Assembly: GCF_000002075.1 (NCBI RefSeq)
Contig: NW_004797352.1
Location: forward strand, 599,117 to 661,753
Source: Aplysia californica
Taxonomy: Eukaryota
Direction: 5' to 3'
DNA length: 62,637 nucleotides
The stretch's first letter is position 1. Each line of letters starts with the position of its first letter. Positions 1 to 62,637 of the stretch are shown here, piece after piece. The notes beneath the pieces were generated by a model, which saw only the letters and a list, made by a program, of their open reading frames with translations, did no database searches and was not told where the DNA came from. Position numbers and translations under genes: made by a program.

Positions 1-1800
1 AGAACACATGCTTCCAAACACAACTGTTTGTGTTCGATCTTTGAGATATGACTCAAACCATCTCAGGACAGTACCCTTTACACCAAACGTAGTATTTAAT
101 TTAGTCTCTCGAGTAAAATGTCATGGTCAATGGTTTCGAATGCAGCCGAAAGGTCCAAAAGAGTAAGAAGACACACCTTTCTTTCAACAATTAATTTTAA
201 AATATCAATACAGACATTAAGCAACGCTGTCTCAGTACTATGGTGTGCCTTGTATGCTGACTGATAAACTTTGCTAAGATTATTTGCTTTAATATGCTGT
301 AAGAGTCTGTAAGACACAACTTTTTCCAGAATTTTGGATAAGAATGAGAGATTTGAAACTGGTCTAAAATTTTAAAAATCCTTTTCATCAAGTCCAGCTT
401 TTTCCAAAAGGGGTCAAACAGGTGCTGTCTTAAAACAATTTGGTACTGTGCCTGTGAGGAGAGAATCATTTACAATTAGGTTGATATGTGGAAGAAGTTC
501 AGGTAAACATTTTTTTAAAAGGCTGGTGGGCATGGGGTCTAAGGTGCAAGTTTTTGATGGACTATCTAATACAATATTTTTTATTTCTTCTTTCGTTGCT
601 GGAGTAAAATAATCGATGAACAGCCCCTTAAACTGATGGTAATTTGGGGCAATTGCGCACATTTTATCGAGCCCTTGCCTGATTGAGGTGATTTTACTAG
701 AAAAAAGTCTGAAAAGCTGCTACAAAGTTCTGTATCGGTGCCAGGGGGTAATACTGTTCTACTTTTGTTGCCAAGCAGTTGACTAGAGATATCAAAAAGT
801 TCCTTGCAAGTTTTAAAATTTTCAAATTTTGACAAAAAGAAAGTATACTTGGCCTTGGTGATAATTTTAGTAACAGACTTCTTCATAAAATAAATATTCC
901 CTTATGCAGTTCAAGTCGGGTTTTGCTCCATTTTCTTCCCCTGGCCTTTTTTATTTTTTTGCAGCCTTTATTTCCAGATTAAACCACTTTCCAAAAGGAC
1001 GATGAGATCATTTTAATTTTTTAACAGGAGCATGATCATCTAAAATATTCTTCATAATGGTATTGAGGGTTTCTATGTTAATAAGGGAATTCGTAGCAAG
1101 AGCATCACGAAAGTCACATTGAAATTTGTATAAATTTATATCTTCCAGATTACGAGAATGAACTGATTTTACTTCTTTCTTTGGTCTTGTGATGTTCAAG
1201 TCAAGAATCAGAAGAAAATGATCCGAAATGTCTTTGTCCAGAATGTTTACGCTTTTCACACGTTCTTTTCAATAGGGGAGATAACCCAATCTAGGATGTG
1301 CTGACTTGTATGTGTTGGTACAGTACTTGGACGGGTTGTTTTAAATAATTTTCTGTCTGCAGGTCGCTTATATTCTTAGTGCCAGGGTCTCAGAGCCAAA
1401 ATAAAAATTAAAATCGCCAGTTATAATGAATGGTGCACTTTTGATCTTCAGAGTTGAAATTAAATTTAGAAATTCCTCCATAAAAGCGGATTATTTGATA
1501 CAATTAACTTTACTCGGTAGAGGCCTGTATATGCAGCAGATGGTAATGTTTTGGGACTGCAGCTGGAAAGACATTAAAGCAGCCTCACATGAGTGACAGG
1601 GAATCTTTTTCACAGTGTAGCTTGTGCTAAATTAGTTCTATAAATAAACGCTACTCCTCGTCCTCTACGCCCGACACAAGGAACACACTTAATTAAATAA
1701 TCAACTGGGCATATTGCTGATAAAATAGCATCATCATCTTACTCATGCAACCATGATTCTGTAATACAGAAAATATCGAGGTTCATTTCAATAATTAAAT
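1..1800 (-). mobile_element. Degenerate CR1/L2-group LINE ORF2 (AP endonuclease plus RT), continuing past the window start
   Basis: Endonuclease motifs DIFCITESWL and SDH. RT motifs QSAYKAHHSTETAL and LLDLSAAFETIDHDILLERL. Broken by frameshifts and stops. Confidence 0.9.
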
Positions 1801-3223
1801 CACTAATTTAATTCATCCGCTTTATCGGTCCCCATTAGGGCTGTACCCCGGTAGCAAACCCGCTCGTGCTCACAAGCCCCTAGTTCAAGTCACAAGCCTC
1901 AAATCAGTAGGTCAAATCATCAAATCAAATCACCAGCATGATAAGTTGAGTCTAGCGCAAACTGTAACCTCCTTGGTCTAGTCTAAACTTCAAGTCCACA
2001 GCAACTAGCAATCCGCGAAGCCACTCATGTCAGGCCCCCTCATCATCCCCACCCTGCTTGCAATCCGCGAAGCCACTTACGTCAGAAAAAGAGAGGGGGA
2101 GAGTGAGAGATCTCGCCCACAGAGTCACTGCGCGGCGTGGCGCTGTAGTTTACCCGATTAATCGAGGCCTGCGCAAGCCTCAAGTCCCGTCCGCTGCCAC
2201 AGGCCCCACAATTCACACAGTACTGATTTGCGCTAGGCTTACAGATTTGCCCCAGGACAAGCTCCAAACCTGACCTGCTGACTTGTACTGTCTCGATACA
2301 CCGAGCGAGCGGCACGGGCTCGATGGCGTAGGACCGTCTTGATGGCGACAAGACAGTCCGATGTGTTCAAACAGCAAGACAGTACTGTGCGCTGTGTGAA
2401 CTTTGAACCGTGGAGGAAGGGAGAGGCTGGGCTTGTTTTGGTGCAAGGCGTAGAGAGCTGAAGTTATTTTTAACTTCCCGCCGTTGATCAGCTAAGCGAA
2501 TGGATAAGTGAGAGGGAGCGTGGTATTGTAGTAACAGAGACCTAGGTTTCTGATAATAATAAGAATAAGTAGACTTAGATTACCCTAGAATGGAGAACTC
2601 CAGGGGTCGTTGTGATTGGCTTTTGTATCGTATGTATGTAACCTATTTTGTAGATGTGTTACACTCACAGTGACATAATACAGAACATTTAGGAGACGGG
2701 CTAGGCCTACTTCAACCCAATGTCAGGGCCAACCTGGGCTGAGAGGGAACAACGCCCCAGCAGAAAGACGGAGGTTCTCAGTAAAAATTTCTCCCCATAC
2801 GGGAATCGAACTGAGGTCTTTTGCGTGCGACGATGAAGCGCTTGGCTCGTGCACATTAAAAATAAACAGGCCTTAACATCATAAGAATAGCCGATCCAAT
2901 ATTAATTTTTAAGTGCATTGAATAGAGCTTTTTGTTTTTTACAACCGAACTATGAAAAAAACAACAACCGATCTTGCACTTTTGGTGCAAGCCTCTCAAC
3001 GCAAATAACCAGAGAATCTATAATATGTACTGAGCCCACTGCCACGAGAGTTCGCGACGTCACGACACAGTACAGCAGGACTGTCCGCGAGTCACAACTC
3101 ACCGGAAGTTCCCTCCGGTAGCAAGCGGGAGGCAAATCAAACCACAAGCCTGCTCGCAAGACTCTAGCGCAAGACTTCCGCTGCTTTACAAGCCTTCGAT
3201 TAACCGAGCAGAATCCAGCCCTA

Positions 3224-3398
3224 GTCCCCATGGTTTTATGCACCCCGCATAATTTAGCAAAATTTGATCATTTTTTGCATAATTTCAAATTATTTTCCTT
3301 TATCATTCCTTGTTAAAATTAACAAAATCACATAATTTCCCATTTTTTGGCTCAGTTTGCATTATTTCAGAATTTTTCTTGCATAAAACAACGGGGAC
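3224..3398. mobile_element. Small MITE-like inverted-repeat element
   Basis: gtccccatggttttatgca / tgcataaaacaacggggac, an imperfect inverted repeat of about 19 bp; no clear TSD. Confidence 0.45.
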
Positions 3399-3445
3399 AG
3401 CTCTATTACATGACCTGGTGTTAACGCAAAGCTACTCTGACATTT

Positions 3446-3892
3446 GTGTTACAACGCCGAGCAATCAGGCACTCGTAAATTTTTGGGCACATATATATAT
3501 GGAGTTATTGGTATCATCTTAAAGGTTATTCATTTGCCTTGCTTTCAAGGAAAAAAATATCCATTTATCTTGACAAGAAATCGAGATATTTGCGATTGAA
3601 GAAAGTGCATGGGGGTCGCCTGGTTTCAGCAGTAAAATTAACGAGAAAATGGCATCCAAAGTTTTGTAAATTTCCACAGCTTTAGAGTCCTCGGAAACAG
3701 CAAATTTACATTTTATTCCTTTAATCAAAGGTTTTCCAAAAAAAACCACATATAAAAGTGTTTTTGAATGGACATTCAAGGTGTTTAGCCAAAAAACAAA
3801 AATTTTAAAAATATGTCTAAACTGGCTGAAAATTGTCGATTTCTCGGATTTCATTATTTTGACGAGTGCCTGATTTCACCACGATGCCTCAC
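3446..3892 (+). mobile_element. Sola1-like MITE family A, copy 1
   Basis: GTG...CAC termini; imperfect TIR around aatcaggcactcgt / acgagtgcctgatt; perfect 4-bp TSD ATTT. Confidence 0.8.
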
Positions 3893-4695
3893 ATTTTGTG
3901 TTATTTCTAGCAAAAAGTTCCGACAGTCGATTTTGACAAAATTACTAATTTTGATTCTGTTTTCCAGTCTACTGCTGACGCATGAATTTTGTAAGTTCTG
4001 AACATTAGACTAAACAACACAGGGATTGTCCTTTGTTTTTGTCGCCTACCTCTTTTCTTTTTTCCAAACTACCAAGCCAATCATGGCGAATTGAAAACTG
4101 ATCATTTTGTAGAAAACATGTGTAGCAACAGAAAGAATTATACTAATTGCAAATTACACTGAGGGTATGCAGTACTGCAGGGGGAAAATGACAAACTGTA
4201 GAGTGAGTGGGCTGTATCAGAGAAAGCAGGCTGAAGGGCTAGAACACTGATGGCAGCTGGATCGGAAAAGTAAAATGTCAGAGAATGGGTGTGCAAGGAG
4301 TGAATGAACTGAACTTGGATAATGCAAAAAAGAGTCGAGTGTATCTGAGCATTCCGTGGGTGAGGATGGTTTGTTTTGTCTGACCAGTTTGAAATCTTTT
4401 AGAAAAAGATATTTCTTAGAATATTAGGCAAGTGCCATTCCAGCAATGGACACCAAAGTTGAAGGCCCATACTTAAAGTTGATCAAATTTCTAAAACCCC
4501 CATAATGAGGATAGATTCAAACTACTCGGTAAAAAAGACTTAGGCGTAGCCCTATAAGAAAACAATTTGCGAGGAACCACTAAGACAGACAGTCTCAAGG
4601 AATTCCTTCGGTGTGAGAAAAATAGGTTAATGTACTAAGAGCACAAAAACATAGAAACTGAATCTTTCATTTCTTACATATATATAAAGTAATAC

Positions 4696-4851
4696 CTTGA
4701 GGTGCCTTAGTATTTCCCAAGAACACATCTAGAACATCCTGTCCAAAGATGACCAGCTGCACATTTGTGAGAGACTGTGGCTTTCCTTCTCCAAACTTCT
4801 TTATGGTGCCCAAAATTTGTTCCTTCATTTTGACGTAGGTGTTGGGTCGAG
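4696..4851 (-). CDS. PARP14-like coding exon 17 (end of macrodomain 3: SLTNVQLVIFGQDVLDVF)
   Basis: Acceptor ttccag gives in-frame ARPNTYVKM...; donor G|GTATTA; phase 1-1. Confidence 0.85.
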
Positions 4852-7800
4852 CTGGAATAGAAAACCTTACGAATAAAGATCTGGCCTGAAAGTGGAGTAG
4901 ACAAATATGAAAAAGTAGCATATTCTAAAGAGAAGCATCATTTTGATGCAATAAATAGAGTCATCAGCTTACACCGAAAATCTGTACTGAGAACACACAA
5001 GTTTCACAGATATCATTTATAGTGAAAAATAATAAAGGCTTTCTCCTTCTTTTGAGGAACCCACAAGCTTACATTTTGATGGTCATGTCTCACTATCAAC
5101 AAAGTGTGAAACTGAGGCCCTGTCTGCAGTAAACAATAGATTATGGTGAGAAAAGTTTGGGGCGTACTATAGACCAAATTGTGAAAAGAAAATTTCAGAA
5201 CACACTGAAGATTTTGTAGTCTACTACTCTCACAAAAAAGTTAAGCTTTACATGCCAGTGCCTAAATATGACCATAACAGACAATAACTAGCATAACAAA
5301 ATGTTCAAGAAGTTCTGAAATTTTGTAGTCCCAACAATTTGATGTCAAGACTAGATTTAGACACTAGCATATCACTTATCCTACATTCCTTTCTACATGA
5401 TCGGGGGGGGGGGGGCAAAAAATAATACTGAATGATAAGACTATCAGTAGAAATTTTCAAATATCACGACTACTCCACCTGTAGGGAGACTTAGCTCTTC
5501 AAACTTTGTCTGACTTTGATGAAAGGTTCCAGGAGACCTTGATCATAAAGAAAGTTTAAATCAAGCGACAGATATGAGTGTCCAGTTCTCGAAAAAAATG
5601 CTGTCAAATAATAAGCAAAAAAAGTCTAAAAGTCAGTGGATTCAATTGCTCATCAGGAAATCTAATCACTAGTCACTCGTTACAGAATAATAATAAATAA
5701 TAAATTTCTCGTATGTAATGACAAAATAATGAGAAACAAAAAATCGAAAGTATCTACGCATTCTCTGTTCAGAGAGTTAAGTCAATGACACCAGACCCAT
5801 CCTTTCAAGCTCAAACTCCTATACTGACATACAGGATGTCCCAAACTCGAAGACCGCCAAAATAATTAAAAAATAAAAACTGCTTTAAATACAGCACAGT
5901 CCTTCGGTAGAAACACTGTACAAAGTCTCCCAAAGACTAATGCAAGAGTAGCGGGAATCAGAGTCACTATAAAAATTACCAAACCAGCATCGAAGCAGAA
6001 AAACTCGACAAGAAGGGTCAGAGTCATTATTCGGTGTAATTTGCTCATAAAAGACAGAGCTAAATGTATTTCAGGTGACAATATCAGATAGAAATGTGAA
6101 AACAGACAATATTTTACTAAAGTTAACACTGATGTTTTTTTATATTCCTTTGAAATCATTATAAGATATTCTCCTGTAAATATTCAGAATGATCAAGTAC
6201 TGTTTGTCCTAATCAACTCTAGAAAAAAAAGAAAGTTAGACACTGCTACCACAGGAAATCTTAAAATCCTAAAACATTGCAATGTGCTAAACTACCACAA
6301 GGTACTTTCACTTTAAAGACATTTTTAAACATCTGTTCAGATAACTTTCAATGAACACAGGATATGAGTTTTTACAGCCTCAAGAGAGTTAAGAAGAATT
6401 TTAAATCGGTAAAAGTAATCTAGGTAATTCTTATTGCGGCGGAACTTTATAAAACTTACCTGTTCCAAATGCAGGCATTGACACAGATTTCAAACCAAGT
6501 TTGTCAGCTTCGTTGAGTGCCAGAGCAACACCTTTGTCCCAGCTGTGTGCAAAGTGCTCCATACTCAAGAAGATAATGTGTTTGCATTGTAGACCATGTG
6601 AACCCGTCACAATACACTTAGCAGAAGCCATATTGTTCTCTGACAGAATATATATAAAGATATACACCAGTTAGAAAATAATCACGCTAAGAACCATTGA
6701 AAATGAAGACGGCAAACTGGGATACTTTAGTGTTAACTTTCTCAAAATTCTGATTTATAATTCTATGAGAATTAACGTGTGTTAACTTAGGTTTCCATAA
6801 AAAAATCTTAATACACATGAACCAAGCTCCAAACATAAAACAACCCCTGGATATCCATGATTATTGAAAACTACATATCAACAGGTCAGCTCTACCTCTG
6901 AAAAAGTAAGGAAACAAAAAAACAATCCATGAAGACACAGACTAGTCTATTTTCATGACAGAAACCGCATTGGACACATTCCAATAATATCACAAACCAG
7001 GAAGAAAAGATTATCAGCACACACATGACTTGTAATTCAATTAATCTTTTTTAAGCTTACAGCATTATTTTGTCTTTGACGTAATGCTTGTATATATGTC
7101 TATATTTATGATCTCAAATAACTTGCACAGTTAAAAAATGCAAACTTGATTATGAGGCTGCTTAACACAGGGACAAATAACCTTACAGTTATCAAATTTA
7201 GTCTTCACTGGTACCATCAATTAAGCATCTTTGACAAATTGTAAGATACAGACATCTAGATGATAAATGTCCAATATAAAACTCCATAAGCAGGGCTGCC
7301 CACCCACTACCATGTTTAAGAAATCAACAAAGAAAAAATGACTTATGTGGCTTTAAAAATCGTCCTATAGCCATGGATAGCTTTTTCCCCTGGGGTATAA
7401 AGGACAGGGATTGCAGGTTCAAGAATGAAAGTAATATAAACAAAGGCATGATGAAAGAGGTCTCCGTAAGCTTGTCGTTGCAGAGTTAAGGGAAAAAAAA
7501 AGGGGTGGGGGGGGGGGGGGGATTAAGTTATTGACTGTGAGCTTGAATCTTGTAAAAAAAAAAAAGAAATGATGGCACAACAGAACACATCACAAGCCTA
7601 TGATCCTGATTGTGTGCCATTACGCACCACACTGCATGTCCCCGCTGATAGTTTCGAGTTTCAAAAAATGATCTGGATTTTTAAAAAAAGTTCTCTCATT
7701 AACCTGGGCAGTCACCCATAATGCAAAACAGTAAAAACTTCTTAATACATTGTGAAACTAATGTTTGTCTTAACCCTGGGTTTGGCGTTACTGATATTTT

Positions 7801-10421
7801 TTCTAAGGACAAAGCGGCACTGAGCCACTAGCACTACAAGGGCTCTATGCACAGAGGGTGTTAAAGTTAGACAGCTGCACATGACAGAGTGACGTAGACA
7901 GTTGGAGTTTCAGTATTTTTTTTCCAAAAACCCTAGGAGGATGAAAATGGATTTGGGTATCTGAACGGCAAATCAATTTTCAAAAATTGTAACCAGGGTT
8001 GTTATGATTATATTTTCCTAAGATTGAGAAAAAAATCCTGATAATTCTACTAAATTTGGATTGATGGGCAGCCCTGTATAAGCCATCAGTAACAGAGAAA
8101 AGGACATGAGAAGTCCTACAAAAATCTTCATGAACTACTAGTCATACAATGGGCACCACTTACAACAGTCAAGGTTATGACAGGATTTTATCTATAGTAG
8201 ACTTATTATAAACCTCTGCATCCGATCTCTTATAATGTTCAGTAAAATATTTCTTTTATAGCGGGCACTCCAATAGACATGCTCGGCTATAACAGTGGTC
8301 CAACCGTTGACAAAATCCAATTGAAAGTAAACAGACAGGACAGAAGAAAAAAGCAAATGAAGCAGAACAATATCCAAAGTGGCAAATTGCTCCTCCGCGA
8401 CTCACAGTAGGCCTTTAGAGGTGGATTGTGTACACATTATTATGTGTCATACCATGTGTGCAAGGGATGGAAGGAGAAAGCTGGATGCACTTTGGTGTTG
8501 ATGCAAATCCAGTCAATGACTAAGTGCAACCTTTGTCTGACACAACATTGTTACACAGTCTCCCCCTGAGGTTGCGAGACTTGTAACATGAATAATAGGA
8601 TCAAATGAAAAGTACATCTACTGCATCTATATGAGTGTGTTCCTTTTCCTTTCAGTAGAAACTATTTGATTACGAATAGCTGTAAAGCATACAAGCATGC
8701 TGCAGACTCTTGCAGGGTAAGGATATGCACTAAAAGCAATTACATGTATTACTGTCACCCATGCATCAAACAATATATTATGTCTAGTCAACCCCCATAA
8801 GACTAAGAATAAAATATATTAGAAAAAGGAAGATAAAGATGAGGAGCAGAAAATGTTATCATAGGTAAAGAAATGGGCTATAACTGATAAATCGGTGGTA
8901 TGCCAAGTCAGTGTGTAATAAAAATGATCTCATATGTTAATCATTAGTTAGAGTGTACGTAAACTTGATCCTTATCTTTAAAAAAGATTCGGCTATAACA
9001 GCAAGGTAAAACATCAGTCCCAGCAGTCCTGTTATAGCCAGGGCCCACTGTATTTGTTTCGGGATGTTTATAAATGGAAATTTTGTTTTACTATTAAGCC
9101 ATGGTATAGATCAGATGGGGACCAAAAATATTTAGTCAAGAAATTATCCACTGCATTTTTGACATTTTGTTATACTTCTTGGGTCTACTTGTCTCTTCCT
9201 CAGAAAGTAACAAAGACATACTTTTTGCATTGCATTCGTCCTGGACTGCAGAGCCACATTTCTTTAAAATAGTCTTTGACACAGCACCTGTCGCAAAGAA
9301 AACAAACAAAAAAGTTAAAACTTTATCAATATTGTGTACATACAGTAGCAAAGTCTGCACAGCAATGATTCACAGTCACCTGGGCCCTAAGCTTCAGAAG
9401 AAAAAGAAAAAGGACAATGATAAAGTATCCAGCAACTTTTCAGTTGTCAAAGGCCTCATTCTTCTATCAGCTTTATATCAGACTGAAATATAACGTTTTG
9501 CCTGAATGTCGAAAAAGATTAGGTCGAAAGGGGAAAGAGGAATATATGATCTGATTTACAAGAAATTAGATTAAATGCACTGCAGTGAAAGCAAAATATT
9601 GCCTTTGGTGATTCAGTAAAAGAGGGTCATTCCAACTTCTTGAACTCACAACGCAACAACATAACAAATTTCCAAGACTTTTGGGATACTTATCACCACA
9701 CCAAATTGACCTTTTTGGCCAATCTAAAATAATTAGATCATTTATTCTTATGATTTTGAAGAAAACTCATTTTGAGACGCATGCTATTGTTATATTATAA
9801 AACCAAAATTGATGTGAAAATAAATCCATCAATTGCACAACAAATAACATTTATCAAGTCACTATATATGAAAAAAAAACCCAACTCAATACCTGAGATA
9901 AGCACAAAAAAAAACTGCCTCTTTTTTTTACATTTCATAAATCAGATACCAAAGGAGATGCTCGATAGGTGACAAACATTAATACTTTAAAAAACCCAAA
10001 CAAAATATAAACAAAATGTCACAAAACTAAAATGCATGTTTAACTATGTTTGCACCTTTATTCTTACGATATGAAAAGATTTCAATTCTCAACATTTGAC
10101 AAGAATCAGCATTATACAAAAAAAAGTATCCGTAACAATGATGCTTATTACGTGACATCTTGGAAAATGCATTACTAGATCAAAAATGCAAAATTACAAG
10201 CAATGATATAGTTTTAATATTACACGAATTTAGACTTTACATCAATAACGTGTGAAGTTTAGGCAACTTTACAGCTATTTTGACTAAATTTATAAACTTT
10301 CATTCTTTGGATCTCCAAATTCCTCCATTTAACAACTAGAATTTCTTGTCTTCCTGAAGCTCATAAAACCAATTTATTTCAGCCATAATTCAACCATTTA
10401 CAATAAAAATTATATATGTGT

Positions 10422-10489
<68 letters not shown>

Positions 10490-13400
10490 CAGCGCGGTGA
10501 AATCAGGCACTCGTCAAAACAACGAAATTGAAGAAACTGGCATTTTTCTGCAGGTTTGGGAATTTTTATTGAATTTTTATTTTTTGGCTCAACACCTTTC
10601 ATGTCCATTAAAGAACACATTCCTGTGTGAAAGGCACTGAAAAAGTTCATTAAAGGCACAAAAAGTAAATTTTCTGTTTCCACAGACTCTCAAGCTAAGG
10701 AAATAACTAAACTTTGGCAGCCATTATCCACTAATTTTACCTCTGAAACCAGGCGACCCCTACCTCCTTCAATCTCAAATATCTCGACTTGTATTCAAGA
10801 TTACTGGATATTTAAAAAATCAAAAGCATGACAAATGAACAACCTTTAACCCTATCCATACGCCCTGGGGTCATTTTGTACCTCCGGGGTTGTATTCTTC
10901 ACATTTTTGAATACTTCTAGTACGAAGATCTCTTTGAAACTTTCAGTATTTCTCAAAAAATCATTTTGACAGACTGCTATGCAAAGCGCACGGATTGGAC
11001 TAATGAGTAAATTTCCTCTTTGAAAGTGGTGGCACAGAGTTCCCAATGTCATATGGATACGATAGTAAAACACGATGTACGGATAGGGTTAAGATGATAC
11101 CAATAACTTCATATGACCAAAAATTGAGGAGTGCCTGATTCCATCATGTCGTGACACACATATATATACACTCGAACCTGCCGTGACGGCCATCTGTACA
11201 ATACGGCCACCTGTACAAACGGCCACTTTCCATTTTCCCCATTGTGTTTTTTTAAAGATATAATTTAACTTTAAAACGGTCACCTGTCCAACGCCGCCGC
11301 AGCCACCTTATTTGATCAACCCACAGTCAAATTTGTCTGCCTCAGGCGGCCAGGCATGGTCACTCATTGCCCTATGCTTTGTCAAAAAATTTTGAATCAG
11401 TCCCTCATGCTGTGGACGGGCCTTCATAATTCATTCACCTGTCGTTATTGTTAGTCCCTCCAATGAATGTCCAATTTGACTAATGGCTAGGCCTAACAAT
11501 GAATTTTCAACTGCTGGTTGACGTTGACGTGAGCTTGCGACAGAAGCGTCACTTGTTCTCCGAGTGGTGGCAACCTGGGTGTTTGTTTTACGATGGCACT
11601 TGGTCTTTATCGTCTTACTTGCATAATATTTAGTTTATTTTACTCTTGCACAAAATCAGCAACAATAAGAAAGCTAACCAAAAAAACCCAACAAAAAACA
11701 AAACCAAACCAACAAAGCAGCAATACAAAAAACCCTTCTTACACCACCAACCCACCTTTTACAAAAGAAAACAAAAACCCTTTTGAATTAGCCTTACGGC
11801 AGTCTAAAGCTTGAGATCAGCCCTGGTTTGGACCTCGGAAGAGAATGATTTGCTTTCTTCATTTTGATCAGTTCTGCCTAAGACGGCCACCAGTGTTATA
11901 CAGCCACTTTTCTCCTTGACAATGGGTGGCTGTTTTACACAGGTTTGACTGTATAATCATGTCAGATTAAATTAAAAATCATTTTCAAACAATTTTTACC
12001 AAGGGCAAACGAACTCGCAGTGACTTAGAAAGTTCTCATATCACCGATAAATATCAAACAATCAAATAAACACCCACCTAAAAAAACTATATCCCAAGAA
12101 AACAGCATATTCAATGCAAATTGTGATGCCTGTTTCAAAATATACACAAGTGATACATGTTACAACAGTAGATCAACATAACATGAAGTCTGTCCCGCTT
12201 ACCTGGTCTGGAGGGCATCATTTTGAAGTCCATTTAAAAGCAGTAATGGGGTATGGAATTTATAAAATTAGAAACGACAGCCAAATTGAAAGAAATATCC
12301 AAATACGGGGTTGGCAAACACCTCCTCACTTGTTACATCATGGCAAAAATTGGACCCACCACAATAAAATGCATTTTTTAAAGCACAAAGCCTCATGGTG
12401 GCTTCAAATCTCAGACTTTTCTATTTGTGAGGCGTGCTGACAAAATGAGTTACTTCTCGCAATCCGCACATGGAGATATTGGCTAAAAATCGACATTAAG
12501 GTCAAAATTGTAGATTTTCAATTCATGCCATATTCTTTAACCATAACCTGTCTTTTATTATTTTATACTTATAAATTGTGAAAAGTTCACCTATAAGCAT
12601 GTTGTATCTATTTCCTTATGGCTTGAATCTGAGAAGTAACTCGTTTTGTCAGCACACTTCACATTTGTCTCATCCATAGTATACTGGAGAACGGGAGGTT
12701 TATAAAAATTCACTTCTGCAGTCAAATCTAAACACCATGCCTGCAATGTGACATTAGAATAACAAGCATTACAGACTTCTGTTGAACGTTTTTATATATT
12801 GCTTTGAACAATAATGAGGTTTGTCATTTAAAATTCACTGGCGTAGAGATGAACCCTTTTCATTATAACAATGAAATCTTGAGCTCTTTGACTTTCATGT
12901 CTGTCCTGTTTCATAAACAATATGTGAGGATCTGTAATTTATCCTTTTGTAAGGTACAGAAAAGATAGGTATATTTGTCATCACGATAAAATACTAAAGT
13001 TTCAGTATGGCTTCCATCAAAATGCATAGTACTACTGTCTCTGTGAGGTCTTCACTTTTTGACGGAGGCCTTGAATTAGCAGCCTTGACCTTTTTTATGC
13101 TGCCGGTTGCCATGTAAATACACTTCGTGTCTGGAGGACAATACACTGACACAGGAAAAAAACCACAACAGAAATCTTTGACGAGCAAAGAAAAAACATC
13201 AAGATAGAGGAATTATTAGAAAAAGCAAACAAACTAAAAAAACACCACAAAATAAAAATTACAGCCAATCTAATTGGCAGTCGACACTAAGAGAGTTAAA
13301 TACACAGAATGTGTGTTATGACGCAATGGAATCAGGCGCTCGTCAATTTTCGGGCATATGGAATTATTGGTATCATCCTAAAGGTTATTCATTTGCCTTG

Positions 13401-16400
13401 CTTTTGGAGAAAAAATATCAATTTATCTTGAATAGAAGTCAAGTTGCGATTGAAGGAGGTGGGGTTGTCTGGTTTCAGAATTAAAATTAATGAGAAAATG
13501 GTCGCCAAATAAGAGTCATCGGAAATTGCAAATTTACATTTTTTGTGTCTTGAATCGTTTTCCCATAAATTCCACACATAAAAGTGTTTTTGAATGGACA
13601 TACAAGGTGTTGAGCCCCCCCAAATAAATTTCTTAACCGGCTGAAAAATGCCAATTTCTCAGATTTAATTATTTTGACGTTTGATTTCTATGTGTAGAAC
13701 TTTGTATCCAAGCACATGATGAATATCTTTAAAGCAGGCCAAGGGGACAGTCATGAAATGGAAAGTTATTTTGTATATTTCAAAATGCCATAACTTCTTT
13801 AATATTGAACTATATGTGTGTGCGCCTAGAGAAAGGTACCAAAAGTTGCTCCAGACCGTTTCGAGCTAGAGGCTGATAATGACAAAAATCACTTTTTTGA
13901 CCAAAATGTGTTTCCATAAAAAATGATAGATCCACCATTTTTTTACAATGTGCTCAAAGGGTTTTCATTGATTTGACTTCTAAGTACTTCATTTTGAATT
14001 ATTTTGAGGGTAGGATATAATAAAAACGAATAATAAAAATTGCTTTTAAAAGGTGTTAAAATCTATTCTTGAACTGAATGCCAAATTGGAAATGAGTTTT
14101 CCATGAATAATGCATTAAAAAAATAGCTTTTTAAAAAAGTCTGTAGGCCTATGTGTTTTCACCCTTGTTAAACTCAAAAGCTTATTTTCTCAAAATTGTA
14201 TCTTTATACCCTACCTCGCAAAATTTGCAATATCTCAAAAACTACTTGAGGTATCTAAAAAATTCAAAAACCAATGTGTTCAGCATTGAATTTCCCATTT
14301 AAAGTACAACCCTCAACTCAAAATGGTCAAAATCTGACTTTTGGTACCTTTCTTCAGGCACACACACAATATGCACAAATCCGATTAGAAATCTTAAAGA
14401 AAAAATGAGCTCTATTTATAGGAAAGCTTAATTTCCATAATAATCAATTTTAAGAATAGTTTGCTGTTCCAATGCGTATTGATTTGCACATTTTGTGGCT
14501 CAAAGAGAGTTTTTTTATGCATTGCTTTTCTATCGAAACTCAACAAGACACAACACAAGACACAATACTTGTCACTGAGGACAAATAATACAGATAAAAC
14601 CAGTACTAGTAAAAATGCATTAAATAATTAGATCCAAACTGAACCCCAAAATCTGTGGGTCCGTCAAGTTCACAAACAACTGTACTATAGCAGCCAACAC
14701 AGAGAGAACGAACTGTTTCTATATGACATAATAGAATATATATTAAGGCCACACAGCTCGACAATAATATGCTCCATTTACTGTGAAGTCTCTCACCTGA
14801 CCCAGAGAGGTTCATGGTCTCTTTTAGTCCAGCAACAATCACATCACAACTCTGAGTTGTGATATCTCCTTTCTGTATTTTCACATCCAAAGACCCATAT
14901 CTAAGTGAAGGAGAGCCCCCTGCAAGGAATACACAAAGAAAAACATGAATTATTGAACACGCAGAATCTCGGGCACAAAGTAAGTTACACATATTAGTCA
15001 CTACTGTAATTGTAACAGTGGGAATATTTTTTTAATCAACTTGTCAAAACAAAGCTTTATCTCTTTTACAAATCTGCACTGCTTATTTTGGGAAAAGTCA
15101 TTGACGAATAAATCACTAAACATTCCAAACATTCCCACTGTTTGTTCACTATTTGTATCCCCCCACCCCCCTCCCCTTTTACTTTTCAGAACAATAGCTC
15201 ATATAGTCATTTGGAATGCCTTTGCAGGACAAAGATAAAAAGAAACTTTTTTCACATTTGTTGTATTCATATATATCATCCTTCATGATTAAATGAATGT
15301 TCTGCCCTGAGATGAAGCTACAAACATAGACTTTATTTTGCTAGATTTCCACACTGTAAGGCATGAAGGAAAGAGATAGAATGCATTCAAACAGAAAAAC
15401 AACTGAAACATAGAGCTTCACACTCTCATTGAATTGCATGTAGCATGACAAGTTCATGAAGAGGGAGACAAAATTGAAAAGTTGTAGTGAGTTATCTCTT
15501 GTCTGTAATGCATGTTTTCAGGTTTCAAAAGTCAGGTGGAGGATAAGCTGTAAGCACCAGGTTACTGTACGAGATGAACCCCCTTTCAACACTGTTAGGT
15601 TGTTAAAGAGGCAGGACCTTTGAATTTAAGATCTCCAATAGAAATGAGCCAGATGGGTTGAGCGCCTTGAAAACTCAACAAAACAACAGGAGTTCAAGAA
15701 TGCTCAGTCATAGATTCGAACTAGAGCCCTCTCATCTGTTGTCTAGCATTAGAGCAACTGAGCTAACACAGCATCCAAGATGAGTTGTGGCACTAAGTTG
15801 CTTCAGTACAGACAATGCTTTGTCAACTCATAAGGCCCAAGGGTCAGAGTTCAGTAAAACAGTTACGCGTTCCAGGTTGGAAATCATGGCAACTACGAAC
15901 CTTGTCTAGGAGTAGGAGAAGCTGCAAGGCCATGTCCAGAACTAGCTCTTTGGAAGGCCTGAAAATGAGAAAGGAAAAAAACAGAAAATAGAATGTGAAA
16001 TTGAGTGGTCATATCACTAGATATCTCCAAACAAAAAACAAAAAAATCTCACAAAATAATAATTTGAATTCACACACAGGATCAGCCTTCTATAATGGAC
16101 AGAACAATGTTTTGTATGGGGTTTCAGACTCTAAATTTCATTTTTAAACATGCCCAAATCTACCACAGAGAAACAATTATGCCAAAAGGTTTGATGTGTA
16201 TCATATTTTATCAAACGTACAACTTTGTTATTAGACAAAATTCTTTACAGTAAAATAAAGTGTGCAAGAACAAAGTCTTGACAATTTCTCTTGGGTGTTT
16301 TCTTCATTCTGATAAACAAGACCACAGTGAATGCAAGATAGATTAAAAAGTTTCTCAAAGACCCAAGCGCACTCGAGTAATATTACAAAGCGCCAGTCAA

Positions 16401-19400
16401 CACTAACCAGCCTAATGACTGAAAACAGCACACGCTTTACCTGAAGCACATCCTGAGACCTCTCATGTATAACAAGCACCACTGACTGTAAGGAAGATGA
16501 TGGATTATCCACAGCAAACTGCCTGATGCTATCCATAATGCACTTTGCAGAATTATCTGAAGAGGATACATGAGATATCATAATAGTACGTGGATGTATC
16601 ACGAGAACATCAACATAAAACAACGCTTTTGTCCTATTCCTAGAAGGTTCAGAAAGCTTAGGACAGAACCTTGAACATACTTAAGATATTTTGCAAATCT
16701 GTATCTCAAAAAAAAAAAAAAATCTAATACTGATACACAGGTAATTTTTTTTTTCTCGAATATTATAACATCATACTGAAAATTGAAACCACAAACTATA
16801 GATCTAATAGGTAAAAAAAAACCCATTAACACAATCGCTGACTAACCAAATTCCGAATTAGTAATAGATCTAGATATCATTATGCCTTTTTCAAGTAGTT
16901 AGTAAAATATAGTCAGAATAGTTCAAGACGGCCACCCATTTTTGAGTACATGTCTTAAAGTGGTTCAGTGTCTTGAGTGAATTATGGTATTTTAAAATGC
17001 CTAAAGCAGTTCATTTTCAGTATGACTTGGAGTAATGTTGGCATTTTTATACCAATTCTTCTTAGTACTTCTTTATTCTTAATCTTCTGTCTGCGTGATA
17101 TTCTTACAGTTCTTCTATAAATTCCATTTAGAAAGCTATAATCCTTCTTGTATCTTGTTCATAGATTGTTCAGGTTTCATATCCATATTTATTTCACTGG
17201 GAACATATTAAAGTGCTTCTTAGAATACTTATTTTCTTAAATTTATGCATTTTCAGATTGGTATCATCTTTTTAAATTTTGATGTTGTAATTGCAATTCT
17301 GAGTGTAATCTCTGTGAAAGATTAGGACATGAGAATTGACCTTCATAAGCCCAGAGAATGTGATTTTCAGAAGCTACATCCAGCCTAGTCTAAAGAAATG
17401 ATTTAGGATGCAACAATAGGAAAATATTCTGGGAAACATTATCTTCACTTCTATTATATTATTGGGACACGGTACAAGATAAGCATAGCCTGCTAATGTC
17501 AAACCAGACGAATATATACATATTTTGCCTTTGATCTCAGTCTGATATCAAATCAAGTTGGAAAAGGAAAGAAGTTTCTTCTGTTCTTTTTTCTCCCCTT
17601 TTCCCCACCAATCTACTGTTCCAATAGCAGACTTGGAAAACAACAACCCCTTCTTGTCCACAAAACAGAACTTAGAGTTTACTAGTCCTAGGTAAAGCAA
17701 AGAACAAATGCCTGCCATTTTAAAGTAATTCATCTTATAAAGCATTTCATTCCACTAGAATGTCATAAACAAAGTGACAAATCATTAACCCCTTTGTTTC
17801 CTTTATGATATATATCTGGTAGATCACAAAACGTGTAATTCTTAGCTTCACCAAATTGGCATGTATTAGTTTACTGCTAGGCTTGCCCTCGATTGATAAA
17901 CACAGGTCTAGTCTTGTTGATGACAGCATGTTCTCACACAACATAAACACCAAAATGACTTAAAATGGGCAGAAAATTTATAGACTTAGATTTGCAAGTT
18001 TTTCAAAATTGTGGCTAAAATGGGGTAGGGAATGAGTAAAGTGATACTATTGAAGACCTGGGGGCCAAAATATGTCACAAAAGGTCTAGATCTCGACCAA
18101 AAGTCCACTAACATGTCTCAGACACAAGACTGCTGTCCTGGCTAACGAGCTTAGTTGAAATCAGTGTTGACAGCAGGAATGCACACTCCTGGCAATGAAG
18201 GGTTTAAAGTATTGAGTTGAGCCAGCAATACAGTCATAGGTTACTTTCCAGAAAAACATTCTGGTTTGCAGCACAGTTCAGAACAGATTGGCCTCAAGTC
18301 TGAGACCCAACAAAAGCAGTTTGCCTGGTCGCCAACTAAAAACAGTAGAGTTGTGAACATGTGGCTTCTGATATAAGAAAGAAAATTAGAGGATGTGGGT
18401 TGCAGTAGAGACTTATTTTCACTGGCACCTTCTGGAATGATAGCATTTGTGTGCATGTATATGTGGGGTTAAGGGGGTCTATTTTGACAAGTTCAAAGCT
18501 TACCACCACTCTGAATCATTAATACTGGCTTCTCACACTTAGCCACTTCCCACTTATCTCAGCCTTATCACTTGTCCTACTATTTTCTATTTACAAGTTT
18601 TGAGACCAAAAAAAAGGGTGGAACTACACTTTACGTAGGAGCAATAAAAATAATGTGCTTGTTAAACTTGACGAGGAAGACCTAACCTTTCTGCTTAGGA
18701 AAAGAGCTTTAATAACACATACAATACTGGCAAGCAAAATTCTCAAATGAATAAGAAGACTGACAGCTTTTGAAACTCTATTTGCAATGCTGTGCTTTGG
18801 GCCGGAAATTGGGATGGGCTGAGGCGTAATTCTTCGGCTACTTGGGATCAGAGGTAGTAGCCCCTTTTCTAAGTATAGTTACTTAGAAGGAGGACGAACA
18901 TGAATTAAACTTGGCAACCAATCGGAAGAAAGGACAAGCTTACTGGTTTTCAAAAATGAAGAGGAGCTGCTATGTCGTTGTTGACAAGGCAGGTGCTCCA
19001 CACATCTTTTATATTGCTTTAAAATACCAGATCTCTGTATGTAGCACATTTTATGTACCAACTTAAAATTAACACTCATCCTGAGATTTTTAACATTTAA
19101 ATCCATAGTTCTTAGAGTTTTACTTCTCTTTTGTTTAAGCTTATTGTAAAGCAATTTGAAAAAAAAAATGTTTCATTACCATCACTAGCTCTATCCATCT
19201 CAATTGAACATTAAATCAATTGAACCAACCTGCAGGATATCTCAAGCCTCCAGTTCCCAGAGCACACAGAGAAATAGAAGCTGCCTGCAGGGAGCTGGCT
19301 TCCTTCAGGATACTGTCCACAAGGGCCTTCAGCTGTCAAAGATTACAGAATGGTCACTACATCAAATGAATGAATTTCGTACAACTAAAATGAACAATAG

Positions 19401-22400
19401 TACTTTCTGTTAAAAACAACAACAACAAAAAGATAGACCTTTAAGAAAACAGAACAAAAACACCAAGCCAGACAAACGAAAAAAAAATGGAGTGAGCCAT
19501 TTCTGACTCGTAATTGGACTTCTCAGGCTGATATTTTTTGGGTTTGGCATTTTCGTACTTTTTTGAGTCGGAAATACTGCTTCACTGAAAGATGTTCCAA
19601 GCTCTTGCCAAACCTTTCATTATTTTTGGTTTGATCATTTTGATTCCTTCTATTTCAGGTACTGGAAATTATTAGTAATGTAACCTTACATAAAAGATTC
19701 GCAAAAAAAAAAAATTAGAATTGATGCAAGAAACTAATTCCTGGAAGAGCATAAAATCTGCTACATTTTTGTTCCCTAGTTTTTTAAAGTTTTTTTAAAC
19801 TGAAGGTTTTGGTAGTGTCAGAGCTTGGCAAAGTAAAAGAAAAAAAACAACAACCCCTCCACACACACACAAACAACGGACCTTCTTGTGAATAGCATGG
19901 TCATGGTCAAAGGTCATTGATATGGTTTGCATTCATAGGCTTATGTAAGAAGAATTTCAAAACAGATTGCACTAATTTGTGACATTTCTCATTTGACAAT
20001 GTCACACCCCCTGCACAAGCAGATATGACACATGGCATCAAAAAAGTTTTTCGCATACCAAACACACTTCAAAGACATGCTTTGAAGGCACAGTACTGTT
20101 AAACCTCCACGAGACTTTTTAAAAACAGCAAATTTGACACACTGGAGTCAGCTAAGGCACCGATGCAGGTTTCACATCAAATGCTTTGTCAACTGTAGCA
20201 ACACAAAACCAGCAATGTAAGCAACAACATTTTCTAACAAATGGACAAGTGTGCCAGACTAGTCACATATGTGCAGTTATCATTATGACAAACTGAATTT
20301 TCTTCAATCTCTTTCATTCTGTTTTTTTCTGTGAGATATGTATATTATGGCTGAAACAGAAGGCACTTCATCATCAAGCTCAGCGACTTTGCTAGAGACT
20401 GATATTTCTAAAAACATTTTTCGTAGGCCTAAGTGTTTTACGGCACTCGCAACTGCATAGCTTCATATGAGCAAGCGGGACACATTAAATATTTTCAGTA
20501 GGTAGGGGGGACCTTTAACGTGCGCAACTTGCACATGTGACCTCCGAGATTTTTTCGCCCTTGTTGGAGAAGGCTAGGGGTAGGACAAAACTTTTCCGTA
20601 ACCACTCGGATTCGAACCCGGGACCTTTGAATGAAAGGCGAACATCTTAATCTCTAGGCCACGAGAGCCCCCCAGGCCCAAACGCAGCGCAAACTGCAAT
20701 TTGGTCGACATTAAGTTTACAACTGAGAGAACTGAGCTGATCTCACAATCATGGCCGACCATCGTCTGCTGCAGCTTCACATTACGCGACTCGCGCCCTC
20801 TCCTATTAATAGTTACTCCAAGCTTGTACCCATTAATAGTTGCTGGCAGTTGCTGCTATCGGTTAACCACTGTAGTCATCGGGGATCACCGAACGCACAA
20901 CCAAAACCCAACACTGCCATGTCTATCAGGTCTACGCAGGTAGACCGAATAGATATGACTGAAAATAAGGCTATAACGTGGAAGTACTTTGTTCTTCTTT
21001 ACTTGAGTTTTTGAATGGACAAAATTGACCCAGAAATACTGTGTGTGTGAATTCTTAAAGTAAATATATTGAAATAGAGGGTTCAGTGGAGTTGAAACTT
21101 GAACAAACCCAATAAAACTTTGAAAATACACTATAACACGATCCCTAAAGCAATCTCGACCAAACAAAGACACGATGAAAGTTCATTTAGCGATCTATCA
21201 TAATATATATTTATGTCACTGGAGGTGCTCATACTTTTAAACTGACAAAATAGTAGGGTAATGATTGAAAACCCAGCAGAACTATAATGGGCGCAACAAA
21301 TAACTAGGTCATACTATATTCTTTTCCAATATTACATTTGCGTATTTTTCCCAGATCATTTTGTAAAGATATTTTTTTAAAGGAGTTTTTAAAAACATAT
21401 GTGTTATGATGTAGTGGAATAAGGGGCTCGTCAATTTTTGGGCAGAGGGAGGTCTACACCTTGGAGAAATTTACCATGTCCCCTTGAATGTGCTAAATAC
21501 ATATGTACAATCAGCTGATCAGAGCAAGGGGCTGATAATTAACTGTAATTTCAAGAATTGCTCAAGAAAGATCATGAGGCTGAATGCAAGATGATGATTT
21601 AATGAAGGGCTGTTACATAAAACATGTGCTCTTCATTAGTCATGGAATACACAGATAAAAGGAAAAGGCACCAGTTCATAATTACATTTTATACCATACT
21701 TGGGGCTGTTTTAACATTGTACTTTTGGTAAAATAAATCCTTATATATAGGCCTAATTAAGCCAATTATATTTCACACGTGAAATAAAACAATTTGTATA
21801 AATTACTCTGCGCACTATATTCGCCAACTAGGCTAACCTTCTGTAAGCAAAGTATAGAATTGAATCATAGTATCAGTATTTCTAGACCATGCAATGTTAT
21901 GGCAGCCCCCCACCCCCCCACCCTGTAAAAACTTTGTTGCAAAGCGCGCTCACCATAGGCGCCTAAATGAAATGCCAAACACCAGTCTCCCACTGTTCCT
22001 ATAGTAGAGAGTAGGCCCAATTCTCTACGTTGCTCTTAATTTTGTTCCAAATTGAGCCAAATGGTGCACATCTCAGTGAACCAGGATTACATTAGAGTGC
22101 AGCAATGTATTTTAGTGCAACGCACAAGTCTATGCTAGCATACGACTCCTAGCCTTTGGTTTGCTTTAGTTTCAAAGTTTATAATCAAAGCCATCTCTAT
22201 TCTCAAGAAAGCATGTCATATAAATGCAGTTTCTTAATTTTTCAACTTTTGAATCATATGTTTTCTGCTTGCCTTGCCTGTGCTTAGGTATATTTCGCTG
22301 AGGGAGACATACGGATACTCAGGATAGCACAATAAAGGAAAACAATCCAGACTTTTTTCATATCTTTACTCTGACTTCGACGGGCATAAAAAGTTTGTTT

Positions 22401-22948
22401 TCATGTAAGACTCTTGACTGGATCCTCTTTTCCAATTAATTGGCTGGTCACTAGAACTTTGTTGGTCTGGGATCTATTACGCTAGCTGATGTCAGTCTAT
22501 GGAAAGAAAAATTTATTACACTCATTATGGTAGCAGACCATGATTCATCTTTCTTGTGAAATCGCCAGTTGTAATCACTCGCTGAAACTCATGAATACAA
22601 TTTGGCAATTTCACTGTAGGATAAATTATGATCTACCACCACAATTCATGTAATAAATTATTAATACATCACTCAATGATGATCGGTCTCAGATACTAGA
22701 AGTGGGGTTATAAATTTGGCTGTAATTGACAGAGAAACAACTTCAATGGTTGACAGTGAACAAGCTAAAAATGACTATAATTTGAAGAGCCAGAAAAAAA
22801 TCAGCCTTTCTACCCCACTTAATAATAATAAATAATAAATTGCATTTATATATAGCGCATTTCCACAAAGAAGTGCTTAATGCGCTGTACAATAATACAA
22901 AGAACATACGCAGCACACAGCTCCTATCGTAATCCTTTTTCTCTCTCA

Positions 22949-22999
<51 letters not shown>

Positions 23000-25900
23000 G
23001 TACATCTTTGAGTAAAGACAATCCCACAAAGCTTACCCAGACACCCTCGCACACATTGGTGAATTCGCACAGTCATAAATTCTTACAGAACAGAGAGGTA
23101 ACAATTTGACAGGGCATTCGAAAGGCTGAAAAGCCTTTCTTTTCCTTTACTTCATGCACAAGAATTCGTGCTATGTCTGTATTGTCTTAAATCTATCTGT
23201 ACTAAGCCTATTACAACTGCAAAATACTAACATATACAGGAATTGATAAGAGTTACTCCATTTGATGTCCATGATTTTCACAACAGTTTGGAGCTTTGAT
23301 TTACATTCAAGGTCACAACACTAATAAATTTGATTGTGTGTGCGTGAGTGGGAGTAAATCTGAGTGCCCATTTTTATGAGTTCCCATTGGTGCAAAGGTT
23401 TAAAAAAAAAATTGAAAAGAGCCACTTGCCGTTCAAAGTATAATAAACACTTGCAATCTGTACAATCAAGAGGTGCAGTTTGACAATGTTTGTAATAAAA
23501 ACTTATATTTCTCTGATGTCTTCCCATCATCCCATCTGTTTTGAAGTGGACAACTTTGATATCCACATACAGACATCATAGAGCATGAGCTGTTAGGTCA
23601 GTCATTTTTATCACAGTGGGGCATGGCGTAGATGATACTGGGTCAAATCCCCGATGGGGTGTTCTTGTACTAGAGTTGTTTGAAAATTTTCAAAGTTATT
23701 CGTCTATTTGGCTTGGTCTCATCAAAGACGGACACTTCGCAGGTCACACCTCTTAAATAGTCTTAGAGCATTGAAAGGGACAAATGCTGATAATCTCATC
23801 CAGGTTAAGGTGAATTAGAACCAAATGTGAGACACTGAGGTGGAATCAGGTGCTTGTTGAAATATAAGGAAGACGAAGAATACAAACTTTTTCTGTATGT
23901 CAGGCAATTTTTAAAATCATTTTTGTTTTGTTTTGAGCCCAACACATTTTATGTCCATTTAAAAATGTATTTAAAGCTTGATTTTACTGAAAAACATTGT
24001 TAAAAGGCACCAAAAAAATGTAAATTTGTAGTTTTCAAGGACATCACAACATTAGAAGTAACCGAACTTTGGTGGTTATTATTATTATCTTGCTAATACT
24101 ACCTCTGCCATGAGGAGACCCTCACCTTCAATTGCAAATATTTTGACTTCTCTTCAAGATACCTGGGTATTTTAAAAAAAAATCAAAACAAAAGCAAATG
24201 AATAGGCTTCCAGATTGTACCAATAACTCCCTAGGCCTAAAAATTAATGAGCGCCTGATTCCACCATGTCATGACACAGATTCCTGTGGGATAAACTTGA
24301 AGCCTCTGCCAGGCACCTGTATCTACTAAAGCAGTTAACACTCAGGTAAGAAGAAAGTAATCACAAACAAGGAAAGCGAACTGTTAGTAATAAGTAATTA
24401 CTAGATTCATAGTTTTCAAAACTTAGCAATCTTTTGCCTCACCTGCACCTCTGCATTGCCTCCCCATCGTTTCAAGCACGCATGGAACAAGGATTTGTTG
24501 CCAAGATTTCCAGAAGAACTCACTGCAAAATCTCCAGGCTGGATACCACCTTGATATCTGTAATCAAAACTTACAAATATCATAATAAAAAAAACCATAC
24601 ACATAATTCAGATTCTTAAAAATTATTTTCTTTATTTCTAAAGTTGATTTAAGCCTCAAGAGTAGACAACATGAAAACCTATGTTGATCAGGTTTGACCA
24701 TTATAAGCCACACAACTGCTCAGATTCCAGTTAAGAGGAGTCAAGTTTAAATCCTATCTGGCCACAAACTTTGACTAAACATATTCCATGGGGACAGTCT
24801 TGGATCTATTTTACTTTGAGACATTTTCAGTTTTTCTGCAACTCTCTGCTTGTATCTAGCCAGCACTTTGAGAAGTAGGCCCTAATTGTAATTGATAATT
24901 GCCAAGGTCCTGTTCCCCTATCAACACATTTGAGATAATTTAAGATCATTTAAGAGGTGGGCTGCTTTGACTGAACTTGCCTGCAAGGGCCAGCCCTAGA
25001 AATGAGGTATACGACATCCAGCCAGACAGACACAGACTAAATACAAATCTTCCAACAAGGGAATTGAGCTCATGTTTACAGAAGGCAATGGCAAAGAGTC
25101 TAACTTATACCACAGATGCCATTTTTAGAAGCTTTATTAAAAAAATTAACATCCCACTATACTGAAGATAGTGCAAGGCTGTATGGTTCAAGGTTACCTG
25201 GTACCCGAGGGGGAAAAAAGTTTAAAATCCCTACACTAGTCAGGCGATTTTTCCAATTGTTCTTCATTTTGTGAAGAAAATGAAAATTCAACGGTATACT
25301 TTATAGAAAAATGTCATTGTTTCCATTACCAAAGAGTAACAAATTGCAGAAAAAAGAGAAAAGATACATCTATTCGTCCTGTTATGTATCAAATCTTGCC
25401 ATGTGCTTTACATTTCAGCATATGGTCCTCCATGACAAGAGACTAGCCTGAATCTTGTGCAGTGTGTACAGGGAGACATAAACTGGTGATAGTCATGTAC
25501 TGCACAAAACAGTAAAGAACAGTAACCGAAAACAAAACCACAAAGAAACTAAAAGATCATTCTCCTTCGCCAGACTTGGTGTCTTGGGAACATTAATACA
25601 TGAATAGGCCTACTTAAAAAAAAATTGGATAGTAGCACAAAACAACTGAGGAATAATACAAGAAATGGAAAACAGTAAAAGCTCAAAAGTTAAGTAGGAC
25701 AGATAAATGAATACACAATGAGCAAATGATGAGCATCAAGAGATGAAAACCTTGTCTAACACTTGCTAGCACTCATGGCTGTGTCCTATAATAGGTAAAG
25801 TGTGGTGTAAGCGCACCTTTGGACATGTAGAGTGAACGCACCTTTGGAATAGTCATTGTGACGTAGGCCTAACGGACACCTCACACAACTTCCGGTAAGG

Positions 25901-28900
25901 CGTAAGGAACTAACTGCCACTCGCTAGCTGGAGCTGAGAGAAGCAACATCGGCTAATCGAGATCTACTAGAACACCATTAGGTGGGGCTCCACCAACATC
26001 TCCAAGTTCTGGATCTATTTCAAGACTCAACAAGTAGGCCTAAGTCATAACATAACATGGTGTTTGAACGGCGCAGAGATACAGACAATACGAATCCATG
26101 TGCAAATATTGTAATCGGAATGTAGATTCTAGATCTAGATTTAGATCGAGACTCACGTGAAATTTAATACTAGTCTGTAGGCCAATGACTCTAGATCTAG
26201 TCACCTGAATCTTCAACCGATTGAAACTAGTCAACCAAGCCTCAATATGGAAGGGACAAAATCCAAATTTCATGCTCAAATACAGCCGCCTCAAAAATTA
26301 AACATTAGTGAAGAAAGTGCTTTGCAATCAAACTTGAGAAAGTTTTCGAGAGCATGGAAGAATTATGAGATTGCTTCAAACTTGATCAAAAAGTCAAAAC
26401 AGTTTAGGTGTGCAGTCTTGTTGACAGTTATTATAGGGGAAGATGCGATGGACAAATTTGATGGATTTAAGTTTAGTTCCAAAGAGGAACAGGATGACAT
26501 CAATACAGTACTAAAGAAGTTTGAGGAATTTTGCATGGGAACAACTCATGAGGCATTCAAGTCATACCGCTTTCATGTCAGAGTACAAGAACCGAATGAA
26601 TCCATTGATGCCTATGTTGCGGAACTAAGAAAATTGGGAAGAGGGTGCAACTTTGAAGCATTTGAAGATCGCATGATTCGTGACAGAATTTTAGTTGGCT
26701 GCAAGACTGACCACGTGAGAGAAAAGTTGTTGGAAGACCCCAAATTAGATCTCAAGAAGGCAATAGACATAGCAAGACCCTATGAGGAAAGTCAAGTCAA
26801 GCTAAATGAAATGAAAGAATTAGCAGTCGCCAGAGTTATGCCGAAGAACAGAAAGAAATCGTTTCCAGAAGAAAAAAAAGAAGCAGTTTTCAAGTGATAA
26901 AAGGTCACAATATCCAAAGGATAGAAAACAACAGTCTTCCAAAAGGAAATGCACAAGGTGTGCATATGATTCACATAAAAATAACCAAGATTGTCCAGCA
27001 TTAAGCCAGTTTTCTACTCATCTAGATCTCTCACAGATACAGAGACTAGGTAGGCACAGATTGAAAAGGAGGCTTTGGCTATGACATGGTGTGAAAAATT
27101 TTCAGAATTTTTAGTGGGCCTCCCGAAGTATGTAATTGAGACAGACCACAAACAAATACTGTCGCTGATGAAAGCAAAAGACTTGGATTTCCTTACTCCA
27201 AGAATACAGAGATTCAGGGTGAGGATGTTGAGATTTACTTACGACATGGAATATGTTGTTGGCAAGGACCTAGTCACGGCAGACTCCTTATCCAGGTCTC
27301 CTTTAAAAAACAATAAAGTAGAAGAGGAAACACTTGAAGTCAGTACAATTTTTCAGTCGATCCCCATGTCAGATGAAAGATTGGAGGAAGTTCGACGTGC
27401 ACAGCACAGCGACAAGGAATGCTGAGAGGCAATTCATTTCACCCAAGGCCATTGGCCTCAAAGGACGCAGGGAATATTAAAATTATACTATGCAGAGCGT
27501 CATTGTTTGGCGGTGGAGCAAGGGATTCTCTTGCACGGATGCAGGTTGGTAATGCCATCATCACTGGGGCAAGACACGCTTCAGAGTATCCACCAGGGAC
27601 AACAAGGTATAGTCAAGGGTAGGGCTGAGCACACACCTGTATTTGGTGGCCAGGAATGTAGAAGGATATTGAAACTCTGGTGAGCAACTGCCCTGAGTGT
27701 GAAAAAAACCCAGAGTATTGCCTCCTCAACCAGTAATACCAACTCCAAAACCAGATCACCCTTGGGAAAAAGTAGGAAGTAGCATGGAAAACATTATCTG
27801 CTGGTGGTGGATTATTATTCCAGATGGATTGAGATTTCACACCTTACTTCTTTTACCTCCAAGTGTGTTATCAACAGTTTCAAGGCTATCTTTGCAAGAA
27901 AGGGTATTCTCAGGACAGTACTTACTGACAATGGGACGCAATATACTTCAGCAGCGTTTTGTAACTTAGTTTTCTATTATGGATTCAAACATGTTACAAG
28001 TAGCCCTCATCAGCAGTCGGCTAATGGAGAAGCGGAGAGAGCAGTTCAAACAATTAAAAACATGCTCAAGAAAGAACAGGACTCTCTTCTGGCCCTTTTG
28101 AATTACAGAGCCACACCTTTGGCCCAGGGACAGAGTCCAGCTGAACTGCTGATGAACCGGAAACTCCGAGTACCATCCTTGCAGGAAGGACAGAACGATA
28201 CAGAATTCCGGAGGAAAGATGCTATGATAAAAAGAAAGATCAAGGAGAATTTTGATAGCAGGCATAGAGTGAAAAATCTACCAGGGTTAAAACCAGGACA
28301 GTCGATTTGGCTTAAGACTCCAAGGCTGGAGGAAGATAAAGTTATTCCAAGATCTGTATACGTCCAAACTTCTTCTGGACATGTTACATGGAGGAACCGA
28401 CAACAGGTTAGAATAAGATAGGATAAACATCTGTCTGTACCTCCTACTATACCCAGAGGTAGTAACAATTTACCAATGTTAGGACAACCTCAAACCGAGC
28501 CAGGGATGATTCAAATTGATCCTGCTAGTAGCCTTTCAAATGAGTCGGAGACAAAGCCAGTTGTCACTAGAAGTGGAAGACTGGTCAAGCAGAGAGAAAT
28601 ATTGGATTTATGGTGCTCTCTCTTCCTTGTGTATATATCAGACGCTGTATATATAGTTGTTTTTTTTGTTCCTGGTAGGAAAACTAATTTGTTATAGTTG
28701 TCGCCCTAAGAGTTGGTTTAGATATTTTGAGCTTTGGCTCTTTCAAGTTGTCAATTCCTCATTATAAAGAGGAGGAGATGTGGTGTAAGCGCACCTTTGG
28801 ACATGTAGAGTGAACGCACCTTTGGAATAGTTATTGTGACATTGGCCTAATGGACACCTCACGTAACTTCCGACAAGGCACAAGAAACTAACTGCCACTC

Positions 28901-31900
28901 GCTAGCTGGAGCTGAGAGAAGCAACATCGGCTAATCGAGATCTACTAGAACACCATTAGGTGGGGCCCCACCAACATCTGTAAGTTTTGGATCTACTTCA
29001 AGACTCAAGACTCAACAAGTTAGTCATAACATAACATAAAGAAACTGATTCTGCAGACAGAAAACAAGTACCAAACACTGGTCAGGTTATGAGTGCAGAG
29101 AAAACAGCCATTTAGCAACTGAAGGTAAAAAGATGGTTCTGTGTATTCAAATGAAATATATGAAATAGTTCACAGAGTGGAAATATTACATAATGGTAGA
29201 AGCAAGGAAACCTTTGTTCGAGCTCATCCTGAACAGCTTGTCCACCTCGCTCAAGGACCAGCTTTGAAATTCTCCCCTTGCACAGGTCCAGGCTTTTGTC
29301 TACTGTTGTCACAATCACATCCGACTGAAAAGACAAAAATTGACATAATAAACTAAACTTCCTTTCAACTATCTTCAACGTCAAAGTGCTAAAGCACCTA
29401 CCTACAGCAGCCAACACTCTTCAGCAAAAGACTCACACTACTTTAAATTGGCTCTTGGTCACACAATTCATTCCTGCTTACCATTTCAGTCTCCTGTGGG
29501 ACGTATATCATTGCAGCCTTTAAGGCACATGTAAACATCACTTACATATTTCATCTCTACCAATAGTCAGACACTAATTTGCAGCTGGGTCAACGGAGAA
29601 AAATAGGGCTAGGTACTTTTCCTTATAACCTTGATGAGCTGGTGGTTCAAAGAAAGGAACAGTTATGTCCTGACTTTAGGGATGTGTATCCAAAGGCTTG
29701 CCAGCCCCTTGCTAAGGGTACACAATGTTAGAAGGCTCTCCCTTCAAATCTCATTGCCGCACCGAGCCCACCCCTTTTCATGACACATGTATTGCTGATG
29801 CCTGGTAAGCCGTTAGTGTTTTGGGATATAAGAGGGAGGCAGCATGCTTTTGATCTTCTCCCTTCCAGTCACTTCACTAGGCGGAAAAACCCATTCCACA
29901 CGATGGTGGATGTTCTTTAAAATTTTACGCACCAAATAGGTCTCAGTGCCACAAAACAGGAGAGGGAGAAGCCATACAGAAGACTAACAGATATGTATTC
30001 TAATGGATAAAATGGAAAAATAAATATCGAACATGTTATATTTGACCTTGACAATTAAAATATATTTATCTCAAACTAAATGGGGGAAAACAGTTCCAAA
30101 AGTAGTTTTTTAATCAAAACTTTTAAAGTAAGAACTAGTATTTATCAAACTTCTATTGCTCTTCACGATAAATTTGCTGCTTTGCTTTAAAGACAATTTG
30201 AAAGAGTAGCTGAGGTAGTCAAAAATTATATTTTTCTCCTGAATATTACGGTTTTACACACCCATTTTAAATTGGCAGTGTAAAACGTAAGGGATGAACA
30301 GGTGTTCCCATATCTTGGCCAACAGAAGCTTGCAACTATTGTCTGCAATTGGGATATTCTTTTTGAGAGAAATGGGACCATCCTTTTCTTATGCAAAATC
30401 AAAATTATTAGATAGCAAAGTTTGTTTAAAAATGAACAATGGATTCCATGACCACGACAAAAAGAAAGATATTGAATGCAACGTCTGAAGAAAACATGGA
30501 CAGGAAGATGTGATCTCTCTGTGGGTGGCATAAGTCTAAAAAATTCAAAGTCCACTGATGGGAGGAAAGGCAACAAAAAGTAGGAGAGTAGTATCAGAGA
30601 AAGGGTGTCTGCGTAGCCAAAGAGAAGGCTATAATAATCTTGATAACAACTTCATTGATTCGGCTTATACTGAGCTTTTAAGTGTAAGCCATAATAATCT
30701 TTTCTATCTGATCAGTTTAAGAATTTCCATTTTCCGGCACAAAAGTAAAGCAGTATTTATACCAAGAAAATTCTTAACTCATTATAAAATACTGCCTCAG
30801 CTCAATAGCAGAAGCACAGTCCACTCTACTTTGGTACAAGGATGCCTTGTCACAATATAAATGAGGGAGATAAATAATTCTCTGTTAGAAATTGGCTCTC
30901 ATCAAGTTCCCAGAAAAGGAACAACTGACAGTATTCAAGATAATTGCAAGACAGTTTCACATCAGTTATGAGATATTGACATCTAGAGCTGGTCATCACA
31001 TTTTTGGGTTGCAATAACTCAATTTTGGTGAGCAGAAGAAATGTTTTTCAAAATTGAAAATAGTGGAATATTTCCCCCCAAAAATTTGGCAAACAAAGTA
31101 TTTACAGAGAACTTATTAAAGTTAAAAGTATTGTAAAGAAGAGAAATGCACCTTTATCTGAGCAAAAAGTCAGATAAAGATTATGCCATGGGTATATCAT
31201 ATTCATAGATTCACAGCACTGAACAAAATCAAACTCAAAGGACAACATGCACTAGAGCCCACCTTCTCATCTAAGATTTGTCCACTCTTGACGGCAACAT
31301 CAATATGGCCAAACTTCACAATCCCACTTGGGTATGACTGATGATCAACTCCTGCTGCTCCCCTAGAAGCACCACTTGAGTCTAGGGAACATACATGATG
31401 TGTTCTTCTAAGATGATGAAGACATGACTACATTCAGGTATCGAGTTAATAGAAGTAGTGCTTGTATTGTGGGTAGATCAAAACATGATTTGTTCAATAA
31501 CATCTTTTGTTTTTATTGGTAAAAAATCTAAGTAGATGTTAATGTCGGGTCTCAGGACCCTTTTAACTCTTTCCTGACGTATTGCCGATATATCGGCAAT
31601 GATGGGCCGCCTCAGTTTTGTTTTGCTTTAACATGGTCCATCATTAATAAGGACTTATTATTGCTACTAGAAAACTTGGAACGGATTTAGGAAACGATAA
31701 TATATTTTTCTTTAAAATTAGGGAACGAAAATGTCTAGTTTCTCTTTGTCAAAGAGTCAGTTTGACAATAAACGAGGGAATTCATTCCTGCAGTTTTGCA
31801 TCATCTGAACGATGTCACTGGACTCATTACAAATATAGCTCAAACAAAAATTGGAATATTGCTTTCAAGTAAAAAGCAGTGCAGTCAGAAATGTGTGAAC

Positions 31901-34900
31901 TATGCTCCTGGCTGAGTGAGAATAGATAGCTATGCTGATTTGTTTTCACATGTTTGGTGAGTGTATTTACCCCCCCCCCCCATCAGAATTTACTTTTTTC
32001 ATCACCATCACCCATTTTAATCATTGTTATGCACGCTTGTGTTCAAATTTTATCTTTGTGTTATGTCTGAATATATTCCTAATTCAATTTCCTTCAATTT
32101 GATATATTACATGTTACCTTTTGAGTGATGGCTATGCTTATATGAAGTTATTTTGTACATCACCTGAATAGCCAAATTGAGTAAAATAATTTTTTACGTA
32201 TAGACCCGCCAAAAACTAAGTCAAGAAAGAGTTAAATGATATAAGCAAAAAAAATTATCCTGCACAAAAATTTCACTTCAATATTAAGAGCATTTTGCAA
32301 CCCTGTTCTCAGTTGGCAAAAATTGTTGGAGATGTTTCACATCTCTGTCGACTCTTGAGGGTAGGCTGCATTGACCATTCAAGGAATATACTGCCATCAA
32401 AGGATCGAACACATGTCCTTTGAGCGCAACGTAAAAAAGAATGTAATCATTAAAAAGCAGGCACAGGTTTCATTCTCAACAACTTCCCATTCATTACTTA
32501 ATTTGGTACTACAAAAGTAAAATGGAATGAAATTTTTATTAAGAGTGATTTCGAATCAGTTTGAACGAAGCACGGCGACGAATACACTTTATTATTTTTT
32601 TTCCAGGACAATGAATCAGTAAAGGAATTAAAAACATAAAAGCTATATATAGGCCTATATAACTACAGGAACAAAAACGAACAATAGGTCAAACTTTTTA
32701 ACCCAGATGGATTTAATCAAAGGTCAGAATTAAAGTATAAGAACCAAACAAAAAATCAAATAGATGGAGAAAAAAAGTGTACTTAAAAATGCTGGGTCAA
32801 ATAACTTTGAAAGTCTTTGCACTTAACGCTGAATCCAAATTGTTTAAGGGAGGACATAAAAGACCTCAATGATTATAACACAAACTGAACAAATTGAACA
32901 TGGAATGACCAAGAAAAGTTGAAAAAAATCTTCAAACTAATCGAACAGGACTAAAGTTACAAACTTTTCTACACTGATTATTAAAAAAAATGCAGGAACA
33001 ATGTGATTAGTAGTACATGTTTATGGTCAACTTTAAAAAAAGGAATTACACGTTGCAGATAACGCAGGTTACATGAACACTAGTAATCACCTGTCCCGTC
33101 TTTTGGTACACCTGCTATGGTAGATATATCAGTTTTCAGAATGACTTTGCAGCGTTTCAACAAAATATCAATGATGCTCCCTCTCTGGTCACATACATAA
33201 AGGTGTTCTACACCCTCCACCTTCTGGAAGGATCGGAATAAGCAGCTCCCAAAAATTGTGGCATTAAAGTTGAAGAATCCTGTTTAAAAAAAACAATTCA
33301 TGATTCAAGACAAACACAATGAAATAGTTTTAGATAAAGGACAATCCTTCACATAATTTCAATGGGCTCCTAATAATTATGACATTTTCTTCTTCACTTT
33401 CGGAAACAGATAAAAATCAAAAGACATGTAACCTGATAATCACTCTAGAATGCTAATCAACTGTTGCTAATACCAGACAACCTATAAAACAAAGAGTGAA
33501 TTAACATGTAATGAACTCACATCTAAATGTGCTCTACTGCTGCAGAAGTTCATAAAAATATGAATGCTTACACAGCGGCATTTCATAGCTTGGTGTTTTT
33601 CCACATCTTTAACCCATGATGATGAAAAGATATACCGTGTATTCTCACTGTTAGATGGATTAAGAAAATGAGTGCAAGGAAGTGCACACACAGACTTGGA
33701 GGTGTATGAAAATGAGTAGAGGAAGGAAGAGAGAGGGAGTTTTCTAATTTAGAAAAAGAAAGACAAGGAGGTAGGTTTTCTGCTACACCTAGAGTCACAC
33801 TGCCTTACAGTAAATCATACATGGTCTGACAGCAGAATTTAAACAAATAAATATCCATAGTTAAAAAAAAATATGTTTAAACCCAATTAAAAAACAGGAG
33901 AAATCTGATTTTATCAGAGTACTTGGCAAGTCTACAGAAGTCACTGTGAACACTGAAAACTTTTCAACTTAACTGAAGAAACAAGACAACTGGGCAGCAA
34001 AAATTATAATGTATTAGGACAAACCGTATATTACTTGATCAAAAGAAGTTTTGGTCTGCTTTCAGTTAACTTGTTTTAAACATAAAAAAGCCCTGACAAA
34101 ACTAATAAATTTGGGGGTTTTTTTTACCGTACGGTTGTTCAGGCAAACTTAGTAGTGGTCAGTTTGACCACTCTGACACTGCCTGGCTGGTAATTATGCC
34201 CACTCCACTGGCAGATCTGCTCCACATGGTAGATCTAAATCCTACAAACTGACTCAGATTTTAAAATAAAGTATCCTCCATATCCATTCCATTAACCAAT
34301 GAGTTCAAAATATCAAATAAAAGTGTAGAATCTCCTCTATAACTTGCAGTTCGAGCCGTGCTTCTATTTTTTCCATTATTTTTGGTATACTCTTAAAATA
34401 TCTCTATAAGTAAGTAGTGCATGACTGGCATTCTTTAATGTAAAAGCTTACGAAAACTACAGTAGTCTCCACCTACGACACCATCTCTTATGATCCCGCT
34501 TCACTTAAGATCCCGATAATTTAAAAAGTCAGAATTTTTACAGCACAATAGTCATCCCCAAGATCCCGTTATGAAGAGCTATACTCCACTGAGATCCCAC
34601 ATTCCAGATCATAATTTTCTGAAGTGAAACCTGGGATGAGCAGCTGATCAACAAAGTAGCAAAAATTTACAATCATTGTATTGGCCATTGTGTAAAAGAT
34701 CTTCCGCTCTTGTGAATGTGATTACATCTCAGTTGTAAATCTCAATGAGTGGGTACAATGTTTGCGGGAGACTTGCTTACACTGGGGTTTTATCGCATCA
34801 AAGTGCAACACATTGGCTTTCCACAAACATCACATTCACATTTGAACTTACCGCATAAACTTACATCACACATTGGGTAGTGAAAATGGTGAAATAGTAT

Positions 34901-37900
34901 AGGTTTATCAACACTTTTAGATTATTTAAGAGGCGGAACCTCCGAGTTAAACGTTTATCTCCAAAAAGACAGGCCAAAAGGGAAACTTGAGTAAAGTGCC
35001 TTTCCCAATAAGACAACATCGGACCAAGCTGGGGCTCGAAACCCTAATCCCGCAATCTCACGAACACCGGTCCGGTAGCCTAACTAGGCTACTGACGCCA
35101 CCACCAGTGGCGGCTCGTGGTTTATAGAACTGACCGGCCGTCATTCACATAGATTTTTCTCCCTCTCCCCCCACTCCCTTCCTTCACAACACACACACAC
35201 ATACTCTCTCTCTCTCCTCGTTTTATACCCCTACTTTCTCCATCCCCACACCCCTCCCCAACTCACACATACCACTGTAAACATTATACTGAGATTAATA
35301 TAGAAACTGACTCTGATCGGCAAAGAAAAAGAAACACTTCTATGCTAGAAAACAAACTGAAAGTGAGAAGCAATAAACTGCTGGTCCTGGCCTCCAGTAG
35401 GCTACTTTAACTAAAGACTCTTTCTTTCTACACCCCTACACAAAATATCGACGCGCACTCGACCCGTATATAATATAGTAAGAACTGTCCAGTATGATGA
35501 CAAAAAGTCAATTGATACTGTACCAATGATGCAGTCCCATGCAGATCAAATCTGCAATCAGATACTATACAAAGTTGGACAAAGTTAGAACACAACAGTT
35601 TCCGAACTTTATATAATCAAACGTTCTTCATCGCACTTCTCAGTTCTCAGAACACTGTTGTAACAAAGTGGGGAAGTGTGTCAAATGCTAATTATAGGAC
35701 TTGGTGTCTAGCTGGGGTGACGGTGGAAAAGGGGAGGGAAAGGAGGGGGTAGGCCTACTGTTTTCGGCCAAGACTCTGACAGCTGAGTGCCTATCACTCC
35801 TCGTTATAATTCTTCCTATATCTTAACTAGACGATTCCTCTTTTCACTGGCAAGACTCATATCGGCCAGGTATGTTATTAGTGGGAAGAAAGCGATGAAT
35901 AAATACCATGTGATGTCAAGGGACATGACTCTTATCTTTACTGTGGGAACTAGATAATTAGGGGAGTAGCACGCCCTTGGATGACGTCAAGAGCTTGGCG
36001 CGAAAAATAGAGATCGTCGGAGAGACTCATGGAGATAGTCAGTCGAACTCAGGACCACGACGAGACAACACCTATCTTGGACGGGGGCCCCCTGACAGAC
36101 CCGACGCACCGGACCACCAGGTAACTTTACAATACCAAACAGGAACTATAAGTGGCTAAAAATTCAATAAAAACAATAAAAGATTAGTGCCAAGCAGACA
36201 ATAAATGTTCTGATAATAGACAAAGGCTGAATGATAAATATATGTATAGCTGATAAAATAATACATGTGTCTGTGCTGCTCAAGACAGTCTCATTCTTAA
36301 CTTTGTAAGCAAAACAGAGGCCAATTTGGCAATTAAGGGATACTCTATTCGCTCTGAGGGCAGTCGATGGATTTGCCCAGCAGGCTAACACCATCGCTGA
36401 GCACGCCATGTTTGGCTTGGCCTTGTATGAGGTTCCGCGACGTGACGGCGTGACGAGTGACGATTTAAAGTCACGAGCCGGCGCAATAAACAAAGGTGAA
36501 AGAATGAGGCTCTGTCGTGACAAAACAGCAGTGAATCCCACATGTCTATTTGAGAGCCTTCAAATCAGCAAGGTGCTTTTTGAATGTTGATACATGTTTG
36601 TTTGGATTTACTTAAAAGAGAATGAAAATCATCATCAGCTATAAATCTCTTGTCAACAGTCCAGCTGACAAAAATTTGACCAGTTAACAAACCGCCCCTG
36701 GCCACCACATAGGGCCTACAACAAAGCTACATCAGATGGGATCACATTGAACTGTGAACTCATCCCTGCTTTTGTTTCTCTTACTAAGGAACTCATCTTT
36801 CAGCTCTTCACCTGGATTTAGTCGATAGATTCAGTCTATAGCCATTCTAGAAGTTTTATTGTGACTGTGAGTGACTTTTAAAATTGGATTCTACATTTTT
36901 TAGAGAAGGCATTATCGTTGCCAGGCTCACTGTGTGACAAAATTTTTTCATATTAATTTTCTAAACATATAATTATATAAATGTGAGTCATCATAGTGAA
37001 ATCAGGTGCTTGTTAAAATAATAAAATCCAAGAAATCAGCATTTTTCCGCCTGTATTCCAATTTTTACAAAATTTTTGGTCTTTTTGCTCAACACTTTTC
37101 ATCTGTCCCCGTCGGATTATGCGATTGTGCGGCCGCGTTTTTTGGCATAATTCTGGATACCCCGCGTTTTTTCACGTTTTTTAATAATAAAAAAAAAATA
37201 ATTTAACGCCTTGCCATGTGACTAAAGGGAAGTAATCACAGTCTCATTTAAATGACAAGTTGGTTATTTCCCTTGATATGGATTTTTGTTCCTTGAGCAT
37301 TTCCATTTTTTCAATCCTCCAAAAGTTTTTCTCAGGTCTGCTGATGTTTAATGTTTGCCAGGTGTCCCTGGTTTTAGTTTTAGTGATGTGCCAACATCAG
37401 AGGTCCAGGTGATTAAAAAAAACAAACAAACCATTTTTCTTCCCTCTATACAGCTGAAAGTTACAGAAATTATATTTTATGGTTGTTTTTTCTGACTGAT
37501 GTGTATCTTTCCAAATACACAAAAAACCACTGAGTGATACTGATAGGTTCTGTCTTCAGTTCTTCTGCTCATAGATCTAAAACATGAAAAGGCGACCTCC
37601 CCCCCCCCCCCCTCTCCTTCAATTGCAAATACCTTGACTTCTATTCAAGATAACTGGATATTATTTTCATTGAAAGCAAGAGAAATAAACGGGTTTACAG
37701 ATTATACCATTAACTCCATACGCCCAAAAATTGAAGGGCACCCCACGGCGTCACTTTTCGCCCGATTCTGTTACTTTTAGTTCGCGTGACTCAGCAGCCC
37801 GCCGGAGCTCCCCGGCTCGGGGTCACGGGGTTAATGAGACCTGAAGCGACTTTGCCGCTGTCGGTCAGGAAGTTCGCATTTTTTACTATGTTTAAAACAA

Positions 37901-40900
37901 TATAACTTCTTCCCCATCCCATATAGCAAACCATTACGCAGATGTACTAAAAGCTCAAAGTCAAAGTCTTGAGATTTATTCTGTGTTAGAATGGTTAGTT
38001 TCTGTGACTTAGTTTTTGTTCTAGACAAGTGTTTGTAGAGTACCCAATTTGTCCTATTTTAGTTACAAACTTATGAATAAATGATTGTTAATTTTAAAAA
38101 AGGCTCGACAGATCTCTCCAAAATCTGTGTTAAACTGACTACGAATATCATGTCTTTTACCATGAGAAATCTTAAATCTGCGCGATTAGTAATAGTCAAG
38201 TTATAAGAGAAGAAAGATGCACATCTGCATTTTTAAACTAAAGACGATCAGCGTTAGCTCTTATTTTACTATTAAACAAAAGAAAGTTACTCTGCGTTTG
38301 TTCATGAATCATGCTGTGTCTGTGGCAGCCTGCATACAACTAAAAAGATATAATATAAGCGATTTAAAAAACCACAAACCGTGTAAATGTATGGGTAGAG
38401 ATAAACTTCTTGTATGGAATAAAAATAATGACAGCTAAAACATTCATTCTTAGTTTTTGTGTAGGAAATATGCGCGGACACAATTATGAATGTAAAGAAA
38501 TCAGTCACATTGTCAGTTATAGCAAATGGTCATAGAAAAGAAAAAAAAGCTGGAAAAGTCTGGTGCTGATTCAGTGTCCCTGGAAAGCTAGAAATTATTC
38601 TTATAACCCATTTACGAGAAGTCATCCCTATTATTGAGTCAACTTACAAAACCTAGACTTAGCGTTTTAAGGAAAGTAAGGAATTTCTGGAGTGTAACAG
38701 ATACTGTTCGTGTATTAGATCTACGTTGAAAATGTATTCTAGCACTAAAATCGATTAGTACTTTTCATAGAAAAACTTCATGGTAACTTTTATAAACTTT
38801 CGAGAAAATATGCGAATATTTACGATTATATTAGACATATAAAGTTGTATTTGGAGGGATTACTTCATAGCCAATTGTGTGCCCGATGGATAAAATTGTA
38901 AAATTACAGCCTTCTATTATAAGCGCAGATACCATCTTTTGTGAGTATCTGCACAAATGTTATGTCGTTCATGTTCCAAAAGTTCGACAGATTTTGACGA
39001 TGCCTTTTTTTTATATTGATTTTTTTTTCATTCACGCTAGTCCAAAAAAAATTACAATTTAGCATTGCCGACTCCAGCGCGTCTAACGAAATAACCAGAC
39101 AAGTTACAACGTCCGTTCTTTTTTGAGTCTCAAGAGCAGAAATGCGTGCTTTGGATGCACTAAATGAGAATTACCATAAATACAAGGATACACCTTAAAT
39201 TGTATGTTGAAAAGTACCAAAAATTATGTCGGCCCAGACAGAGCGGCGACAGGGAGCTGACCCCCGTGACCCCGACATGATAAGGCGCCCGGCGGGGAAC
39301 CCCCCGCGGCAACTAAAATTCCACTGCCGGTGCGCTATGACCCGATTCCACCGCATTGTAGCACATATAAACATAATATTTTGTTCTCCACAAACACCTG
39401 TCACGCAAGTTTAAAATATGAAATCTCTTCGAATGTAATGTGCACTGAGCATTTTTTAGAAAATGGAAATACACAGCATAAATGCTGCTTATTATTATTC
39501 TATTTATAAAATTTTTAAACATTGCAAATATGAGATTTCAAGAATACAACCAGCTTCACTGAGGTGAATCAAAGGGTATAGGATGTGTGTTTTTTCTTTA
39601 AATGCCTTCCCCTAAATTCCACTATTGACATCATAAGAGTCAAAGAGGAGCATTTACACAAATTAACAGCAGAATTTTACCATCCACTCCAACTGCAGGA
39701 ACTGCAATGGACTTGCTCCCAGCATCCACAGCTTTTTTCAGGCACTGTAGCACAGCCTGCTCAAGTAGCTCAGCTTCGTTCCCAGAACCATAATTGACAG
39801 GGCAGATGAAATGAAAGATGTTTGAGAAACTGCTTAGTTCACCACCTGAAGTGCGAATTACTGTTCCAACAGTTGAACCAGACCGTGCCTCTCTCAGCTC
39901 CCTTGCAATGGCCTGGCCTCCTGCAAAAATAGAGAGAGAGGGGACAATTTTTTAAAACCCACCACAAAAAATAGAATAATACATGTGTTTTCTGAAACCT
40001 ATGGCACTGTTTTCACAGCATAGGAAAAGTATGCCTGTAAACATGGTTGCTCTGGCTAAATAGGTCAGAAGGTCCAAAGTTCAGTTTGAATTTCATTTTT
40101 TTTTCTAAAGCACTCAGCCTAGAAAGAAGACCTGCTTCCAACTCCTCACCCTCTCTCTTTTCCCAGACATAACTACAGCAGGTAGCACAAGGCCTCAGAG
40201 AATATCAATCTTTGTCAGACAACCCCCCCCCCCCCCTTTTCACAGAATTGTAAGGTGGATGATTTTATTCTGAATAATACATTTTGGAGAAATTAAAGAT
40301 TAAGGTAAAAATAATAAGGCAAACATAGAGAAACAATTTCAAACCATTTGCAAGAACTGCTTTTCCCAAGGAAAATCTTGTATCATATGATAATCCGTTT
40401 TTAGCATCTAGGGGGTTGACCAATGCATCAATCTGCTGAATTCCCAGAATGTTGCCTTGGGCAAAAGTAATCTTGGTCCTCCCCACTTGACACATTGCTA
40501 CCTCACTGGGCGGAACCACTGGCTCCACAGAACCCTCTTGCCTGGCAGTCCCTGCAGCGGGCTTTTCACTGACTTTGACTACGCAGGAATTCCGGCTCCC
40601 AACTGACTCAAGAATATGCCTTCCTTCATCATTAGAGAGGAACTCTTTGATGCCAAAGTGCTTGATAGTTGTTTCTTTCACCTTGATCTTGTCCCTGGGG
40701 AAAAAATATCCAAAAATAATAAATGCATTTTTTTTTCTTCACTGAAGAAGAGTGATGATGTTGCATGGCATAGATACTGACACTTGGAGTTAACCTACAC
40801 CCTGACCTGTTAGAACAACTCATGCACACAATTTTGGGAGTCTTGTGCCAATGAAAATGTCTCAGTGTGTTAGTATATGACACTATACTTGAAGGAAGTA

Positions 40901-43900
40901 ACAGGTTTTGGATAAGAAAAAGATTCATTTGAGAACAGCAGTCTCGGTGGGTAGAAAGTCGTACGAGGTTTCATGAATGAGCAAGCTGCGAACATCCACA
41001 CAGGGAAAAGAAGCTTTTAAATACTTAAAATGTGGCAAACTTTTCTCTGCCACAGTTGGTCCAATTGGCCATAGCAAAAGCCACAAGTATTCTTAACTTT
41101 TATTTTTTCCTGTTTCGTTTAAGATGGTAGCTGAGGGCTCACTTAGTTATTTGTTGACCAACTTTCACCACATTTCACACATATATAACAAGCATAGTGT
41201 GGATACTTCAAATACGCAATAAAATTTTTGGAAAAAAGTTTCATTGCCAAGGGGAGGGTGGCCGTATTGGATTTTGTTGATATGTCTTATACAGTTAATA
41301 TCTCACCTATTTTAAATGAATATAGGTTATTTTGCATGATTGTTAATAAACAATAGCTCTACAAAATTTGTTTAATTTTATTCCTAAACAGATTAGAAAC
41401 TTTTAAATGAATTTTTTTCTTCAAGTGACATTCAAGGCTACAAAAAATCAGTGGAAGTTTACACTCCCGACACCACCAACAAAAGTCTACTCCATATATT
41501 GTAAATTCAATACACAATTTTATAGTGTTTCATCTTCTCTTCTTTTAGTGAAAATTTCATCAAGATTGAATTAAAAATGGCAGAGTAATCTAAAAAAGTA
41601 TATAATAGAAAAAAGTGTTTTTTTTAGAAAACAGACGAAAAGCAAAATAAAAGGGTCTTTAGGAGGACATGGTGGTACTAATTAAATGCTTGATATGTGA
41701 CAAAATAAGGGTTTAGGGGGTTCTTATGCCATGACATAGTTATAAAGGTGTAGTGATCTAGCATAACACTGACAGTTCATTCACCGTTAGGGTTGGTGAT
41801 TTTTTGGATTTTTGAAATACAAATTTAAAAAACCGACTTTTAAAATTTTAAATAAGATTTTTATAAATTTAAATCCCATTTTTTTAATTTTAAAAAATGT
41901 TGACACAGTTTGGAATCTTTAGTAGCTAAAAGTATGTTCTTTTAGTGCAAAATGCATTGTCTTTATTTATTTTAACTAAATATCAATTTAAGCAACTGCA
42001 AAAGAAAGCCTTGCCTGCTATATCAGTGAATTATTCATGGCTACAGAGAAAAAAATTAAGAAAATGTCAGTCTCAAAGGAAGGGGGGGGGGGGTAATTAT
42101 GCATAGATAAACTTGTATTTTATAACAGTGTGTGTGTGTGTGTGTGTTTGTGTGTGTGTGTATGTGTGCGTGTGTGTGTGTGGGTGTGCATGCTTGTGTT
42201 TGTCTAAACAGAAAAAGTTAATTTCAATTATGAAAAAACCCAGTAAATTGAATACTGTATTATTGTGTTTCTTTTCAAAACCTTCAACCCCAAACAGCGT
42301 AAAGGGTAATTTCAACATGATCTAAATTGTTGGTTATTGTAATACTATTAATATTGTATGAAAGCGATTTACTTAAAAAATTCCTTCAGTTGCCATTTTG
42401 TTCCTTGGAATAATATCTGAATTATTATTTTTGTTACATGTTTTGAGATGTATTTGTTAGTGTTTTTATCCTCAGTCACAGTTGATTTGATCTGACATTC
42501 AATAAATTATTAAGTTTACAGTTAATAAATCTAGACATTTCCTTAGTCCGTGTGTGGGTGTGTGTGTGCGTGTATGTGTGTGTGTGTGTACGCGCGCTTG
42601 TGTTTGTCTTTAAAAAAATGCTTATTTCAATTATGAAAAAAGGTAAATTGAATACATACTATTTTACAGTGACAGGAGGGAAAAGCAGACTTTCAAGCAT
42701 GATTATAATAGTCTACTAAACCCTATATTTGTTTTATAAAACAAAGGAAAGGCATTCTGAATGTTTAAATACGTAAAAACTGAATAAAAATATATTTAAA
42801 AAAAAAAGTGATTTAAATCACTGACTTTTATTTTAAAAATCAAGTTGATTAAAATTTTAAAAAAATCAACTGATTTAAATCAACCCAACCCTGTTCACCA
42901 TAGAGGACTGATCTTGTAGCTTATTAATATATAATGTGGGATCATTGATCAATCAAACATTGATTGCCATCACGCATAAATATATATTATTATGGATCGG
43001 GTTGACTGAAAGTTGTGGTGGTTGTGTTACATGGATGGTACCCAGAATACNNNNNNNNNNNNNNNNNNNNNNNNNNNNNNNNNNNNNNNNNNNNNNNNNN
43101 NNNNNNNNNNNNNNNNNNNNNNNNNNNNNNNNNNNNNNNNNNNNNNNNNNNNNNNNNNNNNNNNNNNNNNNNNNNNNNNNNNNNNNNNNNNNNNNNNNNN
43201 NNNNNNNNNNNNNNNNNNNNNNNNNNNNNNNNNNNNNNNNNNNNNCAAAAACAGAGTGAGTGTTGGTGGAGAAGTAAATAGCTTCTCAGAAAAGCATTAT
43301 GGTCACAAAATCAGCTTAACAATTAAGCAGGTCATATGAGTCATAGACAGCTAAATTTAGAATTTTTTGACACTTTAGTGAAATCCAAAATATTTACCAA
43401 ACTTTTCATTGTAGAGAGGTTTTACAGGATGCACATTTCATAGTGATTTTATATGTACCAACTTTTTCTCATTTTATTTCAATTCTATTACAGCAGCCAG
43501 AAAAAGCTTCATAAATTCTCACCTGATTTTTGATAAGAGTTTCTTTCCTTCTTTCACACCTGGGACAAATCCATTGAGGGTGATTTTGTCCGTGTTTCGG
43601 CACATTTGTGAGCCTGACTTGCTCAGTGCATTTTCTAAAGTTTTCAGATCCGTTTGTAAGAAATGGTCCATGAAAGTCTGGCAACTTTCAGAAAAACTAA
43701 TTTCAAAAGACTTTAACTCATTCTCCTTCAGGAATTTATCAATTTCAGCCTTCAATGCAGGCTGGTCCTCTTGAAATGCTGTGATACACATAAAGGACTC
43801 GGTTGGATCCACCAATATGTCCACACCCAAAAACTGATTATCCCTGTCTGTGAGATTTTGCAATTTTAACAGGAAATCCTTACCATGCTCAGTTTCCCAC

Positions 43901-46900
43901 AAGCATTTCTCATTTGAACCAATAGCTCTCTTCACCACAGGGAGGAATGTCTTGAGTTTATTGGAAACCTCAGCACTCTTCATGACGTTGTCATTCTTGT
44001 AAGTTACTGCCACTCCTGATGTGGTGTCTTCTATGATAGCTTCAATGCCTTTCTCACGTAGAATATGATTCATCCTGGTTTTTAAAAAAGGAGACTGTAA
44101 CAGTTTAGTTTGAGAAGTTTCTAGGTTTGGGACCAAAGACTTGTACCGAGCAGTTTCTTCTAAAATCGACATCTGTACATCTTTTCTTTCATCTTCCTCT
44201 CCTCCGGAGATTAAAACAGAACTTCTTGTAGTATCCATTTCCAAGAGAACATCATGATGCGTCTCTTTAAGAATCTTCATGGAATTTGAACGTTCCAAAA
44301 GGACTAGGTTTGCTTTTCCCCCCACAGGGACAGCAATAACTTCCTGTTGGGGAGCATCAGAAGCTGCTTCTTCAGGATTACTTGCATCTGCCCTTATAGC
44401 ATCAGGATCTTCCAAAGGAAGCTGACTATATTTCCATGCCTTTGAACTAAGACAAGGAAAGTACTCAGTTATTGTCAATTTTGAATCTTCCAGCTGATGT
44501 TCTCTCGACTTAACTGACAGAAGAGCTGAAATATATAAAATATGTTTTCTTTGTAAAACAATTTATCAAAACATTGTTGCTTAATTTCTTTTTGTCACTA
44601 GAACATAAGAACAAATAGTAATACATTTTAATAGTAATTATCAAAAATACTATACAAAAAAAATTAAGTTCACAATGGTTGTGAATCCATCCAGTCGAAT
44701 AAAACATTCAACTGAACCAGTATAATCAAAGAGTTTTTTTACTGGTACTTTTAACTTTACAAGTCAAACCGGTACCTTATGGAATTTTTATTGAACTAAA
44801 TTTCAGTTTCACTATAAAGATTTTTGTTCTCTTTGACCATGAATAAACATATTATTATCGTCGGCTGAGAATTTTAACCATCTAACTCTGATTTCGTAAA
44901 TTTTTCAGGAGAGACAAAAAACTGAATTCAATGGCATTTGTGGGGATTTACTGCCTTTAAATGCACTAGACTAAAATAAATGACTTTACTTTTAAGTATA
45001 TATAAATATCAAAATTGCCGAAATTTTGATATTTTAAGTCCTAAACCAGAGTTATACGGATAGACCACCCAGTTTTGGATTTCTAAATGTCCAAGTGCCG
45101 AAGAACGAAATGTTCGTTTAGAATTCTCCAACCTGGTAGGGACGTCGTGCGCTTCACTACATCTAACTCGGTCATTATATACCACGGAAGGAAATTGTAC
45201 GGTTACAATTCTCACAGTCGAGTGATGATGGCTTGCTCTCTGCGTTGTAGATCTAGTTGTTTTGTTAATGTTACCAAAAAACTCGAAATGATTAGATATG
45301 CAGTCAATCCAATAGTAAGCCGACTAAAAAATATCTTATTCGTTTTACATAGTACTAATGTACCGGTGCTTCTATCTAAAATCTAACGATAATACTTTTA
45401 GAACACAAACTTAACGTCACACTTTTTTTCACATAATATTAGTAAGGCAATACAGCTACAATTCGATCCACAATTCTGAAAGAAATTGTGAGAAGGGTTG
45501 GTNNNNNNNNNNNNNNNNNNNNNNNNNNNNNNNNNNNNNNNNNNNNNNNNNNNNNNNNNNNNNNNNNNNNNNNNNNNNNNNNNNNNNNNNNNNNNNNNNN
45601 NNNNNNNNNNNNNNNNNNNNNNNNNNNNNNNNNNNNNNNNNNNNNNNNNNNNNNNNNNNNNNNNNNNNNNNNNNNNNNNNNNNNNNNNNNNNNNNNNNNN
45701 NNNNNNNNNNNNNNNNNNNNNNNNNNNNNNNNNNNNNNNNNNNNNNNNNNNNNNNNNNNNNNNNNNNNNNNNNNNNNNNNNNNNNNNNNNNNNNNNNNNN
45801 NNNNAGGGAGAGAGAAAAACAGATAAAGTAGAGTGAAGAAAGACAAGAGAGACCTTCAATAATGTAAAAAGAAAGCAAGAACAAACGTCTTGGTCTATCT
45901 ATAGACATTATATTGGAAATTTTATTTGAGATTAAGTTAAAAAAAAAAATCCAGAAAAACGTAGCCAGAAGTGCGACAGAAAACTACATACCGTCTACCA
46001 GTACAAGAAATTAAAATACTTCTTACTAAAAACATGATTTAACTCAGTTGGAAGACTCCAGAAGAAAAATATGACTTATATATAAAGCTCAACTAAACCT
46101 CATACAAAATATCCCAACCCAATTTATGGCACAAATCCCAAATTTCTCATAAAAAGTCAGTAAGATGAGGTGTGCCATAGCAGCATCCAGTGTCAACAAC
46201 CATAAATTCATCTATTGTCCAAGCATCATTAAAAGGCTTTGGAACGCACTACCCACTAAAGCTAAAGCTCTGGCTAGCTAAATATAAAAATAAAATACAT
46301 AAACCAAAGCAGAATGCACTGCATATTAAATTAGATTCAGTAGAAATTTTTAACATACGCACTGGTGACGTACTAAATTCTAAGTGTTTCTGCTTACTGG
46401 AAGAAGATGAAGTATTTATAAAAATAGTCTCAATCCAGCATTTACAAAAAAATAAAGTATTCTTTGCAAGTCACATTGTAAAATTTTGCATTTAAGTCAT
46501 AAGAACATCGTGATACATCAAACTGATAATTTGGTGGCAAAGGTCAAGATGTGAATACATGCAGTTTCACTTGTGACACAAAACTGTGGCGGTGGACAAA
46601 CAATTTGGCCTAGTGGGGTTGTTGTTGTTGTTGTTTTCAAATCCCTTTAGCTGCGAGCATTTTGCTCTTAGCAGAGCAATGCCTCTCTCAAATAACCACA
46701 TGTCCTTGTCATCTGGTCAGCGCCAGAGTAGAGCAGGCTTTGTAAGTGTGTAGGTGTGTGAAGGAGCCTGCGTCGAAGAACTGCCAATTTTGGGCAGTGA
46801 AGGAGAAGATGTTCAACGGTCTCCTCGTGGTAGTCACAGTGTCTGCAATGGGGTTCCCACATGGGGTTAATTCTATTTATGTGCTTGTTGGTGTGTAAGT

Positions 46901-49900
46901 GTCCTGTGCGCGCTCTGAAGATCAAAGTCTGATCAGCTCTACATAAGAGATTCGATGGGTCTTTGGGGTTGGGTTTGTCCATGTACCCGAAGAGAGATCT
47001 TCCTGTTTCTGCGTTGGCCCATCTGTTTAGCCACTCGTCTCTGCTTTTGGCTAGGATGATCCCTCTGCAGGCCTGTAAAGAGGCGACTGTGTCTGTCTGG
47101 GGCAGGCTTGCTCCAGTCTTCGATAGCTGGTCTGCAGTCCCATTCCCTGGTACTCCAGAATGGCCAGGCACCCACTGCAGTGTGACCCGGACGCCATAGG
47201 TAGTGCCCATCTGTTTTACAAGGCTGAGAATGTTCCTGTCACCTCTGTAGTCTCCTCCTCCCTCGACGTCTTGGAGTACTGACATTGAGTCAGAGAAGAC
47301 AACAACATCCCCCGGTGTTACTGCGCCTTCAAAAAAGTCTTGGGTGATCTGCTCCAGGGTCTTTACTATGGCAACTCTCTCTGCGTCATAGTTGGAGCTG
47401 TATGTTCCACATGGGCCAAATAGTTGGGTCTGCTTCATGGCCTAGTGGGGTAGATTGTCATAGAAACTGTGGTAGTCACATGGCACAACAGACTTCATTT
47501 CTTGCATATTTTGAACTTGGCCAGCATAGTTTTTCTTCTACCCTGGTACAGAGGCAGTTCCTTCATGCCTTTATGGAGAATGTCTGTGGAATCGCCACGC
47601 TTCAATGGCAGATGTGACCAGTCATCATCAAATCCCAGTTTGTACTTAATTTGACCATCTGGTGTGTACTAAAGAGCTCTTAAGTTAAAAAAAACCCCAG
47701 GGTCCCCCTTACCATGGCCTGGTCTAATTGAACACAGGTTGGTCAGTTTGGTGAAACTAGAAAAGAAATCATGAGTCAAATAATTGACAACATTTGGCTT
47801 CAATTTCCTACTTTCTTCCATGAGCCTGACATAATCAGTTGGGCAGTAGATGGACTTATTCTTAAACCTCTGCTCGATAGTGCTGTGAGCACAGTCCACC
47901 TCCATCTGTGTATGGCCCTTCTCCAGGAAATTCTGTGATACAGTAATACGTAATACCATTGACAGAGCTGAAATGTAACAGTGCAGAACTCACTGTGACA
48001 TTGCGGTTCTGATAACCACATCCATCTGAATACAATATGAGATATTCGTCTGGAGTCAAATCAGATGACAAAAAATCAGCCACACAAGAAGCAAATTCAT
48101 TTGCAGTCAGAGCACCCTCGCATTCATTCCAGAAACAACATACACAGTCCTTGCTCTATAGATAATATACAGTAAAATTATGGACACACAATTTTGTCCT
48201 ACAATACAAAGCAGATGCATTAGTGCGTGGATGAAGCAGAACTGATTGCAGGTCCATGGTGATACATTTAATTTTGGGGTTGCCCATGCATTTTTCCTGG
48301 TTTGCCGTCTTTTCATCCTGTGCATGCTGCGCTTAGCTCTCAAGCGATGCTGACGGTATGCACCCTCTTCCACATTTCCCTCCTCAAAACCCACACAAAG
48401 ATCACACCTATCTTTTCGAGGACGGAACATTGAAGGTAGAAAGTACCTTGACCCCCCACCTCCACCGACCCCAGACTCACACTTTTCTTCATTTAAAAGG
48501 TACACTGCATGTAAGTTCTGGAAAACAGGTTCCAAGTATAACTTACAGGAGTCCTTCAGCAATAGTGAGATGGCAACTTGGGCAGATCACGAAGAAACCG
48601 TTTAAGTACCTTTGATTCTGTAGTCTCCTCCCTCGTCCTTTTTTCTCTGAGCTGGAACCTCACCCCTCTGCTACACCCAACCTACAAGTGAGAACATTGT
48701 GAACCCACCAGTTGCAGTCCTATAGTACTCAGAAAGAAAGCCTTACACACTTTGACTCTGGTCCGATTCACATGCAGATCGTACTTCATGGACCATGATC
48801 TTCTGCTTTCTCTCTCCTTTTTCTCCTCAGGCTCGACACAGTCGAAACCCTTTAACAAAAGCAGCCTTTTCTGGCTTGGTCAAAGTCCAAACATAATCAA
48901 ACACTTCTTTCTGTCCCGCGTCAGTCACTGTCTCACAATTTGCTTTTTTGCTATCACACTTTTTCCCAATCTTTTTGCCAGGCTTCAAAACTTCTTCAAA
49001 AGGTTCCCTGATCATTATATGTTCTCCCAATATACTCCAACCCATTCTCTCTTCTGGTCTTTTTGATGGTTGCTTTCCACTTCTCTAGCTGTCTCTTTCT
49101 CTTCCCTTGTTGTTTTAGCGCCCTCATTTGGTGAACCTCCGGCTCATTTGCTGATGAAAAGAAGAAAAGAAAAGAGAGGAGATATTAAGTACACATTAAT
49201 AAAAAAATGTATTTTGTTTCACTTTGTTTGCTTTTTGTAAGTTTTGCTATCAACACCGATGAAACCTACTCAAGAGTAGACTGAGAAGACTGAATTTTTG
49301 TTAGGGTGTGTATTTCCACACTACTAAACAATATCGTTAAAAAGGTAAATCAGAGGCAGTACGAATGAAGAGACTTCGGTCGTTCAATCTGAATCCATCC
49401 ATCCTTCACATATTCTACACCACCACAATAGAAACTTTGACAACTCGATGGTTTTATCACACTACTGGTCAAATATTGAAGGATTCTATCTGTACAACTC
49501 GCTATCAGAACTGATGTCAGCAAGGTTATCACAACGTTTTGGATATTAATGGTGAGAATATCGAGAATGATAGTTTGTACATGTGCATGAACCAAACCAA
49601 AGTACTTACCTTGTCATGAATGCACTGTTGATGAAGATACAAAAAAGAAATTCAGAGTAATGCGTGATCGGCGGTGATCGCCGCACTGATCCCGTGATCC
49701 GTAACGGTGGGCGACCAAAACAAAATAGACGGTTAGAATTCTTCAGTCGCGGAAGCCAAGCGGAATGTACGTTTAGAATTCCACTACAAAACAAGACTTT
49801 TGATTTGTCAAATTTGTTTGGGATTTTAATAGGACGTAGCCCTTCGTCATGTTGACCTATTTTTAGAAAAAACGCAATTCAAGAAAATTCGGAGTTAGAC

Positions 49901-52900
49901 AGTCAGAATTCTCGGCGGACGATATATACATAGTGGGAATATTAAAATTTGTTTCTTCCTTATTTACTTTCATTACTGCTTCAACATAATGGAATGGACA
50001 GATTTTAAGTTGGGTGAAGCCCTTTGAAAGACTGAAAATAGAGAAAGATGGAAAAAAGTGGTAGCCCAATCATCCTGAGAGCCACAGCGGTCATCTAGAC
50101 TAAGGGATGAATTTCAATTTTAAAAAATTTCGCTGCTTCAGATAAGTCCTGCTGAACAAAACAAAACAAAATCTTATTCTCTCTCTCTCTTCCAACAGCA
50201 CTCCTGCCAACCAGAAATGAACAACTTGTCTTACTTGATGTGTTCTGAAACTCCACAACTGCAGATGAAAAATCTCTTCTTTGTATTTGCTGTACAAGCC
50301 CTCCTCCACTTCTCCCAGGGTTTTCAAAGTAACGCTCCAAGGATGCGTCCGTTATATCTTCCTTGAGGCCTGATACAAGCACACTGCTGGTCAGAAGGAC
50401 AGGAGCCACTACAACTGGTGTATCCAAAAACAATTCCCTGCACTGCCACAGTAAAGTGCTTAAATCTGAGAATGAAAGCACAAAGGAAAGATTATTCAAA
50501 AGGAAGGGAACTAGTTCCTTCTGGAGCATCAAAACCTATCAAGGATACAATTATAATATATATACATTTCCGCAGTGGAAGTCCACGTCTTGTTTTCTCT
50601 ATACTGTCCCATCTTACAAGTAAAATGAGACACAGAATAAAATTCTTCTTACTGAAAGCCATACTTTGAGGGACAATAAGACCAGTTGCTTAAAACAAGT
50701 TTTATTTGTTAGAGTATTAGAAGTCAGCACGTCTACTGATTTGATGCTGCATCATCGTTCGGGGTTTTTTTTCTCCTTGTTTTTGTCATTAATCAGAAAT
50801 ATTTGCTTGCCTGTATTACAACTGTGTCTTCATATGCAATATCTTAATTCTCTTTTTTACATTTTGGAGGATTTCTATTGCTGAAAATGCTAACATTTAC
50901 ATAATAAAATATTTTAAATAGAATTTGGTGCGACAAAGCAGGAATGGGCTTACGACTTGTAAGAGTTCATAAATTTAAAGTTTGGCCAAACTTTTGTGAT
51001 TCTCTGCTGAGGGTAAGATGGAGTGGGGAGGGAGTGGGGTAGGGGTCTCCTTTGCACAGGAAAGGCAGTGAATAGGAGGTAGCTCTAGCCATGTGAGAAA
51101 GAATAAACTTTTGTTTAAGTTTGAGTAAAGACACAATAACAGCCTTTCTAAGCAGAGAAGAATCAACAGAAGGAAAAAAAAGAAGCAGGATCTACCATTG
51201 GCACCTTCCAACCAGCCATGAATTTAAAACTGAACACCTTACATAAATGTGTCATGATGTGGTGAAATCTGGTGCTTGTCAACTTTTGGGCATATATATA
51301 TATATGTGTTGCGACGTGGTGGAGTCAGGCGTTTGTCAATTTATGGGCATATTGGGTTATTTGTATCATCTTTAAGCCTGTTCATTTGCCTTGCTTTTGG
51401 TGAAAAAAGCACCCACATATCTTTGATGCAAGTTGAGATATTGGCGATTGAAGGAGATGGGGTAGCCTGGTTTCAGAGGTGAAATTGGCGAGAAAATGGC
51501 CTCCAAAGTTTCGTAATTTCCCATAGCTTGAGAGTCCTAGGAAACTGAAAATTGACATTTTGTGTGCCTTTAATAAATATTTTTCAGTAAAATCCACACA
51601 GAAATACATTTTTTTAAAATGGATATAAAAGGCGTTCAGCCCCCTCCAAAAAAAGAAAAAAAAAGAAAATTTGAAAAAAATTGCTCAACAGTCAGAAAAA
51701 TGCCAATTTCTTTAATTTCATTTTTTTGACGAGTGCCTGATTTCCCCACGATGTCTCACATATAGTTATTGGTATGCTCTTTAAGTTTGTTTGTTTTTCT
51801 TGCAAAAAATATCCATCTATCTTGAATAGAATTTGAGATATTTGCAATTGAATGAGGTGGCAGTAGCCTGACGTCAGAGGTAAACTTAGTGAAAAAATGA
51901 CCACCACACTTTGGTGAATTCCAAAGCTTGAGGGTCTTTGGAAACGACAGATCAACATTTTTGCGCCTTTTATCAATGTTTTTCAGTAAAAATGCACACA
52001 GAAATGTTTTTAAATAGACATAAAAGAAGTTGTACAAAGAAAAAAAGTTGATAAAAATTGCCCAACATGCGGAAAAATGTCAGGCTTTTTTTTTTCTATT
52101 TCATTATTTTGAGAAGTGCTTGATTTCACCATGATGCCTCACAAATCTCATTGTAGAAGTCCTTTAAGTCCTAAGTCCACTATCTGTCGTTGCTGTGCTT
52201 GCAAAATGGACCATCCCATTATACCTACTTTTGCCATGCGTGTTTCTTTTGTGACTGCCACCACATTTTTGTTTTGGTTTTGCCAACACATATAGTACCA
52301 CCAAACAAAATATAAGGCTAGTTGCATTTTGGAACAACTCTGAGTAATGTCATTTTGCTAACGCAGTGACAATGTGCAATATAATCCAATGAGCATGCAG
52401 CCACAGCTGAAATACCACCTCCAAGCATTAAAGACATTTAAAAAAAAGAGCTTCCATGTTTCGAAGTACTTGTACTAATTAAGACCTATGATGACATGCC
52501 ACTTTCTAAAGAATCATAAGTCAACAACTCATAATTATACAGCCAACACTTCAATGAATTTGGACAATTGCAATCATGAAATGTTGAAAATGTTGTACTA
52601 AAAATTTAACTAAGCAACATTTGTAAACAAAGCCATCAGAAGATTCTATTAAACCAGAACAAGAAGATAATTAAATTTGGACTTTAAAAAAAAATCTCTT
52701 GAATTATAACTGCAAACAAAAATAAACCAGTTCTCAATCACAAAAAAGTTAATGACGTAAAAAGTCAAAAAGTAAAATATACATAACTAGAAATGTATTC
52801 TCTGTCTAATTTTTTTTTCCCGATTTTGTTCATTGGGCCACTAACTTTAATCTAACCCTCCTAGTGTCACTATCAAATAGCCTGGGGTGTCAGGGGAAAC

Positions 52901-55900
52901 TAAACAATTTCATTATTCATGTGTTGCTATGTGCTGGAATCAGGCACTCATCAATTTTGGGCATATGGAGTTATTGGTATAATCCTAAAGCCTGTTCATT
53001 TTCCTTGATTTTGATGAAAAAAAGCTCATTTATCTTGAATAAAAGTCGAGATATTTGCGATTGAAGGAGGTGGGGGTGGTCTTGTGTCAGAGGTAAATTT
53101 AGCGAGAAGATGGCTGCCAAAGTATCTACGGCTGTAGTAGTCTTGAAAACTGAAAAATTACATTTTTTGGTGCCTTCGATCAACATTCATCAGCAAAATT
53201 CAAGCAGGAAAGTGTTTTAAAACTTATAGGTTATTGAGTCCAAAATAAAAAAATTCAATAAAAATGTCTTTCTTTGATTTTATTATTTTGATTAGCGCCT
53301 GATTCCACCACGATGCCTCACATATTATGTGGGAAAGTGCTTTAAGAACAGGCAAACCAAGCAAGTAAAGGCCATAAATAAACCTAAACATTAATTTAAA
53401 AAAAAGTAGAATGTAAATAGTAAATAGGAAGTACAGCTCATGTGTGAAGGATTGAAATGTTAAATTTGGCGATATATAAAAAACAGAATAAACGAACTAA
53501 TAGCAATTCAAATTATGGCTGATTAAATTGTCTGCCACACCTTAGAACAAAACTGACAGTCGATTTAAGAAGCTGTCAACACTTAAGTTGTTCTCGCATT
53601 CGATCCCGACATTGGGGATTGCCTTCTAAGTGACACAACTTCCTGGGCCTTCGGCATATTGTGGTTTCAAATAATTTTTTGAAAAAGACTTGCATCAATA
53701 ACAAATTTATTAAAATATTTCAAACCTGTGTACGTTGTCATGTTCAAACCAATGATGATGGAATTAACTTCCTCCTGCTGGATCTGCTCTTTGACTGAAA
53801 ATCCAGTAGCATTTTCAATCTGATACTTGATGTACTCCATGATTTTGCCATTAGAAAAATCTTGTCCATGCAGTGACATCAAATTGTAATGAAATAAATA
53901 TTCCTCTTCTTTTGCCATGCACACTGAAACAATGTTGTCTGTGACTTTATGCTCTTTCTTGCACATGTCACTGGCTCCTGAAAAAAAAAGAAAGATTAGT
54001 TGATGAAAGTACTGTACACTGTTGGTGTATCTAAATGACTAAACACTTTCTTTCTGTTTGTCTAGTACATGAAGGCAGTGTTTTACTACGTCAAATTTCA
54101 AGAAGTATACTGAGACAACATTACCGAGTCATTTCCTAAAATCACAACATTAATGACTTACTGAAGAAAAAACAACCATCCAAATAAAAATGAGTAATTA
54201 CACGGCAATAAAAGGGAAGAAAGAAGAAACCCAAACAAACACCTCCCTCACCTACCCAAAGGAATAATAAAATACTGAAAGCCTAAACAAATACATTTGA
54301 ACCAATCAGAGTACACATACTTGCATTATTGTTACTCTCTGAAACTATTGTTACTTCTACCTGGTTTAGTTGCCATTAATTACTGTAATAATAATCATCT
54401 CTATTTCTTAATTTCATCAACACTTCTTTGAGTAGAGCAAAAAGGAAGGTATGCAAATAGACTTGTGTCATCAAAATACAGCATTAAAACTATGAGTAGG
54501 TCATTACATAATATGTCATACTAGCTGGGCACCCGTTCGATGAACGGACTCAAAAGAATCAATCGCCAAGTCATTGTCGAATCAGTGCGCAGTGCTAGTG
54601 AACGAAGCCTCACTTTTTTACAATGGTGCCTTAGGAGACAGACTTTCCCAAGATTAGATCAGAACGAAACTAATGAAAAACCGAAAATTAAATTACAGAG
54701 ACTTCAGACTTTAAATGATTCTGAACCACTGTTAATTTTTTCAAATTCGAAAGTTAAGTGATTTGGAAGTTTTAGGTGACCAAAGTGATGAACTTTCACA
54801 AATATAATATACAGATACTGCAAGTAAAATTTTCAAGTTTACAGTCTTTAGTCAGACACGATATTTTATCGCTCAGCCAGTTGAGTGGCAATCAATAACT
54901 CAGTGGTTAAAGCACTGGATACGTTACACGTTACATGGATCTATAGTACACTCCATAACTGTCATCTTGTACAAAACTGATCAGATGCAAATAATCAAAA
55001 TACCAAAAAGCTCAAGTTCGGCTTGTTACAAAAGACACACCTTTTCATTTGATTAACTGGTAGGCCTACAAAGCAAAAAAGGACAGCCGATGGAGCAGGG
55101 AACATTTGTCTGGGAAATCCTCGAGGATGAAAACAGGCTATATATACATTTCAATACTACTGGCAGGGGTAGAAAACTAAAACCAGGGTTTCCACTCACA
55201 AAGAAGAAAACATTTCCTACTTCCTCCCCCCCCCCCCCCCCTCCCGTTTTCTTCTGGCTTTGTATCCATTTTAAAGGGGAATAATTTTTAAAAGATGACA
55301 AAGCGAGGGAAAAGAAAAAAAGAGAAATTAAAAATATGCAAGGTAAAAATCCTATGGCAATGGATTATCCCTCTCAATGAGATGTCAAAAACAGGAGTTG
55401 TAGGATGAATGAACGTAATGAAAACAAAGACGTAATGTAAGAAGTCTCTTCGTACTTGTCGTTTTATCAAATTATGAAAAAAAGGACAGTGGGTTGGTGG
55501 GTGTGGGGGGGATTGTATTCATTGGCTGTTGGCTTGACACTTGCAAAAACAAAAGAAATTGACAGCATGTGTCACAAACCTTAGATCCTGGTTGTGCATC
55601 AGAACACACCATGCTCTGCACTGCAGCTGATTGTTTCAAGTTTTAAACTTGATCTGCTTTTTTCTTAACATTCTCTCGTTGGCCAAGGCTGTCACTGTTA
55701 TCTAATTGCAAAAGCACTGGAATTTTGTAACACCTTGTCAAACAAATGTTGACCTTAGTCTTGGCTTTGCCGCAGCAAATATTTTTCTCAGGACAAAGTG
55801 GCACAGAGCGACTACAAGGGCTCTGCACAGAAAGTGTCAATGTAATACTGTTCAAGTTAGACAGCTGCATGTGACGTAGTGACCTAGACTGTTGGGGTCT

Positions 55901-56393
55901 GATTGCTTTTCTTCCTTATAGATATGCTGGGAAGACGGGGATTGGTCAAAGTAGCCAAACGGCAGGTAAAGCTTTGAAAGTATCAAATCAAGGGTGTTAA
56001 GATCATATTTTTATAAATTCTAAAAAAAAATTAATAATTTTGCCAAATTCACAATTCCTTTTTTCAGTTTTCCCAGTTGAGTTGAAACCCTTTAAAACTA
56101 AACACATTTATTAACAAGTATTATAATATCAAAATAAATTTCCCTTCATCATTCATGCTTATATTTTTGTTACCAACATACTGACCTTTACTTTCTTCAA
56201 ACTCAATATAAACACACTTATGAAGACCATCCAGAAGCATTGTGTCTTCCTTAATATTTCCAGTCTTGATAGCTGGGGCATCAAAGTAGTTGATGTAAAA
56301 ATCTTTGGCCTTTTTAGCATCCTGTACTTGTACTTTGATAACTGTTCTAGGACATAAGGACACATTTTTAGGGTCTCCTGTAAAGTCGGCCAT
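4696..56393 (-). CDS. PARP14: PARP14-like macro-PARP (RRM-like repeats, KH-like region, 3 macrodomains); 17 coding exons, 3622 nt, at least 1207 aa; 3' end lies outside the window
   Basis: Manually spliced exons with GT-AG ends and matching phases. PARP14-type RRM motif VLVSGL...LERYFENPGRSGGG...AVVEF. Three macrodomains with motifs GNI/GQI/GDI, D(A/V)(L/I)V and S(I/V)xxxAxG(T/V). Strong Kozak GACATGG. Catalytic domain not seen, so orthology is by architecture only. Confidence 0.85.
6460..6639 (-). CDS. PARP14-like coding exon 16 (macrodomain 3: LQCKHIIF...SVSMPAFGT)
   Basis: Acceptor tgtcag; donor G|GTAAGT; 180 nt, phase 1-1. Confidence 0.92.
7291..8076. mobile_element. hAT-like non-autonomous element; related internal sequence at about 55600-56000
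   Basis: 12-bp TIR CAGGGCTGCCCA / TGGGCAGCCCTG; TSD degraded; internal segment 7805-7900 resembles 55790-55890. Confidence 0.6.
9222..9287 (-). CDS. PARP14-like coding exon 15 (macrodomain 3: GAVSKTILKKCGSAVQDEC)
   Basis: Acceptor gacag; donor A|GTATGT; 66 nt, phase 1-1. Confidence 0.9.
10418..10486. repeat. (GT)n microsatellite
   Basis: Directly visible. Confidence 0.95.
10850..11088. mobile_element. piggyBac-type MITE
   Basis: TTAA TSD on both sides; TIR CCCTATCC(A/G)TAC; removing it restores the host sequence aacctttaagatgatacc. Confidence 0.9.
11169..11951. mobile_element. Tc1/pogo-type MITE
   Basis: TA flanks; TIR CACTCGAACCTG / CAGGTTTGACTG; subterminal ggccac repeats. Confidence 0.75.
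12427..12662. mobile_element. Sola1-like MITE family B
   Basis: TIR of about 33 bp (gtgaggcgtgctgacaaaatgagttacttctc); perfect TSD ATTT. Confidence 0.85.
13313..13680 (+). mobile_element. Sola1-like MITE family A, copy 3 (right end truncated)
   Basis: Similar to the other family A copies. Confidence 0.7.
13816..14367. mobile_element. Sola1-like MITE family C
   Basis: TIR of about 31 bp (gtgtgtgcgcctagagaaaggtaccaaaagt); flanks atat / aata. Confidence 0.75.
14797..14919 (-). CDS. PARP14-like coding exon 14 (macrodomain 3: VKIQKGDITTQSCDVIV)
   Basis: Acceptor ttgcag; donor G|GTGAGA; canonical GDIT...DVIV motif; phase 1-1. Confidence 0.9.
15901..15958 (-). CDS. PARP14-like coding exon 13 (linker AFQRASSGHGLAASPTPRQ)
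   Basis: Strong polypyrimidine tract plus CAG; donor G|GTTCGT; phase 0-1 bridges the neighbouring exons. Confidence 0.8.
16441..16556 (-). CDS. PARP14-like coding exon 12 (end of macrodomain 2: SSLQSVVLVIHE)
   Basis: Acceptor cttcag; donor CAG|GTAAAG; phase 1-0. Confidence 0.9.
16930..17330 (-). mobile_element. Decayed RTE-like LINE fragment
   Basis: Minus-strand YGYET* resembles the RTE motif LYGxETW; boundaries approximate. Confidence 0.4.
19230..19332 (-). CDS. PARP14-like coding exon 11 (macrodomain 2: SISLCALGTGGLRYP)
   Basis: Acceptor tgacag; donor G|GTTGGT; phase 0-1; macrodomain ALGTGxLxYP motif. Confidence 0.9.
20500..20665 (-). mobile_element. tRNA-derived SINE remnant; similar heads near 2790-2850, 15710-15770 and 35025-35100
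   Basis: Minus-strand B-box GGTTCGAATCC with an A-box-like GTGGCCTAGAG upstream; no intact cloverleaf. Confidence 0.6.
22939..22996. repeat. (CT)n microsatellite
   Basis: Directly visible. Confidence 0.9.
23827..24277 (-). mobile_element. Sola1-like MITE family A, copy 4
   Basis: Reverse copy; flanks aaat / agat. Confidence 0.75.
24443..24557 (-). CDS. PARP14-like coding exon 10 (macrodomain 2: GDFAVSSSGNLGNKSLFHAC)
   Basis: Acceptor ttacag; donor CAG|GTGAGG; phase 2-0. Confidence 0.9.
25801..26057 (+). repeat. 5' LTR
   Basis: Direct repeat of 28779-29036. Confidence 0.95.
26247..26897 (+). CDS. Retrotransposon Gag (prematurely stopped; CCHC knuckle remnant CTRCAYDSH...DCPA just downstream)
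   Basis: Gag motif QEPNESIDAYVAELRKLGRGCNF...MIRDRIL. Confidence 0.85.
   Translation: MEGTKSKFHAQIQPPQKLNISEESALQSNLRKFSRAWKNYEIASNLIKKSKQFRCAVLLTVIIGEDAMDKFDGFKFSSKEEQDDINTVLKKFEEFCMGTTHEAFKSYRFHVRVQEPNESIDAYVAELRKLGRGCNFEAFEDRMIRDRILVGCKTDHVREKLLEDPKLDLKKAIDIARPYEESQVKLNEMKELAVARVMPKNRKKSFPEEKKEAVFK
27005..28421 (+). pseudogene. Ty3/gypsy pol remnant: RNase H plus integrase (stop and frameshifts)
   Basis: AQIEKEALA, ETDHK, RIQRF, ADSLSR; integrase VDYYSR, TDNGTQY, SANGEAERAV. Confidence 0.9.
28779..29036 (+). repeat. 3' LTR
   Basis: Direct repeat of 25801-26057, preceded by a polypurine tract. Confidence 0.95.
29212..29324 (-). CDS. PARP14-like coding exon 9 (macrodomain 2: SDVIVTTVDKSLDL...GGQAVQDEL)
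   Basis: Acceptor tttcag; donor AG|GTTTCC; phase 0-2. Confidence 0.9.
31263..31381 (-). CDS. PARP14-like coding exon 8 (linker plus start of macrodomain 2: IDVAVKSGQILDEK)
   Basis: Acceptor ccctag; donor AAG|GTGGGC; phase 1-0. Confidence 0.85.
31567..32231. mobile_element. TTAA-flanked (piggyBac-type) non-autonomous element
   Basis: TTAA TSD; TIR CTCTTTCCTGAC / GTCAAGAAAGAG (11 of 12 match). Confidence 0.8.
33091..33279 (-). CDS. PARP14-like coding exon 7 (end of macrodomain 1: GFFNFNATIFG...VEHLYVCD)
   Basis: Acceptor aaacag; donor G|GTGATT; 189 nt, phase 1-1, open. Confidence 0.8.
35105..36700. mobile_element. hAT-type non-autonomous element inserted at a tRNA-SINE head
   Basis: Perfect 8-bp TSD GCCACCAC; TIR CAGTGGCGG / CCGCCCCTG. 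Confidence 0.85.
36983..39364 (-). mobile_element. Sola1-like MITE family A, copy 5, split by insertions
   Basis: Family A ends at 36983 and 39364; family body resumes at about 37560-37738; flanks aaat / atat. Confidence 0.6.
37739..39332. mobile_element. Non-autonomous DNA element with CAC...GTG ends and GC-rich subterminal inverted repeats
   Basis: cggggtcacgggg (about 37818) / ccccgtgaccccg (about 39262); cccgccgg / ccggcggg; ttttagtt / aactaaaa. Confidence 0.6.
39681..39920 (-). CDS. PARP14-like coding exon 6 (macrodomain 1: VIRTSGGEL...SIAVPAVGVD)
   Basis: Acceptor tttgcag; donor G|GTAAAA; 240 nt, phase 1-1; absent from the ORF track, translated by hand. Confidence 0.9.
40345..40694 (-). 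CDS. PARP14-like coding exon 5 (start of macrodomain 1: KITFAQGNI...DALVNP)
   Basis: Acceptor ccccag; donor G|GTTTGA; phase 2-1. Confidence 0.9.
41788..42893. mobile_element. hAT-type MITE with an internal duplicated (GT)n block
   Basis: TIR TAGGGTTGG / CCAACCCTG; 8-bp TSD ttcaccgt / ttcaccat. Confidence 0.8.
43051..43245. other. Assembly gap (N run)
   Basis: 195 N. Confidence 1.
43523..44525 (-). CDS. PARP14-like coding exon 4 (end of RRM plus KH-like region)
   Basis: 1003-nt open exon containing the 319-aa ORF; acceptor tttcag; donor AG|GTGAGA; phase 1-2. Confidence 0.9.
45503..45803. other. Assembly gap (N run)
   Basis: 301 N. Confidence 1.
45960..46411 (+). mobile_element. Decayed LINE 3' end (CR1/Jockey-like) with a GAA-type tail
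   Basis: LSWKT and WNALP remnants typical of LINE ORF2 C-termini; gaagaagatgaag tail. Confidence 0.45.
46620..47437 (-). mobile_element. 5'-truncated non-LTR retrotransposon of the RNase-H-bearing I group, with a (CAA)n tail
   Basis: 14-bp TSD TGGCCTAGTGGGGT at 46606-46619 and 47438-47451. Open 256-aa frame with RNase H (FSDSMS, QWVPGHSGVPGNGTAD) and a C-terminal CRHC...ETVEHLLLHC knuckle. Confidence 0.9.
47442..49100 (-). pseudogene. Sola1-type DDD transposase pseudogene
   Basis: Motifs across frames: FRPRKDRCDLC, CITMDLQSVL, KLCVHNFTVY, LYSDGCGYQNRN, EKGHTQMEVDCAHSTIE and C-terminal VPCDYHSFYDNLPH*; multiple frameshifts. Confidence 0.75.
49975..50110 (+). mobile_element. RTE-like LINE 3' terminal remnant
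   Basis: NIMEWT...ENRERWKKVV resembles an RTE ORF C-terminus. Confidence 0.45.
50235..50465 (-). CDS. PARP14-like coding exon 3 (RRM: LERYFENPGRSGGG)
   Basis: Acceptor ctcag; donor A|GTAAGA; 231 nt, phase 1-1; hallmark PARP14/PARP10-type RRM motif. Confidence 0.9.
51249..52142 (+). mobile_element. Sola1-like MITE family A, copy 6 (host of copy 7)
   Basis: Perfect TSD AAAT. Confidence 0.85.
51306..51759 (+). mobile_element. Sola1-like MITE family A, copy 7, nested in copy 6
   Basis: Perfect TSD ATAT; inserted in the ATAT site of the host's gggcatat motif. Confidence 0.85.
52921..53321 (+). mobile_element. Sola1-like MITE family A, copy 8
   Basis: Same TIRs and body; flanks tcat / atat. Confidence 0.8.
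53726..53977 (-). CDS. PARP14-like coding exon 2 (GASDMCKKEHKV...NMTTYT)
   Basis: Polypyrimidine tract plus CAG acceptor; donor CAG|GTTTGA; 252 nt, phase 1-1, open frame. Confidence 0.8.
56186..56393 (-). CDS. PARP14-like coding exon 1 (ATG; RRM-like, MADFTGDPKN...YIEFEESK)
   Basis: ATG at 56393-56391; donor AAG|GTCAGT; ends phase 1; likely acceptor ttgcacag puts the exon start at 56442. Confidence 0.8.
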
Positions 56394-56990
56394 GTCTCTA
56401 CTGCCTCTCCTCTACACCTTGAATAACTCTGTTAAATTCCAGCTGTGCAATAGGTAATATATGAGACTGACACACTATGGTTTACTTTTATGCAGTTGTA
56501 TACAAATACAAAAAATAGTCATCATTTTTCTTAGATGCCTTTAAAAAGACCCAAAAATGAACCATTGGCAGCACTTGTTTGATCAGCCACTCAAGCCAGG
56601 ATAATTCTTTCTGTTGAGTTCTGAAAAAAATGGGGGGAAAAATATTGAAATTAGAGTGGGTTAGGGTGAGGTAGGAAATGGGGGCACTTTTTCAGACTCT
56701 GCTAAACTGAGTCAACCACCAAGTGTCTACAGCTATGGTTAGACAATGGTATGAATTCTGCCCTGACGGTACACATTTCTGCAATTCGAGCTTAAAACCA
56801 GACACTCCTATAGCAATCAGGATCACATGTAAAGACATGGGGCAAGTTTTATGAGTGACGAGCTCAGGATGAATGAAACAAAAAGGAGAGACGTGAAAGA
56901 CTGATTTGAAACTATAGACATGGTGAGACGAGGTCAGTCCAGTTCTATGACTGCCAAAGGGGAAACAGTCTTTTTAACTGACCTTTACAT

Positions 56991-57439
56991 GTGTCATGAT
57001 GGCATGGAGGAATTACACGCTCGTCAATTTTTGGGCATATGGAGTTATTTGTATAATCTTAAAGCCTGTTTATTTGTCTCGTTTTTAATGAAAAAATACC
57101 CATCTTATTTTAAGAGGAATTGAGATATTTGCTATTGAAGGATGTGGGGGTTACCTGGTATGGGAGGTTAAATTAGCACAAAAATGTCTGACTAAGTTTG
57201 GTGACTTCCAAAACTTGAGAGTCCTTGGAAACTGCAAATTTACATTTCCTGTGCCTGATTATTATTTGAACGTTTTTCCTGGAAAATTCACACAGAAGTT
57301 TGTTTTAAATAGACATAAAAGGTGTTGAGCCAAAAAAAATAAAAAATTCGGCAAAATTACCCAACAGGAGGGAAAAAATGTTGATTTCTTTCATGGCAAT
57401 AATATTTGACGAGCGCCTGATTTCACCATGACGCCACAC
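56991..57439 (+). mobile_element. Sola1-like MITE family A, copy 9
   Basis: Same TIRs and body; flanks acat / atat. Confidence 0.8.
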
Positions 57440-58479
57440 ATATTATATGACTGCACTCATTGGTTGCTAATTAGCTCGGTATTCTTAAAATCTGACTCTC
57501 ATATGTTCTCACCAAGATGTCTGTCATACCGCTACAACAGCCCACCTACATCCCGTCACTTCACGTTCTTGCTACTTAAATCATGATCAAAAGAGAAACA
57601 CCACAGCAGTAATGGGAATTATGTCCACGGGGCCAGTCTCAAGCAACAAAGGTCAGGTTATGGTGCACTGCTCTTTAAGCACTTATGACTTTATTGCGCT
57701 GCAATTAAGTGCAGTAAAGCTCTTACTAAAAAAAGCATTGCTCCGAGTTCAATATTTCAGCTTATGCTTTCATGGTCTTAACATAATACATAGCTTATCC
57801 GTTTTCTCCTCCCTCCTGCCCGCTCTTACGCATCAAATTCTTTACTCTTGTCAATCCTATTAGAATACGTGAAGACAGACAGAAATAAACATGAAGTGAT
57901 CAATATATCTTATAATCCTGGTCGATTGTACTCATATGGGGTGTTTGTTTGTGAACGAGGCCCCCTGTTTGTATTGATGTGACAATGACCAGTTGCCATT
58001 CGTCGCCCATGCCGAATTTGCCTGATGGCAGACACCAACGGTATTGGGGACAGCGCCCAAGGAGCAACGATCCTTGACTGATCAACCATTTGTTGTTGTT
58101 CTTCACATAGTGCTCTGACCCGGAGTTCGCCAGTAAAAGGGGAAACGATTACCTCTCAATTTCACAACGGAATAGGAATATATTTAAAAAATGATATAAA
58201 CTTAGGTATAGAATCAAACACCCTAAGTAAAAATTAGAAGAATCGAACAATGTTGACCATTCGCCGTTTTCCTTAATGACGGCAAGGATATATAGACTAG
58301 TAAGAGAGCCAGGTATGTGGTAAATGAGGGTGTAATCATGCGCATAGTCAATGTAAACAAACAAAGAAAAGGGTTCACAGAGCAGGGACTGAGTTGTAGA
58401 CTTCAGAAAGAGAATTTCACAGATTCGCTAATCCTGAATTGCCACTTTTCACTGTAGGCTATGCCCTAGCATACACATT

Positions 58480-58575
58480 TCAAACTGAAATTTCTTTAAA
58501 AAAATTTACGAAGTGACTACTTCTCTGAATGCTCGAGAAAATAAACTTGATCTCTATTTCTCCGGAAGGTTTCCG
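58480..58575. promoter_or_regulatory. Candidate proximal cluster of IRF-, STAT- and kB-like sites
   Basis: AAACTGAAA 58482-58490; TTCTCTGAA 58521-58529; TTCTCCGGAA 58558-58567; GGAAGGTTTCC 58564-58574; donor GAG|GTAATC at 58153 downstream on the minus strand. Confidence 0.35.
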
Positions 58576-59144
58576 TTCTCAAGAGTTTTTGGTCATTTGC
58601 GAGATTTAGGCGTCATCTTTCATTCTGCCATTCTGCGAGGACTGGGAAGAAGCATTTTTTGCATCAAACTCAATTTCTAGAGCTAGAGATTTTTAAATGT
58701 CTGAATATTCAGATACTTCAGTTGTGGTTGGCGCAACGTTCCCGGACTCTACTTCATTTGAAAATGTCTTCAAAAGGTACTGCGAGAAATCAAGACCTCT
58801 CGACCTTGGCAGTAACCTATTTTGCATTTAGTAACCCCTAAAGCAAACACTAAAATATCCTTCATCAAACAAAAAAAATCCCCCCTCCCCCTCATTCACA
58901 CCTTATACACACACACACACACGGGCCACTCCATTTGCAGATTATCAACAAATCTCGAGAACGGACACCGTTCGGAGAAATAAAGTTCAAGTTTATTTTC
59001 CCAAGTGTTCGGAGAAATAGATTTGGCCAAAAATTTAATTGAGCACTGCGAAATGACTCATGGCGAATATTTACTTGGTTCAGAAAAGGAAAGTCTAATT
59101 AAGCATAACACGGTGTTGCCATTAAGACCCTTTTTTTCTTCCGA

Positions 59145-59931
59145 AGTGACTATTCGGATTCGAGTCCGAATAGACACAAATTATATTCGGACTCTGAATT
59201 CTGACTTCTGACCCTTGTTCCTAAATATTTCCAGCATTTATGAAATTTTTTAAAATTGTAATGAAAACAATCGAGATGTGAGGTTTAATATCCAGTTACA
59301 CAATGTACTAGTATCTTAGATCTAAACTGGCCCTCCCAGCATCATTAGCCTAGTATGAACAGAACAAACAAGTTGAGCTGACCTTGCCGGGGGCAAAGTT
59401 AATTATATCGACCAATGAGATTGCGCGTAGCACTCACGCACTCTCGGCTTGCTGGGGGAAGAGATGTTGGGAAGGGGCAAGGTTGTCGGATTTTGTGCGA
59501 TATGATGTTTAAAAAATTATTAATTACAGAAAATCTAAAACACACAACAAAATGAAATTAAACATGTGGCGAAAGACAGATGGTGGTAGAAGTAAAGATG
59601 ATGCTGTAGTACCGTGGTGGTGGAAAGATCCTGAGTTGTCAGTTACCGTGTACTTAGACACAGCCTTGGGCAATGAGAGTGCAGTCTTTTGACCAGTGAC
59701 ACAATTACACAGTCCTAGTAGGTAATTCTAGTTCTAATTCTGGTTTTACATAATTTCCCCCCACAACAGTTATAGCCTATTATGTAACCTCCTTGCTTAC
59801 ACTCACATTATAACTCACTTAGGAGCCGAGTCTGAATAAATAAAACATTTTTTCTGACTCGAGTCCGAATAGATAAAACCCATATTCGGACTCGAGTCCG
59901 AAAAGATAAAAAATCTAATTGGACTCGAATA
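59145..59931. repeat. Two clusters of palindromic TATTCGGACTCGAGTCCGAATA-type repeats (probable subterminal repeats of a DNA transposon)
   Basis: Copies at about 59150-59195 and 59825-59931. Confidence 0.6.
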
Positions 59932-60289
59932 CGAAGAGAACTGGCCTTTTTTTAGAACCCCTCCCCCCTTTTCCAAACCTGTCTCCAAAACTACCTCCTT
60001 CTTCATCATGCCCTTGTCAAATAAATAAAAGTACAGAATGGTTAGTAGAAATTAGCAATCATACTCACTTGGAATACCACAACCAGAAAAACACGAGAAA
60101 AGTAAGTAGATCAAAGGTTAGGCGATGAGGAAGTGAAAACAAGGCCACAGATAGGTTCATCCAAGTCAGCGTACTACTAGATCTAACTCCTAGATCTAGG
60201 GCCTAAACAATTCATCATAGCCTACGTTTGTTTCTCTGTTCTAATCAGCTTTCATTGATGATTAGTGAGAATCATCAATCATAGTGATT

Positions 60290-60669
60290 AACAGCTTTGA
60301 ACAATGAATCACGTAGTAAAAATGGTATTTTTTTACTTTCCCTCCCGTCTCACACTCGGCTACCAGTTGTCTATTTTCTACTAAATATTGATGCCCAGAA
60401 CATGAATATCAACTTAATTTCCGTCGCAAATTAATAGTTTTTGAAATATTTTATTGTTTTTATCCGAGATAGACGTGCTTTGGACCAATCGGGGGGTTCC
60501 AGGGGGGCCTGCCCCTCTGGGGTAAAAGAAAATCTGGGGGGTCACAGGGCTATTTAGTAGAAAATAGGCAACTGGTAGCCGAGTGTGAGACCAGTAAGCT
60601 CTCTGGTGAGACGGGAGGGAAAGTAAAAAAATACCATTTTTACTACGTGATACATTGTCCAAAGCTGTT
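60290..60669. mobile_element. Foldback/MITE with long (over 60 bp) near-perfect TIRs
   Basis: aacagctttgaacaatgaatcacgtagtaaaaatggtattt...ccctcccgtctcac is mirrored at 60606-60669. Confidence 0.85.
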
Positions 60670-61436
60670 TTTACCCATAATTTGATATTTTACAGTTAGA
60701 TTTGAAATTGTCTTGAAAATAATTGATTTGCGACAGTTTTAGTGGCTTTATGTGTGATCTGCAGCAAACAGTACTGCAGTTTGACCCCTGAAATAGTGCA
60801 TCTGTGTGCGGGAGTGAAAGTAAAAATTTACCGTAAAAATATGTAATGGTTCTGAACTGTGCACAGGTATCATATAATGCGGCCACCTCTATTCTCACCC
60901 GGGGTGAGAATAGTGCAGGCGGGTCTTGTGGCTATTCTCACCCGGTGCGCGCGTCAACAAATTTTGCGTTCACCCTAAACCACAGAATTCTACACTGTGA
61001 TAAGAGAAAAATTGTAGAATTCTGTGCTGTGAACAAACGTTCCATTACAACTGTACTTGTAGCCTACTAAAAGCGTACAATTTTGTCTGTGGGCAGGGGA
61101 GAGAGAGAGAGTGAGAGAGAGAACAAAACAAAATGGCGACCCGCGTAGTTCGGCTCGATTCGAAAAGTTAAATAGCCGTAGCATCTTTGTAGACAACCAA
61201 ATTAATTTACTTTTATGTTTTAACATCATTTTTGAACTTTGTTTTGGTCAATTTGATCGTCCACACCGATAGACAGTATTCAGAAAGAGACAGAGAGAGA
61301 GAGAAGAGGGGAGGAGTAGATCTTGCGAGAACTTCCGGGCGGGTGAGAATAGCCACTTTCATATAATGCCGTAACGAAGAGAACAGTAGTCGGATGATGT
61401 TGAAATCTTCTAATGTCAAAGTAAAAGTTGCACTTC

Positions 61437-61448
61437 GAAATTGAAACT
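61437..61448 (+). promoter_or_regulatory. Consensus ISRE (GAAATTGAAACT)
   Basis: Exact match to GAAANNGAAACT. Confidence 0.45.
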
Positions 61449-61682
61449 GAGACACGCATTAGCTTAGCCTGGCTTAGGCTTAGAAATTCTAATCAAGAGT
61501 CAAAGGAAGTTGCGAGAGAAAATCCAAATCTATATTATCTAGATCTAGATCTAGTCTAGATCTAGATCTAGACTCTAGATCATCTAGATCCTCTAAAAAG
61601 GAAGTAAAACTAAATAATATATATATAGGTTAGATCCTAGACCTGGTTGTAACTTCATTTTGATCAAGGCAACGACACTTAC

Positions 61683-61750
61683 CATTCTAAAACAGCTCGT
61701 TACCTGAGAGCCTCCCACAACAACGCCCCAGGAACACGAACAGGAGGGCG
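61683..61750 (-). other. Candidate non-coding first exon of the PARP14-like gene
   Basis: Consensus donor ATG|GTAAGT at 61683; alternative donor CAG|GTAACG nearby; immediately downstream of IRF and GAS motifs; 5' end approximate. Confidence 0.45.
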
Positions 61751-61752
61751 GA

Positions 61753-61788
61753 ACTTTCAGTTTTCCCAAATATATTTGGTTCTTGGAA
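61753..61788 (-). promoter_or_regulatory. Candidate promoter with adjacent IRF-E/ISRE and GAS
   Basis: GGGAAAACTGAAAGT (minus strand, 61753-61767) and TTCTTGGAA (61780-61788). Confidence 0.5.
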
Positions 61789-62537
61789 ACCCACCGGAAG
61801 TTAATGGGTTGGACCAAAGATTGGACTATGGGAAGTCTGATGATCAATCTGATACAACCAATGATAGTACATAACAGCTAGGCCTAAGTTATTAAAAGGG
61901 CTCGGACTTTAAACCCCAAAGTTATTAAAATATTACCTCCCAAAAAATAAAAAGCAAAGAAATGAAAGAATGGTAGGGAAAGAGTGGTCTAGAATGTTCT
62001 ATTTATGATAGCTTTGGACGACAAGTGAAAAAAATGGAGCCCAGCCAAGGAGTTTAGAACTTACTTTTAATCTCCTTGAGCCCAGCTTTTTTAATGCGAG
62101 TTTTCGTAGGTCTATTATTTGGTAACTTCCGTTCGTACAAAGGGCAGGTTGCGCTCTCCACAATAATAATAATGATAATCTTACTACACAGAATTCTACA
62201 CTTAGTGTAGAATTCTGTTCTACACTTAGTGTAGAATTCTGTGTCTTACTACTAATGGCGAGCTAAGGCCAAATTTTGCGAACAGTATATTCTCAAAAAC
62301 TACCGAATGAAAAAATATGAAACTTTGTCAGTACCCATAACTTGAAACGTAGTGTTGCACTATTGTATTTTCATTACGATCAAATTTGCGAGAAGAAAGC
62401 CCAGTTTAAGTTAAATTCAGTCCTTTTGTAGCGATCGCTATCATTTGCTTCGACATTGTATATTCACTGCGGAGTGCCGACTGCGCCAAATGGTATTATG
62501 TGTTCAGTACTCTCTGGTTGTGCATAAAGTAGTTTAC

Positions 62538-62559
62538 GGGAATTCCCGGTTTCGGTCTC
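62538..62559. promoter_or_regulatory. Palindromic NF-kB site abutting an ISRE-like element
   Basis: GGGAATTCCC at 62538-62547, followed by GGTTTCGGTCTC. Confidence 0.45.
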
Positions 62560-62569
62560 ACACCTTTAG

Positions 62570-62637
62570 GAGGAGAGGGAAGAGGAGGAGGAGGAGGTGT
62601 AGGTGTAGAAGAAGAAGAAGAAGAAGAAGAAGAAGAA
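62570..62637. repeat. Purine-rich (GAG)n/(GAA)n microsatellite
   Basis: Directly visible. Confidence 0.9.

Follow-up and report, generated by a model that had tools for sequence, protein, structure and literature searches.

The question raised by this locus is whether PARP14 in the sea hare, Aplysia californica, stands under an interferon-style promoter. An earlier note on this 62.6-kb stretch of DNA (the window) described a 17-exon gene with RRM, KH-like and three macrodomains, called it a PARP14-like macro-PARP, and placed it under IRF, STAT and NF-kB sites. The exons are those of Aplysia californica PARP14 (LOC101848576; XP_005094510.1), one of 17 Aplysia PARPs, whose residues 1-1207 are identical to the translation of 17 coding exons (1207/1207). 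These exons lie on the minus strand from 56393 to 4696, with AG/GT at every boundary, and an 18th exon, first and non-coding, ends at 61683 (Table 1). For the last coding exon, acceptors 4885 and 4880 both give stops and 4851 is correct. The window contains the 5' three quarters of an already annotated gene, which runs on past the window start beyond coding exon 17. The macro-PARP label agrees with the annotation, but the catalytic domain it implies is not in the window: a tblastn search there did not find the WWE/PARP part (residues 1208-1596; best E 0.77), and the WWE and PARP catalytic domains are in the database protein, encoded by exons beyond the window. PARP14 itself is not new, being annotated in Aplysia and already known in molluscs and cnidarians, and interferon-like IRF/STAT programmes have already been described in oyster and Nematostella; the proposal has less novelty than the earlier note suggests.

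Table 1. Features of the Aplysia PARP14 locus, in window coordinates
Feature	Position	Strand	Remarks
kB palindrome abutting ISRE-like word	62538..62559	.	distal candidate, ~780 bases upstream
GAAATGAAAG	61959..61968	+	background level, 4 exact copies in window
Word taken to be an ETS-type motif, beside GAS	61794..61801	+	sequence only
GAS/STAT palindrome TTC-TTG-GAA	61780..61788	.	14 bases from ISRE, 21-29 upstream of 61759
ISRE/IRF element AC-TTT-CAG-TTT-TC	61753..61765	+	overlaps deepest 5' end
GC box	61746-61751		motif match in the letters only
Non-coding first exon	61683..61759	-	minimum extent; donor GTAAGT at 61682; joint 56620-61683 (CT..AC)
Second ISRE AG-TTT-CAA-TTT-C	61437..61448	-	intron 1, candidate helper site
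EICE-like word	60129..60138	+	intron 1, background level
Exon 2, remaining 5' UTR and first coding part	56186..56620	-	ATG 56393, aa 1-69
Coding exon 2	53726..53977	-	aa 70-153; spliced to exon 2 in X12, X3 and the raw reads of X24
Coding exon 3	50235..50465	-	aa 154-230, bulk of RRM; PF23085 E 2.8e-8
Coding exon 4	43523..44525	-	aa 231-564, RRM end and four predicted KH-like units
Coding exons 5-7	40694-40345, 39920-39681, 33279-33091	-	aa 565-824, macrodomain 1; exon 7 (33279-33091) absent from isoform X2 by skipping
Coding exons 8-10	31381-31263, 29324-29212, 24557-24443	-	macrodomain 2 (exons 8-13, aa 825-1032)
Coding exons 11-13	19332-19230, 16556-16441, 15958-15901	-	macrodomain 2 (exons 8-13, aa 825-1032)
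Coding exons 14-17	14919-14797, 9287-9222, 6639-6460, 4851-4696	-	aa 1033-1207, macrodomain 3

The splice donor that had been pointed out below the ISRE/GAS pair is used. The joint 61683 to 56620 is present in contigs of three of the four runs (X12, X19 and X3), with first-exon pieces of 77, 38 and 56 bases, respectively; the runs listed are not on record as RNA, and the spliced joints show these contigs to be RNA-derived. Contig 5' ends lie at 61720, 61738 and 61759, the deepest being 61759, and represent a minimum extent, as contigs cannot reveal the true transcription start. Depth in bin 61701-62000 is the amount expected from the exon pieces alone in X3 (4.32) and X19 (0.30), whereas X12 has 8.21 versus 4.9 from its exon piece, an excess without explanation. 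The shallow raw reads of X24 contained no entry for the first joint and no position where many molecules begin. An alternative first exon at a donor-like site near 60068, below the word at 60129, was rejected, having no depth in any of the four runs; likewise, no exon was seen at 60129 itself (depth 0-0.07 in bin 59901-60200, four of four runs). The apparent 5' end of the transcript, placed from RNA independently of motif positions, falls at the ISRE/GAS pair.

Every motif quoted in the earlier note is present at its position. Not all are upstream, however: the words at 60129 and 61437 fall within intron 1, on the downstream side of the deepest 5' end and ~1620 and ~310 bases away from it, and the 61753 ISRE overlaps that end. 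Whichever of the four pattern/gap settings is used, no second ISRE+GAS pair occurs in the 62.6 kb. Between 0.10 and 1.31 such pairs are expected per window, or about 0.0003-0.004 for a pre-set 200 bp, and the frequency was 0.0023 when the local 1 kb was shuffled 3000 times; these probabilities, with all backgrounds drawn from the window itself, are optimistic because shuffled sequence contains only about half as many A/T-run motifs as the real one (9 vs 4.0; 44 vs 22.5) and the ISRE pattern was relaxed to admit the 61753 site. CCAAT-type words near 61820 and 61860, the GC box and the word at 61794, which we take to be an ETS-type motif, fit a core promoter. Two features of ISRE+GAS composites, close spacing and a position in the promoter or 5' UTR, are found here. 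The letters of the ISRE are nearly equal to those of human APOL6 (AC-TTT-CAG-TTT-CC) and SP110 (AC-TTT-CAC-TTT-TC), and those of the GAS are identical to the human CASP1 GAS (Table S4 of PMC10287828). The two candidate sites are likely bound by IRF and the single Aplysia STAT.

It is conceivable, but quite unlikely, that IRF acts without STAT, with the ISREs at 61753 and 61437 driving basal and induced expression, the GAS a chance neighbor, and no cytokine-JAK-STAT relay. The GAS by itself is common (28 in the window, and at least one in 39% of local 1-kb shuffles), and two ISREs in the local 1 kb are rare (0.3% of shuffles). At human PARP14 the ISRE outweighs the GAS (PMC10287828), and no interferon-type ligand is described for Aplysia in the accessible part of PMC9334734. 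However, the GAS is a perfect palindrome, the 14-base linker is typical of functional human composites (PMC10287828), and Aplysia STAT belongs to the same co-expression module as PARP14, with membership 0.90 (PMC8195618).

The remaining motifs offer less. Compared with the rest of the window, the region 59.6-62.6 kb is not enriched for half-sites (5/51, p 0.10), tandem GAAA (2/29, p 0.42), GAS (1/28, p 0.75) or EICE (1/5, p 0.22), and ISREs give 2/8 (p 0.055). EICE-like words number 5 in the window versus 4.3 expected. The 61437 ISRE is the only strict match in the window to the consensus given in PMC10287828, with 0.41 expected per window. Self-BLAST, a comparison confined to the window, placed none of the five motif sites in repeats common to the rest of it. 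Overall motif density is at background, and the ISRE+GAS pair is unique in the window. This pair is the one feature that clearly exceeds background, and the 61437 ISRE does so more weakly.

The proposal of a three-factor cluster over 2.4 kb is not supported, as most of the scattered sites are background and the NF-kB site is 780 bases off, behind repeat-like DNA (~62186-62450). A requirement for NF-kB alongside IRF and STAT, with the kB and ISRE-like element at 62538-62559 serving as an enhancer, is unlikely. A perfect kB palindrome does directly adjoin an ISRE-like word, by a pattern defined post hoc after the word was noticed, and NF-kB signaling is enriched in the PARP14 module (PMC8195618). 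However, kB-consensus sites in the window are no more frequent than chance predicts (2.9-3.3 expected, 4 observed; about 0.05 per kb), and the element is 78 bases from the window edge and may belong to something outside the window. Such three-factor control would add to, and is compatible with, the explanation preferred here, that PARP14 starts at the ISRE+GAS pair.

Expression data connect the gene to antiviral programs. The transcript of this protein, XM_005094453.2, belongs to the greenyellow module (membership 0.77, p 2.7e-15), in which oyster antiviral genes are over-represented (45/224, p 4.4e-6), and it co-varies with IRF1, IRF8, STAT, RIG-I, ZNFX1, DTX3L and PARP12 (PMC8195618). It is listed as 'NS' in both ageing differential-expression columns of the same study. 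XM_013080346.1, matched to the same predicted protein by accession offset, is in another module (membership 0.23, p 0.051; PMC8195618). The oyster gene CGI_10016209 changes by +1.58 log2 after poly(I:C) (Lafont 2020 set, tabulated in PMC8195618); it is a BLAST match, the Aplysia gene falls in a gastropod clade, and one-to-one orthology is not implied. No challenge experiment with dsRNA or virus on Aplysia PARP14 was found in the literature searched. It is likely that Aplysia PARP14 is turned on within the known mollusc antiviral response, and by motifs and co-expression it looks like an interferon-stimulated-gene-like member of that program. The core of the interferon-like circuit proposed in the earlier note is thus supported by the used donor, the 5' end at the pair, the rarity of the pair, module membership and the oyster match.

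The module was derived from ageing neurons and ganglia, and its authors raise hemocyte involvement (PMC8195618). The motifs could be incidental or related to inflammation or ageing, with the ETS, GC-box and CCAAT words around the start, and perhaps NF-kB, running the promoter, and co-variation reflecting infiltrating immune cells. Knocking down IRF or STAT singly in Nematostella left cGAMP induction unreduced, and NF-kB had a role (PMC8713801). This alternative is very unlikely for Aplysia, given that the sole ISRE+GAS pair in the 62.6 kb sits at an independently located 5' end and closely resembles validated human sites in sequence (PMC10287828).

The predicted protein fits a PARP14-type macroPARP, with an RRM, predicted KH units, three macrodomains, and WWE and PARP domains. 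In isoform X2, Pfam recognizes one RRM (PF23085, aa 179-258, E 8e-17) and three tandem Macro stretches, which our own macrodomain profile places at 632-791, 845-1015 and 1037-1199. Residues 1-175 gave no Pfam RRM match, though they are similar to gastropod relatives, and no KH family was matched by Pfam in isoform X2. The KH-like domains of the earlier note are retained by predicted fold only. Modelled with AlphaFold (pLDDT 87.5), exon 4 has four tandem beta-alpha-alpha-beta-beta-alpha units, of which units 1 and 4 have mostly type I KH domains as best fold matches (VIA-align, Z 9.2-9.6), including vigilin KH4 (Z 9.6, rmsd 2.5, 69 aligned); the fold comparison mainly covered these two units. 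Foldseek returned secretins and one KH entry for the exon 4 model, with TM <=0.24. Four KH-like units are predicted between the RRM and the macrodomains. In an alignment of the PARP domain with human PARP14/15, the catalytic His and Tyr are conserved and Met stands opposite Leu, giving H1488-Y1520-M1579 where H-Y-E would stand. A triad of His, Tyr and a hydrophobic residue, rather than Glu, is of the mono-ART type, and Aplysia PARP14 is a putative mono-ART.

Macrodomain 1 is predicted to be hydrolase-dead. An active macrodomain 1 is defined by Asn/Ser and Gly flanking loop 1 and by a hydrophobic and an aromatic residue in loop 2. Loop 2 of Aplysia has Phe-Phe, compatible with the active signature, and loop 1 has Asp in the Asn column, Phe-Ser for Gly-Gly and a 4-residue insert, whereas human PARP14 has the loop 1 Asn and Gly-Gly. 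A macrodomain 1 without hydrolase residues is seen across a clade of seven snail and sea-hare proteins, which includes those of Aplysia, Physella, Lymnaea, Bulinus and Biomphalaria. A full HMMER scan gave 2066 macrodomain homologues at E 0.001, 150 of the 2066 being listed, and a word-based search gave only 4 proteins. Macrodomain 1 hydrolase residues have been termed broadly conserved in spiralians, and the PARP14s of bat, cow and polar bear also lost the loop 1/loop 2 catalytic signature (PMC10221186). The mammalian losses are backed by activity tests (PMC10221186), whereas the gastropod loss, predicted from sequence, would be an invertebrate addition to these recurrent losses. No paper on gastropod PARP14 macrodomains was found in a literature search that left most subscription journals outside.

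Taken together, it is probable that Aplysia PARP14 starts at the ISRE+GAS pair, is induced in an interferon-like program, and is a writer of mono-ADP-ribose whose macrodomains are readers and not erasers. Viral RNA would induce PARP14 within the mollusc program, through IRF and the single STAT binding the paired sites at the first exon; NF-kB input is possible, not required. PARP14 would then add mono-ADP-ribose to its targets, and its macrodomains would read this mark but not erase it, the hydrolase activity of macrodomain 1 being predicted as lost. With neither STING nor MAVS identified among Aplysia orthologs (PMC9334734), cGAMP is a doubtful trigger. More tentatively, the ISRE+GAS switch may predate the mollusc-vertebrate split or have been rebuilt in parallel, with gastropod PARP14 a writer and reader whose eraser was lost.

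If this is true, an interferon-less animal that has a single STAT, and in which neither STING nor MAVS was detected, induces PARP14 via IRF and STAT together at one start site. The element would be a ready reporter in the search for the missing cytokine and adaptor, for instance in abyssovirus infection of Aplysia neurons. Aplysia is used as a model animal and is naturally infected by a neurotropic nidovirus. Mollusc interferon-like programs have been accepted from expression data; ISRE reporters in human cells respond to oyster IRFs, tests made on mammalian reporters and not on native promoters (accessible part of PMC5557890). The native 40-base ISRE+GAS element would directly test whether IRF-STAT co-regulation predates interferon, within the limits of one gene and predicted sites in a known kind of system. 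No published description of such a composite at a mollusc or other invertebrate PARP14 promoter, that of Aplysia included, was found in a search that left most subscription journals and much shellfish immunology outside.

Among invertebrates, promoters of poly(I:C)-induced Nematostella genes are enriched for STAT, IRF, NF-kB and ETS motifs; the enrichment is one in bulk, no individual composite element is described in the accessible part, and 'PARP' is absent from the main text (PMC8476169). The oyster response includes RLR, MAVS, STING, TBK1, IRF and CgIFNLP, whereas Aplysia has 7 IRFs, 1 JAK and 1 STAT and neither STING nor MAVS was found (accessible part of PMC9334734). ISGF3 as such cannot form in Aplysia because there is one STAT only. 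Human PARP14 has the same order of RRM, KH-like units, three macrodomains, WWE and mono-ART domain, although Pfam recognizes three RRM families and seven of KH in a vertebrate-type representative versus one and none in Aplysia. Human PARP14, DTX3L, PARP9 and APOL6 are listed with ISRE+GAS composites whose linkers span 0-19 bases, and human PARP14 and APOL6 no longer respond to interferon once both sites are mutated (PMC10287828). The Aplysia and human PARP14 elements are unalignable, with a linker of 14 bases versus 0 or overlapping, and their likeness is no proof of common descent of the sites. The composites of human APOL6, TRIM69, UBE2L6 and PARP9/DTX3L have ISRE-GAS gaps of 14-19 bases and ISRE letters near-identical to those of Aplysia; they are backed by ChIP and some mutagenesis, whereas the Aplysia element is known from sequence, position and co-expression alone. 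Along transcription, the Aplysia pair has the same order as the human PARP14 composite, which is in the '-' (GAS-ISRE) orientation (PMC10287828).

PARP14 of Aplysia is an already annotated gene, and the programme to which it belongs is of a known kind. The largest exon (44523-43522) is 100% identical to one protein, named at source Aplysia californica PARP14 isoform X2, whose cluster comprises isoforms X1 (XP_005094510.1, 1596 aa), X2 and X3. The 17 coding exons chosen from the sequence encode residues 1-1207 of isoform X1 (1207/1207 identical, zero stops), confirming the 17-exon gene of the earlier note; the WWE and PARP portion of X1 is absent from the window (tblastn best E 0.77). Pfam matches in the protein comprise one RRM, three macrodomain stretches, WWE and PARP, with zero matches to KH families. 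The RRM and macrodomains proposed previously are thus recovered by Pfam, whereas the proposed KH-like region is recovered by predicted fold: a structure model of exon 4 (30-sequence alignment, pLDDT 87.5) contains four repeated units, and type I KH domains fill most top rows of the fold comparison for units 1 and 4. In an alignment with PARP15, both catalytic residues of the PARP domain, His and Tyr, are retained, and Met stands in place of Leu. A His-Tyr triad with a hydrophobic third position, here Met, is of the mono-ADP-ribosylating type, and these residues point to that activity for Aplysia PARP14.

Repeats, mobile-element remnants and assembly gaps in the window
Feature	Position	Strand	Remarks
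LINE-like reverse transcriptase fragments	96-1268	-	PF00078 E 1.5e-11; intron after the window's last exon
Broken LTR-retrotransposon-like remnant	26181-28421	+	intronic; gag-like frame, fragmented pol, integrase core PF00665 E 3e-11
Assembly gaps (two)	43051-43245, 45503-45804		both intronic; coding model complete across both
Intronic element pieces	46668-47989	-	RNase H + zf-RVT frame (non-LTR retrotransposon-like), DUF7869 frame
MITE-like element, intron 1	60277-60682		77-base inverted arms, 90% complementary
Further repeats	~60740-61360, ~62186-62450		high depth from other transcripts

The first macrodomain was compared with a hydrolase signature defined, and termed broadly conserved among spiralians, in PMC10221186. 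In an alignment of one macrodomain per protein (19 hand-picked from ~170 proteins), bivalve, brachiopod-cluster and vertebrate-type domains have Gly-Gly in 11/11, Asn in 10/11 and the loop 2 aromatic in 10/11, whereas Aplysia macrodomain 1 has Asp replacing Asn and Phe-Ser replacing Gly-Gly. When the span of all three macrodomains is placed in a tree (16 rows; P0012, P0013 and P0009 excluded), Aplysia groups with Physella, Lymnaea, two Bulinus, one Biomphalaria and one further protein at 100/100, and 7/7 proteins of this clade fail at least one hydrolase criterion. Since the tree is midpoint-rooted and built on a small sample, and since first macrodomains are degenerate in some other matches too, the claim is limited to a predicted clade-wide loss of macrodomain 1 hydrolase activity in these gastropods. 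RefSeq isoform X2 skips exon 33091-33279 (minus strand), removing 63 residues that include macrodomain 1 loop 2. No paper on gastropod PARP14 macrodomains was found in the open-access literature searched. Among P0010, P0022 and P0023, the locus tags of the two Bulinus paralogs (Btru_004352, Btru_004357) are close in number and their contigs equal in length, which suggests a tandem cluster, and the Biomphalaria protein has 9 RRM_PARP14_3 stretches.

Four of the 24 listed runs were aligned to window positions 53601-62600. A joint from 61683 to 56620 with CT..AC ends occurs in contigs of three of the four runs, so the splice donor pointed out previously below the ISRE/GAS pair is used in RNA and the transcript has a non-coding first exon; the raw-read run is too shallow to reveal this joint or a start. 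First-exon pieces in contigs of three runs extend to 61759, 61738 and 61720. As contigs give a lower bound only, the transcript start lies at 61759 or further upstream, probably not far from there. Depth in bin 61701-62000 is wholly accounted for by first-exon pieces in runs X3 and X19; in run X12 it is 8.21, more than the 4.9 that the exon piece accounts for. Depth does not exceed 0-0.07 in any of the four runs in the bin with the EICE-like word at 60129. The 5' UTR spans at least 304 bases and contains four upstream ATGs (window 61683-61685 and 56394-56620, minus strand), one being the final three bases of exon 1 (61683-61685), with frames of 10, 25, 16 and 15 codons; translational control is possible. 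A second exact copy of the promoter ISRE 13-base core lies at 56062-56074 (minus strand), ~110 bases past the start of the intron that follows the first coding exon, and lacks the last two consensus letters. Isoform X3 begins at Met74, in the exon after this copy; an alternative start may therefore lie nearby.

Every motif listed in the earlier note was found, but the set over 59.6-62.6 kb is not enriched relative to other parts of the window (p 0.055-0.75, five patterns). One feature stands out, the ISRE (61753-61765) and GAS (61780-61788), 14 bases apart; with each of four settings, no other pair of this kind occurs in the window. Expected pairs number 0.10-1.31 per window, or 0.0003-0.004 per pre-set 200 bases (100 local dinucleotide shuffles), and when the 1 kb around it is shuffled 3000 times, a fraction of 0.0023 reproduces the pair, probabilities that are optimistic in that shuffles under-count A/T-run motifs ~twofold and the ISRE pattern was relaxed to admit the site. 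The 5' end at which the pair lies was located from RNA, independently of the motifs. It is very unlikely that the motifs are incidental. A strict match to the published consensus occurs just once in the window (0.41 expected), at the second ISRE (61437). An added requirement for NF-kB, compatible with IRF and STAT acting at the pair, is doubtful: the kB palindrome at 62538, adjoined by an ISRE-like word, is suggestive, but kB words by themselves are at chance (4 observed versus 2.9-3.3 expected) and the site lies 780 bases away, near the window edge.

Published co-expression data place transcript XM_005094453.2 in the greenyellow module (membership 0.77, p 2.7e-15), in which oyster antiviral genes are over-represented and whose top members include ZNFX1, DTX3L, SAMD9, STAT, IRF1, IRF8, PARP12 and RIG-I (PMC8195618). 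Supplementary file 7 of that study pairs XP_005094510 with oyster CGI_10016209 (+1.58 log2 after poly(I:C)) and gives the Aplysia gene as NS in the two ageing tests. A second transcript is a weak member of another module (0.23), and the entry called PARP14 in the main tables refers to a separate transcript, XM_005107110.2. An Aplysia inventory includes seven IRFs, one JAK, one STAT and 17 PARPs, and lists no ortholog of STING or MAVS (PMC9334734). Oyster IRFs switch on ISRE reporters in human cells (PMC5557890), a cGAS/STING-TBK1-IRF axis and an interferon-like protein are described in oyster (PMC8218723), and poly(I:C)-induced promoters of Nematostella are enriched in STAT, IRF, NF-kB and ETS motifs (PMC8476169). 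In Nematostella, single IRF or STAT knockdown left cGAMP induction unaffected (PMC8713801), which argues against assuming an IRF-STAT circuit.

The observations of the earlier note are confirmed in part, and its interferon-style interpretation is partly supported. It is fairly likely that viral RNA induces PARP14 through an IRF at the ISRE and STAT at the GAS. RIG-I-like receptors would sense viral RNA and signal through some adaptor, an IRF would bind the start-site ISRE, and the one Aplysia STAT, JAK-activated downstream of some cytokine, would bind the GAS. PARP14 would then rise together with DTX3L and other effectors, and its targets would be mono-ADP-ribosylated.

The Aplysia and human lineages diverged at least 600 million years ago. 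Composite sites of the two cannot be aligned across this divergence, so the Aplysia composite may reflect either shared ancestry or parallel gain. No description of it was found in the open-access literature searched. Human PARP14 is itself a composite gene with a GAS adjoining an ISRE; mutation of both sites fully abolishes the interferon response, and the ISRE is dominant (PMC10287828). Control of the Aplysia promoter by an IRF only is unlikely, and the ISRE and GAS together form a well-placed candidate composite. Linkers of 14-19 bases occur in human APOL6, UBE2L6 and TRIM69, the Aplysia ISRE is one letter apart from that of APOL6, and the Aplysia GAS is identical in letters to that of CASP1 (PMC10287828 Table S4).
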